Positions 1-64,000 of a stretch of 64,000 bases of DNA are shown here, piece after piece. Below the pieces are notes generated by a model. That model ran no database searches and was not told where the DNA came from. It saw only the letters and a program-made list of their open reading frames with translations. Both the position numbers and the translations under genes were made by a program. Position 1 is the stretch's first letter, and every line of letters starts with the position of its first letter. The stretch covers positions 1,036,831 to 1,100,830 of the forward strand of contig CM082578.2 of NCBI GenBank assembly GCA_040954595.2, read 5' to 3'. Source of the stretch: Balanoglossus misakiensis. Lineage: Eukaryota > Animalia > Hemichordata.

Positions 1-409
1 TCTGTCATGTGTCAACACAAGTGTTCTGTTAAATAACTAGTGCAAATGTGTTTAAATTTTATATGCATGTTTGGCCTTAGTATAGTTTTTGGAAATTGTG
101 AAATTTGGGTATATAATTAAACCCTCTTAGTATCCAAGTGTCCAATTGCCTTGAAATGTACAGTCACTATGTGTAAATACAACAAATGCCATAATTTGAG
201 TGGGAAATTTTTGCTGAGCTAAATTTCTTTAATCACGTCCTGTGTGAAAAAAATGTCTATAGTTTTGTTTGAGAATGGCACATGCTGTCTTACTACTTTG
301 ACTTTATTCTATGTGCATGAAGTCAACATATGTTGGAATAGTTTCTACAGAAATGTCTACTTGTCTTACCCAGATTGCAAACAAATATTTCAAAAAGGTA
401 AATGAGAAG

Positions 410-660
410 AAAGTGTGATCGGCTGAATCTATGAATCTCAAACTTGGCACAATTATGTGGGCCTATGTAATTTCATGCATAACACTCTTGAATTTTTAAT
501 TACTCACTGTAATTGTCAGCTTTGATTGGAATTTTCATATGGACCTTATTTATATTAAAATGTGGAATAAAAAATCTGTTGACAGTCCTTGTACACTACA
601 TGTACCGGTATATGGTCAGGATCCCACATGCCAAATTTCAAGGTTGTGGACCATGTCAAC
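410..660 (+). repeat. Degenerate Helentron 5'-subterminal sequence, homologous to the 5' body of the HINE at 16400-16680 (-)
   Basis: By-eye alignment: aaacttggca..ggcctatg..tgaatttttaatta..ttttca.atgg.cct.attt..aaaa.tctgtt..tggtcag..acat.ccaaat.tcaagg occur in the same order in the reverse complement of 16400-16650. Confidence 0.6.
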
Positions 661-799
661 AGGTTTATCCGTGACCTTGACCTACCCATAGGCCTATACC
701 TCTACAGTGAAGCTATCACCACATTTTATTCTGGCATTCTGGTCTGTACAATAGTCCCGGACATTAAAATGTTAACAGTTATGTATTTATTGATTTCAG

Positions 800-3700
800 A
801 TGCCACGCTCTAGGAACTGGAGGAAGAAGAGGAGTCAGATGAAAGAGGATGCTGCCCTCTCAAAAAACAGCTTCGATATGACAGAGGATGCTGCCCTCTC
901 AAAAAACAGCTTCGATATGACAGAGGATGCTGCCCTCTCAAAAAACAGCTTCGATATGACAGAGGATGCTGCCCTCTCAAAAAACAGCGACGTAATCAAA
1001 GAGGATGCTGCCCTCTATAATCTCAGCGACAATACCCTTCGGGGTGCCAGCCTTCGGTGTTCGAAGGATCAAAACTGTGAAACTTCCCTTCGGGGTTCAA
1101 ACCTTCGGTGTTCGAAGGGTGAAAACTTTGAAACTTCCCTTCGGGGAACCAATGATTCTAGGGTACCTGCAAATGGTGACATTGTCACTTGTGTTAATGG
1201 AAATTTACAGATTGAGAAAGCAGTTGATATTGCACACAAGAGAAATGACAATGAATGTATTATTCAGAATGTTACCCCGAATGAATTTGTTTTCTCTCCT
1301 GTAACCACCACCATATGCCAAGAGTTATGCTGTAAGCTTCACATAAAATATGGAAATAAAGTTGAAATGCTCGATGAAATTCGTAGTGTTGAAATTGGTG
1401 AACCATGCAATATGAAGTCTATTATCGGTGATGGTAATTGTTTGTTTAGAGCTTTGTCGTATGCCATTAGTGGCAGTGAACGTAACCATGCTGTAATGCG
1501 ACAGGCCATTGTAAACCACATGATTGCAAATGACAGTGCATATTTTGGTTGGCTGGACCAAGACCAAGGATATACATCAGTTGCTGATTATATTGCAAAG
1601 TCTAGAATGAATTGCCTAACAATCTGGGGTTCCGAAAATGAGATCTTGGCCGCTGCCGATCTCTTACAAACTGACATCTATGTGTATAGTTCTGGAATAT
1701 GGCTAAGACATTATTGTAATGCAATTAATAAAAGTAATGTTGATAAAGGTGTAGGTATATACCTGAACCATCGCAACAGAGATCATTTTGAAATTGTCAA
1801 GAGTGTAAAGACACGTGAGATGGTAACATCTGACTATACACACATTGAATGTGATGAACTTGTCTCAAGTGAAGGTATGACTAATGAATTCCACAATGAG
1901 GCAGATAGTGGCAGTTGTGTTCCACTAAAGAGTCCATTGGACAAGAAAGGAAATTTCCACTTAAGTGATGAAACTGAAAGTGTTACAAAAGGAAGAGGTA
2001 AGAGACCAGCAATGAGTGAACGATTACGAAAGAAAATCAGAAAACAAAAATATGAATGTAATGAGACCACTGCAAAGAGCTGCAGGGCAATATCTGAATC
2101 AGAATTGTACCACAGTAATTCTCAATATAGAGAGACAAAGAAGTTAAAAAGTAGACAGCATTATCATCAGATCCGAGAAAGTAAGAAACAAAAAATGAAA
2201 GATTTATATGAACAAAATGCCGACTATCGGGACGCCAAAAAGACACAGTCCAGGGTTAAATATGAACAAAATCCTGATTTTCGGGAAGCACAGAAGGCAC
2301 GCATAAGAGTAAATTACGAACAAAATCCTGATTTTCGGGAAGCACAGAAGGCACGCGTAAGAGTAAAATATGAACAAAATGCTGACTTTCGGGAAGCACA
2401 TAAAGCACAAATGTCCCAACAAGTATCCCAAAAATATCACCAAGACGTAAACTTTCGTGAATCAAAGAAGACACAGAGTATTCAACGATATGAGAATGAC
2501 CCTCATTACAAAGATAATGCATTGAAGAGAAGCAGGTGTCAGATGATACAGAATGACATTGATAAGCAAAATGTTCAACATGTTATTGCTAATTTTAGAA
2601 ATACTGCCTCAGAAGGTCCAAATTGTGTATGTTCAGTTTGTCATCGTCGACTTTTCAGGAAACAAGTAATTGTTTGCAACAAGGATAAATATTACAGTAA
2701 CAGAATTACATCTGATATTGCTGTGAAATGTATATCAGAAGAATATGTTCACAAATGTGCCTCGACATGTATGGCTGACTGCCCTCTCAAGAATAATGCA
2801 GCCAGTAAATTGTGGATTTGTTTCACATGCCATAGAAAACTTTTACGTGGAGAGATGCCAGTTCAAGCTGTTGCAAACAACCTTCATGTCACATCAGTCC
2901 CTCCTGAATTGAAATGCCTCAACTCACTTGAGCAACATTTAATTGCATTAAATATTCCATTCATGAAAATGTTGGCATTACCTAAGGGTGGTCAGAATGG
3001 AGTTCATGGACCTGTAGTGTGTGTCCCTTCTGATATAAAGAAGGCTACAAATATTTTGCCACGGAATGAGTTTGATGATCAGATGATAAGGGTGAAATTG
3101 AAGCGAAAACTGAGTTATAAAGGTTACTATGAATATCAGTTTGTAAACAAACGACACATTCAGAATGCTTTGGAATACCTACAGACAAATAATCAGTATT
3201 ACAGTGATATAACATTCAATATGAATTGGAAAAATACTCTTGAAAAGACTGAAGAAGTTATTTCAGATGCTGAAAGCAAATCAGAAAAGTCTAACACCAA
3301 AAGCAATGATGAAAACAATGAAAAGACCAAAGGAAATGTTTCAGATACTGAAAGTAATGATGTGTCATCAGACACAGAAGATAACAATGTGTCCAACAAA
3401 GATACTAATGGAATATTGATGGACACATGCCTCCAACCAATTGACATAGGTCAGGATATTCTTGATTATCACTTTGAGGATATATCTTGTGTTGCTCCAG
3501 CAGAGGGTAATAAACCTGTTTGTCTGTTGATGGAAAAGTTGAATGAAGCTAAGTGCTTTCCTGTGCTATTCCCAACTGGGTCACCCACATTTCACGATGA
3601 CCGAGAGGTTAGGATAACAATAGGACGATACCTGCAAGGTCGTGTAATGAATGCAAGTAACAGATTTTCAAAAAGCACAGACTATATCTTTTATGCGCAA

Positions 3701-6700
3701 TATCTGTCTGAAATTAACCAGGTTGTATCCAATGTGTCAATTGCTTTGAGGAAAGGAACTGCTAATGCTTGTGGCAAAAAAGTGACATCGGATGTTTTAA
3801 GTGACAGTGAATCTTTGAAACAGATTTTGAAGTCTGATGAAGGCTATAAGTTTTTAAAACCTATAAGAGGAACTCCTCCTTATTGGCAAGCAACACAAAA
3901 AGACCTGTTTGCAATGATCAGACAGTTGGGTATACCAACATGGTTTTGCTCATTTTCTGCTGCCGATTTACGGTGGAAAGAAGTTATTGAGACTATACTT
4001 CGTGGAGAAGGAGATGTACGTAATGCTGAGGATCTTGAATGGTCTGAGAAATGTGCTATCTTGAGACGAAATCCTGTAACAGCAGCCAGAATGTTTGATC
4101 ACAGATTTCATTGTTTTCTGAGAGAAGTCATCATGTCACCAGCCAATCCTATTGGAAATATCAAAGATTATTTTTATCGAGTCGAGTTTCAACAACGAGG
4201 CTCACCACATACACACTGCCTATTTTGGGTTGAAAATGCACCAAAGGTTGATAGAGATACTGATGAAGATGTAGTTGATTTTGTTGACAGATATGTAACA
4301 TGTCAAATGCCTTCTGTTGAGGAGGATGAGGAATTGCAAGAGATTGTGAATAAAGTTCAGAAACACAGCTCAAGGCACTCCAAATCTTGCAAGAAAAAGG
4401 GCACTAGATGCAGATTCAACTTTCCACGACCACCATCAAAGAAAACGTTCATATGCCGTCCTGATATAGATATAGAAATGACAGGTGAAGGTGAGAAGTC
4501 AAACCTTGATGACGATAACGCAACACTTGAAGAGAAATGTCAAAGTGACACAACTCAGTTAATTGAGAATGTGATGAGCCAGATGGCTGCTAGGAATATT
4601 TTGGAAAAAGTGTGGACATGCCTGCATGACAAAGAGAAACAGATTGATTCGGTTGATGCACTGTTTAATGAAGTCAGCATTTCTCAGGAGATGTTTGAGA
4701 AAGCACATGCAATTTTAGCAAGAAAGACAAGTGTAGTATTAAAGCGTGAACCAAATGATGTTTGGGTAAACCAATACAATTCTAACCTTCTTCGTTGCTG
4801 GGATGCAAACATGGACATTCAGTTTGTTGTGGATGCTTATGCCTGTGTTGTGTACATTGTGTCATATATCTCTAAGGCAGAGAGAGAAATGGGTTTACTG
4901 CTGGAAAATGCACAGAGAGAAGCAAACAAAGAGGGAAATGTGGATGCTAAATCTGCACTGAAACAATTAGGCAGTGTTTATCTGCACAACAGAGAAGTAA
5001 GTGCTCAAGAGGCTGTATATAGACTGTGTGGATTGAAACTGAAGCAATCATCTCGAAAAGTCCAGTTCATTCCAACTGGAGAAACCCCTATCAAAATGAG
5101 TTTGCCATTGAGTGTAATACGTAGCAAAATGACAGGAGATGATTTGAATGAGGATGATATCTGGTACAATAGCATTGTAGACAGATACAAGAACAGACCA
5201 AATGATGACGAGTTTGACGACATGTGTCTTGCGACATTTTGTTCAGAATATCGAATAGTGTCAAAATCAGAAGTGACAAATACCACCACTGAGAAACGTG
5301 CAAATCCAATAGTGAAGTTGGAAAATGGTGCAGGTTACATGCAAAAAAGATCTCGAACTGATCCAGCTGTCATTAGATATGCAAGATTTTCTGTGACCAA
5401 ATTTCCAGAAAAGTATTACCGCACTATGTTAGAACTCTTCTTGCCACACTGGGTTGATTCCCAATTGAAACCAAATGGGTTTGAAACATATGAAAATTTC
5501 TATTCTGCGGGTGCAGTGAAGTGTGGATCTGCTTCTATACAAACAGTGAAAGTCATAGTAGATGCAAATAAAGCAATGTTTGAGAAAGAGGCTGATGCCG
5601 TTGATTTAGCTGAAGAGCTCCTTGAAGGAAGTGGTCCTCTGGAGGACGCATGGGCCCAAATCTGTCCAGAAAGTGAAATAGACAGATTAGAATGCATTGA
5701 TGAACGTCAACAATTGCCTGATGATGATGTAAATGAGGAGGATATTCCAGATTTGGTGCACAAACCAAAAGGTGATTGCCACATAGAAATTTCTACCTCT
5801 GAAGTAAGGAGGGCTGATGTTCAAGCAATGTGTAGGTCACTGAACAGGAAACAGGCAGAAGTCTTTTATAATGTCAGACAGTGGTGTCTGGATAAAAGCA
5901 ATGGCAAGAACCCAGAATCTTTGTATTTGTTTGTCAGTGGTGGTGCTGGCACAGGGAAAAGCCATTTAATCAAAACCATATATCATGAAGCCAAACGAAT
6001 TCTATCTCGTGTAATGGCTAACCCAGATGAAAAATCAATACAGGTAACAGCCTCAACTGGAGTTGCAGCATTTAATGTAGGAGGTGAAACTCTCCATCAT
6101 GCATTTTCAATAGCAGTAGACTCAAAACTACCATATGAGCCACTACGTGAAGAAAAACTCAACACTCTTCGTTCCAAATTGGGAAATCTTCAGATTTTAA
6201 TAATAGATGAGATTTCTATGGTAGACAGAAAATTATTTCACTACGTACATGGACGATTACGTCAAATCAAACAAACACCAAGTGGTTCACCATTTGGAAA
6301 TGTGTGTGTTATTGCTGTGGGCGACTTTTATCAGCTGCCACCTGTGAAAGCAAGTCCACTGTGTGTGGAAAATGATGCCATCAATATGTGGAATAATTTC
6401 AAAATTGTGGAACTCACTGAAATAATGAGACAAAAGGACTGTGCATTTGCAGAAGCACTAAATAGAGTAAGAATTCACAAGAAAGGGCACACACTGAGTG
6501 CAAATGATCTAGAAATGTTCAATAACTGTGTGACTGGTGAAGCATCTGAGGCAATTCACATTTTTGCTACAAATGCAGAAGTTAACAATTGCAATATCAC
6601 AATGCTACATTCCTTGTGCTCTGATCCTGTATGTATTGAAGCACAAGATTTTAGTAAGAATACTAAGACTGGGAAACTCCAAAGAAAGGAAGGCCATCAT

Positions 6701-7921
6701 GCCAAGGTCTATAGGACCACTTTACCAAAGACTCTCACTCTAGCTAAGGGTGCACGAGTGCAACTGACACAAAATATTGATGTCTCTGATGGATTGGTGA
6801 ATGGTGTATTTGGATCAGTATGTCACATTGATGTGAAACCAAATGAAAGCTTTCCAACTGCTGTTTATGTTGTATTTGACAATGTGAAAGTTGGCCAAGG
6901 ATTGCGAAACAAGAACCGTGTAAATATATCTGACCTTCCTGAAAACACCACCCGTATAGAACCTCAGGAAATGTCTGTTGCAAGTAATGGTGGTATTAGG
7001 AGACAATTTCCTCTGAAACTAGCATGGGCATGTACAGTGCATAAGGTACAGGGATTAACAGTTGAAAAAGCTGTTGTCAGTTTAAAGAAGATATTTGCAC
7101 CAGGACAGGCATATGTTGCATTGAGTCGAGTGACATCATTAGATGGGCTAATAATTGATGAATTTAAGACATCTTCTATATATTGCAATGAAAAGGTTCA
7201 AGCAGCCTTGGAAATGATGCCAAAGTTTGTTGATGGGTGCTTTGAGCAATTACAGCCAAACTATAGATGCTCTTTTATACTTCATAATGTTGAAGGTCTT
7301 CTGAACCACATGGAAGATATTCGTAGTGGCAAGGAATACTTGGAGTCAGACTTTATTTGTTTGACGGAAACATGGCTAACTGAGAACCAGACAAAATGTG
7401 ATGTGATAGTGAATGGATTTGAATTCAGTCACAAGCCTCGGTCAAAATCGTATAACAACTTTGATATGAATACTTCACAGTTGCAGTTGCAACATCATGG
7501 TGGTGTTGGCCTCTACGTCAAAGGAAGTCAATCTGTTGAAATTTTGGATTTGCCTGTTAGTAACTTGGAATATCTTACATTTTATGTCAAAGACATCAAT
7601 ACGGTGGTAGCAGTAATTTACAGACCATCATCCTATAAAGCAGTCGCATTCAGGAAAAACCTTCTTCTGTTGGTGAAGGAAATGTCAAAGTATTCAGGTG
7701 CTACAGTGATCATGGGTGATTTCAATGAAAATATTTTAACCTCATCATCTCTTGTGAAACTCATGCAAGACCATGGTTTCAAACAACACGTGAGCAAACC
7801 AACCACAGAAGCTGGTACATTGATTGACCATGTGTATGTGAAAGGAGCAGGAAAGGTGGAAGTTGGCATTGTGCCAAAGTACTTCAGTTTTCATGAAGCC
7901 ATCAGCATTAAGATCTATTGA
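800..7921 (+). CDS. Helentron (HLE2) RepHel transposase, 2373 aa: OTU cysteine protease, Zn finger, HUH Rep, Pif1 helicase, APE endonuclease
   Basis: OTU GDGNCLFRALS..NRDHF; CSVCH/CFTCH; Rep YRVEFQQRGSPHTHCLFW and YIVSYISKAE; helicase GGAGTGKS, DEISM, GDFYQLPPV, TVHKVQGLTV, GQAYVALSR; APE HNVEG, ETW, IYRP, GDFN, IDH, SFH. Uninterrupted ORF; splice acceptor tttcAG directly before the ATG. Confidence 0.96.
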   Translation: MPRSRNWRKKRSQMKEDAALSKNSFDMTEDAALSKNSFDMTEDAALSKNSFDMTEDAALSKNSDVIKEDAALYNLSDNTLRGASLRCSKDQNCETSLRGSNLRCSKGENFETSLRGTNDSRVPANGDIVTCVNGNLQIEKAVDIAHKRNDNECIIQNVTPNEFVFSPVTTTICQELCCKLHIKYGNKVEMLDEIRSVEIGEPCNMKSIIGDGNCLFRALSYAISGSERNHAVMRQAIVNHMIANDSAYFGWLDQDQGYTSVADYIAKSRMNCLTIWGSENEILAAADLLQTDIYVYSSGIWLRHYCNAINKSNVDKGVGIYLNHRNRDHFEIVKSVKTREMVTSDYTHIECDELVSSEGMTNEFHNEADSGSCVPLKSPLDKKGNFHLSDETESVTKGRGKRPAMSERLRKKIRKQKYECNETTAKSCRAISESELYHSNSQYRETKKLKSRQHYHQIRESKKQKMKDLYEQNADYRDAKKTQSRVKYEQNPDFREAQKARIRVNYEQNPDFREAQKARVRVKYEQNADFREAHKAQMSQQVSQKYHQDVNFRESKKTQSIQRYENDPHYKDNALKRSRCQMIQNDIDKQNVQHVIANFRNTASEGPNCVCSVCHRRLFRKQVIVCNKDKYYSNRITSDIAVKCISEEYVHKCASTCMADCPLKNNAASKLWICFTCHRKLLRGEMPVQAVANNLHVTSVPPELKCLNSLEQHLIALNIPFMKMLALPKGGQNGVHGPVVCVPSDIKKATNILPRNEFDDQMIRVKLKRKLSYKGYYEYQFVNKRHIQNALEYLQTNNQYYSDITFNMNWKNTLEKTEEVISDAESKSEKSNTKSNDENNEKTKGNVSDTESNDVSSDTEDNNVSNKDTNGILMDTCLQPIDIGQDILDYHFEDISCVAPAEGNKPVCLLMEKLNEAKCFPVLFPTGSPTFHDDREVRITIGRYLQGRVMNASNRFSKSTDYIFYAQYLSEINQVVSNVSIALRKGTANACGKKVTSDVLSDSESLKQILKSDEGYKFLKPIRGTPPYWQATQKDLFAMIRQLGIPTWFCSFSAADLRWKEVIETILRGEGDVRNAEDLEWSEKCAILRRNPVTAARMFDHRFHCFLREVIMSPANPIGNIKDYFYRVEFQQRGSPHTHCLFWVENAPKVDRDTDEDVVDFVDRYVTCQMPSVEEDEELQEIVNKVQKHSSRHSKSCKKKGTRCRFNFPRPPSKKTFICRPDIDIEMTGEGEKSNLDDDNATLEEKCQSDTTQLIENVMSQMAARNILEKVWTCLHDKEKQIDSVDALFNEVSISQEMFEKAHAILARKTSVVLKREPNDVWVNQYNSNLLRCWDANMDIQFVVDAYACVVYIVSYISKAEREMGLLLENAQREANKEGNVDAKSALKQLGSVYLHNREVSAQEAVYRLCGLKLKQSSRKVQFIPTGETPIKMSLPLSVIRSKMTGDDLNEDDIWYNSIVDRYKNRPNDDEFDDMCLATFCSEYRIVSKSEVTNTTTEKRANPIVKLENGAGYMQKRSRTDPAVIRYARFSVTKFPEKYYRTMLELFLPHWVDSQLKPNGFETYENFYSAGAVKCGSASIQTVKVIVDANKAMFEKEADAVDLAEELLEGSGPLEDAWAQICPESEIDRLECIDERQQLPDDDVNEEDIPDLVHKPKGDCHIEISTSEVRRADVQAMCRSLNRKQAEVFYNVRQWCLDKSNGKNPESLYLFVSGGAGTGKSHLIKTIYHEAKRILSRVMANPDEKSIQVTASTGVAAFNVGGETLHHAFSIAVDSKLPYEPLREEKLNTLRSKLGNLQILIIDEISMVDRKLFHYVHGRLRQIKQTPSGSPFGNVCVIAVGDFYQLPPVKASPLCVENDAINMWNNFKIVELTEIMRQKDCAFAEALNRVRIHKKGHTLSANDLEMFNNCVTGEASEAIHIFATNAEVNNCNITMLHSLCSDPVCIEAQDFSKNTKTGKLQRKEGHHAKVYRTTLPKTLTLAKGARVQLTQNIDVSDGLVNGVFGSVCHIDVKPNESFPTAVYVVFDNVKVGQGLRNKNRVNISDLPENTTRIEPQEMSVASNGGIRRQFPLKLAWACTVHKVQGLTVEKAVVSLKKIFAPGQAYVALSRVTSLDGLIIDEFKTSSIYCNEKVQAALEMMPKFVDGCFEQLQPNYRCSFILHNVEGLLNHMEDIRSGKEYLESDFICLTETWLTENQTKCDVIVNGFEFSHKPRSKSYNNFDMNTSQLQLQHHGGVGLYVKGSQSVEILDLPVSNLEYLTFYVKDINTVVAVIYRPSSYKAVAFRKNLLLLVKEMSKYSGATVIMGDFNENILTSSSLVKLMQDHGFKQHVSKPTTEAGTLIDHVYVKGAGKVEVGIVPKYFSFHEAISIKIY
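838..1150 (+). repeat. Coding minisatellites in the RepHel-1 N-terminus (39-bp unit x ~4.5, then 51-bp unit x ~2.3)
   Basis: MTEDAALSKNSFD repeats; ETSLRGSNLRCSK repeats. Confidence 0.9.
2200..2410 (+). repeat. 54-bp coding repeat (YEQNPDFREAQKARxRVx) x ~4
   Basis: Direct repeats visible in DNA and protein. Confidence 0.85.
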
Positions 7922-7998
7922 AAGACTCATTGTAATATCTACAATGTTCAACCAAACATGGTGATCTGAGAAGCAAATTTAATACAAGTGAGGTACCA

Positions 7999-8358
7999 GT
8001 GAATGGATTGAAATTCAATCACCAGCCTCTGTGCAAATCATTAATACGGTGGTAGCAGTAATTTAAGACCACCATCATATAAAGCAGAGGTGTTCAGGAA
8101 AAACTTACTTCTGTTGATGAAAGGAAATGTAAATGTATCCAGGTGCTTCAGTGATCATGGGTGACATCAATGAAAATATTTAAATCATCTCTTGTCAATG
8201 TAATGCAAGACCTTGGTTTCAAGCAACATTTGAGCAATCTAACTACAGAAGCTTGTACATTGATTGACCATGTGTATGTGAAAGGAACAGAAAATATTGG
8301 AGTTGAAATACTGCCAAAGTACTTCAGTTTTCATTAAGCCATCAGCATTAACATCATT
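7999..8358 (+). pseudogene. Decayed tandem duplicate of the 3' end of the APE endonuclease coding region
   Basis: Matches ~7409-7445 joined to ~7598-7917 (aatacggtggtagcagtaattta..., attgattgaccatgtgtatgtgaaagga, ccaaagtacttcagttttcat) with indels and stops. Confidence 0.9.
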
Positions 8359-11300
8359 AAGGCATTATGCATATAGTAATTAAAACCCGTGTTACATACA
8401 ACTGGTATTGGGGAGGGATAATGGGGTTTGAGACTTACGGGTCCCCATTTGGGAATTGTTGGGGTGGGGGTGGGGGGTTGTAAACAAATTAATATGTTAC
8501 TCTTAGGTTACCCTGGTGCTAATTATCACATTTGATATCAAGCTGTTACTGTTTTTGTGTGATGGGAGACTAGTATTTGATTGTCTATCATTTCAGAGCC
8601 AGTTGTTTGACATGGCTGCAGTGATTTCATTGAAATGACATGTTCACATGCAATCATTTACATGGATCATAATTATAGTGACATGATATTATCATGTTGC
8701 AGGTCATTGTGCACACATACCTGCTTATTGATGTATATTAAAGCACACCAATTTATAACGTGCTACAAAAAAGAAGTCAGTGGTGGCCGTTTATGATTTC
8801 TGATGCATGACATGACTTTTATGTGACTATACCCAAAATATTATGGGTGTGACCATGTTGTTGTGATGTTATCCATTAAATGCACCTGACTGTCAGTTCT
8901 TGATGATTTTATTTATTTCAGTACTGTCAATTGAGATATGTATTTCATCTGATTTCATCAAAACTCACAGTTTTAGTCCTACATGAATGTATGTCATAAT
9001 TCCAACCTGACACTTTGTCACTGTAATTAACAGACAATATATGATATCAAAAGTGTGAGTAATAACAGTCCCAATAGCCTTGTTTGCATTACTGCTTACA
9101 CAGTGTTCTCCACAGGATTTTGGGAAAGTTAGTTGGATATAATGGTCCATAACAATTTAATCATTATGTTAGTGATATTGCTTTCTCAAAATTTAAGAAT
9201 AAGAGTGGTAGCCACCATGCTTTAATTGTTCTTTGGAGAACACTGTGCTGGTATATTTCACCCATCATCTGATCCTATATGTATACAGACAACAACATTT
9301 GGAATATGTGCAGATTCCAATATCCATGTGCATTCTAGAATGAATGTGTACTCGTACAATGCGGGACTGCAGAATAGATGGATGTAGCATCAGTCTGTTA
9401 ATGATTCAAGTTAGTCATATTTATTATGCAGCCTTAATCAGAGGTTCACACTATATTTTATGTAAATACCCATCAGTAAGGTTTATTTAAAGAAACCATT
9501 GTACGTGTCAAGTTAATAATGAGAAATTTGCCAAAATTGCCAAAAATATAGTAAGGCTTGAATGAAAGATTTCAATCATGTACCAAAGCATTTTCATTCT
9601 GTTGACAATGAAATGGAAGTTGGTAAATGATGCATTGGAAATTCAGTAGGAAGAAGGTTAATTTAAGTATGATTACACAACTGAATATTTCTAATTGATG
9701 TTTTATTACACTGTATGTAAAGTACCATTGGGGTAAATGTGTAAAACATTGATTTATAATTGGGAAAACATTAGCACCAGGGTAGCCTAGGTTTATCAAT
9801 GTTCAATTCCATTTTGTAAATGTTTAAAATATATTTTTGTCTATTTTCACTATGTTATGTACAGAATGACTACATATTACCACTGTCTACTTTTGTGTCT
9901 CTAAGGCTGTCATGAATGGCTTAATACACTGAAGTTAAAATCATTATTTAGACATTTGTGAAGCGATTTTAATAACCTGTCTGAAGTATAGTACCGTATG
10001 GTGTTTTATAGAATAAAACAAAAACCAATGTCCCCATATGACGTTTGCTTTCAGAAAACAATACAAATTGCCCATCCGAGACTTAATTTTTAGGGGTACA
10101 CGCACCAAGAAAACATCCTATGAATGGCAATCCCAAAATTATCCTTGATATCTGGTATTCAGACTTGTATTCTGTGAATCATCATTGCTATATATGTACT
10201 AACAACATGCTATACAGTCTGCACGATAGCCCCAACTTCCGGTACCTATGAATGCCGGGTAATATCCGCAACAGAGGCGTTATCCATGCGCGTAATTGAA
10301 AGTAAACAAAAGCCAGCGATATTGGCGAATTTAAGTTGCGGTTTTCTCGTAAACTAGAGAATGACTTTACTATTATGAGGATGGGAGGTGTCGACTGCAT
10401 GTCTGACGAACGTTGTACAGTAATTTGTTGTTAAATATACATTTTTCAAAACATATTTTTTTACTCTGAATTAAGGTTGCTAAAATTCCTTAATTTGAAG
10501 CATTCTCGACTTTCAACATTTGTACTTTTTGGTCTAAAGACGGGATTGCCGATTTATGTGGATTAAACGTACCTCAGTATGTAAATAAACGAAAATCAGG
10601 TCAACTGGGTTCACTGAGCGCGCTTGCTGTCGGCAGAAATGTAGCCAATTTACGTTAGTCGATATTGGGCAAAATCCGAATATTTTGTCAATTTTAGGGC
10701 AAAATCTTGGTCTTGGCGTCACCTCTGTGCAAAAACGGCTGCTACTATCGTGTTCGGGAAGTCATGGACTGTCCCGGTAAGCGGGTCCTATGATGCTGCC
10801 GGTTCCGTAGGATTCCTCAGCGCGTGACCAAATAGAGAGTGCATTTTCCGGGGGATTTACAGGCCTCTCTTTGATATGTTGTACTTTTTGGTCTAAAAAT
10901 CATATCGGCAATCTTGTATGAATAATACGCCCTTCTGATATTACCTTTCATTCCAAAATAGTCAAATGTGCTGTCAAATGCTAAGATGTGCCCGTAGGAT
11001 AATATAAATATGAGGAAAAATATAGAAAATGCTATTATTTTCGAGTACATTTTGTTCGAACGTTTGAGCCATTAGGAGAGTGCAAACCCCTACATCGACA
11101 CATGGTTTACTCCAGGGATCTTTCAGCTTCAAAATGCAACACTCTCGGTTTACCGCCTACCCAGATTTTGTTTTGGAACGCGTGAGTTTGAAGACATCCA
11201 TAAAAAACCATTGATTGACACACGCCGGATTTCAGTCATGTGAGCATTTAGCGCCGCATTGTCCAATCCAGTTTTATTTTCTTGAATGCAGCATGTCATT

Positions 11301-12130
11301 TGTCACTCCCCATAAAGTTTTGCGTTGGCAGATATGCCCCAATATGGTAAAAATGGGCGTAAAAGTCAAGTCTGGTGACATGGCGGGAAATTTTCACGTG
11401 TGCAGATCAACTCAATAATAATGTCATGTGATACCATAGAGCTGCGTCTATTGGTGGAAAGTGGCAGGTCATGCATAATGAGCGTCTGTCTACGGTAGAT
11501 CATTTGCTCATTCATGTGAGGCAGACTAATACGGAAGTATCTCCTCCGTGTTCTTAGCTAATTACACTTTAGTTCGGGTGGAATTTAGAGGATAACGTAT
11601 GGCAATGCATGTTTTTAATCACAGATCAGTCATAACTCTGCTTGTTTGGGCCATGTTTTTCACCTGAGCCTCCAGAACCGGGTCCACAGCCGCTGTTGTA
11701 TACGATCGATCGACAAGTGCGCGCGGTTACAAAGTAGGCGTTTTTGTCTAGGCTAGCGTTTTTTTTCTCTCCATTCGTTTTTCTTCATTGGAGAGTTAAT
11801 TAGTTTCGATAGATGATTCGCTTGGTGTCATATCTATGGTGTTCCATGTAAACCATTTAGGATAAAAATTACATGTTTTAAAAAGTCAGTATGTATGCAT
11901 GCATTGAGTGGTTATTTGAGGAACCTATTCAAATCTGGTTCACAGTCATTTCTTTCATTTCATGGCAAGAACACGCCAAATAGAAGAAAAAAATCAGAAA
12001 AAGTTTCAGATGTTCCAAGTATAACAGAAAGTGGGTCAGTGCGAGGACAAGAGTCCTTGAAATTGTCACACTTCGTGCCGCGTACTTGTGTTGACATGAA
12101 AATGGCGGAAGTGTAAACCATTTGTGTGTA

Positions 12131-12310
12131 GGGTAGGCAGAATTAAGCGCATGGGTTGGTATGCGTACAGAGGTTGTCAGCATTCGCAAATCATTGCGAA
12201 AATATTTAGTTTGCGTATAAATTTCACAAAAATATCTATTTATGATAGAAACTGTTCACGCAATGTAAAAAAAATAATTGATCTTGATGCGTGAAAATTT
12301 GTGCCTACCC
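12131..12310. mobile_element. Small MITE-like element
   Basis: Inverted ends gggtaggcagaatt / aatttgtgcctaccc; no clear TSD. Confidence 0.4.
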
Positions 12311-13799
12311 ATGTAAAAAATGGTTTGTCTGACGATGACGAACATGCCAATAACTCGATAACAGCCAATCAAATCACTGGTACCAGACACGCCCTAATCG
12401 AGGGGTTATCGTGCAGACTGATAACTGCAGTAGCAATAATTGAACCAGTGTGAATAAATCAAACACTGTACACTGAAATATCTCACTATCGCTTTAATCG
12501 CAAACATTTAGTATGAGCTTGGTTATTGACAGATCCAAAGTAACCCACCAACACTGACACTATAAGTTTTGCATCACGGGCGTGTCATTAATTATTTACT
12601 TTTTATGTCATATTTTATTTGTTAGAGAAATACCAAACGTAGTAGACAAGGACATCAACTTTCATAAAATGTGTTCCTATTAGTACTACAGTATAAATAT
12701 CTGAATTATTTCAAAAATAGTCACAGCATTTATTGGAAGAACTTATGTAACTGTATTCATACCTTGATGTTTAAATTATTGTCATTGGTTTATGTTTTAT
12801 TCCATATGCTATTATTGTCAATAGGTGATTTATATGTTCACGTGACCTGCACTGACCCATACATATACTTAGAATACCAAATGTATTGGGAGACAGGTGT
12901 GTTCAATAATTATGGCTTTAACATTCATGTAACACTATCCCTAGTAAGTATACAGATCTTAGTGGTCTTGTTTGTTAGAGAGGTAACAATGGGCTACGTT
13001 AATGATAGCCACACTCGAATCAGATAAAGAATTGTTTTCCAGAAGATGTCACCTGTTTTCATCAAACCATGATTTACTTTTCTAGTGCCAGGCGATGATT
13101 TGATAAGTTGAACAGTTTCCAGAAGGACCATTGTAGTGCACTGACATCAGCATAATGATTTCATAAGATTTCATGGAAGTTTGAATGACTGGGTTCTTCC
13201 CATTTGCATATTGATATGTTCACACCTGGTATTTACTACTTAGGTGAAGTTGATGATGGTGTCTGATGAACTTAAGTGCAAACAATAGAAATTTTAATAC
13301 ACAGTTCAAGCAGGTCAATCAGTTCTGGCTACCTTTATGTGGAAATTTTCAGTTGACTTTCGCAACTCACTGGGAGTGCCTACAAGACTGAACTCTACTT
13401 GTTTTCTGTGTCACTCCAATCTATTCACTACTACACGACCAGTTCAGCAAAACTAGGAACAGTTCACTCTTCAGCAAATCCATTATACAGGGGATGCCAC
13501 TTCAGCAACATTGCAATCTGTGTAGACCTACCAACCTGTTGTATTCATCACATTCGCGCATCCAGCTAGTCCTATGCACCTCTGAGAATCTCTATATTAA
13601 GAATATATATGCCTGTACATATATAGAGTGTCTACTGTGTAGACACTGGAGGAATATTTTATACTACGGTAATTATTGTACTTGTAAGCTTTGTGTGTAT
13701 TGGTGTCATGTATTTATATATATTTTTCTGTGGGCCTGGAGCCTGATTCAAATCAACCCAAACAATACAAAAAGGAAAAATAAATAACTGATTTATTTT

Positions 13800-16700
13800 T
13801 TGAGTCAAAGTGTAAGACTTCATTAGGTGTTCAATGCCTCCAATTGCCGAAGCTGTATCTGCTGTGGATGCCAAGATATGTGAAAGTAAGTCAAAGGTCA
13901 GCAAAGGTCACCCGAAATTTTACTGGTCCATATCCAGCAAAAAACGTACCTCTACCTACTATTTAGCCTTTAATTAGATATGTGCGAATTAATGAGGTCA
14001 GGTGTAAGACTCCATTAGGTGTTCAATCCCTCCAAATGCCAAGGCTGTATGTGCTCTGGATGCTGTGATATGAGAAAGAAGGTCAAAAGTCTCCTGAGGT
14101 AACCAGCAAATACCAAGGCTGTATCTGCTGTGGATACCGAGATATCGGAAAGTAGGTCAAACGTCACATCAGGTGAGCCAAAATTTGGTCTTAAAATTTT
14201 TACCACAGAATGGTCTATGTCCAACAAAAACTAAACCTCCAACCCGATTGGTTAGCTTGGAATTAGATATGCAGAAAAATGATGTATCGGAAATAGGCCC
14301 AACAAAAACCAGACCCCAAGCTCTATTGGTTCGCCTAGAATTAGGTATGTGCTTAATTAATGAGGTCTTGTGTAAGACTCCATATGTGCTCCATCGGCCC
14401 CCCAAAAGCCAGGACTCTAACTGCTGTGGATGCTGAGATATGGGAAAGTACATCAAAGGTCATCCAAGGTCACCCAAAATTTGAGCCTAAAATTTTGACC
14501 CCAGAGTGGGCCATGTCCAACTAAAACCAGACCTCTAGCCCTATTGGTTAGCCTGGAATTAGATATGCAGAAAAATGATGTTTCAGAAAAAGGTCAAGGG
14601 TCATTGCCAAAATTACCAAAATATTTGTGTCATGTCCTGGCAGCATTGGTACCCATGTCCACAAAATTCATGACTGTGGTGCTTTGACAAGAGGAGGTAT
14701 GGGGAATATGCATATATAATTAGTTGTTTTAAAACTGGGTCAAAGGTCATGTGAAAATTGCCCCAAAAAATTGTGACAACTTCCGGTCATATGATGACTC
14801 ATATCCAAAAAAAGAATTTCCGTGCTGTCAACATTTTGGCTACAAAACGGAATTTTCATTTTTCGATTGTTTTCCGAAAATCCAACATGGCCGCCATAAT
14901 GATCGACCAATCACAATGTGCTTCGCAAACTTGATAGACATAGGTTAGGTGACCAGATACCCCGAATCCCGTGACTAGGCCATTGCTGGTTCTGGAGAAG
15001 AAGATTTTTAAAGTTTTAAGTAGTTTTTCAGAAAAGAAATTGTAGCAAAAAAACTTTATGTATGACGTCATGATTTTAATGGGGTAAAATGATGGACAGA
15101 AGGTAGGCTACCTGCACACCAAATTTGAACTTGATCCGCCCAGTAGTTTTTGAGAAGGACTCATTTAACGATTTTCAGGAAATCCAATATGGCCGCCAGG
15201 TCACGTGACTAATTAAATATTCACAAGCCACTGCACGTCTACTCATTGGCCCCTATCACCCTACCGATTTTCAGCCCCCTAGGTGCTGCGGTTTTCCAGA
15301 TCTACCTGGCCGATTATTTGCAGAAGAAGAATAATAATAAAGAATATAGCTGCAAGCAGCGATGACGGGCCCAAGCTTAAGCCGAAGGTCAAAGGTCATA
15401 TGTCATCACCCAAAAGTTGGGCAAGAAATTTTGACCCCATACTGGTCCATGTTCAACAAAAATCAAACCTCTAACCCTATTGGTTAGTCTGGAATAAGGT
15501 ATGCACATAATTAATGAGTTCACCAGGTGTTACAGGTGACTTAATAATTTCACTTTTCATTTTCAACCCATCCCTCCAAACGCCAAGGCTGTACTTGCTC
15601 TGGATGCTGAGATATGGTTAAGTAGGTCAAAGGTCACCTGAGGTCACCCAAAATTTGGGCAAGAAATTTTGACCCTATACTGGTCCATGTCCAATAAGAA
15701 CAAAACCTGTAGCCCTATTAGTTATCCCTGAATTAGGTATGCACATAATTAAAGGTGACCCCCAATTTTGGCTTTTCAATTTTAGTCCCAACCCTCAAAA
15801 CGCCAAGTCTGTACCTGCTCTGAATGCAGAGATATAGGAAAGTAGGTCAAAGGTCACCTGAGGTCACCCAAAATTTGGGCAAACTTTTTTTGACCCCATA
15901 CTTGTCCATGTTCCACAAGAACAAAACCTCTAGCCCTAATAGTTAGCCGAAAATTAGGTATGCACATAATTAATGAGATAAGCAGGTGCCACAGGTGACC
16001 CCCAATTTTGGCTTTTCAATTTTAGTCCCAACCATCCAAACGCCAAGTCTGTACCTACTCTGAATGCAGAGATATAGGAAAGTAGGTCAAAGGTCACCTG
16101 AGGTCACCCAAAATTTTGGCGAAAGTTTTTGACCCCATACTGATCCATGTTCCACAAGAACAAAACCTCTAGCCCTAATAGTTAGCCCAAAATTAGGTAT
16201 GCACATAATTAATGAGTTAAGTAGGTGTTACAGGTGAGCCAAAAATTTTGCCTTTTATTTTGGTCCCATTCTGCTTACAGGCCAATAGACAGTCACTGTA
16301 CAGGACCATTGCACAGACGTGGACATAGCGTCATAGCTTAACTATACAGTATAGGCCCTTGGCTTAGTCCAAAAATATGAAAAACTAATAATATTTAAAA
16401 GTCTTCTTCTCAAAATAGACTTGGCCCACGGCCTTGATATTTGGTATGTTGGACACTGACCACATGGTCCACAAAGTATCCTAACAGAATTTTGATATCT
16501 CCATTCATATGCAAATTAGGCCCATTTGAAAACTTTCCCCATATATGGTCAACAGGTCACATGACTAATTAAACATTCACAAGGGTACTGCACCAGCTCT
16601 CATAGGCCTGCACCATTTTGCCAAGTTTGAAATTTGAAGGTTCAGCCGTTTTCAAGATCCTATTGGCCGAAAAAACTACACAAGAAAAAAAAGAAGAAAA

Positions 16701-16870
16701 ACCAGGATAATACCAATAGGGCCCAAGCGCTGCATGCGCTTGGGCCCTAAAAAATTCCAACAATACCAATGGGGGCACAAGCCGCCTGAGGGCGCTTGTG
16801 CCCCCAATAAAGAAAAATTCCAACAATACCAATGGGGGCACAAGCCGCCTGAGGGCGCTTGTGCCCCCAA
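13800..16870 (-). mobile_element. Nest of non-autonomous Helentrons (HINEs): three stacked 5' ends, one complete element and one truncated body
   Basis: 5' hairpin heads at ~16870 and ~16810 (TTGGGGGCACAAGC..GCTTGTGCCCCCA) and ~16750 (TTAGGGCCCAAGC..GCTTGGGCCCTA); body 15340-13800 is homologous to 56727-57880. Confidence 0.85.
15343..16750 (-). mobile_element. Complete HINE (~1.4 kb) with ~220-240-bp internal subrepeats
   Basis: 5' subTIR/hairpin at 16713-16750; 3' subTIR GCTTGGGCCC (15367-15376) plus hairpin GCTGCTTGCAGC (15349-15360) plus TATATT; inserted in a T-rich site with no TSD. Confidence 0.88.
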
Positions 16871-18239
16871 TTAATAGTTATTTCTATGTGTAAATATTTC
16901 TCAAATTTCTATTTATGTTGATAACTCAATAGGTTATAAAACAATTCCCAATGAGGATGAAGACAACATTATTATTCTAATCTATTCATCCTATAACAGA
17001 AAATAGTCCAGTAACAGAATGTCATTCCTAACATTCATGGGAAATGGTTGAGCTTGGTGAAGAGCACATCATTGTGGCCCATGTCCATGTGTCCCACTCA
17101 CCATCCTGTAATAGTCAGTTATGGTCTCAGACACACAATCTTGTGATAGTGATCAAGTTAATTTTGTCACATGTGGATGAGGTTTTGTTTGGTTCAAAGT
17201 CCACAGAGCCGATGATGCAGTGTACATCCCATTGTTAAAATACACGGTTTCCACACTTTATATGCATCGATGCATTATTCAGTACAAATGTGAATTAAAA
17301 CACACTAGCATTATAATAAGGCTTTTCTACCATAAGCCGAACATAAAAATACATTCCTGTATTCCTGTCAACTGGAAATATTTATGTTTGATTGAAATAC
17401 CGTTCATAGGATTAAATCATGAATGCCAATTAAATCATGATAATAGTTCCATCTTTGTACAGTAACACAATCTTTCATTCTTCATTGTACATTTGAAGTT
17501 AACAATGATATGAAATGTACAATTTTCAACACTAAATATTTGAATCTGTGCTCTAATAGAAGCAACAGTCTTGACTCAAAATAAATATCTGTCATGATAT
17601 ATTCAATAGACAAAAGCATGTTTGACAAGAAATTTTAGTAATGTTCTAACAAAAGCAACTATGTTGACATAAAATACTCAACAGACATAATCTTCTTTCA
17701 GAATAAAAATTACCATTTCAAACATACACTATATTGACTCAAAATTTATACTAATTGTCCTAAAATTGTTGATGATCAAAACCATGTTTGATAAGAAACT
17801 TGACATTTTCAAAGATTACTGTTAATTTTATAATGATAATATCTATCTTCACTCAAAATGTCCAAGACACGTTTAAAACTTTTCTATTTATTTCTTGATG
17901 AGGATAAATATCTTGACTAAAAATTCATATTAACAATAACATGTTCAAAAGACAGTATCTTACGTATCTTTGACAAAAATTAAATGCAAACTTAAAGGAA
18001 TGATGAAGTCTATGCTGAGCCTGCATATTGAAACAGCAGAGAAATGTTCATACAATACAAAATTAATAGCCTATGATACAGTAATATTATATTGTAAATA
18101 CATCCTATTTGGGTAGCAAACCAATAGTGACACTTTGGGAGAAAAAAAGATCTTTTGAACAAAATAATCTAAACTGCCCTAAAAGTACTTGACATATTTT
18201 ACATAGATTTTACATAATTATATACTTTTAAAATACCAA

Positions 18240-18340
18240 TACATACATACATACATACATACATACATACATACATACATACATACATACATACATACAT
18301 ACATACATACATACCGGTATGCATGCATGCATGCATGCAT
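18240..18340. repeat. (TACA)n microsatellite followed by (ATGC)n
   Basis: Directly visible. Confidence 0.95.
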
Positions 18341-19354
18341 CGATAAATATATCCATAGATATAATGTAACGGAAGCAAATTAGAAATAATGACACTACTA
18401 TAACAGCGGGACCACTTGATGCGTAAAGTTCATCATAGCTTTATTTATGATTTCCCACCACCTTTCACAATTAATAAAATCTGTATAAGTCACGTCACGT
18501 TTTCCGTATTATTTCGCTTCAAATTTTTGCAGTTGGTGTATTGTTACCTTACCATTACCTTATCGAAAGCATTGTGATGGTAATTATTATTTTGCGGTTT
18601 GGTTAATACATGTTATGTGAAATGTTGATTTCAGCTTTCTCATATTATGAGTATTGCAGGGAAAGTTATTGGCTGCTGTCAAAACTCTCTAGCATATAAG
18701 AACGATAAGGCAGTTGAACGACATGCACATAATATTTTTACAGATCCTGAACACCCACTTCAAAATTTATTCACAAACTCCAATCATGGACAGAATTTGA
18801 TTTACCAGGAAACAATTGCTTAGAAAAACATTTTTCCCAAGACCGGTATCTATTTCAAATTCAAGTTGCATCCTTCCTTAGTTCTATGCAATGCTACAGA
18901 TGTGATTTTTATCATGTTCTCTTTTTGTGTGTATGTATAGATTGTTAACAAAATGTGAAATCCTGAATTTATTTCTGATTAATCACCCTGAAGACCATTT
19001 TCAGACCTGTTGTTGACCATAAAGTATTTGAATTGAACATTGATTTACCCTAGGAGCCAGTATAAGAACATTTAACCTCTTGCTTGGTAGTTTTGCTTTT
19101 ATCTAGTCTCACTCCCAAACCTCATTGCTGTGCACCCTAGTGTGCTTCTGGCAGTATGACCAGGCAAGGAGCGCAGCGACAAGTACAAGTCGCCCTCCAA
19201 ATCAGATCACTTGCCTGGTCATGTCCTACCACCAGAGGCACTTGCTTTGTCTTGGTGTAGCAACAAGGTCTAGTACCGTCACTCAGCTTCTTGGTTACAA
19301 ACGCCATTATTGAATCATGTACCTGAATGAGGTTTATCCTACAAATCTCAATTT

Positions 19355-22300
19355 TTATATTTTGATGCTTATTGCTTCATGAAAGCTGAAGTATTTTGGT
19401 ACAACATTTACTAAGACATTTTCTATTCCTTTTACATACACATGATCAATCAATGTATTAGCTTCTGTAGTTGGTTCACTTACAGTTTGTCTGAAACCAT
19501 GATCTTCCATGAACTTTACAAGTGATGACCGGGTCAAGATATCTTCATTGAAATCACCCATGATCATATTGCCTCCTGGGTATTTTTCCATTGCTTTCAC
19601 CAAACAAACCAAACTACTTTTGAATACCTCTGCTTTGTATGATGGTGGTCTGTAAACTACAGCTACTGTAACATTGATTTTAGTGACATAAAATGAAATA
19701 CATTCCAAATTACACACAGCCAAATGCAAAATTTCAAAATCATTACATAATTTGCTATAGAGTCCAACACCACCCCGCTGTTGCAACTGTAGACTTGATG
19801 TATTTGTATCAAATTGATTGTAGGATTGAGATCGAGGTTGGTGATTGAATTCGAATCCGCTCAATTGCACATTACATTGTGTTCCTTTTTCAGATAACCA
19901 TGTCTCCGTCAAACAAATGAAGTCTGCTTCCAAGAAGTGACCGTCATTGCAAATATCTTTAATATGATTGACAAGTCCCTCAACATTATGCAACACAAAT
20001 GAGCATGTATAATTACTCTGTTCTGTCTGAGTACACTTGGGAAGAAACTTTGGCATTGTTTCCAGTGCTTCTTGTACTTTTTCATTGCAATATATGGATG
20101 ATTTGTTAAAGTCATTAATAATGAGACCATCTAATGATGTCACTCGACTCAACGCCACATATGCCTGTCCTGGTGCAAACATCTTCTTCAAATTAACAAC
20201 AGCTTTTTCAACTGTCAATCCCTGTACCTTATGCACTGTACATGCCCAAGCTAGTTTTAAAGGAAACTGCCTCCTAATACCACCATTACTTGCAACTGAC
20301 ATTTCCTGGGGTTCTATAGGGGTACTGTTTACTGGAAGGTCAGATATAGTTATAGGCTTCTTTTTACGCAATCCTTGGCCAACTTTCTCATTATCAAATA
20401 CAACATAAATGGCAGCTGGGAATTTTACATTTGGTTTCACTGCAATGTGACATACTGTGCCAAATACGCCATTCACCAAACCATCAGCCACACTAATGTT
20501 ATGTGTCAGTTGTACTCGTGCACCAACAGCTAGAGTAAGAGTCTTTGGTAAAGTTGTCCTATACACTTTGACGTGATGTCCTTCCTTTTTTTCTAATCTT
20601 CCAGTTTTTGGATTCCGACTAAAATCCTCTGCTTCAATACACATAGGATCAGAACATTGAGAATGAAGCATTTCAACATTACAGCTATTGACCTCTGCAT
20701 TTGTAGCAAAAACATGCATTGCCTCAGATGTTTCACCAGTAACACACTTTTGTAACATTGCCACATCACCATCTTTGAGTGTGTCCCCTTTCTTGTGAAC
20801 TCTTACTCGATTTAGTGCCTCTGCAAATGCACAGTCTTTCTGTCTCATTATTTCAGTTAATTCTACCATACTGAAATTATCTTTCCACAGATTGGTTGAT
20901 TCAATGTCTACACACAGTGGACTTCCTTTCACAGGTGGAAGTTGATAAAAGTCACCTACAGCAATGACACAAACATTACCAAATGGTGATTGAGTTGATG
21001 ACTGTTTGATTTGTCGTAGTCTTCCATGAACATAGTACAATAACTTTTTGTCTACCATAGAAATCTCATCTATTATCAAAATTTGAAGGTTACCAAACTT
21101 GCAACGAAGAGTATTGAGCTTTTCCTCACGCAGTGGCTGATATGGTAGCTTTGAGTCAACTGCTATGGAGAATATATGATGGAGAGTTGTTCCTTGTATA
21201 TTAAATGCCGCGACTCCTGTCGGTGCAGTTAAAGCAATAGAAATTCCATCAATGTCTGGCATTGCCCGAGCTAGTATTCGTTTGGCTTCATGATATATGG
21301 TTTTGATTAGATGACTTTTCCCAGTACCAGCACCACCAGTGACAAACAGATAAAAGGGTTCTGGATTCTTGCCATTGCTTTTGTCCAAACACCACTTCCT
21401 GACAGTGTAAAACACTTCTGCTTGTTTCTTGTTCAACGATCTACACATTGTTTCAACCTCATATTTCTTCATTGAATTTGAAATTTCTACATGGCAATCA
21501 TCACCTTTAGGTTTTTTTGCCAAGTCCGGAATATCACTGTCATCAACCGGATCATCATCACAACACTTTTTACCTTCTTCAATGCATTCCAATCGTTCCA
21601 ATTCATTTTCTGGACATATTTGAGCCCATGCATCTTCAAGATGACCATTCTCATCAAGAAATTGTCCAGCTGCATCAATAGCATCAGCCTCCGTTTCAAA
21701 TAATGCTTTATTGGTATCTACGATCATTTTAACCTTTTCTAAAGAAGCAGAGCCACATTTCACTGCACCAAGACAATAAAAATCCTCAAACGATTCAAAT
21801 CCACTAGGTTTCAGTTGTGATTCAGTTCGGTATGGGAGAAACAGTTGTAATATACTGCCATAGTGCTTTTCTGGACATTTGGTAACAGAAAATCTAGCAT
21901 ATCTAACAACAGCCCCATCACTTCTAGATCTTTTCTGCATGTAACCAACATCATTTTTCAACTTCACTATTGGACTGTGCCGTTTGTCATTACTCACATT
22001 TTTCATTTCTGATTTTGAAACCACTCTGTATTCTGAACAAAATGTTGCCAGACACATGTTGTCGAAATCTTCCCCATTTGGCCTGTTCTTGTACCTGTCT
22101 ACAATGCTATTCATCCAAATATCATCCTCATCTAAATCAACACCTCTCATTTTCTTCTGTATTATAGCTAATGGCAAACTCATTTTGATTTGATTTTCTC
22201 CTGTTGGAATAAACTGAACTTTTCGTGATGATTGTTTCAGTTTCAAACCACATACCCTATACACAGCTTCCTGGGCACAAATTTCCCTGTTGTGCAGATA

Positions 22301-25300
22301 TACACCACCTAACTCTTTCATGGCCGACTTTGCATCCATATTTCCTTCTTTGTTAGCCTCTTTCTGTGCATGTTCCAAGAGTAAACCCATTTCTCTTTCT
22401 GCCTTAGAGATGTATGACACAATGTACACAACACAGGCATATGCATCCACAACAAACTGAATGTCCATATTTGCATTCCAGCAACGGAGAAGGTTGGCAT
22501 TATATTGGTTCACCCAAACATCACTTGGTTCACGTTTTAGAACTACACTTGTTTTCTTGGCCAATATTGCATTTGCTTGTTCAAACATCTCTTGAGATAT
22601 GCCGACTGCATTAAACAATTCATCAATAGTATCAATTTGTTGCTCTTTGTCACACAGGCATGTCCACACTCGTTCTAAAATGTGTCTAGCCCTTTTCTCA
22701 CCCAATGCTGTATCATCTAAATGAGGCAAATCAGTTTCAAATTCATTTTCCAGTGGTGTTGTGACTTTAGCATTCTTACACTCCTCATCATTGGTCATCT
22801 CTGTACCGGTATCTATGCTGACAGAAGGGTGGCATACAAATGTTTTCTTTGAAGGAGGTCGGGGGAAGTTAAATCTACATGTAGTACCCTTTTTCTTGCA
22901 AGATTTTGAATGTCTTGAACTGTGTTTCTGGACTGTTTTCACAATCTCATGCATTACCTCATCCTCTTCAATAGAAGGCATTTCACATGTTACATATCTG
23001 TCAACAAACTCAACAACATCTTCATCAGAATCTTTGTCCACTTTTGGGGCATTTTCAACCCAAAACAAACAGTGAGTGTGTGGTGATCCACGCTGCTGAA
23101 ACTCAACTCGATAAAAATAATCTTTTATCTTCCCAATAGGACTAGCTGGTGACATAATTACGTCAGTCAAGAAACAATGGAATCTATGATCAAACATTCT
23201 TGCTGCTGTTACGGGATTTCGTCTCAAGATACCACATTTCTCAGACCAATCGAGATCCTCAGCATTACGTGTATCACCTTCTTCACGAAGTATAGTCTCA
23301 ACAACCTCTTTCCACCTTAAGTCAACAGCAGAAAATGAGCAGAACCATGTTGGTATACCTAACTGTCTGATCATTGCAAAAATATCTTTCTGTGTAGCTT
23401 GCCAATAAGGGGGAGTCCCTCGTACTGGTTTTAAAAACTTGTAGCCTTCATCACACTTCAATATCTCTCTCAAAGAATCGCCATCAGTCAGAACATCAGA
23501 TGTCACCTTTTTCCCACAAGCATTGGCAGTTCCTTTTCTCAAAGCGATTGACACATTTGATACAACCTGGTCAAGTTCTGAACGGTATTGTGCATAAAAT
23601 ATATAGTCTGTGCTTCTGGCAAACCTGTTGCTTGCATTCATTAGACGACTTTGCAGGTATCGTCCTATTGTTATCTTAACCTCTCGATCATCGTGAAATG
23701 TTGGTGATCCAGTAGGGAATATCACAGGAAAGCACTTCGCTTCATTGAACTTTTCCATCAAAACTCTAACAGGTTTATTATCCTCACCAGGAGCAACACA
23801 AGCGATATCGTCAAAGTGATAATCTAGAATATCCTGACCAATGTCAACTGGTTGAAAGCATGTGTCCATGAATATTCCATCAGTATCTTTTTCAGGCTCA
23901 ATTCCACCTTCTGTGTCTGATGCTACATCATTGCGTTCAATATCTGAAGTTTTATCCACAGTGTTTTCATTACCTTCAGCATCAATGTTTTCTTCAGTCT
24001 TTTCAAGAGTATTTTCCCAAGCGAGATTGAATTTCACATCACTATACCACGTATTATTTTTCTGTAGGTATTCCAGCGCATTTTGAATGTGTCCTTTGTT
24101 TACAAATTGATACTGATAACAACCTTTGTAACTTAATTTCCGCTTTAATTTCACCTTTATCATCTGGTCATGCAATTCACCTCTAGGCAAAATACTTGTG
24201 GTCTTTTGTATATTAGATGGAACACACACAACAGGTCCATGAACACCATTTTGTCCACCTCTTGGTAGTGCCATCATTTTCATGAAAGGAATATGCAGTG
24301 CAATTAAATGTTGCTCTAAAGAATTCAGACATTTTAATTCATTAGGTATTGGTTTGACATCAAGATTGTTTGCAGCAGCTTGAACAGGCATCTCTGCACG
24401 CAAGAGTTTGCTATGGCATGTGTGACAAATCCATAATTTACCGGCGGCACTGCTCTTGAGTGGACAATCAACAATACATAATTTACTGCAGTTGTGTACA
24501 TAATCTTCTGTTATGCATTTCTTGGCTTTCATTTCACAAAACACATTTCTGGACACATATTTATCCATGTTACAAACAAGGACCTGCTTTCGAAAAAGTC
24601 GCCGGTGACAAACTGAACATACACAATTTGGCCCAACTGAAGTCTCATTCCTAAAATCAATTATAACATCTTCTATATTTTGCTTTTTCATTTTCTTCAC
24701 TTTGCCCTCAATACGACTTCTCTCTAATACATTCTCTTTATAATGCTGATCCTGCTGGTACCGTTCTAAACATCGCTTTCTCTGACGTCTTTGAAACTGC
24801 TTATCTTTCCGATACTTATCAACACATTGTGCTGCGCTCTGACTCTTCTTGCGTTCTCGAAACTTCTCATCTATTTTGTACTTGTCAACACATTGTGCTG
24901 CACTCTGACTCTTCTTGCGTTCTCGGAACTCCTCATCTTTTTTGTACTTGTCAACACATTGTGCTGCGCTCTGACTCTTCTTGCGTTCTCGGAACTTTTC
25001 ATCTTTTTTGTATTTATCAACACATTGTGCAGCATTCTGACTCTTCTTGTGTTCCCTGTATAGCGAGTCATTTTTATATTTTGCTTTTGAACGTTTTGCA
25101 CACACAGTTTTCTGGGCTTCACGAAATTTTACATCATGCTCATATCTACTTGCAAGTTGCTGTTTTTTGTTCTCCCTATGCAGTTCATCCTCAACATATC
25201 TTTTTCTCTTATCCAATTTCATGTTGTCTCTATATTCAGAATGAGTGTGATAACGTTCATATTCTCTACCTGCCTTACAGGTCCTCACAATACTGGATAC

Positions 25301-26632
25301 ATTTAACGTATGCAATTTAGTTTTTTCACCTTCATACTTTTCATGTCTGACTTTCTTTTTCAGTCGTACACTCATGGCTCTTCCACGTTTCTTACCTCTC
25401 ACTGGTGCAATACACTGCAGTTCATCATGTGTTTTAAATACTTCATCTAAATGGACCTCTTTTTTCAAACCATTCAGTGTTGAGCAACCATCGTCTGTCA
25501 CATCCATGCACTCTCCAGTCACAATCTCAACAGGGACAACTTCATTGCAATCAATGTGTGTACAATGACAGGTTTCCAACTGTGGTGTCTTCACACACTC
25601 AACTACTTCATAATGGTTTCTATTGCGATGGTTCAAGTATATACCAACACCTCTATCAACATTGTGTTTATTGATTATATTACAAGAATGTTTCCACCAA
25701 CTATCGAAACTGTACACGAAAATATTTACATTGAAGAGATTAGTAGTGGCAAGGATTTCAGTTTCTGTAGCCCATGTTCCTAGACAATCCATTCTGGACT
25801 TCTCAATATAATCAGCAACTGATGTATATCCATCTAACCTTACCCAGCCTGAATATACTTCCTCATTGGCTTCCAAGTGATTTACAATGGCCGTTCGAAT
25901 AACTCTGTGATTTCGCTCAGTCCCACTTATACAATATGACAAGGACCTAAAATAACAGTTACCATCACCAATTATTGACTTGTACTTACATGGTTCTCCA
26001 ATCGTAACACTTCCAAGTTTATTGATAATATCAATATAATTTTTATCTACAATGTCAAATTTGCAACATAGCTGTTCACATACATCAGAAGTTAATGGAG
26101 AAAATGAATAAACGCTGTCCCCTGTTCCACTGCCAATATACAGGTCGTCATTTTCAACACTTTGATCTCCAGTCTCAAATATGTCATTATTCACTTTTGT
26201 TCCTTTATTTGCTTTCAAACTGTCACTTTTTCTGATTATGTCAACATCCGTATTCCTGTTTTTTAAGAGGACAGACTCCTCTGTTACAATATCCGTATTC
26301 CTGTTTTTAGAGAGGACAGACTCCTCAGTTACTATCTCCGTATTCCTGTTTTTTAAGAGGACAGACTCCTCTGTTACAACATCCGTATTCCTGTTTTTAG
26401 AGAGGACAGACTCCTCTGTTACTATCTCCGTATTCCTGTTTTTTAAGAGGACAGACTCCTCTGTTTCAATCTCCGTATTCCTGTTTTTTAAGAGGACAGA
26501 CTCCTCTGTTTCAATCTCCGTATTCCTGTTTTTTAAGAGGACAGACTCCTCTCCATCACTCCTGTTCTGAGACAGAACAGGATCTTCTTTCTTCTGACTC
26601 CTCTTCTTCCTCCAATATCTACTGCGGGGCAT
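19355..26632 (-). CDS. Second Helentron RepHel transposase, ~2425 aa, same OTU-Zn-Rep-Pif1-APE architecture
   Basis: GDGNCYFRSLS..NRNHY; YRVEFQQRGSPHTHCLFW; YIVSYISKAE; GGAGTGKS; DEISM; GDFYQLPPV; GQAYVALSR; ETW, VYRP, GDFN, IDH, SFH. True ATG at 26632 (MPRSRYWRKKRSQ) follows the acceptor tttgttgcAG. Confidence 0.96.
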   Translation of the reverse strand: MPRSRYWRKKRSQKKEDPVLSQNRSDGEESVLLKNRNTEIETEESVLLKNRNTEIETEESVLLKNRNTEIVTEESVLSKNRNTDVVTEESVLLKNRNTEIVTEESVLSKNRNTDIVTEESVLLKNRNTDVDIIRKSDSLKANKGTKVNNDIFETGDQSVENDDLYIGSGTGDSVYSFSPLTSDVCEQLCCKFDIVDKNYIDIINKLGSVTIGEPCKYKSIIGDGNCYFRSLSYCISGTERNHRVIRTAIVNHLEANEEVYSGWVRLDGYTSVADYIEKSRMDCLGTWATETEILATTNLFNVNIFVYSFDSWWKHSCNIINKHNVDRGVGIYLNHRNRNHYEVVECVKTPQLETCHCTHIDCNEVVPVEIVTGECMDVTDDGCSTLNGLKKEVHLDEVFKTHDELQCIAPVRGKKRGRAMSVRLKKKVRHEKYEGEKTKLHTLNVSSIVRTCKAGREYERYHTHSEYRDNMKLDKRKRYVEDELHRENKKQQLASRYEHDVKFREAQKTVCAKRSKAKYKNDSLYREHKKSQNAAQCVDKYKKDEKFRERKKSQSAAQCVDKYKKDEEFRERKKSQSAAQCVDKYKIDEKFRERKKSQSAAQCVDKYRKDKQFQRRQRKRCLERYQQDQHYKENVLERSRIEGKVKKMKKQNIEDVIIDFRNETSVGPNCVCSVCHRRLFRKQVLVCNMDKYVSRNVFCEMKAKKCITEDYVHNCSKLCIVDCPLKSSAAGKLWICHTCHSKLLRAEMPVQAAANNLDVKPIPNELKCLNSLEQHLIALHIPFMKMMALPRGGQNGVHGPVVCVPSNIQKTTSILPRGELHDQMIKVKLKRKLSYKGCYQYQFVNKGHIQNALEYLQKNNTWYSDVKFNLAWENTLEKTEENIDAEGNENTVDKTSDIERNDVASDTEGGIEPEKDTDGIFMDTCFQPVDIGQDILDYHFDDIACVAPGEDNKPVRVLMEKFNEAKCFPVIFPTGSPTFHDDREVKITIGRYLQSRLMNASNRFARSTDYIFYAQYRSELDQVVSNVSIALRKGTANACGKKVTSDVLTDGDSLREILKCDEGYKFLKPVRGTPPYWQATQKDIFAMIRQLGIPTWFCSFSAVDLRWKEVVETILREEGDTRNAEDLDWSEKCGILRRNPVTAARMFDHRFHCFLTDVIMSPASPIGKIKDYFYRVEFQQRGSPHTHCLFWVENAPKVDKDSDEDVVEFVDRYVTCEMPSIEEDEVMHEIVKTVQKHSSRHSKSCKKKGTTCRFNFPRPPSKKTFVCHPSVSIDTGTEMTNDEECKNAKVTTPLENEFETDLPHLDDTALGEKRARHILERVWTCLCDKEQQIDTIDELFNAVGISQEMFEQANAILAKKTSVVLKREPSDVWVNQYNANLLRCWNANMDIQFVVDAYACVVYIVSYISKAEREMGLLLEHAQKEANKEGNMDAKSAMKELGGVYLHNREICAQEAVYRVCGLKLKQSSRKVQFIPTGENQIKMSLPLAIIQKKMRGVDLDEDDIWMNSIVDRYKNRPNGEDFDNMCLATFCSEYRVVSKSEMKNVSNDKRHSPIVKLKNDVGYMQKRSRSDGAVVRYARFSVTKCPEKHYGSILQLFLPYRTESQLKPSGFESFEDFYCLGAVKCGSASLEKVKMIVDTNKALFETEADAIDAAGQFLDENGHLEDAWAQICPENELERLECIEEGKKCCDDDPVDDSDIPDLAKKPKGDDCHVEISNSMKKYEVETMCRSLNKKQAEVFYTVRKWCLDKSNGKNPEPFYLFVTGGAGTGKSHLIKTIYHEAKRILARAMPDIDGISIALTAPTGVAAFNIQGTTLHHIFSIAVDSKLPYQPLREEKLNTLRCKFGNLQILIIDEISMVDKKLLYYVHGRLRQIKQSSTQSPFGNVCVIAVGDFYQLPPVKGSPLCVDIESTNLWKDNFSMVELTEIMRQKDCAFAEALNRVRVHKKGDTLKDGDVAMLQKCVTGETSEAMHVFATNAEVNSCNVEMLHSQCSDPMCIEAEDFSRNPKTGRLEKKEGHHVKVYRTTLPKTLTLAVGARVQLTHNISVADGLVNGVFGTVCHIAVKPNVKFPAAIYVVFDNEKVGQGLRKKKPITISDLPVNSTPIEPQEMSVASNGGIRRQFPLKLAWACTVHKVQGLTVEKAVVNLKKMFAPGQAYVALSRVTSLDGLIINDFNKSSIYCNEKVQEALETMPKFLPKCTQTEQSNYTCSFVLHNVEGLVNHIKDICNDGHFLEADFICLTETWLSEKGTQCNVQLSGFEFNHQPRSQSYNQFDTNTSSLQLQQRGGVGLYSKLCNDFEILHLAVCNLECISFYVTKINVTVAVVYRPPSYKAEVFKSSLVCLVKAMEKYPGGNMIMGDFNEDILTRSSLVKFMEDHGFRQTVSEPTTEANTLIDHVYVKGIENVLVNVVPKYFSFHEAISIKI
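24815..25060 (-). repeat. 66-bp coding repeat (KKSQSAAQCVDKYKKDEEFRER) x ~4
   Basis: Units begin at about 24820, 24886, 24952 and 25018. Confidence 0.9.
26245..26552 (-). repeat. 45-bp coding repeat (TEESVLLKNRNTEIV) x ~7
   Basis: Directly visible. Confidence 0.92.
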
Positions 26633-26899
26633 CTGCAACAAACAAAATATACTCTCTGGTTAGGTTGTTACTATACATTCACCACCAGACTTCAGATAAC
26701 CTTCTCATCAAATCACATCACTAGTGATTATAACCAGTAAAAAGTAGTGGAACTTTTAACAGACAGAAGTGATTTATAGAAACTAAGTCCGAACAAAGTT
26801 GTAATTCAACAGCAACACATAATACACACATATCCCCATGCCTATATACAAATAGACACATATACACACGAAGTATCACAGATACTTTTTTCTGCTGGA

Positions 26900-29800
26900 A
26901 AACAGGATAAGGCTTAAATCCTGACCCCTGTATGACCTAACCTTCTGGCATTCTCATTAGAATGTGCTCAGACAAATCTCACATCTGAGTGAAATTTTCT
27001 TTAAAAATCATTTCCACTATTTACCAATATCAAGTCCAAGTACGATAGGCACACATGTATGAATTTGCACAGACATACACAAATACACGGACACCCCAAC
27101 ATCTACTGTGTACAAACAAATAAGGCTTCAGTCCTGACCCTGTATGACCCGACATTTTCCCATTGACGTTGCAATGAACTCAGCCAAATCTGAATAAAAT
27201 TTCACTTCAAAATCATTCCCACCAGTTAGCAATATCAAACCCAAGTACAACGATAGGCATACATGTATGAATTTGCAAAGACATAAACAAATACACAGAC
27301 ACCCCAACATCTACTGTGTACAAACAAATAAGGCTTCAGTCCTGACCCTGTATGACCTGACATTTTCCTATTTATATTGCAATGAACTCAGCCAAATCAG
27401 AATAAAATTCACTTCAAAATCATTCCCACCAGTTAGCAATACCAAGTCCAAGTACAATGATAGGCATACATGTATGAATTTGCACAGACATAAACAAATA
27501 CACGGACACCCCAACATCTACTGTGTACAAACAAATAAGGCTTCAGTCCTGACCCTGTATGACCTGACATTTTCCTATTTACATTGCAATGAACTCAGCC
27601 AAATCTGAATAAAATTTCACTTCAAAATCATTCCCACCAGTTAGCAATATCAAGTCCAAGTACAATGATAGGCATACATGTATGAATTTGCAAAGACATA
27701 AACAAATACACGGACACCCCAACATCTACTGTGTACAAACAAATAAGGCTTCAGTCCTGACCCTGTATGACCCGACATTTTCCCATTTACGTTGCAATGA
27801 ACTCAGCCAAATCTGAATAAAATTTCACTTCAAAATCATTCCCACCAGTTAGCAATATCAAGTCCAAGTACAATGATAGGCATACATGTATGAATTTGCA
27901 AAGACATAAACAAATACACGGACACCCCAACATCTACTGTGTACAAACAATTAAGGCTTCAGTCCTGACCCTGTATGACCCGACATTTTCCTATTTACAT
28001 TGCAATGAACTCAGCCAAATCAGAATAAAATTTCACTTCAAAATCATTCCCACCAGTTAGCAATATCAAGTCCAAGTACAATGATAGGCATACATGTATG
28101 AATTTGCAAAGACATAAACAAATACACGGACACCCCAACATCTACTGTGTACAAACAAATAAGGCTTCAGTCCTGACCCTGTATGACCCGACATTTTCCT
28201 ATTTACATTGCAATGAACTCAGCCAAATCAGAATAAAATTTCACTTCAAAATCATTCCCACCAGTTAGCAATATCAAGTCCAAGTACAATGATAGGCATA
28301 CATGTATGAATTTGCAAAGACATAAACAAATACACGGACACCCCAACATCTACTGTGTACAAACAAATAAGGCTTCAGTCCTGACCCTGTATGACCCGAC
28401 ATTTTCCCATTTACGTTGCAATGAACTCAGCCAAATCTGAATAAAATTTCACTTCAAAATCATTCCCACCAGTTAGCAATATCAAGTCCAAGTACAATGA
28501 TAGGCATACATGTATGAATTTGCAAAGACATAAACAAATACACGGACACCCCAACATCTACTGTGTACAAACAAATAAGGCTTCAGTCCTGACCCTGTAT
28601 GACCCGACATTTTCCTATTTACATTGCAATGAACTCAGCCAAATCAGAATAAAATTTCACTTCAAAATCATTCCCACCAGTTAGCAATATCAAGTCCAAG
28701 TACAATGATAGGCATACATGTATGAATTTGCAAAGACATAAACAAATACACGGACACCCCAACATCTACTGTGTACAAACAAATAAGGCTTCAGTCCTGA
28801 CCCTGTATGACCCGACATTTTCCCATTTACGTTGCAATGAACTCAGCCAAATCTGAATAAAATTTCACTTCAAAATCATTCCCACCAGTTAGCAATATCA
28901 AGTCCAAGTACAATGATAGGCATACATGTATGAATTTGCAAAGACATAAACAAATACACGGACACCCCAACATCTACTGTGTACAAACAAATAAGGCTTC
29001 AGTCCTGACCCTGTATGACCTGACATTTTCCTATTTACATTGCAATGAACTCAGCCAAATCAGAATAAAATTTCACTTCAAAATCATTCCCACCAGTTAG
29101 CAATATCAAGTCCAAGTACAATGATAGGCATACATGTATGAATTTGCAAAGACATAAACAAATACACGGACACCCCAACATCTACTGTGTACAAACAAAT
29201 AAGGCTTCAGTCCTGACCCTGTATGACCCGACATTTTCCTATTTACATTGCAATGAACTCAGCCAAATCAGAATAAAATTTCACTTCAAAATCATTCCCA
29301 CCAGTTAGCAATATCAAGTCCAAGTACAATGATAGGCATACATGTATGAATTTGCAAAGACATAAACAAATACACGGACACCCCAACATCTACTGTGTAC
29401 AAACAAATAAGGCTTCAGTCCTGACCCTGTATGACCCGACATTTTCCTATTTACATTGCAATGAACTCAGCCAAATCAGAATAAAATTTCACTTCAAAAT
29501 CATTCCCACCAGTTAGCAATATCAAGTCCAAGTACAATGATAGGCATACATGTATGAATTTGCAAAGACATAAACAAATACACGGACACCCCAACATCTA
29601 CTGTGTACAAACAAATAAGGCTTCAGTCCTGACCCTGTATGACCCGACATTTTCCTATTTACATTGCAATGAACTCAGCCAAATCAGAATAAAATTTCAC
29701 TTCAAAATCATTCCCACCAGTTAGCAATATCAAGTCCAAGTACAATGATAGGCATACATGTATGAATTTGCAAAGACATAAACAAATACACGGACACCCC

Positions 29801-32470
29801 AACATCTACTGTGTACAAACAAATAAGGCTTCAGTCCTGACCCTGTATGACCCGACATTTTCCCATTTACGTTGCAATGAACTCAGCCAAATCTGAATAA
29901 AATTTCACTTCAAAATCATTCCCACCAGTTAGCAATATCAAGTCCAAGTACAATGATAGGCATACATGTATGAATTTGCAAAGACATAAACAAATACACG
30001 GACACCCCAACATCTACTGTGTACAAACAAATAAGGCTTCAGTCCTGACCCTGTATGACCCGACATTTTCCTATTTACATTGCAATGAACTCAGCCAAAT
30101 CAGAATAAAATTTCACTTCAAAATCATTCCCACCAGTTAGCAATATCAAGTCCAAGTACAATGATAGGCATACATGTATGAATTTGCAAAGACATAAACA
30201 AATACACGGACACCCCAACATCTACTGTGTACAAACAAATAAGGCTTCAGTCCTGACCCTGTATGACCCGACATTTTCCCATTTACGTTGCAATGAACTC
30301 AGCCAAATCTGAATAAAATTTCACTTCAAAATCATTCCCACCAGTTAGCAATATCAAGTCCAAGTACAATGATAGGCATACATGTATGAATTTGCAAAGA
30401 CATAAACAAATACACGGACACCCCAACATCTACTGTGTACAAACAAATAAGGCTTCAGTCCTGACCCTGTATGACCTGACATTTTCCTATTTACATTGCA
30501 ATGAACTCAGCCAAATCAGAATAAAATTTCACTTCAAAATCATTCCCACCAGTTAGCAATATCAAGTCCAAGTACAATGATAGGCATACATGTATGAATT
30601 TGCAAAGACATAAACAAATACACGGACACCCCAACATCTACTGTGTACAAACAAATAAGGCTTCAGTCCTGACCCTGTATGACCCGACATTTTCCTATTT
30701 ACATTGCAATGAACTCAGCCAAATCAGAATAAAATTTCACTTCAAAATCATTCCCACCAGTTAGCAATATCAAGTCCAAGTACAATGATAGGCATACATG
30801 TATGAATTTGCAAAGACATAAACAAATACACGGACACCCCAACATCTACTGTGTACAAACAAATAAGGCTTCAGTCCTGACCCTGTATGACCTGACATTT
30901 TCCTATTTATATTGCAATGAACTCAGCCAAATCAGAATAAAATTTCACTTCAAAATCATTCCCACCAGTTAGCAATATCAAGTCCAAGTACAATGATAGG
31001 CATACATGTATGAATTTGCAAAGACATAAACAAATACACGGACACCCCAACATCTACTGTGTACAAACAAATAAGGCTTCAGTCCTGACCCTGTATGACC
31101 CGACATTTTCCCATTTACGTTGCAATGAACTCAGCCAAATCTGAATAAAATTTCACTTCAAAATCATTCCCACCAGTTAGCAATATCAAGTCCAAGTACA
31201 ATGATAGGCATACATGTATGAATTTGCAAAGACATAAACAAATACACGGACACCCCAACATCTACTGTGTACAAACAAATAAGGCTTCAGTCCTGACCCT
31301 GTATGACCTGACATTTTCCTATTTATATTGCAATGAACTCAGCCAAATCAGAATAAAATTTCACTTCAAAATCATTCCCACCAGTTAGCAATATCAAGTC
31401 CAAGTACAATGATAGGCATACATGTATGAATTTGCAAAGACATAAACAAATACACGGACACCCCAACATCTACTGTGTACAAACAAATAAGGCTTCAGTC
31501 CTGACCCTGTATGACCCGACATTTTCCCATTTACGTTGCAATGAACTCAGCCAAATCAGAATAAAATTTCACTTCAAAATCATTCCCACCAGTTAGCAAT
31601 ATCAAGTCCAAGTACAATGATAGCCATACATGTATGAATTTGCAAAGACATAAACAAATACACGGACACCCCAACATCTACTGTGTACAACCAAATAAGG
31701 CTTCAGACCCGACCCTGTATGACCCGACATTTTCCTATTTACGTTGCAATGAACTCAGCAAAATCTGAATAAAATTTCACTTCAAAATCATTCCCACCAG
31801 TTAGCAATATCAAGTCCAAGTACAATGATAGCCATACATGTATGAATTTGCAAAGACATAAACAAATACACGGACACCCCAACATCTACTGTGTACAACC
31901 AAATAAGGCTTCAGACCCGACCCTGTATGACCCGACATTTTCCTATTTACGTTGCAATGAACTCAGCAAAATCTGAATGAAATTTCCTTACAAAACCATT
32001 TCTACTAGTTACCAATATAAAGTCCCAGTACAATGACAAGCATGCATGCATACATACATAGACAAACAGATACATACACACTAAAGTATTCACAGATACC
32101 CTTGAACCCTGCCCTCTGTATAACGTTACATTCTGGCATTTTCGTTGCAATGTGCTCAGACACATCTGAGATAAATTTTCTTCAAAAATCATTTCCACTA
32201 GTTAGCAAAATAAAGTCCCACTACAATGACATACAGACATGCATGCATACAGACAGATAGACAAACAGATACACACACACACACAAACAGTATTCACAAA
32301 CACCCTTCTTCCCTTCTGAAAAACCTGATTAGGTTTAAATCCGGACCCCTGTATGACCTTACATTGTGCCATTTTCATTGCAATGTGCTCAGACAAATCT
32401 GAGATAAATTTTCTTTAAACAAATTTACACTAGTTACCAATATAAAGTCCCACTTCAATGACGAGAATGC
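26900..32470. repeat. 208-bp satellite array, ~24 near-identical units plus diverged edge units
   Basis: aacatctact recurs at 27721, 27929 ... 28761, 29801, 30841 (period 208); no unique spacers. Confidence 0.97.
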
Positions 32471-32518
32471 ATGCATACATACATACATACATACATACAT
32501 ACATACATACACACAATA

Positions 32519-32549
<31 letters not shown>

Positions 32550-32605
32550 AATACATACATACATGTATACATACATATCAACATACATACATATATACAT
32601 TACAT
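32470..32605. repeat. Imperfect (TACA)n microsatellite grown out of the last satellite unit
   Basis: Directly visible. Confidence 0.9.
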
Positions 32606-33337
32606 ATATTGGAATGTTTCTGACTTTATGTATGACATAAAACACTTGAGCACTTCTACTAAATTAGTAACACTCACCTCGAGACTGACATATATTTCGA
32701 CAGCGAAAAACTGTGAAGAAAATGGACAAAATTATTAAAATAACCCATAAACTATATTGTATAATCAAACCAGTACAGCACACTAGCCAACAAAAAACAA
32801 CTCTTCCTCGGTTCCATTATGAATATGTAACAATACAGAAAAGTATCCTTTTTGACAGAACAACAAATTCAGATCTCAAACAACCGCGAAAAGTTCTGCA
32901 CAGGTTAGCAAATTACAACATCACATTGGCACTAAAATATACCATATCATAGCAGCTACATTGTACACTGCTTCATGATATCGAACTACACACGTACATT
33001 TTGTAGCAATAACCCCAACTGTCCAGTATTAGTCTTCAAGAAATACAACACAAACAAGCAAAGTATGTGCTCCCAACATACATTAAATATTCCATTATAG
33101 ACTTCCACCAGCCAGATGCCAATTTCTTTCCCAAAATACACCTTACCTGAACAATGCTACAGGAATGCATCCACCAATGCGATTCACCTTTAGCCACAAA
33201 AGAAACATGTACTTTGGTGTACTACAAATTTCTTTATTACCAATCATAACATTGAACAGATTTGAAATATTAGAATTGACCGCGTTCGTTACATTCAAGT
33301 ATTATACATAATATACACGGCCACAGACTCAGTCAAA

Positions 33338-33781
33338 CAATCTGATCAAAATCAGATGTAGTGTTGGGCGCCGTCTTTACCTTTACTGTTTCTTGGCTAT
33401 TCTGTTCGGAAGGGACGCCCACACTACATCTGAACCTATGCCATAGGAGATCTCGTATAAATCTCACGCTTTCTCAAGCCAATCAGAGCGATCGTTAGAG
33501 AAAAAAACTGGCGGTGTGGAAAAACAAACGAACTTGAACAATATAAACCAGTTTCCAGCGCGTGGCGTGCGCGTGGCCAGTTCCAAAGCGTCGGGAAAGC
33601 CGCTCTGTGATTGGTCGAATGGATCCATTCGCCAGAAGGAGATCTTCTATGGCATAGGTTCAGATGTAGTGTGGCGCGTACACCGAGACAGCAAGACAGA
33701 GAACAGAACAGCCCTGGCAAACACAGGAACAGAACAGCCGAAGACAGCGCCAAAACTGTACATCTGATTTTAATCAGATTG
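33338..33781. mobile_element. Palindromic MITE-like element with nested inverted repeats
   Basis: caatctgatcaaaatcagatgta / tacatctgattttaatcagattg; cacactacatctgaacctatgccatag (33420) / ctatggcataggttcagatgtagtgtg (~33673); ccaatcagagcg / cgctctgtgattgg. Confidence 0.75.
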
Positions 33782-34349
33782 CCACTCAACCTACATAATT
33801 AAGCACTTGTATGGAGGGATCCATGTGCAGAGAGGGGAATTTGGATGTACCGAACTGCTGATGCTTATATTACTTCCCGAAACAATATCCAACATCTTCT
33901 AAAAAACTTGCTAAAAATTCTGGCGCTATTGTCTATGTCTGAAACAGTCCGTGACCTCTGAACCGATATGGGTACATGGTCACCGCCATCTTGAAATACT
34001 GAACACACTCGACGATCGCGACGAGTGAAAACAAAACCTCAAAAATACCACTCTTGAATATTTAAAATCATACTACCACTGCAAAAACTAGAACAACATA
34101 ATCGACACCGTCAAGTGTGAACACATTTAAACCCCCGACTCAGTGACTTATACCATGTTTAATATTGCATGCATATCATACTCACCAGTTAAGTGTCCAC
34201 TACCCTTCCTATACAGATTCGTTTTCAAATATAATTTACATGTAATCTGCTCCTTGCCTCTCAAGAGGGCGCTGTCGTCTACGGTACCTATTAAGGATGT
34301 ATCATGCAGCACTCCTTTGCACTTTCTCGATGTGAATGATATCAGTCTG

Positions 34350-34565
34350 TCTGTATGTGTGGATGCCACACAGTGGGAGCGTATTCCACCATTGGTCTTA
34401 CAAGGGATTTATATTACTTTCTCCTTCATCGAGTGGGAACTAATTTAAAGATTTCTACAAAGAAATCCCAGAGATTCGTTTACTTAGCCTTGTTACAAAT
34501 GGAATTAATATATTCATACCAATTAAGCCCAGATGTCAAGATACAACCAGGAATTTTTTCTGAGA
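34350..34565 (-). pseudogene. Fragment of non-LTR retrotransposon (CR1/L2-group) reverse transcriptase C-terminus
   Basis: Broken translation SGLNWYEYINSICNKA...YKSLVRPMVEYAPTVWHPH resembles the LINE motif SDLSW..HI..IC.KA...YKSLVRP.LEYAS.VWDP. Confidence 0.75.
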
Positions 34566-36481
34566 TTTTATGTTTTACTATTTTCCCGTCTAAATTTTAA
34601 TAATAAGTAACTGGTCTGCCTTTTAGGCAAATTATATTACACGAAACAACGAAACCCGAAACAACGACAACGCGAAACAGGCTATGTGGAAGCGAGGATT
34701 ATGCAATAGGAGTGTTGGGAAAGTAAACCAATTATAAAGTGTAACGTTTTATTTCCCTTGCCATTTATAAACATTCATTTGTATTTTAATAGTTGATTAT
34801 TCTTTTCGTTGAAAAATATTCTAAAATGAAAAGGGAAGTTACATAAAGAAAAAAGCATATGCCGCCGTTTTGATGATTGTACCCTATTTCAATAATGGTA
34901 TCGACTAAGTTAACGCATTGCAGAACAACTGCTCCCGCTTATACTTACATGTCCACACGAAGCAATACACTTTTGGCGGGTTGAAATTTCTCTAAGAAAC
35001 ATCACCAGGTTGAAAATAATTCGGATAACTACAACAAAAAACACAATGAATGAAAATATTACGCAGGGTGCATGACTACAAATACGTTTCTGAAACTTCT
35101 TTGGGATAATTTATGATTTATAATAAAACGTTACACTTTAAATTTGGTTTACTTTCCCAACACCCCTATTGCATAGTCCTCGCTTCCAATTACCCCAGTT
35201 TACTTTACTGTTTCGCGGTTTCATTGTTTATTTCGTGGAATATAACTAGCCTACGTTTTCTAGTAACCGAAAGCACTGAACATTTGTCATATATGGTGAC
35301 CATTTACGATGTTTAAATCGGCTTACGATCTGGTCAAATAATATTGTAACTAACGATTTTCCAACACTTATTTCAGAATGTTTGATTTTCCAAGTCTTTC
35401 CAACAGTAATTTCCAAATCCAGGAGCGTACGGTACGAATCCTGAATGAATTAGAATGAATAAGCTAAGCCACAATTTCCGAATATATAATAATGAACAAT
35501 GACGACAACCTCTAACAACAGAGCAATACGACTTTGGGTAAAGTCCACAATTACGCCTATAGCAATATTAGTATACATGAAGTATTGTCCGACTTAACAC
35601 TTCTCGGTGCCTTCTTCCTACACATACGCCTACATATCTACTCTACATTACAATTGTTCAATAACAAACCTGGCAACCAACCACACTTTGGCTACATCTT
35701 AAATACCTCAATTTAATTTCCACGAAACATATTTACATGTACACTGTTCAATGTTATCATTCAATATAGACATGGACAGGGATATCTAATGTCTGGTAGC
35801 TGGCAAAAAAACCTGGCTACTTTGCCCGTTTTTGTCGTCTGCTTTATTCAAATACCTACCTGTATCTAAATTAACCATCCTTCAACCATTTCCCCCGAAG
35901 TCCTTAATAAATCGGCAATTCTCAATACTTGGTTCTCCAATTAGTTCTTGTTGATATTGAATGTTTACGTGGAGCGAACCTTATGTTGTGCATTGAAATA
36001 TTTATCAACTTTATTTGTTTGCTTGTAGATAAAGCTGATAAAGACGGTACGCCTATTTAACGTTGATGTTGGCCCGACTTTTAACTATGCGCAAGGTTGC
36101 GACTGTAGAAAAAGTTCATACACCTTGTGCATGCACACCGAGACTTATGGCGCGACGTACACCATCACCTCCCCCCCCCCCCCCCCCCGTTTAGTGGATA
36201 TTCAGAGACACGATGGCTGCAGGTTCTTTGAATTACGGAGTAAACTGTTAAAGTATGGGCTGTGGTGGGTTGCACGTTGCACCACGTGGGCTTCAGAATT
36301 GTGCGTCCACTATAATTATGTATTATAAAAAGGTACAAAATAAAAAAAAATCTGAATATGTCATTTTCAAGTCAGGTTGTGTTAAAATACGTACGCACGT
36401 ATTGTTATTGGGGTATGCCCTAGTGCGACCTAGTAGTAGGCCATTGAGACCAATGTGTATAGGTACGGTCGGAGTGATTGG

Positions 36482-37057
36482 AATCCGTGGCACATTTCGG
36501 CCAACCAATAAACCGATTTGCAACTTCAAAAAAGGAAATTGAAAAAATGCTAAATGTTAATTTTCAAATTGTTTCTTCATCGTAATTATTAAATTATAGG
36601 CCTATTTTCTAATTACAAATTCTTCGTCCGAGATTGACAAATGGGAAATTGGTATATACTGCTGTGAGGATGGCACTTTGCGGCCATTCAAATTTCCCTC
36701 CGACGAACGTCATTTCCAACAATTCACTATTTCCGTTTTCCCAATTTTCAATTTACAACAAATCTATTTATCCTAATGAAGGGGGGGGGAGCTGATAGTA
36801 TCAATCTTTTGCCTAGGAATGCATTAAATTGTTACACTTGTTTTCGCGGGAAACTTCTTACCATGCATAATGTAACGATCATACAAAGAACACAAAAATC
36901 CTCTGTGCACGAAACCATTATTTTTTAGAGAGGGCCGATGAGATCGGAGGGTGAACATGTGTATTTGAATAATATAGCACGCATAGCATAGAGACCTTTT
37001 TTTCCTTTTTTGAAGTTGCAAATCGGTTTATTGGTTGGCCGAAATGTGCCACGGATT
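36482..37057. mobile_element. MITE, 576 bp, ~57-bp perfect TIRs, 6-bp TSD GATTGG
   Basis: AATCCGTGGCACATTTCGGCCAACCAATAAACCGATTTGCAACTTCAAAAAAGGAAA and its inverse; GATTGG at 36476-36481 and 37058-37063. Confidence 0.92.
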
Positions 37058-38026
37058 GATTGGACTATCGGATAGGACCAGCACACAAACACGTTAAACT
37101 GAGTTGAAAGGTGCTTTATTCAACTGTAACACAACTAACTCTGTCAACATCAAACGGGTGAGAGACACGAATCGAAGTACAGCGTGAGAAAGCGTGGTGA
37201 AAGTTACAAAAAACTGATACAATCGATCACGTCACCGGACGGTCGGAAATACACCGTGAAATGATTGACATGACATGATTACCAAGAATTCATTCCCGAC
37301 ACGTCGATGCTGCTACATTTGTGCTATGGCATACCAATTTTGTTATGACAATTTCCGGTACTTTGTGGAATACTACCAACTCGGACGGATGAACAAAAAT
37401 CCGTTTTGGCTTCATGTCTAAGAACGGTTCGAACTTTCAAAAAATTATAAATGCCCTTTCCAAATGGAAACTTTCATAAATACTCGCGCACGCACGTAAT
37501 TCAAATAATTTTACATTGTCATTTCGGTACACCCGACTTCATGAGCTGAGCGGTGAGAGAACGTCTTCCGTCAAATCCAGTTATTCCCATGGAAATGTTT
37601 CTTTTGATATTTTGCGATGATACGAAATAGACCCTCGCCCATTTATCATGGCGCGGAGTACTAATAGAGAGTTAACGGGATATGATCTTATATATACCCC
37701 AATAAAAGATTAATTTCCAAAATACATTTGAAAAACATTTATAAAATTTATGTTTTCTCGACGATTGATCTCAAATGCACATACACGAAATACCATAATC
37801 AAAAGCAAAGTGTACTTTTTATAGCCCTATACACTATTCCTGATATCCGAGGCAGAAACGGTGCATTAAATACAGCGAGCTGATATTTTTTGTTTATAAT
37901 ATTTGTCGTTTCCTACAACGTTCGCTTCTTCTAAACGACAACATGAATATTCATGATTATTTGTGAACGAATGAGATTGCTTCAATCAGATTTCACTCTC
38001 AGAATCCACTAAATATTCATGACCAG

Positions 38027-38195
38027 TATATAAACTAAACCGCACCCCCAAATGTCTGGCTCACTTGACATGACTTTCTGGAAGAAGCCACTTCAGAAGT
38101 TCTCAAAAAGCGATACGATCTTCAGGACGACGGTTGGTGCGGTGTGTAGGCCTACAGTAGTAGTATAAACAGGGACATAGTTCAACTGGTAAGTA
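38027..38195 (+). promoter_or_regulatory. Candidate TATA promoter and non-coding first exon of the OB-fold gene
   Basis: TATATAAA at 38027, Inr-like TCACTT at 38061, donor CTG|GTAAGT at 38189, polypyrimidine acceptor at ~38387/38394 before the ATG. Confidence 0.5.
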
Positions 38196-38405
38196 CCGAC
38201 TTTATAATATAATAATGATCTGAGGGGGTTGATGTATACTCAAGATTTTTAAAATCGTACAAAAATGAATAATTGCTCTGTTACAATTTACATCATGTTT
38301 CAAAAATAAGCCCCGATCAAAAATTTCATTCCCATTTTTTTCTTCTCAACACCATCATTAATTTACCTTTACTCTATTCCTTTACAGTAAACAGTTCAAC
38401 CGAAA

Positions 38406-41400
38406 ATGGCAACCAAAAACAAAGATATATCAATCAAATTCAAAATACTAGAAAATCCAGAGCCAAGGATGTCAGTTGGTGGCCCATTCCACAACGTTAT
38501 GGCACTCGACGACCACGGCACAGTAAGAGAGGTGAAAATCTGGAAAGAGGCCTGCCTGCCCAAAATGAAAAAGGGCGCATTTATCGAACTGCGGCACTTC
38601 GGTACATGCGCCAATGGAGGAATATCCATCAACCGAAACACCAAGGTGAGTACAAAAAGCCCATCAGATCGCCCAACGAGTACAATACGAGTAATCGCTT
38701 TAGCAACTCCGCGTTCGCCCCACTCCCTAATCCGTCATACAAACGGACACGGTTAGCTTTGACAATAGTTTTGTCGACCTGCGGTGCCGATCCGGACCGG
38801 ACCAAAAGAGAAATACGTTGATTCAGAAAATGTTACCAAATAACGCTCGCGTGATCATACTCAAAAGGTTAGGACATAAAGTTATCGGGATTGGTAAAAA
38901 TGAACCGAAACACTCGCTTTGAACATAATTTTACACCTGCTCACCGATCTAACGTCAGAAATATAACCCAACCCATCATGTTTCCATTACAACGTAGTAA
39001 ATAAGCGTTACGGTCCTGATTTGTCACGCTGATCAGCACTTTCTTTAACTACGCGCATATAGCAGCGGACTATTCTCTAGCTACGACATGTCCGTACTTC
39101 TATCCGTGCATCCGTCACCAGCGATTCCTCACGCATTTGTGAAGCAATTTTTGAACAAATTGGTCTGAATAAATTACATTACGGTCTCCCAATGCACACG
39201 CTTGCTTTCACAAAATAATTTCATTTTGCCACTACATTTTACTCACCCAGCAGACCAATTTTAGCTGTTTTTGGTATAAAAGAATCTGCTCCTGTTAACT
39301 TGAATTCTGATATGCACATTCCCCGGGGTGACCATAACAATATTGTTCAATTAGTGGTGACAGTGTATGGGGAGGGGCAATTTGGCCACTTTAAGTAAAA
39401 AAAACCAACAGTTTGAAAGTGAAATTGTACTATTCCTATTTTGAAGGGGGCGGGGGGAGTTTGCCAATTTCGGTGTAATAATATATTCTCTGAATGCTCT
39501 TCCCAGAAATTTCTAAAACAGTATGCAGACTCCTGGGGTAACCTAATAGAAAGGCCATAAAAATACATATCCATGTAGACCAGGGGATGGGTGCATGATT
39601 CACTATCTCTTCACATGTTTTAATCAATAATCCATTTTATCGGGGGAGGGGGGGGGGGAGACAGACTAGTACTGCCCCTAACAAGATGTCACTGACACAA
39701 TGACAGTCCCCCTTCCCAGAGTGAAATCATCAAAAAATATTCTGGTAAAAGTTGGACAATCCCCCTATTCATGCCATACCACATGCAACACTGATGGAGT
39801 ACATTGTCATTTTCTTTCACAGATTGCTCACACAGGCACAAAAGCATTTAAAGTTAATGACAAAGCTGAACATGGCTTCTACAACCCAGACGAAGTTGAA
39901 CTGGGCGCAGTCCAACATTCTCCACTCAAAAGAAGGATGAGTGTGGTTGCCACAATCGACACGGTAGGCAGAAAGAAATGCAGTGTTTAAAGGGGAATTA
40001 GCTTTGACTTTTACCATGTATTTTCAGTATTTTTGACATGTGCACTAAATGCAACTTCTTTTTCTTTAATTGAAAATTCATTCAAAGACAGTGCTAAAAG
40101 TGAACGACCTTATTTCTCTGACACGGCCTTCGTCTGATCACATTAACGTTTCCACGGTAACAGTCAAGAGAACATGAACAGAGAGTTCAAAACTGCCTTT
40201 TTGAAACTCAAATCATACTCATAGACAGATTCACTCTGATTGTGTCAAACAAAACATTGATATCTGAATTCCCATTCTATTCATGAAGGTGTCTCCAGAG
40301 GTGCAGACGGTGAATAAAAGCCGGAAGAGAGATGTAACACTTACTGATGGTCAACAAAACGTAAAAATGAACCTGTGGGGATCCAAATGTGATCTGGACG
40401 TAAAGCCTGGTGCCAGGGTGAAAATTGGACCACTAACAGTGGACAAGTTCCGTGACCAGACTCAGCTCAACAGCACCATGTCAACTGAAATAGAGGTGAG
40501 TTGATAAACACTGCAAATACCACCACACTACCAAAACCTACCTACCTGTTCAAGTCACTTGTCCCACACATTCTGTTTGTTTCCAAACCATCCACTTTGG
40601 TACGCTATTTTACTCCTACTCTACAAACTGCCATTGATAGTAATCGGCATCAAACTCCACTCCACTGCTTTCATTTCAAATTATTCATGTCACAAACTTT
40701 TCCAACAGACAGGCAAATCTGCACTATATTTAAATAGAATATACCTTCATGTTCACAATTACAGTGCTTCACAACAATACTAGTGTACACAACTAATATA
40801 TTGCATGTTTTTGTTCACACACAGACAATAGAAGAAAAAGCAGACACAAAACAATACACAGGAACCCTGCAAGGCATAGACGAAGAAGAAAAGTAAGCAC
40901 ACAAAACCATTCACAACACAGACTAGCAAGGATAATTTTATCCTAGCTAAGGAGTCTCACCATGGTCTGTTGCTGATATGTAGACAGAGTGTTGGTCAGA
41001 CTCCTTAGCTACGTTAAATTATCCACGCTAATATCTCTGTGCAGAATGCACACAATCGTGTAATCAAATGCCATACACCCTACCAAATTCTGCACCCTGA
41101 AATTATGCTAGTTATACATTCTGCAAAATACCAAATGTACATTTTACTTCAAATATTACTAAACATGTGTCTGGCAACTACCTACTTCACTTAAAAACTT
41201 GAACCAGTTTCAAAATATTTTTCTACCAATAACACTGTCCGGTTTACACCAATTTACCAAGCAAGTGCATTTTGGGTAAGAACTGTATTCTGGGTAATCA
41301 AGATGACTTCCCCAAATTTCTGCATAAACTCTGGCCACAACATTTGTGACAGTCGGAAATTTCAGTATGTGCCAACTGTATATTTCAGTCCTTGATCAGT

Positions 41401-42131
41401 CCAAAAAAAAACTTTCTACCAGTGTATGTAGCTCTGTCACATGTTCTACCTTCACAGTATCATTCTACCGGTTATGATTGTCAGATTTAGCTTTGTCACT
41501 TTATAAACTTATAGGACTCATGGTGATATACTACACAATGATGATATCTACAAAATTGGCAACAACAAAATAATTAAAAAACCTTTCCTCCATTACAGTT
41601 CACTGATCATAGATGGAGCATACATGCTTTGCGAGGCTGACACAGCAGCATCCCTAGGAACAATTGATGACATCATTGACCAACTGCCAGTAGAAGTTAC
41701 CTACACAAAAAGAGGTCATACCATTACAGAAATAAGGTAACATTAAATTATGTAACATTTGTGCTTTGTATATGGACTTGCCCAGGATATCATTTTTGGA
41801 ACATCTTACAACTAAATTTAGTATCAATGGAGCTGCATTTATAGCAAATATTGAATTTCAACACATCAACACCTGAATCTGCAGACTGAACGATCTGCAT
41901 ATACAGATAAGTATCCGAGCTAACAGTACACTAAGCAATGGCAGATGATCCAGACCAAAGAGTACACAAAACAACACGACACACTTTAACATGTACTCCA
42001 ATTACCATCTACTCTATAAATACCCATAAAAAATCTTTACTTTTTTTTACTACAGGCTGAAAACCAAACCTGATGGTGATGGATGTGGTGGTGCAGCAGG
42101 TGACACTGGTGATGATGAACAGCTTGACTAA
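38406..42131 (+). CDS. Spliced tandem OB-fold ssDNA-binding (RPA/SSB-like) protein, 289 aa, acidic C-terminal tail
   Basis: Exons 38406-38645, 39823-39963, 40289-40495, 40825-40892, 41599-41736, 42056-42131; all GT-AG with compatible phases (0,0,0,2,2), total 870 nt. RPA-type motifs MALDDHGTVREVKIW and RKRDVTLTDGQQNVKMNLWG..VKPGARVKI..TVDKFRDQTQLNST; ends GDTGDDEQLD. Confidence 0.85.
40939..41018. repeat. Short hairpin MITE in intron 4
   Basis: tagctaaggagtctcacca / tggtcagactccttagcta; related to the TIRs at 47046-47533. Confidence 0.65.
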
Positions 42132-42459
42132 AGTTTATACAACTTGATTTTTGATTTCCTGTACAAGCCTGATTTCAAAAACTACAGAATTAAAGAAATC
42201 CATTTGTTATGGTTACCACCAGATCAGAATTTTGTTTTCTGTCGTTACTATACCCACAACAATTTACAGCATAAATACCAACAGCATATCAACTGTCTTG
42301 TCAGTTGTTGTTCAATAGTGGACCAACATTTATCAAAAATTATGACCTATTAATATTTGCATAACTTCTTGTGGCCAAACAATAGCTTACCACTAAAGCC
42401 ACAGATTTAACACTGTTTGAACATGCTGCCTCATGCACCACTATGCTGTGCACATGGGT

Positions 42460-42830
42460 TCCACCACTTGCTCCTCATATTTTCCCAGTGATCTTTGGCA
42501 CATATTATTTATCTGCATAACTAATTGGAAGCACAATGATAAGGCTACAGGTGAACTTGTGGATTTATATAGACCACTATCACACTAAATTATTTGCTAA
42601 ATTCACCCAAGTTGACCACATCCGATATACGAAAATCTAATTCTAGCCCTACCAAAATAGACTCCAATTTTATTCCCAAAATAATAGACACAAATGACGA
42701 ATATGCTAACCATGTAAAACCTTCTAGGCTAAGCAATGCAGCTAGACTTTAAACCAGAATGCAATCAAAATCCTTTGACAACATGTTGGATGACCTTGAG
42801 ATGACCCTTGACCTACTTGCTCATAACTTC
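42460..42830 (+). repeat. Degenerate Helentron 3'-subterminal repeats directly downstream of the OB-fold gene
   Basis: ttctaggctaagcaatgcagctaga..accagaatgcaatcaaaat..tgttggatgaccttgagatgacccttgacctactt aligns with HINE ttccaggctaaccaatagggctaga..accagtatggggtcaaaat..tgttgggtgacctcgggtgacctttgacctactt. Confidence 0.7.
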
Positions 42831-43476
42831 CCTCCAGACCAAGTACTACTCTTGCCAGTGGGGATATTTGCTATACCTCAATAACTATTGCAAACCTAAG
42901 TCTACTCATGTTCCATATCTTCGACACACAAAAAACGATTCTCGTCAGCGCGCGCCTCATTTGGAAGTCCCCCAAGCGGCCACTCCAACATTGACCTCCT
43001 CCCGTTGACCTTCCCGTTCCCTCACACGCCCCCCCCCTTCCCCCGCTCGTGGCGCTGTAGCTGTACCCGCGCCCCAATCATTCTCGACAAATACCGGAAT
43101 TCCGTGTGACGCTATTGGGTATAACGCTATACATGCAAAGGATCAAGGGAAACTAATTGGACAGACATATAACGGGAGTATAAAATGGAAGTCGTCTTGC
43201 CTGGTTGCCGGTAATGTGCCGCGGCCGTTAAAACGTTTATCTCTACAGACATAATGAGCGGAGCATGGATCCTTGCTCCGTTTGGCGTAGTGGATGACTC
43301 ACCAGGGATTTCGCTGTTGAAAGTGTTCGAAGATTTTCATTGCGGCCGGGGAATACTGAATTCAGGCCGCTGGCGACAGCTTCGTATTGCATCCCGAATA
43401 TGAAGTCTTGAAGATTTTCCGGTGGAATGCCGTGTAACCAAATTCCATAGCAGGTCTGTTCCATTCATTCCGTACC

Positions 43477-43548
43477 TAGCTGCAGTACAGTAGCTCTAGA
43501 TTTCATTTGTGATCAAAAACAAATCCTAGAGCTATTGAACTGCAGCAA
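43477..43548. mobile_element. 72-bp hairpin MITE with 8-bp TSD (hAT-like)
   Basis: tagctgcagt..tagctctag / ctagagcta..actgcagcaa flanked by TCCGTACC at 43469-43476 and 43549-43556. Confidence 0.8.
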
Positions 43549-43763
43549 TCCGTACCGTTCTCAGTCCCTGTGTTTGCTAGTAACTGATTTCGGGAAGTGC
43601 CTGTATGTTCATTGCCATTTTTGGTTCTAAAATACATATCCCTAAAAATGATTGTTCCATTGCTTTGCAATATACAGTTTACAGTACCCTACAAGGAAAC
43701 CCATACTACTGACTACTGTATATATACACAGCAGATTTCCTACATCATACATGTTTCCATTAA

Positions 43764-46685
43764 AGGGACAAAGTGTCTCTTTCTCTGCCCTTTTTTCCAT
43801 TTAGTGGAGCGGCCAAACCCTAGTTTTCATAGCAATTGTGCATTTTGTGATAAAAGCACCAAACTTGGCTCAGATGTGTGTTAATGTGTACTCAACAAAT
43901 TCAGAGAGCGAACCACTAAATATCTGTTGATGAGTTTCCATGGCAACCAATTTTTCAAAATGGCCACCAATACAGATAATTTCACCCAACAAATAACATA
44001 GATCTGTAAACACCAAAATAAATTAAGATTACTATATTTGATACAAGGAACTGTGGAAAGAATGATTTGCAAAGATATTATGGTTACTAAACTACTTAAA
44101 GGGGTAGGTAAGTTATCAAAACACAATTTAAAGGCACACCTTTTAATCCCTTTGTTCTCGGATTAATAGGTGCTCCTCTAGAAGTCAAACCATATACTGT
44201 CTATGGTCAAACATTAGGCCAATTGCGATATTTAACTTGCAGTACGTAAATTACACATATGAATCACAACAGTTTACCACCTTAGCTGATGATAATCATA
44301 TAAACAGATCACCGATATATTCGAATTGCACACGGATGTGGGCTTGGCTTACTCGTGACTGGTAAAATTTCCTTATCAACTTGATAGGAGAGTCCACTGC
44401 CCGAAATAGACGTTAATCCAAACTGAGTCCGCGGTCGTCGCGTTTATTGGTCGACAGACATACACATAGGGCCTCAAACGCAATGCAATCTAAATGGACC
44501 CCGGGTAACGAACCATGAGAAAATGTCGGCTTTGTTTCGACCACAATCGCGACCGCAGCGTTGACAACATTTTTTCGGGGCGTTGATGTTTGTCAAAATG
44601 CCATAGGAAATTAAAGAAACTTAAGTAGGATTGCTGAAACGTTAATAATCGACCATATGTCTTGATACTTTAGATCATGTATCAGTTCGACTCCAGCAAT
44701 TTTGGTGACTGTTAACAGAGTTGACCAAAAGATAAATGGCGTCTATGATTCCAAACTCATAAAAATTACACGGGAGGACACAACATTATTTTATTTGTCG
44801 AGAATAGTGTTCATCATGCCATAAATATTGTCAAAAATGTGTGTTAATTATAGAAACCCAACTAAAGATACAAGCAGTTGGCCTTTAGATTGGTAAATGG
44901 AAAAACAGGTCTTATTGCAATTTTCTGGGATTAGGTGGCCCAATGCTCCCAACATTCAAGTCACTTGGAATGTACTACCATTCTAATATCTCAATGTGTA
45001 AAGATCTGACTTGCAAGAGATATTACGCAAAATTTCATTTCATTTAATAGCATGAAGTAAGCGAAATCTTACTCTTTACAGAAAAGCTGTGATCCTGAAG
45101 ACTTTTGGTGTTTTGAAGCTTATTTTTACTTTATCATTTTATTCTTAGATTTTGGGGGTTCAAAAATACACAAAATAACATGTCAAAATAGAACTGCTGA
45201 CTATCATCAAGGTGCGATTAAAATTATCGATAACATGAACAATACAAAGCCCTTCAAGCGACTTCATCAAAACGCTTTCCGAAGGACAAGTATTGGATGA
45301 AAAGTTTGAAACAGATTTTGATTTTCATTCCTAACATCTATCTATGTACATGCAACCTAGACATAGTTAGTTTCTACAGTAACTTTAACAAACCAATCGA
45401 CTGTCATGATACTGGCTATCTGCCACCATTTTATGGGGAAGTGATTCTTTATTTGCATGAATCATTTGATGAACTTAAATAGAAAAGCTAGATTCTACAC
45501 TGATTCAAACTGGTCAGATCAATTTATAAGGTTGAGAAACAACATGCCGTTTTTTCCCTGGGTTGACTAAATTTGGAATTTTGTTCATCAAAGATATTTT
45601 TATGGGGAAAATAACGAATCAACTGAGCTTTACTTGTTAAACTTTTATCACAAAATGCCCAAATGTTATGAAAATGTTGTTTATGCCAGGCCACTATTAT
45701 AAAATATCTATGGTTATACAGTGACTGAATCTCGATCCTGTATTTACCCCTATAACTAGTTTAGTAATGATAAATATTTTGAAAATTACTCTTTGAACAG
45801 TTGTTTGTTTCAAATATTGTAATGTGAATTTATTTTGGTGTTTTATAATTGTTAATTTGTAGGTGAGATTATCTGTATTGGCGGCCATTTTGAAAAAAAA
45901 AAAATGGTTGCCATGGAAACTCATCAACAGATATTGTGGCTCGCTATCTGAATTTGTTTAGTACACATTAATGCACATCTGAGCCAAGTTTGGTGCTTTT
46001 ATCACAAAATCCACAATCGATCTGTTATGCCGCTCCACTGTAGACATTAAACTGTGTTTTATCCTTTATTCTGTATTTATAACTATTTCAGTGACCACAA
46101 ATACTTGGCAAATCACCCTTTCTATAGTTTCTGGTTTCAAATATCATAATCTGAAATTACCTTGGTGTTCTTTAGTCGTTATTTTGTGGGAAAGATTAAT
46201 GTAGTGGTGGCCATTTTGAAAAATGGTTGCCATGGCTACCCGTTAACAGATATTAAGTGGCTCGCTATCTGAATTTGCTTAGTACACAGTAACACACATC
46301 TGAGCCAACTTTGGTGCTTTTATCACAAAATGCACAATCGCTATGAAAATTGGGGTTTGGCCGCTCCACTAATTAAATATATTTGATACAAGACACCGTT
46401 TGTTTATTGTACATGTGGGTATATAGTGAATGAACGTTCAACCGCACACAACTTCCATCCCTCTTATAGACAGGAGAGTGAAAAAACTTGCCAAAATGAA
46501 TAGTCGTTCTTTACCATTTATTCATTTTGGGCGAGTTTTTACTCTCATATCATACAAGTGGGAAGGAAGTTTTGTGTGGTTGAACGTTGATTCACTATAT
46601 ATCCACATGTACATTAACATAAACAGTGTCTTGTATCAAACATAATTAATGGCAAAAAGGGCAGCAAGAGAGAGACTTTGTCCCT
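43764..46685. mobile_element. Kolobok-type palindromic MITE (~350 bp) split by a nested insertion
   Basis: TTAA|AGGGACAAAGT ... ACTTTGTCCCT|TTAA; 46375-46650 folds as a hairpin. Confidence 0.82.
43802..46371. mobile_element. Academ-like non-autonomous DNA transposon nested in the Kolobok MITE
   Basis: Long TIRs starting TAGTGGAGCGGCCAAACCC, 3-bp TSD ATT; an extra internal right-end copy at ~45740-46041. Confidence 0.78.
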
Positions 46686-47011
46686 TTAATGTAGCAGTCA
46701 ATGTCAACCCTCACACACCTCACCTTGAGGTATAGTGGGGATTTTGGATATTAGTCTTGTGAAATTTGCCAAATGCCCCACCCCATGGGGCAAGACAATC
46801 TGGCAAACCCCGTACACTTCCCCAAACCCAATGGGTGGGGCACTTATTGATTCTGTGCTTGATTGTGAAGATGACTAGTGGGTCAAAATTAAGCAATTGC
46901 CCCATACCCCTGGGCTTTGTTGACTTTTTCCCTGGCGAACCACATCTAAACCCCCACATTTATCCCGTATTGCTGAATCAACAAACCTTGAACTTGCACA
47001 ACCATGCAGGC

Positions 47012-47550
47012 CATTCTCCACGCAGAGACTTGGAGTGGATAATTCTAGCCTAGCTAGGGGGTCTGACCAATAGCCACAAGCAAATTAAAATATTCCAAAC
47101 CGGACCTTCTTTCAGTCCTGTGCGAGCCCAGTTGGGTCAATATCTATGGCGGACAGTTATATAGTCGCCACCATCTTCGTATATACACTTCAGACACTGT
47201 AGTTGCTTTGGTTTTAATGTCAATTTAGAGTCATAAGCTGCAATAACTTTCGCGATTGCGTTTGAAAAACCTACAGCAACGGGGGCAGCCATCTTGAATC
47301 GTCAATTCACATTTATGTAACCAAGGGCAGAATCTATGTTTTGCAAGTGTTCACAGATTCGAGGATCGACTTTCAAACTGGTTCATTTTTTAGTTCTCTA
47401 CAAAATATTAAACTTAAAAAAGACAGGAAATGTATATTATAGAAAACGCGCAACACCCAAAAAGTGGGTGTAAAATGTCGTCTGTGGCAAAGACTAAACA
47501 GCGGCTATTGGTCGGACTCCCTAGCAAGGTTAGTCTCTGCGTGGAGAATG
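47012..47550. mobile_element. Nested MITE pair
   Basis: Outer cattctccacgcagagact / agtctctgcgtggagaatg; inner tagcctagctagggggtctgaccaatagcc / ggctattggtcggactccctagcaaggtta. Confidence 0.7.
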
Positions 47551-47579
47551 CATGCAGGCCTGTGAGACCTTGTGCATAA

Positions 47580-49456
47580 CACTTGATTTCTTAATTACTT
47601 GCGTGACCTGGTAATTTCCCATATCCCAGCATTAACAGCACATACTGGCTGCATATCTAATCCTAGGTTAATCAATAGGGCAAGAAGTTAGGTACTACTA
47701 TTTGTTGCACATGGACCAGTATGGAACCAAGTTTTTTGACAAAAAGTGAGGGTAACCTGCTTATATGCGTATATACCTTATACATATAGACAGAAAAACA
47801 GACAGACATACATACATACAGACACATAGCATGATAACCCTGGACAGACCCTGGACCTCGGCACTACCCACCCTACCCACTCATACTACCAGTTGTAAAA
47901 GTACCAGAATCATGATTTTTGTGCACATGGGTATCACAGATCACAGACGCCAGGATTTGCCCCAAATATTTCGGTAATTTTACCAATGACCTTTGACCTA
48001 CTTTTAACACATTATTTCTCTGCAAATGCTTACCTTTATGTCTACAAGTTTGATTATTGATGCATGTGCATCAGTATGGGACTAAAATTTTATAGTGAAT
48101 TTTGCGACCCCCTTGACCTCTGCTCACATCATTTAATATGTGCATACTTAACCCAGTGCTTTTGCTTTAAACTTGTATCTATGGTAACCACATTATCAGC
48201 AGTGAATGCCACAATTGTAAACCAATGACAGTTTAATATCAAGCAATCTATGGAATTAAATGTAAACAAAGGGTATTGTGTCTTTGCTGGGTACATACAT
48301 ACAGACAGACACAAAATTCATAAAAAAACATACATACTAACTTGCACTGTACACATATTACACACATACTCAAACACAGGAGTAGAGAACTCTTTTTTTT
48401 TCATCATCCCCACCAGGAATCGAACCTAGATCCCTTATCACAAAGTGACAAGTATGTTAACCATTACACCATGGGGATTTTTTATGTCCACTCACTCCCA
48501 ACACACACTCAAATTGCACATTCACTGATTCACACATTCAACTCATCTAACACACCAGTTTCTTTATTTCAAAAACAACAAAAAATCATCAATGGATGTG
48601 AGAAATGACAGTATCACGAATTTCAAACATGATATATCTCGACATCCACAGCAGTAAGAGCCTTGGTATATGGTAGAATGGAACAACCAATGCAGTATTA
48701 TACATTACCTCATTAATCATATACTTACCAAATTCTAGGCTAACCAATATTGCTAAAGGTCTGAATTTACTTGCACGTGAACCAATGTGATCTACAAAAT
48801 TTTCTGGTAAAACTTTTCGTAACCTTGGGGTATCCTTTCAACTAATTTCATCAGTACAATATACACAACATTGTTATTTAGTGAGTATAACAGCTGCCAG
48901 CACTTGCCCCAAATATTTTGGTAATTTTGACAATGACCTTTGACACATTGTTTTCCTGCATATCTAATTCCTGGCTAACACATAAAGCTAGAAGTTTGAT
49001 TTATGATGCATGTGGACCAGTATTGGATCAAAATTTTTGGCCCAAATGTTGGGTGACCTCTGGTGACCTTTGACCTACTTTCGCATATCTCAGCATCCAC
49101 AGCAGATACAGCCATGGCATTTGGTAGGATGGGACCAAAATGTAAAGCCACATTTTTAGGTCAACTGTGACACCTGCTGACCTCATTAAATATGCACAAA
49201 CCTAATTACAGGCGAACCAATAGAGCTACAGTTTTGGTTTTTGTTGGACATGGACCAGTATGGGTCACAAAAATGTTGTGTGACCTCAGGTGACCTTTGA
49301 CCTACTTCACCCTATTTCAGCAGCAAAAATACACACATCCTTGTTATGTCATGAGATAATACATCCAATAGAAAATTCTGTTTCTTTTCATTCATACTGT
49401 GCATATATAATTCAAGATCAGCGCTTGGGCCCGACAATGCTGCTTGCAGCTTTAAT
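47580..49456 (+). mobile_element. Diverged Helentron 3' region ending in an intact 3' terminus
   Basis: Degenerate HINE-type subrepeats; subTIR GCTTGGGCCC at 49423-49432, hairpin GCTGCTTGCAGC at 49439-49450, then TTTAAT. Confidence 0.8.
48405..48478 (-). ncRNA. tRNA-like element (tRNA-Gln-like scaffold, atypical anticodon arm)
   Basis: ATCCCCA TG GTG TAATGGTTAA CAT A CTTGTCA CTTTG TGATAAG GGAT CTAGG TTCGATT CCTGG TGGGGAT G; all four stems pair, A and B boxes present, anticodon arm 19 nt instead of 17. Confidence 0.7.
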
Positions 49457-52400
49457 CTGTCTTTCTTTCTTTCTTTCTTTATTCTTGGTTCCATTCTTTA
49501 TCGCTCTAGATCTCAAACACTGCTGCAGGTACAGTTCTCAAACTTGCTACAGTGGTCAAGGTCAATGAGTAGATGTGCAGTGATTTGTGAATACTTAATT
49601 AGTCATGTGACATGGCGGCCATCTTGGATTTTCTGAAAAAATGCAAATCTCAGATCTCAGAAACTACAAGTCAGATCGACTTCAAATTTGGCATGCTCGT
49701 AGACTACCTTTTGCCCATCATTTTTGTAATTGGAAATTATGCTGACAAAGTTGCAGTTTTTTTGCTACAATTTTTTTTCTGAAATCTGGCCTAAATTTCA
49801 AAAATCTTCTTCTCCAGAACCGGTGATAACCGAGACACAGGGTTTGGGGTATGTGGTCACCTAACTGATGTCTATCAAGTTTGCGAAGATCATTGTGATT
49901 GGTCGAAGATTATGGCGGCCATATTGGATTTTCGAAAAACCCTAGTAAAATTTGAAAAATCTTCTACTCAAGAACCGGCCATAACCGAGTCACAAGATTT
50001 GGTGTGTGTGGTCATTAAACAGATGTCTATCAAGTTTGCGAAGATCAATGTGATTGGTCGAAGATTATGGCGGCCATATTGGATTTTGTGAAAAACGATT
50101 AAAAAGTAAAAATTCCCTTTCTAGCCTAATAATTGATAGCACAGAAATTCTTTTTATGGATATGAATCATCATATGACAAGAATAAGCTATAAATATTTT
50201 GGTAATTTTGGCAATGACCTTTGACCTACTTTTGACGCATCATTTTTCTGCATATCTAATTCCAGGCTAACCAATAGGGCTATAAGTTTGGTTTTTGATG
50301 TATGTGGATTTGTATGTGATCAAATAATTTCGCTACTTTTCATGACCACTTTGACCTCTGCTGACCTCATTAAATATGCGCATACCTAATTACAGATTAA
50401 CCAATAGACCTAAAGGTTTGAGTTTTTTTGGACATGGATCAGTATGGGGTCAAAATATTTTGCCCAAATGTTGGGTGACCTCCGGTGACCTTTGACCTAC
50501 TTTTGAATATCTCGGCATCCAAAGCAGGTACAGCCTTGGCATTCGGAGATATGGGGCCATTATGAAAAGCCAAAGTTTTGGGTCACCTGTGACCTCTGCT
50601 GACCTCATTAATTATGTGCATAACTAATTACAGGCGAACCAATAGAGCTAGAGGTCTGGTTTTTATTGGACATGGACCACTATGGGTAAAAATTTTCTGC
50701 CCAAATTTTGGGTGACCTCAGATGACCTTTGACCTACTTTTGCATATCTCGGCATCCAAAGCAGGTACAGCCTTGGCATTTGGAGATATGGGGCCATAAT
50801 GAAAAGCCAAAGTTTTGGGTCACCTGTGACACCTGCTTAACTCATTATTTATGTGCATACCTAATTCCGGGCTAACCAAAAGGGCTAGAGGTCTGGTTTT
50901 TGTTGGACATGGACCACTATGGGTCAAAATATTCTCCCCAAATTGTGGGTGACCCCTGGGTGACCTTTGCCCTACTTAACACTATATCAGCACCAAACAT
51001 AGATATAACCTTGATATTTCTTGGGATAAAACACAGCATTATATTTCTACACATTAATTATGTGCATATCTAATAATCAGATCAGATAATAGAGCTTGGG
51101 CCCGGACAATGCTGCTTGCAGCTTTAATCTTTCTTTCTTTCTTTCTTTCTTTATTCTTGTGTCATTTCTTTGTCGCTCTAGATCTCAGACACCGCTGCAG
51201 GTACACTTCTCAAACTTGCTACAGTGGTCAAGGTCAATGGGTAGTCGTGCATTGAACTCTTGAATTTTTAATTAGTCACGTGACATGGCGGCCATATTGG
51301 ATTTTCTGAAAAAATGCAAATCTCAGATCTCAGAAACTACAAGTCAGATTTACTTCAGATTTGGTGTGCTGGTAGTGTACCTTCTGCCCATCATTTTTGT
51401 AATTGGATATTTTGCTGTCAATGTTGCAATTTTTTTGCTACAATTTTTTTTCTGAAATCTGGTCAAAATTTCAAAAATCTTCTTCTCCAGAACCGGCGAT
51501 AACCGAGTCACGCGGTTTGGGGTATGTGGTCACCAAACTGAGGTCTATCAAGTTTGCGAAGATCATTGTGATTGGTCGAAGATTATGGCGGCCATATTGG
51601 ATTTTCGAAAAACCCTAGTAAAATTTCAAAAATCTTCTTCTCAAGAACCGGCGATAACTGAGTCACAAGATTTGGTGTGTGTGGTCATTAAACAGATGTC
51701 TATCAAGTTTGCGAAGATGAATGTGATTGGTCGAAGATTATGGCGGCCATATTGGATTTTGTGAAAAACGATTAAAAAGTAAAAATTCCCTTTCCAGCCT
51801 AAAAATTGATAGATCAGAAATTCTTTTTAATGGATATGAATCATCATATGCCAAGAATAAGCTATAAATATTTAGGTAATTTTGGCAATGACCTTTGACC
51901 TACTTTTGACGCATCATTTTTCTGCATATCTAATTCCAGGCTAACCAATAGGGCTATAAGTTTGGTTTTTGATGTATGTGGATTTGTATGTGATCAAAAA
52001 ATTTTGCTACTTTTCATAACCCCTTTGACCTCTGTTGACCTCATTAAATATGCACATACCTAATTAATGATGAACCAATAGACCTAGAGGTTTTGTTTTT
52101 GTTATACATGGACCAGTATGGGGTCAAAATATTTTGCCCAAATGTTGGGTGACCTCGGGTGACCTTTGACCTACTTTTGCATATCTCGACATCCACACCA
52201 GATACAGCCTTGGCGTTTGGAGGTATGGGGCCATAATGAAAAGCCAAAGTTTTGGGTCACCTGTGACACCTGCTTAACTCATTATTTATGTGCATACCTA
52301 ATTCCGGGCTAACCAAAAGGGCTAGAGGTCTGGTTTTTGTTGGACATGGACCACTATGGGTCAAAATTTTCTGCCCAAATTGTGGGTGACCTCTGGGTGA

Positions 52401-55400
52401 CCTTTGACCTACTTAACACTATATCAACACCAAACATAGATATAACCTTGATATTTCATGGGATAAAACACAGCATTATGTTTCTACTCATTAATTATGT
52501 GCATATCTAATAATCAGATCAGATAATAGAGCTTGGGCCCGGACAATGCTGCTTGCAGCTTTAATTATTATTAGGGCCCAAGCGCAAGCCAGCGCTTGGG
52601 CCCTATTGGTTTCGTTGGGGTTTTTCAGTCTTTCTTTCTTTCTTTCCTTCTTTATTCTTGGTTCCATTTTTCGGCCACCTAAATCTCAAAAACTGCATCA
52701 CCAAAAAGGCTGAAACTTGGTAGGCAGATAGGGGCCAATGAGTAGATGTGCAGTGGCTCGTGAATATTTAATTAGTCACGTGACCTGGCGGCCATATTGG
52801 ATTTTCTGAAAAAATGCAAATCTCAGATCTCAGAAACTACAAGTCAGATCGACTTCAAATGTGGTGTGCAGCTAGTATACCTTATGCCCATCATTTTTGT
52901 AATTGGATATTATGCTGTCAATGTTGCAGTTTTTTTGCTACAGTTGTTTTTCTGAAATCTGGTCAAAATTTCAAAAATCTTCTTCTCCAGAACCAGCGAT
53001 AACCGAGTCATGCCATTTGGGGTATGTGGTCACCTAACTGATGTCTATCAAGTTTGCGAAGATCATTGTGATTGGTCGAAGATTATGGCGGCCATATTGG
53101 ATTTTCGAAAAAACCATTGTAAAATTTCAAAAATCTTCTTCTCAAGAACCGGCGATAACCGAGTCACAAGATTTGGTGTGTGTGGTCATTCAACAGATGT
53201 CTATCAAGTTTGCGAAGGGGAATGTGATTGGTCGAAGATTATGGCGGCCATATTGGATTTTGTGAAAAACGATTAAAAAGTAAAAATTCCTTTTCTAGCC
53301 TAAAAATTGATAGCACAGAAATTCTTTTGATGGATATGAATCATCATATGACAAGAATAAGCTATAAATATTTTGGTAATTTTGGCAATGACCTTTGACC
53401 TACTTTTGACGCATCATTTTTCGGCATATCTAATTCCAGGCTAACCAATAGGGCTATAAGTTTGGTTTTTGATGTATGTGGATTTGTATGTGAACAAAAA
53501 TTTTTGCTACTTTTCATGACCCCTTTGACCTCTGCTGACCTCATTAAATATGCGCATACCTAATTAATGATGAACCAATAGACCTAGAGGTTTTGTTTTT
53601 GTTATACATGGAGCAGTATGGGGTCAAAATATTTTGCCCAAATGTTGGGTGACCTCGGGTGACCTTTGACCTACTTTTGCATATCTCGACATCCACACCA
53701 GATACAGCCTTGGCGTTTGGAGGTATGGGGCCATAATGAAAAGCCAAAGTTTTGGGTCACCTGTGACACCTGCTTAACTCATTATTTATGTGCATACCTA
53801 ATTCCGGGCTAACCAAAAGGGCTAGAGGTCTGGTTTTTGTTGGACATGGACCACTATGGGTCAAAATTTTCTGCCCAAATTGTGGGTGACCTCTGGGTGA
53901 CCTTTGACCTACTTAACACTATATCAGCACTAAACATAGATATAACCTTGATATTTCATGGGATAAAACACAGCATTATGTTTCTACTCATTAATTATGT
54001 GCATATCTAATAATCAGATCAGATAATAGAGCTTGGGCCCGGACAATGCTGCTTGCAGCTTTAATTACGGGCCCAAGCCAAGCCAGGCTTGGGCCCGTAT
54101 TGGTTTCGCTGGGGTTTTTCTGTCTTTCTTTCTTTCTTTAGGGCCCAAGCGCAAGCCAGCGCTTGGGCCCTATTGGTTTCGTTGGGGTTTTTCTGTCTTT
54201 CCTTCTTTCTTTCTTCTTTCTTTATTCTTCTGTCAATTCTTTGTCGCTCTAGATCTCAGACACCACTGCAGGTACAGTTCTCAAACTTGCTACAGTGGTC
54301 AAGGTCAATGAGTAGTCGTGCATTGAACCCATGAATTTTTAATTAGTCACATGACCTGGCGGCCATCTTGGATTTTCTGAAAAAATGCAAATCTCAGATC
54401 TCAGAAACTACAAGTCAGATCAACTTCAAATTTGGCGTGCAGGTAGACTACCTTCTGTCAATCATTTTTGTAATTGGAAATTATGCTGACAAAGTTGCAG
54501 TTTTTTTGCTACAATTTTTTTTCTGAAATCTGGCTTAAATTTCAAAAATCTTCTTCTCCAGAACCGGTGATAACCGAGACACGGGGTTTGGGGTATGTGG
54601 TCACCTAACTGATGTCTATCAAGTTTGCGAAGATCATTGTGATTGGTCGAAGATTATGGCGGCCATATTGGATTTTCGAAAAACCCTAGTAAAATTTCAA
54701 AAAATCTTCTTCTCAAGAACCGGCGATAACCGAGTCGCAAGATTTGGTGTGTGTGTTCATTAAACAGATGTCTATCAAGTTTGGGAAGAGGAATGTGATT
54801 GGTCGAAGATTATGGCGGCCATATTGGATTTTGTAAAAAGCAGTGAAAAATTAAAATTCCTTTTTCTAGTATAAAAATTAATAGCATACAAATTCTTTTT
54901 ATGGATATCAATCGTCATATGACTACAATATGTTACAAATTTTTGGCGATTTTTCACATGACCTTTGACCTACTTTTCACACATTATTATTTCTGCATAT
55001 CTATTTCCAGGCTAACCTATAGGGCTAGACGTTTTGTTTTTGATGCATGTGGATTAGTGTGTGATCAAAATATTTTGCTACTTTTCATGACCCCTTTGAC
55101 CTCTGCTGACCTCATTAATTATGTGCATAGCTAATTACAGGCGAACCAATTGAGCTAGAGGTTTGGTTTTTGTGGGACATGAACCAGTATTGGGTCAAAT
55201 TTTTTTGCCCAAATGTTGGGTGACCTCGGATGACCTTTGACCTACTTTTGCATATCTCGACATCCACAGCAGATACAGCCTTGGCGTTTGGAGGTATGGG
55301 GCCATAATGAAAAGCCAAAGTTTTGGGTCACCTGTGACACCTGCTTAACTCATTATTTATGTGCATACCTAATTCCGGGCTAACCAAAAGGGATAGAGGT

Positions 55401-57935
55401 CTGGTTTTTGTTGGACATGGACCACTATGGGTCAAAATTTTCTGCCCAAATTGTGGGTGACCTCTGGGTGACCTTTGACCTACTTAACACTATATCAACA
55501 CCAAACATAGATATAACCTTGATATTTCATGGGATAAAACACAGCATTATGTTTCTACTCATTAATTATGTGCATAGCTAATAATCTGATCAGATAATAC
55601 AGCTTGGGCCCGGACAATGCTGCTTGCAGCTTTAATTATTCTTGGTTCCATTCTTTATCGCTCTAGATCTCAGACACCGCTGCAGGTACAGTTCTCAAAC
55701 TATCTACAGTGGTCAAGGTCAATGAGTAGATGTGCAGTGACTTGTGAATACTTAATTAGTCACGTGACATGGCGGCCATCTTGGATTTTCTGAAAAAATG
55801 CAAATCTCAGATCTCAGAAACTACAAGTGAGATCGACTTCAAATTTGGCATGCTGGTAGACTACCTTCTGCCCATCATTTTTGTAAGTGGAAATTATGCT
55901 GACAAAGTTGCAGTTTTTTTGCTACAGTTGTTTTTCTGAAATCTGGCCTAAATTTCAAAAATCTTCTTCTCCAGAACCGGTGATAACCGAGACACGGGGT
56001 TTGGGTTATGTGGTCACCTAACTGATGTCTATCAAGTTTGCGAAGATCATTGTGATTGGTCCAAGATTATGGCGGCCATATTGGATTTTCGAAAAACCAT
56101 AGTAAAATTTGAAAAATCTTCTACTCAAGAACCGGCGATAACCGAGTCACAAGATTTGGTGTGTGTGTTCATTAAACAGATGTCTATCAAGTTTGCAAAG
56201 AGGAATGTGATTGGTCGAAGATTATGGCGGCCATATTGGATTTTGTGAAAAACGATTAAAAAGTAAAAATGCCCTTTCTAGCCTAAAAATTGATAGCACA
56301 GAAATTCTTTTTATGGATATGAATCATCATATGACAAGAATAAGCTATAAATATTTTGGTAATTTTGGCAATGACCTTTGACCTACTTTTGATGCATCAT
56401 TTTTCTGCATATCTAATTCCAGGCTAACCAATAGGGCTATAAGTTTGGTTTTTGATGTATGTGGATTTGTATGTGATCAAAACATTTTGCTACTTTTCAT
56501 GACCCCTTTGACCTCTGGTGACCTCATTAAATATGCGCATACCTAATTAATGATGAACCAATAGACCTAGAGGTTTTGTTTTTGTTATACATAGACCAGT
56601 ATGGGGTCAAAATATTTTGCCCAAATGTTGGGTGACCTCGGGTGACCTTTGACCTACTTAACACTATATTAGCATCAGATCAGATAATAGAGCTTGGGCC
56701 CGGACAATGCTGCTTGCAGCTTTAATTATTATTCTTCTTCTTCTTCCGAGAAATTCGGCCAGGTAGATCTGGAAAACCGCAGCACCTAGGGGGCTGAAAC
56801 TTGGTAGGGTGATAGGGGCCAATAAGGAGACGTGCAGTGGCTCGTGAATATTTAATTAGTCACGTGACCTGGCGGCCATATTGGATTTTCTGAAAACCAT
56901 TAAATGACTCCTTCTCAAAAACTACTGGGCCAATCGAGTTCAAATTTGGTGTGCAGGTAGCCTACCTTCTGTCCATCATTTTACCCCATTAAAATCATGA
57001 CGTCATACATAAAGTTTTTTTGCTACAATTTTTTTTCTGAAAAACTACTTAAAACTTAAAAAATCTTCTTCTCCAGAACCAGCGGTTACCGAGTCTCGGG
57101 ATTTGGGATATGTGGTCACCTAACCTATGTCTATCAAGTTTGCCAAGCGCACTGTGATTGGTCGATCATTATGGCGGCCATGTTGGATTTTCTGAAAACC
57201 ATTGAAAAATGAAAATTCTGTTTTGTAGCCAAAATGTTGACAGCACGTAAATTCTTTTTTTGGATATGAGTCATCATATGACCGGAAGTTGTTACAATTT
57301 TTCGGGGCCATTTTGACATGACCTTTGACCCAGTTTTAAAACAACTAATTATATATGCATATTCCCCATACCTCCTCTTGTAAAAGCACCACAGTCATGA
57401 ATTTTGTGGACATGGGTACCAATGCTGCCAGGACATGACACAACTATTTTGGTAATTTTGGCAATGACCCTTGACCTATTTCTGAAACATCATTTTTCTG
57501 CATATCTAATTCCAGGCTAACCAATAGGGCTAGAGGTCTGGTTTTAGTTGGACATGGCCCACTCTGGGGTCAAAATTTTATGCCCAAATTTTGGGTGACC
57601 TTGGATGACCTTTGATCTAATTTCCCATATCTCAGCATCCACAGCAGTTAGAGTCCTGGCTTTTGGAGGGCCGATGGAGCAGATATGGAGTCTTACACAA
57701 GACCTCATTAATTATGCGCATACCTAATTCTAGGCGAACCAATAGAGCTAGGTGTTTGGTTTTTGTTGGACCTAGACTAGTATGGGGTCCGATTTTTTTG
57801 CCCAAATTTGGGGTGACCTCAGGTGACTTTGACCTACTTTCCAATATCTTGGTATCCACAGCAGATACAGCCTTGGCATTTGCTTGTTACCATGGGAACC
57901 GCTTGTGCCCCGCCAACGCTGCTTGCAGCTTTAAT
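49457..57935 (+). mobile_element. Nest of six non-autonomous Helentron (HINE) bodies of 1.1-1.7 kb
   Basis: 3' ends (subTIR plus GCTGCTTGCAGC TTTAAT) at ~51128, 52565, 54065, 55636, 56726, 57935; 5' hairpin heads only at ~52571, 54065, 54138. Confidence 0.9.
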
Positions 57936-58028
57936 TTTTATTTATTCTCACATCCTTCAGTCACTTCCCTCATTTCCATAGCTGATTTTAAAGACAAAGC
58001 ACCTGAGAACAACAGGTAGTCAACTCAC

Positions 58029-58975
58029 CTATTTGGTTACCAAGGTGTCCAACACTGGAGAAGTCAATGATGATACCTCACACTGGTAATGTTTAGCAAA
58101 GGTTCTAGAAGAGGACCAATTCGCCAAACCCATAATTTGCTGTAACGAGGCTCCTCTGAAATGAAGGGCTGAAGTAACTGCTGCTCTAGTTGCATGTGCT
58201 GAGAAGACCTTGTCTATACCACTCTTCTGAAGCACCAATTTAATCCATCTTGCTATGGTACTTGGCAAAACAGGTTTTCCTGACGCAAAACTAACGAAAA
58301 GGGTCTTCTTGTGCTTGCGTAAAGACTGCACCCGACGCAAATAAGAAGCCAAATAATAGACTACACATAACCTTCGATCCTTCTTGAAGGCTGTTAAAAC
58401 AACAATTATTCTTTTCTTGGCTGGTCTGTCTGTCTTCGACAAACTAGCCGGAAGCAAAACAGCTGATCCCTTGGATAACGAAATAGACTCCAACTGGAGA
58501 TTTGCCAAATCAGAACACCGTCCTGCTGTACATAACGCAACTAACATAACAGTTTTTAATGTTAAACACTTCAGCGACAAATCCTTGGATGGCGACCAAG
58601 ACTGAAGAAAAGTCAAAACTTGCTGAACATCCCATACCTGGGTGGTCTGGATACATAAACTCCCCTCATAAACTGTGTAACAAGTGGATGATTTCCCAAA
58701 CGATATCCATCAACTGGCAAGTGCACTGAAGAGATAGCTGAACGATATACATTAATGGTGTGATACTGAAGTTGTCTATCAAGTTGGTCTGCAAGAAATT
58801 CCAACACTATAGGGATAGGCGCTGAAATAGGATCTTCCTTTTGTCTTTGACACCAACGATTCCAGCGACGCCAGGCTGACTCATACTGTTTTGCAGTGCC
58901 TCGTCTGATGCTTTGGAGGATAATTTTAGACACCCTTTCAGATATGCCTCTTGCTCGGAGAGTACACCTGAGAGC
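58029..58975 (-). pseudogene. DIRS tyrosine recombinase (SAM-like N-domain plus catalytic domain), frameshifted near 58615
   Basis: TAKQYESAWRRW..YHTINVYRSAIS..HPLVTQFMRG; GRCSDL, AHATRAA, WSSSRTFAKHY. Confidence 0.9.
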
Positions 58976-60800
58976 GGCCACACGGCTAGCAACATTTGGT
59001 TTGCGAGTGGATGATTCTGCCCTGTCAACAGATCGACTAACAGGTCTGGGACTTGTGGGAGCAATAACGGATTTTGTATCAGAAGTGAAAGCAAATCCGG
59101 ATACCAGGGTTGAGTCGTCCACACTGGGGCCACCAGAACTATGCGTGCCTTGTCCTGATGAACTTTGTGCAGAATTCTTGGAAGAAGACAAAACGGAGGA
59201 AACACATAGCCTACCAGCTTGTTCCACTGAATGGAAAATGCGTCTATTCGCCACTCTTGTGGATCTGGTTTCCAAGAGACGTAACGAGGAAGCTGTGCAT
59301 TCAGATGTGTCGCAAACAGGTCCACTTGCGGTATCCACTGTAACATCCGGAGGGCTTTCTGGAGCACAACTGGGTTGAGCTGCCATTCCAGATTGTCGTT
59401 GAATTTTCGCGAAAGGTAATCCGCCTCTTAATTGATTCTCCCCGGCAGATGCACTGCTGATAGTATAATGTTGCGCTTCAGGCACCACAACCATAGTCTG
59501 GCCGCCAACTCGCTCAGAGGCCAAGACCGAGTGCCTCCCTGACGGTTGATGTAAGACACTACTGATGTATTGTCTCACTGGACTTCGACACAGATGTCCT
59601 GCAGATGACTTGCCGGACGCTCCAATCCTCTGCAAACTGCCAGCATCTCCAGCTGATTTATGTGGAGACTCTGGTTCCACTGTCCCTGTGCCGAGTTGTG
59701 CCCGCATACTGCTCCCCATCCTCTGATGGACGAATCTGTCTGAACTATCAGTTGCGGTGTATGTGGTAGTAGGGACTTGCCATTCCACGCATGAAGACAT
59801 TCTACCCACCATCTCAACTCTGTCTTTGCTGCTCGAGAGAGACTCAATGGGGAATCGAAGCACCCTGTCAGAGCGAACACCTTCAGCTGATCTTTCTGAA
59901 GAGCCCGGTAATGAAGTGGCGCCACTGTTTTCGCCTCCAGAGCTGCTGTCATTCGCCCCAACACCTTTGCTAGGCAACGCACAGTGACCACTTCTTTTCC
60001 CAGCAACATTCTGATTGGAGTTTCTGTACCTTTTCCTGTGGGAAACTGATCGTCATGTCTATGGAGTTGATCATCATACCCAAAAACTGAACTTGCTGTT
60101 TTGGTTGAAGTTTGGATTTTTCCCAATTTACGAGGAAACCTACACTCTGCAGAAGTTGCACAGCTGTCTCTACATTCGCTTGGCCAAACTTCCTGGATTC
60201 CCCCAGGATCAGGAGGTTGTCTATATAAATTACACATCAAATACCTTGGCGACGAAACTGAGCGACGACTGGCTTCAACATTTTCGTAAAAACTCGAGGA
60301 GCACTGGCAATGCCGAACGGCAGAACTGCAAATTCGAACATCGTCTCCTTCCAAATAAACCGAAGAAACTTTCTGTGATCTACAAAAATTGGGATAGTGA
60401 AATATGCATCCTTCAGGTCTACTGTGGCCATGAAGTCGCCTGGACGAAGTTGCGCCTTGACATGCTGAAGGCCCTCCATCTTGAAGTGCTAATAAGCAAT
60501 GTGCCGATTGAGTGATTTCAGGTTGAAAACCGGGCGCCAACCTCTTGACACTTTGGGTACTAGAAATATTGTTGACACAAACTGACCTTGAACTGGTACC
60601 ACTGGATGTATTGCCGCCTTTTGTAACAAAGACTGTATTTCTGTGTCGATCAAATCTACATGGCATGACTGAACAGCCGTAACTGGTAGATGCGACTGCA
60701 CTGGTGTTGACACGAGTTCCAGCTTGTAACCTTGCACTGTTTCTAGTATCCATGGGTCTGAAGTTAGCTGCCGCCACTCTGGTGAAGAAATAAAGCTAGA
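58807..60800 (-). pseudogene. DIRS pol: reverse transcriptase, RNase H, Dam-like methyltransferase; disrupted
   Basis: WRPVFNLKSLN, DLKDAYF, LPFG, YIDN (for YxDD), FLGM; TDSS..GWG, HINQLEM; VDLFA, YVFPPF, APVWTTQPWY. In-frame stops near 60489, 60237 and 59575, frameshift near 60000. Confidence 0.92.
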
Positions 60801-60851
60801 CGACCCCCTACCTGGGGATGAGTAAGTAACTGCTCTTGATGAGGGAAAACA

Positions 60852-62166
60852 TCACTGTTTTTTGCCACGAAAGGACTGACCAGCGCCATCAGTTCTCGCA
60901 AACTTGGGTGAAGAACCATACTGTATAAACTTGGAGTATTGAGACCGCTTACCATATCCACTTTGGCCATACCTGGACTTGTAGGTAGACATGGGGCGTT
61001 TGCGGAACTGGCCTGCTGCACTTCCAGTTGACCCTTGACCCCTAGAGGTCATATCAACCACAACGTTATGGGCCTGCTTTGCCTCCTTCAGTGGCTCATC
61101 TCCAAATAATGTAGCCATGGATGGTTCCAATTTCTTCAAAGAAGCATACATATTTGGAAGCACAGATTCAAAGGCCTTCTGTCTTGCTATCTGTAGACCA
61201 CGAAAAGCACTACCGAACAGAGTAATACTAAGTTGAATGGTAGTTAGAAGAATTTGTGGATCAATTGACACCATCATGAGCCGTCTGCAAAATTTCCAAC
61301 AACGGAAACAATAAATTATCAGCAGCTTTCCGAATTCTATGGTCCTGCTGCATCATAGGTTTAGTAACTGGTTGCTTCTCCCAATGAGTAGCCAGATTTT
61401 CAGGCAGAGCAGGAGATAAGAATAATTTCTCATGTTTTGAAGACACTTCATAACGTTCCTTCATTTCCTTTTTGTCATCTGCACTCAGAGCATTTGTACG
61501 TTGCTGTATAAACCAAGACCGGACCGACTTGGAAAACTCCACACCAGTATTTCTGTCATGTGGGTTATCAAACTCACAATCTGAACTTCCAGTAGAAGAA
61601 GAATCGCCTGATGAAACTGGTGAAGCCTTAGACTTATTGTCTTTCTTCTTACCTTTCTTTCTTCTGGATTTCTCTTTCCGAAACGATGAACGGCGATGAG
61701 GTGGTGACTCGACATCCGAAGAGTCGTCTGAATCCACATCCAGTAGGAAATTAACACGACCAGCGTGTTTATCCTGTGCACGAACGTCTCGAAGAGACTC
61801 AGGGGCCACAGAAACTGGGCCTTGGCGACAGGTACAGTCACTCAATGAAGGAAGCACCTCGTGTGCACCCGAAGGACCTGCTACCCCAATGCAAGCAAGG
61901 GGAATGCCATCCGCTGCGTTCGCTTCCAGGTCCATTTCACTGGTACGGCGACCATCTCTGGCAGGACCTAACCATTTCTTCTGATTTTCAGTCAACTGTT
62001 GGACGGACTTGGCCAGGCCTGACACCATCTCCATAAGGACCTGGGACTACGGAACAGAAGAACGATTTGCTGTCCCACTATGCTGGCCTGGTGTAACATT
62101 CACAGAGTCATTAGCACTCATGTCTGCAGAACTATCTTCGACAACGGCTGCAAGCAAGTCAGTCAT
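60852..62166 (-). pseudogene. DIRS gag-like ORF1, with a premature stop at ~62047 and a frameshift near 61270
   Basis: Position upstream of pol; TLFGDE motif and basic C-terminus; ATG at 62166 after acceptor ttcttgcAG, in frame with the 62034 ORF. Confidence 0.75.
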
Positions 62167-63187
62167 GGTTCTGCAAGAACACAGAAGCATGCCTACACTA
62201 AAACGTATTAGACAAAAATAGCAAGAAAAAATTCTCAACATTTCACCACACATGTGCTCCACAAATCCAAAATGGTTGACACATGTGTATGAAAACTGAC
62301 AAAGGAAAAAAAATACATCCATCAAAAAGCTGAACAGGAAAATATACAACGTCCAAGGCAAAAATTGGGATAACATATCGGTCTAAAAATGAAATACAAA
62401 CACCTACCTGTGTTTAAAACACTCACCAACGCTCCCAGAAAAACCCAGGAGCTTCAGGAACTGTGCTACTCACTTGAAGTCGAGAGGAAAAGATGGTGGC
62501 TCGTCCGTAAGGCAGGTGTATATGGGATATTATTTAAATATTCATGTCATAGGTTATAAGTTATTTCTTTGAAAGGGCTGTGTCCACTCCGAGGTCAAGG
62601 GAAGACAGAACAGTATAGAAAACATTTTCCAATTTCCGAAAAACCTCTTTTTTACATAATTACTGCTGAAAAAGTTAGAAATTTATGAAAATATTCCTTA
62701 TTCTTTGCCAATTTCTAATGAAAAAATTACATAAAGGTATTCTTAGTCTCTTTCCTGCAGCTGTACAGCAGGAAAAATGCATTTTGTCATATTTTGGCTT
62801 TAAACTCAAATTAAAATTTATCTGTGAAAAAACTGAGTCTCCTTCAAAGCCACGTACATGACAGTCCTTTTGATTTTTTTCTAATGAAATTTTGTCTCCA
62901 TGTTTATCATGAGTAATACCGCGTACACTTGGGAATAGGTTCGGAATGAAGAGAGGGGGGCGGGATGGCCAATACTTCTTTATAAACAGTGGTTTGAACT
63001 GTGACATTTGGTAACACTGCATAATTCAAGAACAATAGCATTTGGTAGTTGTGAAGTTGTGACTTTGTATACAGAGTAGAAAGAACAATTGTCTCAGATA
63101 AACAATACCAATTCCCAATAAACAACTAGTGTATGGGCTAACTCAGAGGAGTTGGTAGGCGAAGCCTGTCATGAACATTGTGACGCT

Positions 63188-63581
63188 AAGGCTCCTTAGA
63201 CAAACCTGTTGCGTCTGCGGTCCAGATCCGTACCAGAGCTTTTCGCCGAAATTCGATTTTATCGGGAGAATATCCTTTCCCTGTCTACTAACCGGTTATA
63301 ACCGACTCCACGATTGACTTCTTCTAACATCCGAACCGCTCGCTTTCTGAAACTTTTGTGTTTACCCATTGAGATAACCTCACCGTATTCAATATGGCGA
63401 TCTCAACAGGTAAACACAAGAGAAAATCAGAAAGCGAGCGGCTCAGAAGTTAATTACATCATATTTGGAGTCATTTGTGGGTAGACGGGGGGAAGATTCC
63501 CCCCGATAAAATCGAATCTCGGCCGAAAAGCTGCTGTCTGGATCCGGATCTCAGACGAATCAGTTTTGTCCATGGAGCCTT
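63188..63581. mobile_element. Palindromic MITE-like element
   Basis: aaggctccttagacaaa / tttgtccatggagcctt; agcttttcgccgaaattcgattttatcggg / cccgataaaatcgaatctcggccgaaaagct; ccgctcgctttctga / tcagaaagcgagcgg. Confidence 0.75.
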
Positions 63582-63643
63582 GCAGAGATGTGGTGGAAGC
63601 CATATATTAAACGCCGGGAGAACGCAGACCTGTACGGGGGACT

Positions 63644-63861
63644 ACCATGACCCTGTCAGTGCTTGGAGATATCAAGGCTCTCACATTCCCTGAGTGTCTG
63701 GAAATTTCCGACCACTGACCCTTGTCAGTGCTTGGAAATTTCCAGGCTCTCACATTCCCCGAGTGTCTGGAAATTTCCGACCACTGACCCTTGTCAGTGC
63801 TTGGAAATTTCTAAGCTCTCACATTCCCTGAGTGTCTGGAAATTTCCGACCACTGACCCTT
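63644..63861. repeat. 69-bp minisatellite x ~3
   Basis: ccactgaccc at 63712, 63781, 63850. Confidence 0.9.
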
Positions 63862-64000
63862 CTGGAGTGACTAGCAATTTTTGCAAATTGTACTATTAAT
63901 TGAATTCATAATTTAATAATTAGTTTTTTTCAATGAAATATTCAAATCCATACAACCCAAAGATGGCTCCTTCATTATTTCTATGGAAATTTCACAGTTT

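What the first reader, a model, noticed from the sequence alone, without database searches (positions are those of the whole stretch)
1..49456. Possible giant (>49 kb) Helentron carrying RepHel, its own spliced SSB gene and a tRNA-like RNA
Seen: HINE-type 5' body sequence sits in + orientation upstream of RepHel-1 (410-660). HINE-type 3' subrepeats start ~330 bp after the OB-fold stop (42460-42830), resume after a MITE cluster (47580 onward) and end in an intact subTIR-plus-hairpin terminus at ~49456. I found no + strand 5' head or 3' end of this family between these points. Known: HLE2 elements have asymmetric TIRs and a 3' hairpin, and some Helitrons encode RPA-like proteins. Inferred: these pieces are one autonomous rolling-circle element with a replication kit (Rep, helicase, nuclease, protease, SSB), and it is the likely mobiliser of the surrounding HINEs.
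Basis: partly seen in the sequence, partly recalled or inferred. Interest (0 to 1): 0.85.

Follow-up and report, generated by a model that had tools for sequence, protein, structure and literature searches.

The report
Nested Helentrons, not one giant element
This stretch holds two intact rolling-circle transposon enzyme genes facing each other, and is likely a young transposon inserted inside an older, larger relative that likely carries the spliced gene for a predicted single-stranded-DNA-binding protein, an arrangement built from parts already known for this transposon group.

Summary
Most of the described pieces are real, but the joining is probably wrong. The span holds a second intact RepHel (26659→19355, minus strand, 2434 aa) that the finding omits.

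The six-exon OB gene (289 aa) has a 51%-identical acorn-worm homologue with dispersed paralogues, predicted to fold as tandem OB domains. It sits head-to-head with RepHel-2, not RepHel-1.

In contigs from one sample, RepHel-1 and its flank to ~13.3 kb are matched by near-identical contigs about ten times deeper than those over 17-18.6 kb, the OB gene and the tRNA segment. Depth drops just beyond a minus-strand head stack at 16,751-16,871.

Best reading (0.6): a young element A (RepHel-1, head at 16,871) is nested in an older element B (RepHel-2, OB gene, tRNA-like insert, 3' end 49,456; ≥32.6 kb seen, ~22 kb without insertions and satellite), both with RepHel antisense to their termini. RPA-like cargo upstream of RepHel, antisense RepHel and self-insertion are all published for Helentrons. 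B's 5' head is not in the window and its mobility is unshown. The tRNA-like sequence folds but has a non-canonical anticodon arm.

The parts
420..657 (+). Degenerate, headless HINE-body relic upstream of RepHel-1, inside its predicted 5' intron
   Evidence: 67% identity over 244 bp to 16648-16418; profile hit E 2e-10; acceptor AG just before the ATG
794..7921 (+). RepHel-1 (OTU-DUF6570-Rep-PIF1-endonuclease), intact; young multi-copy family (element A)
   Evidence: near-identical contigs at depth 621-817 in run X1
8039..8355 (+). Duplicated, broken fragment of the RepHel-1 endonuclease end
   Evidence: 85% identity to 7594-7915
10215..12420 (.). 2.2-kb insertion with 19-bp terminal inverted repeats, absent from some copies of element A
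   Evidence: joint 10211→12422 in both runs
13810..15345 (-). Inferred head-side body of element A (body, 155-bp unit, 240-bp units) that runs on into the RepHel-1 flank with no 3' end
   Evidence: 94.6% identity over 1049 bp to the HINE at 56726-57935; profile map; no 3' end
15346..16750 (-). Complete HINE nested in the T-tract behind another head
   Evidence: joints 16692→16810 and 16696→15340
16751..16871 (-). Two identical 5' head hairpins of the second subTIR subfamily; inferred 5' end of element A
   Evidence: depth falls to 100-136 at 17265-18592 in run X1
19100..19270 (-). Long stem-loop about 100-250 nt downstream of the RepHel-2 stop; role unknown
   Evidence: RNA fold z -4.0, 0 of 200 shuffles fold as well
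19355..26659 (-). RepHel-2 (same domain order), intact; inferred transposase of element B
   Evidence: sister to RepHel-1, SH-aLRT 100 in the quick tree; dN/dS 0.21 over 1758 codons against RepHel-1
27004..32460 (.). 208-bp tandem array (24 units, 97% matches, plus degenerate edge units) in the predicted 5' intron of RepHel-2
   Evidence: candidate minus-strand donors at 32677 and 34185
33001..39000 (.). CpG-rich region between the 5' ends of RepHel-2 and the OB gene (inferred divergent promoters), with three inverted-repeat insertions (33338-33781, 34624-35253, 36482-37057)
   Evidence: CpG observed/expected 0.8-1.4, against 0.2-0.7 in the RepHel ORFs
38406..42131 (+). Six-exon gene for a 289-aa tandem-OB protein (exons 38406-38645, 39823-39963, 40289-40495, 40825-40892, 41599-41736, 42056-42131)
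   Evidence: 51% identity over 270 aa to P0134
42350..42862 (+). Degenerate 240-bp-type Helentron subrepeats just behind the OB stop
   Evidence: E 3.5e-6 and 1.2e-13; the piece at 42350-42425 only E 0.25
43758..46691 (.). Nested inverted-repeat elements with TTAA at both outer ends: a palindromic MITE holding a 2.6-kb element
   Evidence: joint 43799→46374 in run X2
47047..47535 (.). Likely MITE with imperfect inverted ends
   Evidence: read from the sequence, ends printed; loose X3 contig over 47080-47550
47552..49456 (+). 3' region of element B: body-like motif, 240-bp subrepeats, subTIR 49423-49432, hairpin 49439-49450
   Evidence: 77-78% identity to neighbouring HINE 3' parts
48405..48478 (-). 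tRNA-like cloverleaf with a non-canonical anticodon arm, followed by an A-run, in a 956-bp segment that a high-depth form lacks
   Evidence: joint 47937→48894
49457..57935 (+). Nest of HINEs: 3 heads and 6 further 3' ends; the bodies behind 49456, 51128 and 56726 start in the T-tract that normally follows a head

Best explanation
The span holds two intact, convergent Helentron RepHel genes and is likely a nest: a young multi-copy element A (RepHel-1, 5' head likely at 16,871 on the minus strand) inserted into an older, low-copy element B that likely owns RepHel-2, the head-to-head OB gene and the 3' end at 49,456, so that in both the transposase would run antisense to the termini. Inferred mechanism, from known HUH rolling-circle elements: RepHel nicks at the 5' hairpin end, its PIF1 helicase unwinds one strand to the subTIR-plus-hairpin 3' end, and the strand is joined at a T-T target. 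The OB protein, expressed from a divergent promoter, would coat the displaced single strand. New copies tend to land in T-runs of resident copies, which builds the nest. The 240-bp subrepeats sit at the head side of A and the tail side of B, so deletion between such repeats would give the 1.2-1.7-kb HINEs. B shows at least 32.6 kb (16,872-49,456), about 22 kb after removing 5.1 kb of other insertions and 5.5 kb of satellite. Its head, and A's 3' end, are predicted to lie left of the window. Shown: genes, termini, orientation, homologies, contig depth contrast. Inferred: which ends belong to which RepHel, expression, ssDNA binding, mobility of B.
For: (1) Two RepHels with intact catalytic motifs; dN/dS 0.21. 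(2) Depth contrast in both runs. X1: 7 of 8 listed contigs lie in 1-13207 at depth 324-817 with 0-9 differing letters; the eighth (17780-18230) is at 101; all 8 listed X1 contigs in 32828-48400 are at 36.5-89.9. X2: 625-4349, against 323 and 38-365. (3) The fall in depth lies just right of the minus heads at 16,871. (4) No + strand 3' end in 7921-13830 and no minus-strand 3' end in 16872-19355, by family motif or by a generic hairpin+TTT scan. (5) Bracket logic: insertion into the T-run behind a head is visible at 54064/54138 and 16808/16750. The + array has 4 of 7 3' ends without a head, and the minus stack has 2 of 3 heads without a 3' end. A minus element nested in a plus element, both closing left of the window, accounts for both. 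(6) The OB gene lies upstream of RepHel-2. PMC11417382 (section 22) finds RPA upstream of RepHel in HLE2, and HIN and Ssb-like_OB almost only in HLE2. (7) The OB homologue has three paralogues at 91-94% identity on contigs of three different lengths in Ptychodera flava, plus a diverged fourth. (8) Antisense RepHel is published for Helitron-1_DR, Helitron-2_CRe, Helentron-Da-40A and FoHeli4/5. The window's RepHels group with fish, hagfish, abalone and acorn-worm proteins. (9) The + oriented, headless body relic at 420-657 is what the inversion-by-self-insertion model of PMC5148889 would leave.
Against: Neither element has both ends in the window and no genome is held. The read tool warns that summed contig depth is no copy number. 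The runs are one sample, hold only 52-58% of the sampled words of 36000-43500, were laid at different thresholds (80 and 88), and most rows were not shown. No listed contig bridges 13,810, so that junction could be a 3'-truncated HINE insertion. RepHel-2's 3' end is deep (2,500-5,300 in X1 at 19118-19433) while the OB exons are at 100-190, so most RepHel-2-like copies do not carry an OB gene that is 80% alike. A distant coral family has the canonical layout, with a 3' hairpin+T end about 2.5 kb downstream of RepHel in 3 of 4 aligned copies. No OB homologue was found in the 80 metagenome Helentron loci (best profile E 0.022, no Pfam match), though most have short flanks and are 29-62% identical. 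Headless array units can also arise by unequal crossing-over. The 208-bp unit shows no significant likeness to the 240-bp unit.
Confidence: 0.6

Rival explanations
1. A Helentron pile-up without intact nesting. RepHel-1 and RepHel-2 are canonical-orientation elements whose own ends were lost or lie outside the window, the 13.8-16.9 kb stack is a set of partly truncated HINE insertions, and 47.5-49.5 kb is an old headless HINE at the edge of the array. The OB gene would still be RepHel-2 cargo, but the 49,456 end would not be its terminus.
For: + oriented body relic before RepHel-1; canonical layout in a coral family; the family-level depth of RepHel-2 stops near 19,100; HINE fragments are very abundant in this genome (summed depth above 100,000).
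Against: It needs several independent losses to explain why RepHel-1-level depth runs up to the minus stack and stops at its heads, and why neither RepHel has a downstream 3' end. Subrepeats in the orientation of the 49,456 end start right behind the OB stop, at low depth.
Confidence: 0.22
2. One reading: one autonomous + strand element over 49 kb with RepHel-1, the OB gene and the tRNA-like sequence, into which RepHel-2 and the minus HINE stack inserted later.
For: No + head or 3' end between 1 and 49,419; the 49,456 end requires a head further left; + oriented body relic at 420-657.
Against: The OB gene, the tRNA segment and 17.8-18.2 kb are about tenfold shallower than RepHel-1 and not matched by deep near-identical contigs. 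RepHel-2 has no termini of its own around it. The OB gene would be 30 kb downstream of its RepHel, whereas RPA is reported upstream in HLE2 and it is upstream of RepHel-2.
Confidence: 0.1
3. The OB gene is a host gene (a lineage-specific ssDNA-binding paralogue) that Helentrons happen to surround.
For: Six exons, a CpG-rich 5' region and near single-locus depth in this sample; Atlas look-alike clusters in molluscs and chordates.
Against: Three near-identical paralogues on different contigs in P. flava, two of them shorter than full length; no match to any core RPA, MEIOB or SHLD2 family at Pfam's cut-off; flanked by RepHel-2 and Helentron subrepeats.
Confidence: 0.06

Closest known systems
Helentron / HLE2 with RPA, OTU and endonuclease (Thomas et al. 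2014, PMC4067079; Li et al. 2024, PMC11417382)
   Same: RepHel with OTU, DUF6570, Rep, PIF1 and endonuclease; subTIR with 5' hairpin and 3' hairpin; T-T junctions; a separate OB/RPA-like gene upstream of RepHel; HINE deletion derivatives.
   Different: The OB gene has six exons and scores below Pfam's RPA cut-off, whereas the mite RPA ORF is intronless and RPA70-like. PMC11417382 found RPA limited to subgroup a and the endonuclease to subgroup b, while here an endonuclease-bearing RepHel has an OB partner. The visible size of B (≥32.6 kb, ~22 kb core) exceeds that paper's default 10-kb search window on each side.
Helentrons with RepHel in the opposite orientation: Helitron-1_DR, Helitron-2_CRe (PMC3627910), Helentron-Da-40A (PMC4067079), FoHeli4/5 = HLE2-reverse, and FoHeli3 with an upstream opposite ORF (PMC5148889, PMC11417382)
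   Same: Inferred antisense RepHel relative to the termini; a second gene upstream on the opposite strand; self-insertion near 5' ends.
   Different: Here the orientation is inferred from half-elements, not from complete copies; the upstream gene is an OB protein; two such elements would be nested.
Plant Helitrons with RPA (Mothra, PMC4683698) and large maize Helitrons up to 39 kb (reviewed in PMC6431247)
   Same: Carriage of an ssDNA-binding gene; large size through accumulated cargo.
   Different: Those are HLE1 elements with TC/CTRR ends and RPA downstream of RepHel. Here the length comes from introns, a satellite and nested MITEs rather than captured host exons.
Tandem-OB proteins RPA70 DBD-A/B, Teb1 AB, HIN-200
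   Same: Best Foldseek matches for the P. flava homologue (E 3e-7 to 3e-4); Trp and Phe/Tyr at the positions that stack on ssDNA in RPA domains (role recalled; alignment).
   Different: 8-16% identity; low-confidence model (mean pLDDT 55); no zinc-ribbon C-terminal domain; binding untested.

Membership tests
Helentron / HLE2 | RepHel with HUH Rep motifs and PIF1 helicase | tested here: met
   Both proteins: Helitron_like_N E ≤5e-30, PIF1 E ≤1e-27; HUH, Tyr, Walker A and B motifs intact
Helentron / HLE2 | C-terminal apurinic-type endonuclease and OTU protease domains | tested here: met
   Exo_endo_phos and OTU above cut-off in both
Helentron / HLE2 | DUF6570 marker of HLE2 | tested here: met
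   E 5e-21 in both; marker according to PMC11417382 section 23
Helentron / HLE2 | Asymmetric terminal inverted repeats with 5' and 3' hairpins on one element | tested here: inconclusive
   Met for four HINEs in the window. For A only a 5' end and for B only a 3' end is in the window
Helentron / HLE2 | Insertion between T and T, shown by an empty site | tested here: inconclusive
   T-rich junctions at all termini; no empty site for A or B could be sought
Helentron / HLE2 | Placement in the HLE2 clade against HLE1 references | not tested
   The tree held only homologues found here and no HLE1 or Repbase references
   About tenfold depth contrast between RepHel-1 and the OB/tRNA/17.8-kb segments in both runs; an indirect test in one sample
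RPA-like ssDNA-binding cargo | Tandem OB fold | tested here: met
   Exon 3: REPA_OB_2 E 0.024, Atlas 0.95. Homologue P0134: Atlas structure matches TM 0.44-0.56, Foldseek Teb1/HIN/RPA70
RPA-like ssDNA-binding cargo | Binds single-stranded DNA | not testable with these tools
   Needs biochemistry
Core RPA70 orthologue | Pfam RPA domains at cut-off, including the C-terminal zinc-ribbon OB domain | tested here: not met
   P0134: 20 bits against a cut-off of 27, no Rep_fac-A_C; 288-289 aa
Translational tRNA gene | Cloverleaf with D- and T-loop invariants (A and B boxes) | tested here: met
   Rfam 46.2 bits, no non-standard pair marked; fold z -2.45, 3 of 200 shuffles as good
Translational tRNA gene | 5-bp anticodon stem with 7-nt loop and U33 | tested here: not met
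   The arm is two nucleotides longer than the model. With a 7-nt loop, position 33 is C and position 32 is A (read from the sequence); the canonical pattern is recalled

The most novel reading that the evidence does not exclude
Element B is a member of a family of very large (30-50 kb) animal Helentrons that still move as a unit, with a divergently transcribed RepHel/SSB gene pair, an antisense layout and a structure-conserved, non-decoding tRNA-like RNA polymerase III unit near the 3' end that shields or regulates the element. At this locus it would carry a whole second Helentron as a passenger, making a rolling-circle unit over 49 kb.
Probability: 0.12. Interest if true: 0.6.

Novelty: new variant of a known kind. 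Interest (0 to 1): 0.33.

Why it matters
If the nesting holds, it adds an animal example of large, intron-rich Helentrons whose ends lie beyond the 10-kb windows used by current annotation, and names an unannotated spliced OB-protein family in acorn worms as Helentron cargo. It would also give a locus where the proposed route to antisense RepHel by self-insertion has left a relic. RepHel-1 looks recently active, so it could serve for an HLE2 transposition assay with and without the OB protein, which would test the old idea that Helitron RPA-like genes aid transposition. None of this is a new kind of system.

Tried and rejected
- No whole genome is held, so other copies, empty sites and the sequence left of the window could not be read.
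- No RNA holder listed; this is no evidence on expression.
- Word-based protein searches for the OB family failed: exon 3, 0 of 12 candidates; P0123 found only itself among 215 candidates. The HMMER search found 10 proteins.
- PDB sequence search with P0134: no match at E ≤1.
- Viral contigs with RepHel-2: 0 of 11 pattern matches confirmed. Viral and prokaryote collections with the alignment returned only helicase-domain matches (80 loci each shown). The terminus pattern had 0 matches in viral contigs. The OB alignment was too variable for a locus search.
- A generic paired-terminus scan of the metagenome loci of 5 kb or more found no pair with a 5' hairpin, but it recovered only one of the window's own HINE pairs, so it is insensitive.
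- No second OB gene in the window.
- No homology between the non-coding flanks of the two RepHels, or between the 208-bp and 240-bp units, clearly above shuffles.
- Rejected: reading the depth of about 500-1200 at 47.4-47.5 kb as the tail of the RepHel-1 family. It lies in a likely MITE, and at the three listed sites in 47481-47499 every laid contig differs from the window.
- ARAGORN with introns and a lowered threshold on the metagenome loci gave only low-score or intron calls and one tRNA cluster (first 60 output lines seen).
- The careful tree did not finish; the quick tree was used.
- Paper searches: Helentron + OB-fold 0 papers; Helentron + hemichordate 0; Helentron + tRNA-like 1, unrelated by title and abstract; Helentron + opposite orientation + RPA 3. 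Searches were seen as listings. Supplements of PMC11417382 (Table S11, Figure S18) and Repbase were not seen and may already list such elements.
Full report
What is in the span. The window is 64 kb of animal DNA at about 39% GC, probably from an acorn worm or similar marine invertebrate. This is inferred from best hits: Saccoglossus for RepHel and Ptychodera flava for the OB protein. Two ORFs over 2300 codons face each other: RepHel-1 at 794-7921 (+) and RepHel-2 at 26659-19355 (-). Both carry OTU, DUF6570, Helitron_like_N, PIF1 and endonuclease domains with intact catalytic motifs. They are 79% identical in DNA, are sisters in a 33-row quick tree, and show dN/dS 0.21 over 1758 codons. The finding names only the first.

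The OB gene. Six exons with GT-AG introns give a 289-aa open frame from 38406 to 42131. The splice model is backed by a P. flava protein, P0134 (288 aa), which aligns over 270 aa at 51% identity. That protein has two further cluster members at 91-94% identity on contigs of different lengths, and a diverged relative on a fourth. This fits a dispersed mobile gene better than a single host gene. Exon 3 scores weakly for REPA_OB_2 (E 0.024) and 0.95 against an RPA OB cluster in the Atlas. A low-confidence model of P0134 (pLDDT 55) matches Teb1 AB, HIN-200 and RPA70 AB, and the Atlas's own model gives RPA-like tandem-OB neighbours. It is an RPA-like tandem-OB protein, not a core RPA70. DNA binding is predicted only. 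The gene starts about 11.8 kb from the RepHel-2 ATG on the opposite strand. Between them lie a satellite-filled predicted intron (candidate donors at 32677 and 34185) and a CpG-rich stretch at 33-39 kb. PMC11417382 (passages and sections 22-24 read) reports RPA upstream of RepHel in HLE2 and HIN and Ssb-like_OB domains almost only in HLE2. The natural partner is RepHel-2.

Termini. Two subTIR subfamilies occur. On the + strand there are 3 heads (52570, 54064, 54138) and 7 3' ends (49456, 51128, 52565, 54065, 55636, 56726, 57935). On the - strand there are 3 heads (16871, 16808, 16750) and one 3' end (15349). New copies visibly sit in the T-run behind an earlier head (54064/54138; 16808/16750). 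The sequence after 49456 begins in that same T-run and continues as a HINE body, so the element ending at 49456 is itself nested behind a head that is not in the window. In the minus stack, once the complete HINE at 16750-15346 is removed, the heads at 16871/16808 continue into a body (15345 downwards; 94.6% identical to the HINE at 56726-57935), then 155-bp and 240-bp units to about 13,810, and then into the RepHel-1 flank with no 3' end. No 3' end of any kind was found downstream of either RepHel before the other element's sequence begins. I wrote this nesting reading down before seeing that earlier unreviewed notes on this genome describe the same head-nesting; these notes are not independent support.

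Copy evidence. Two runs of one sample hold 58% and 52% of the sampled words of 36000-43500. Laid on 1-19900 at 88% likeness, 7 of 8 listed X1 contigs fall in 1-13207 at depth 324-817 with 0-9 differences over 470-740 bases; the eighth, at 17780-18230, has depth 101. Binned depth is 582-3222 through 13,280 and 100-136 at 17265-18592. A joint 10211→12422 shows that a 2.2-kb inverted-repeat insertion is absent from some copies. Laid on 31500-51400 at 80%, all 8 listed X1 contigs in 32828-48400, including the OB gene and the tRNA segment, have depth 36.5-89.9. X2 shows the same contrast (625-4349 against 38-365). The tool states that such depth is no copy number, and the tables are cut, so I take this as a strong hint and not a count. 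It says that RepHel-1 belongs to a young family whose copies share the flank up to the minus stack and do not share the OB gene or this tail. Against my own reading, RepHel-2's 3' end is deep (2,500-5,300 in X1) while the OB exons are not, so B is at best a low-copy, diverged member of its family and its mobility is not shown.

How it most likely works. Element A (RepHel-1) has its 5' head at 16,871 on the minus strand and inserted into element B, which owns RepHel-2, the OB gene and the 49,456 end. In both, RepHel then runs against the head-to-tail direction. That layout is published: Helitron-1_DR and Helitron-2_CRe (PMC3627910, passages), Helentron-Da-40A (PMC4067079, passages and section 8), FoHeli4/5 (PMC5148889, passages). 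The last paper proposes that it arises by self-insertion in the opposite direction with loss of the inner ends, and the headless + oriented body relic at 420-657 fits that. Hence 0.6 and not more. The chemistry (Rep nicking, PIF1 unwinding, OB protein coating the displaced strand, joining at T-T) is carried over from known rolling-circle elements and is untested here. B's visible length is about 32.6 kb, of which 5.1 kb is other insertions and 5.5 kb satellite. Maize Helitrons reach 39 kb (PMC6431247, passages). On mobilising the HINEs: B's 3' part is only 77-78% identical to its HINE neighbours, while A's end is 94.6% identical to the last HINE of the array, so RepHel-1 or deeper RepHel-2 relatives are the likelier movers.

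The tRNA-like sequence. It scores 46.2 bits in Rfam with all stems paired and folds better than 197 of 200 shuffles. The anticodon arm is two bases long and lacks U33, and an A-run follows the 3' end directly. It lies in a 956-bp segment that a deep form lacks (joint 47937→48894). A retroposed tRNA-derived fragment is the simplest reading. The fully kept pairing leaves a polymerase III structural role open. A likeness of its D arm to eukaryotic tRNA-Gln is recalled and untested.

Verdict. The parts are real and are Helentron parts. The single RepHel-1-driven giant is unlikely (0.1). RPA-like cargo in animal Helentrons is known (PMC4067079; PMC4683698, passages; PMC11417382). What is somewhat new is the spliced OB family, its pairing with an endonuclease-bearing RepHel, the size and the nest. 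My searches found no description for hemichordates, but Repbase and the supplements were not seen. New variant of a known kind; interest 0.33.

Noticed in passing
window 58029-62400 (-): Overlapping ORFs ending in a tyrosine recombinase (Phage_integrase E 3e-13); likely a DIRS-type retrotransposon. The other three ORFs had no Pfam match at E 0.01; RT-like motifs were seen by eye only.
   Followed up: partly
window 19100-19270 (-); L035 10543-10575; L040 8127-8156: A long stem-loop just downstream of the RepHel-2 stop (z -4.0), where family-level depth ends. Two coral loci also have hairpins 150-300 nt behind the RepHel stop, with no sequence likeness to it. No Rfam match at gathering score.
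   Followed up: partly
window 27004-32460: A 24-unit, 97%-homogeneous 208-bp satellite inside the predicted 5' intron of RepHel-2; related units are deep elsewhere in the sample. A possible case of a satellite growing inside an autonomous Helentron.
   Followed up: partly
window 10215-12420: A 2.2-kb CpG-rich element with 19-bp terminal inverted repeats and no long ORF, polymorphic among RepHel-1 copies.
   Followed up: partly
window 43758-46691: A palindromic MITE with TTAA at both ends that holds a deep 2.6-kb inverted-repeat element and a further terminal copy; superfamily not assigned.
   Followed up: partly
window 839-1146, 2257-2408, 24813-25054, 26247-26552: Both RepHel ORFs carry in-frame tandem repeats (periods 39, 51, 54 and 66, 45 bp) at matching positions but with different units.
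   Followed up: no
window 63188-63861: An inverted-repeat element and a 69-bp tandem array at the right edge.
   Followed up: no
L029 243-452: An Ile-Gln-Met tRNA cluster upstream of a Helentron fragment in a metagenome contig; probably mitochondrial in origin (gene order recalled).
   Followed up: no
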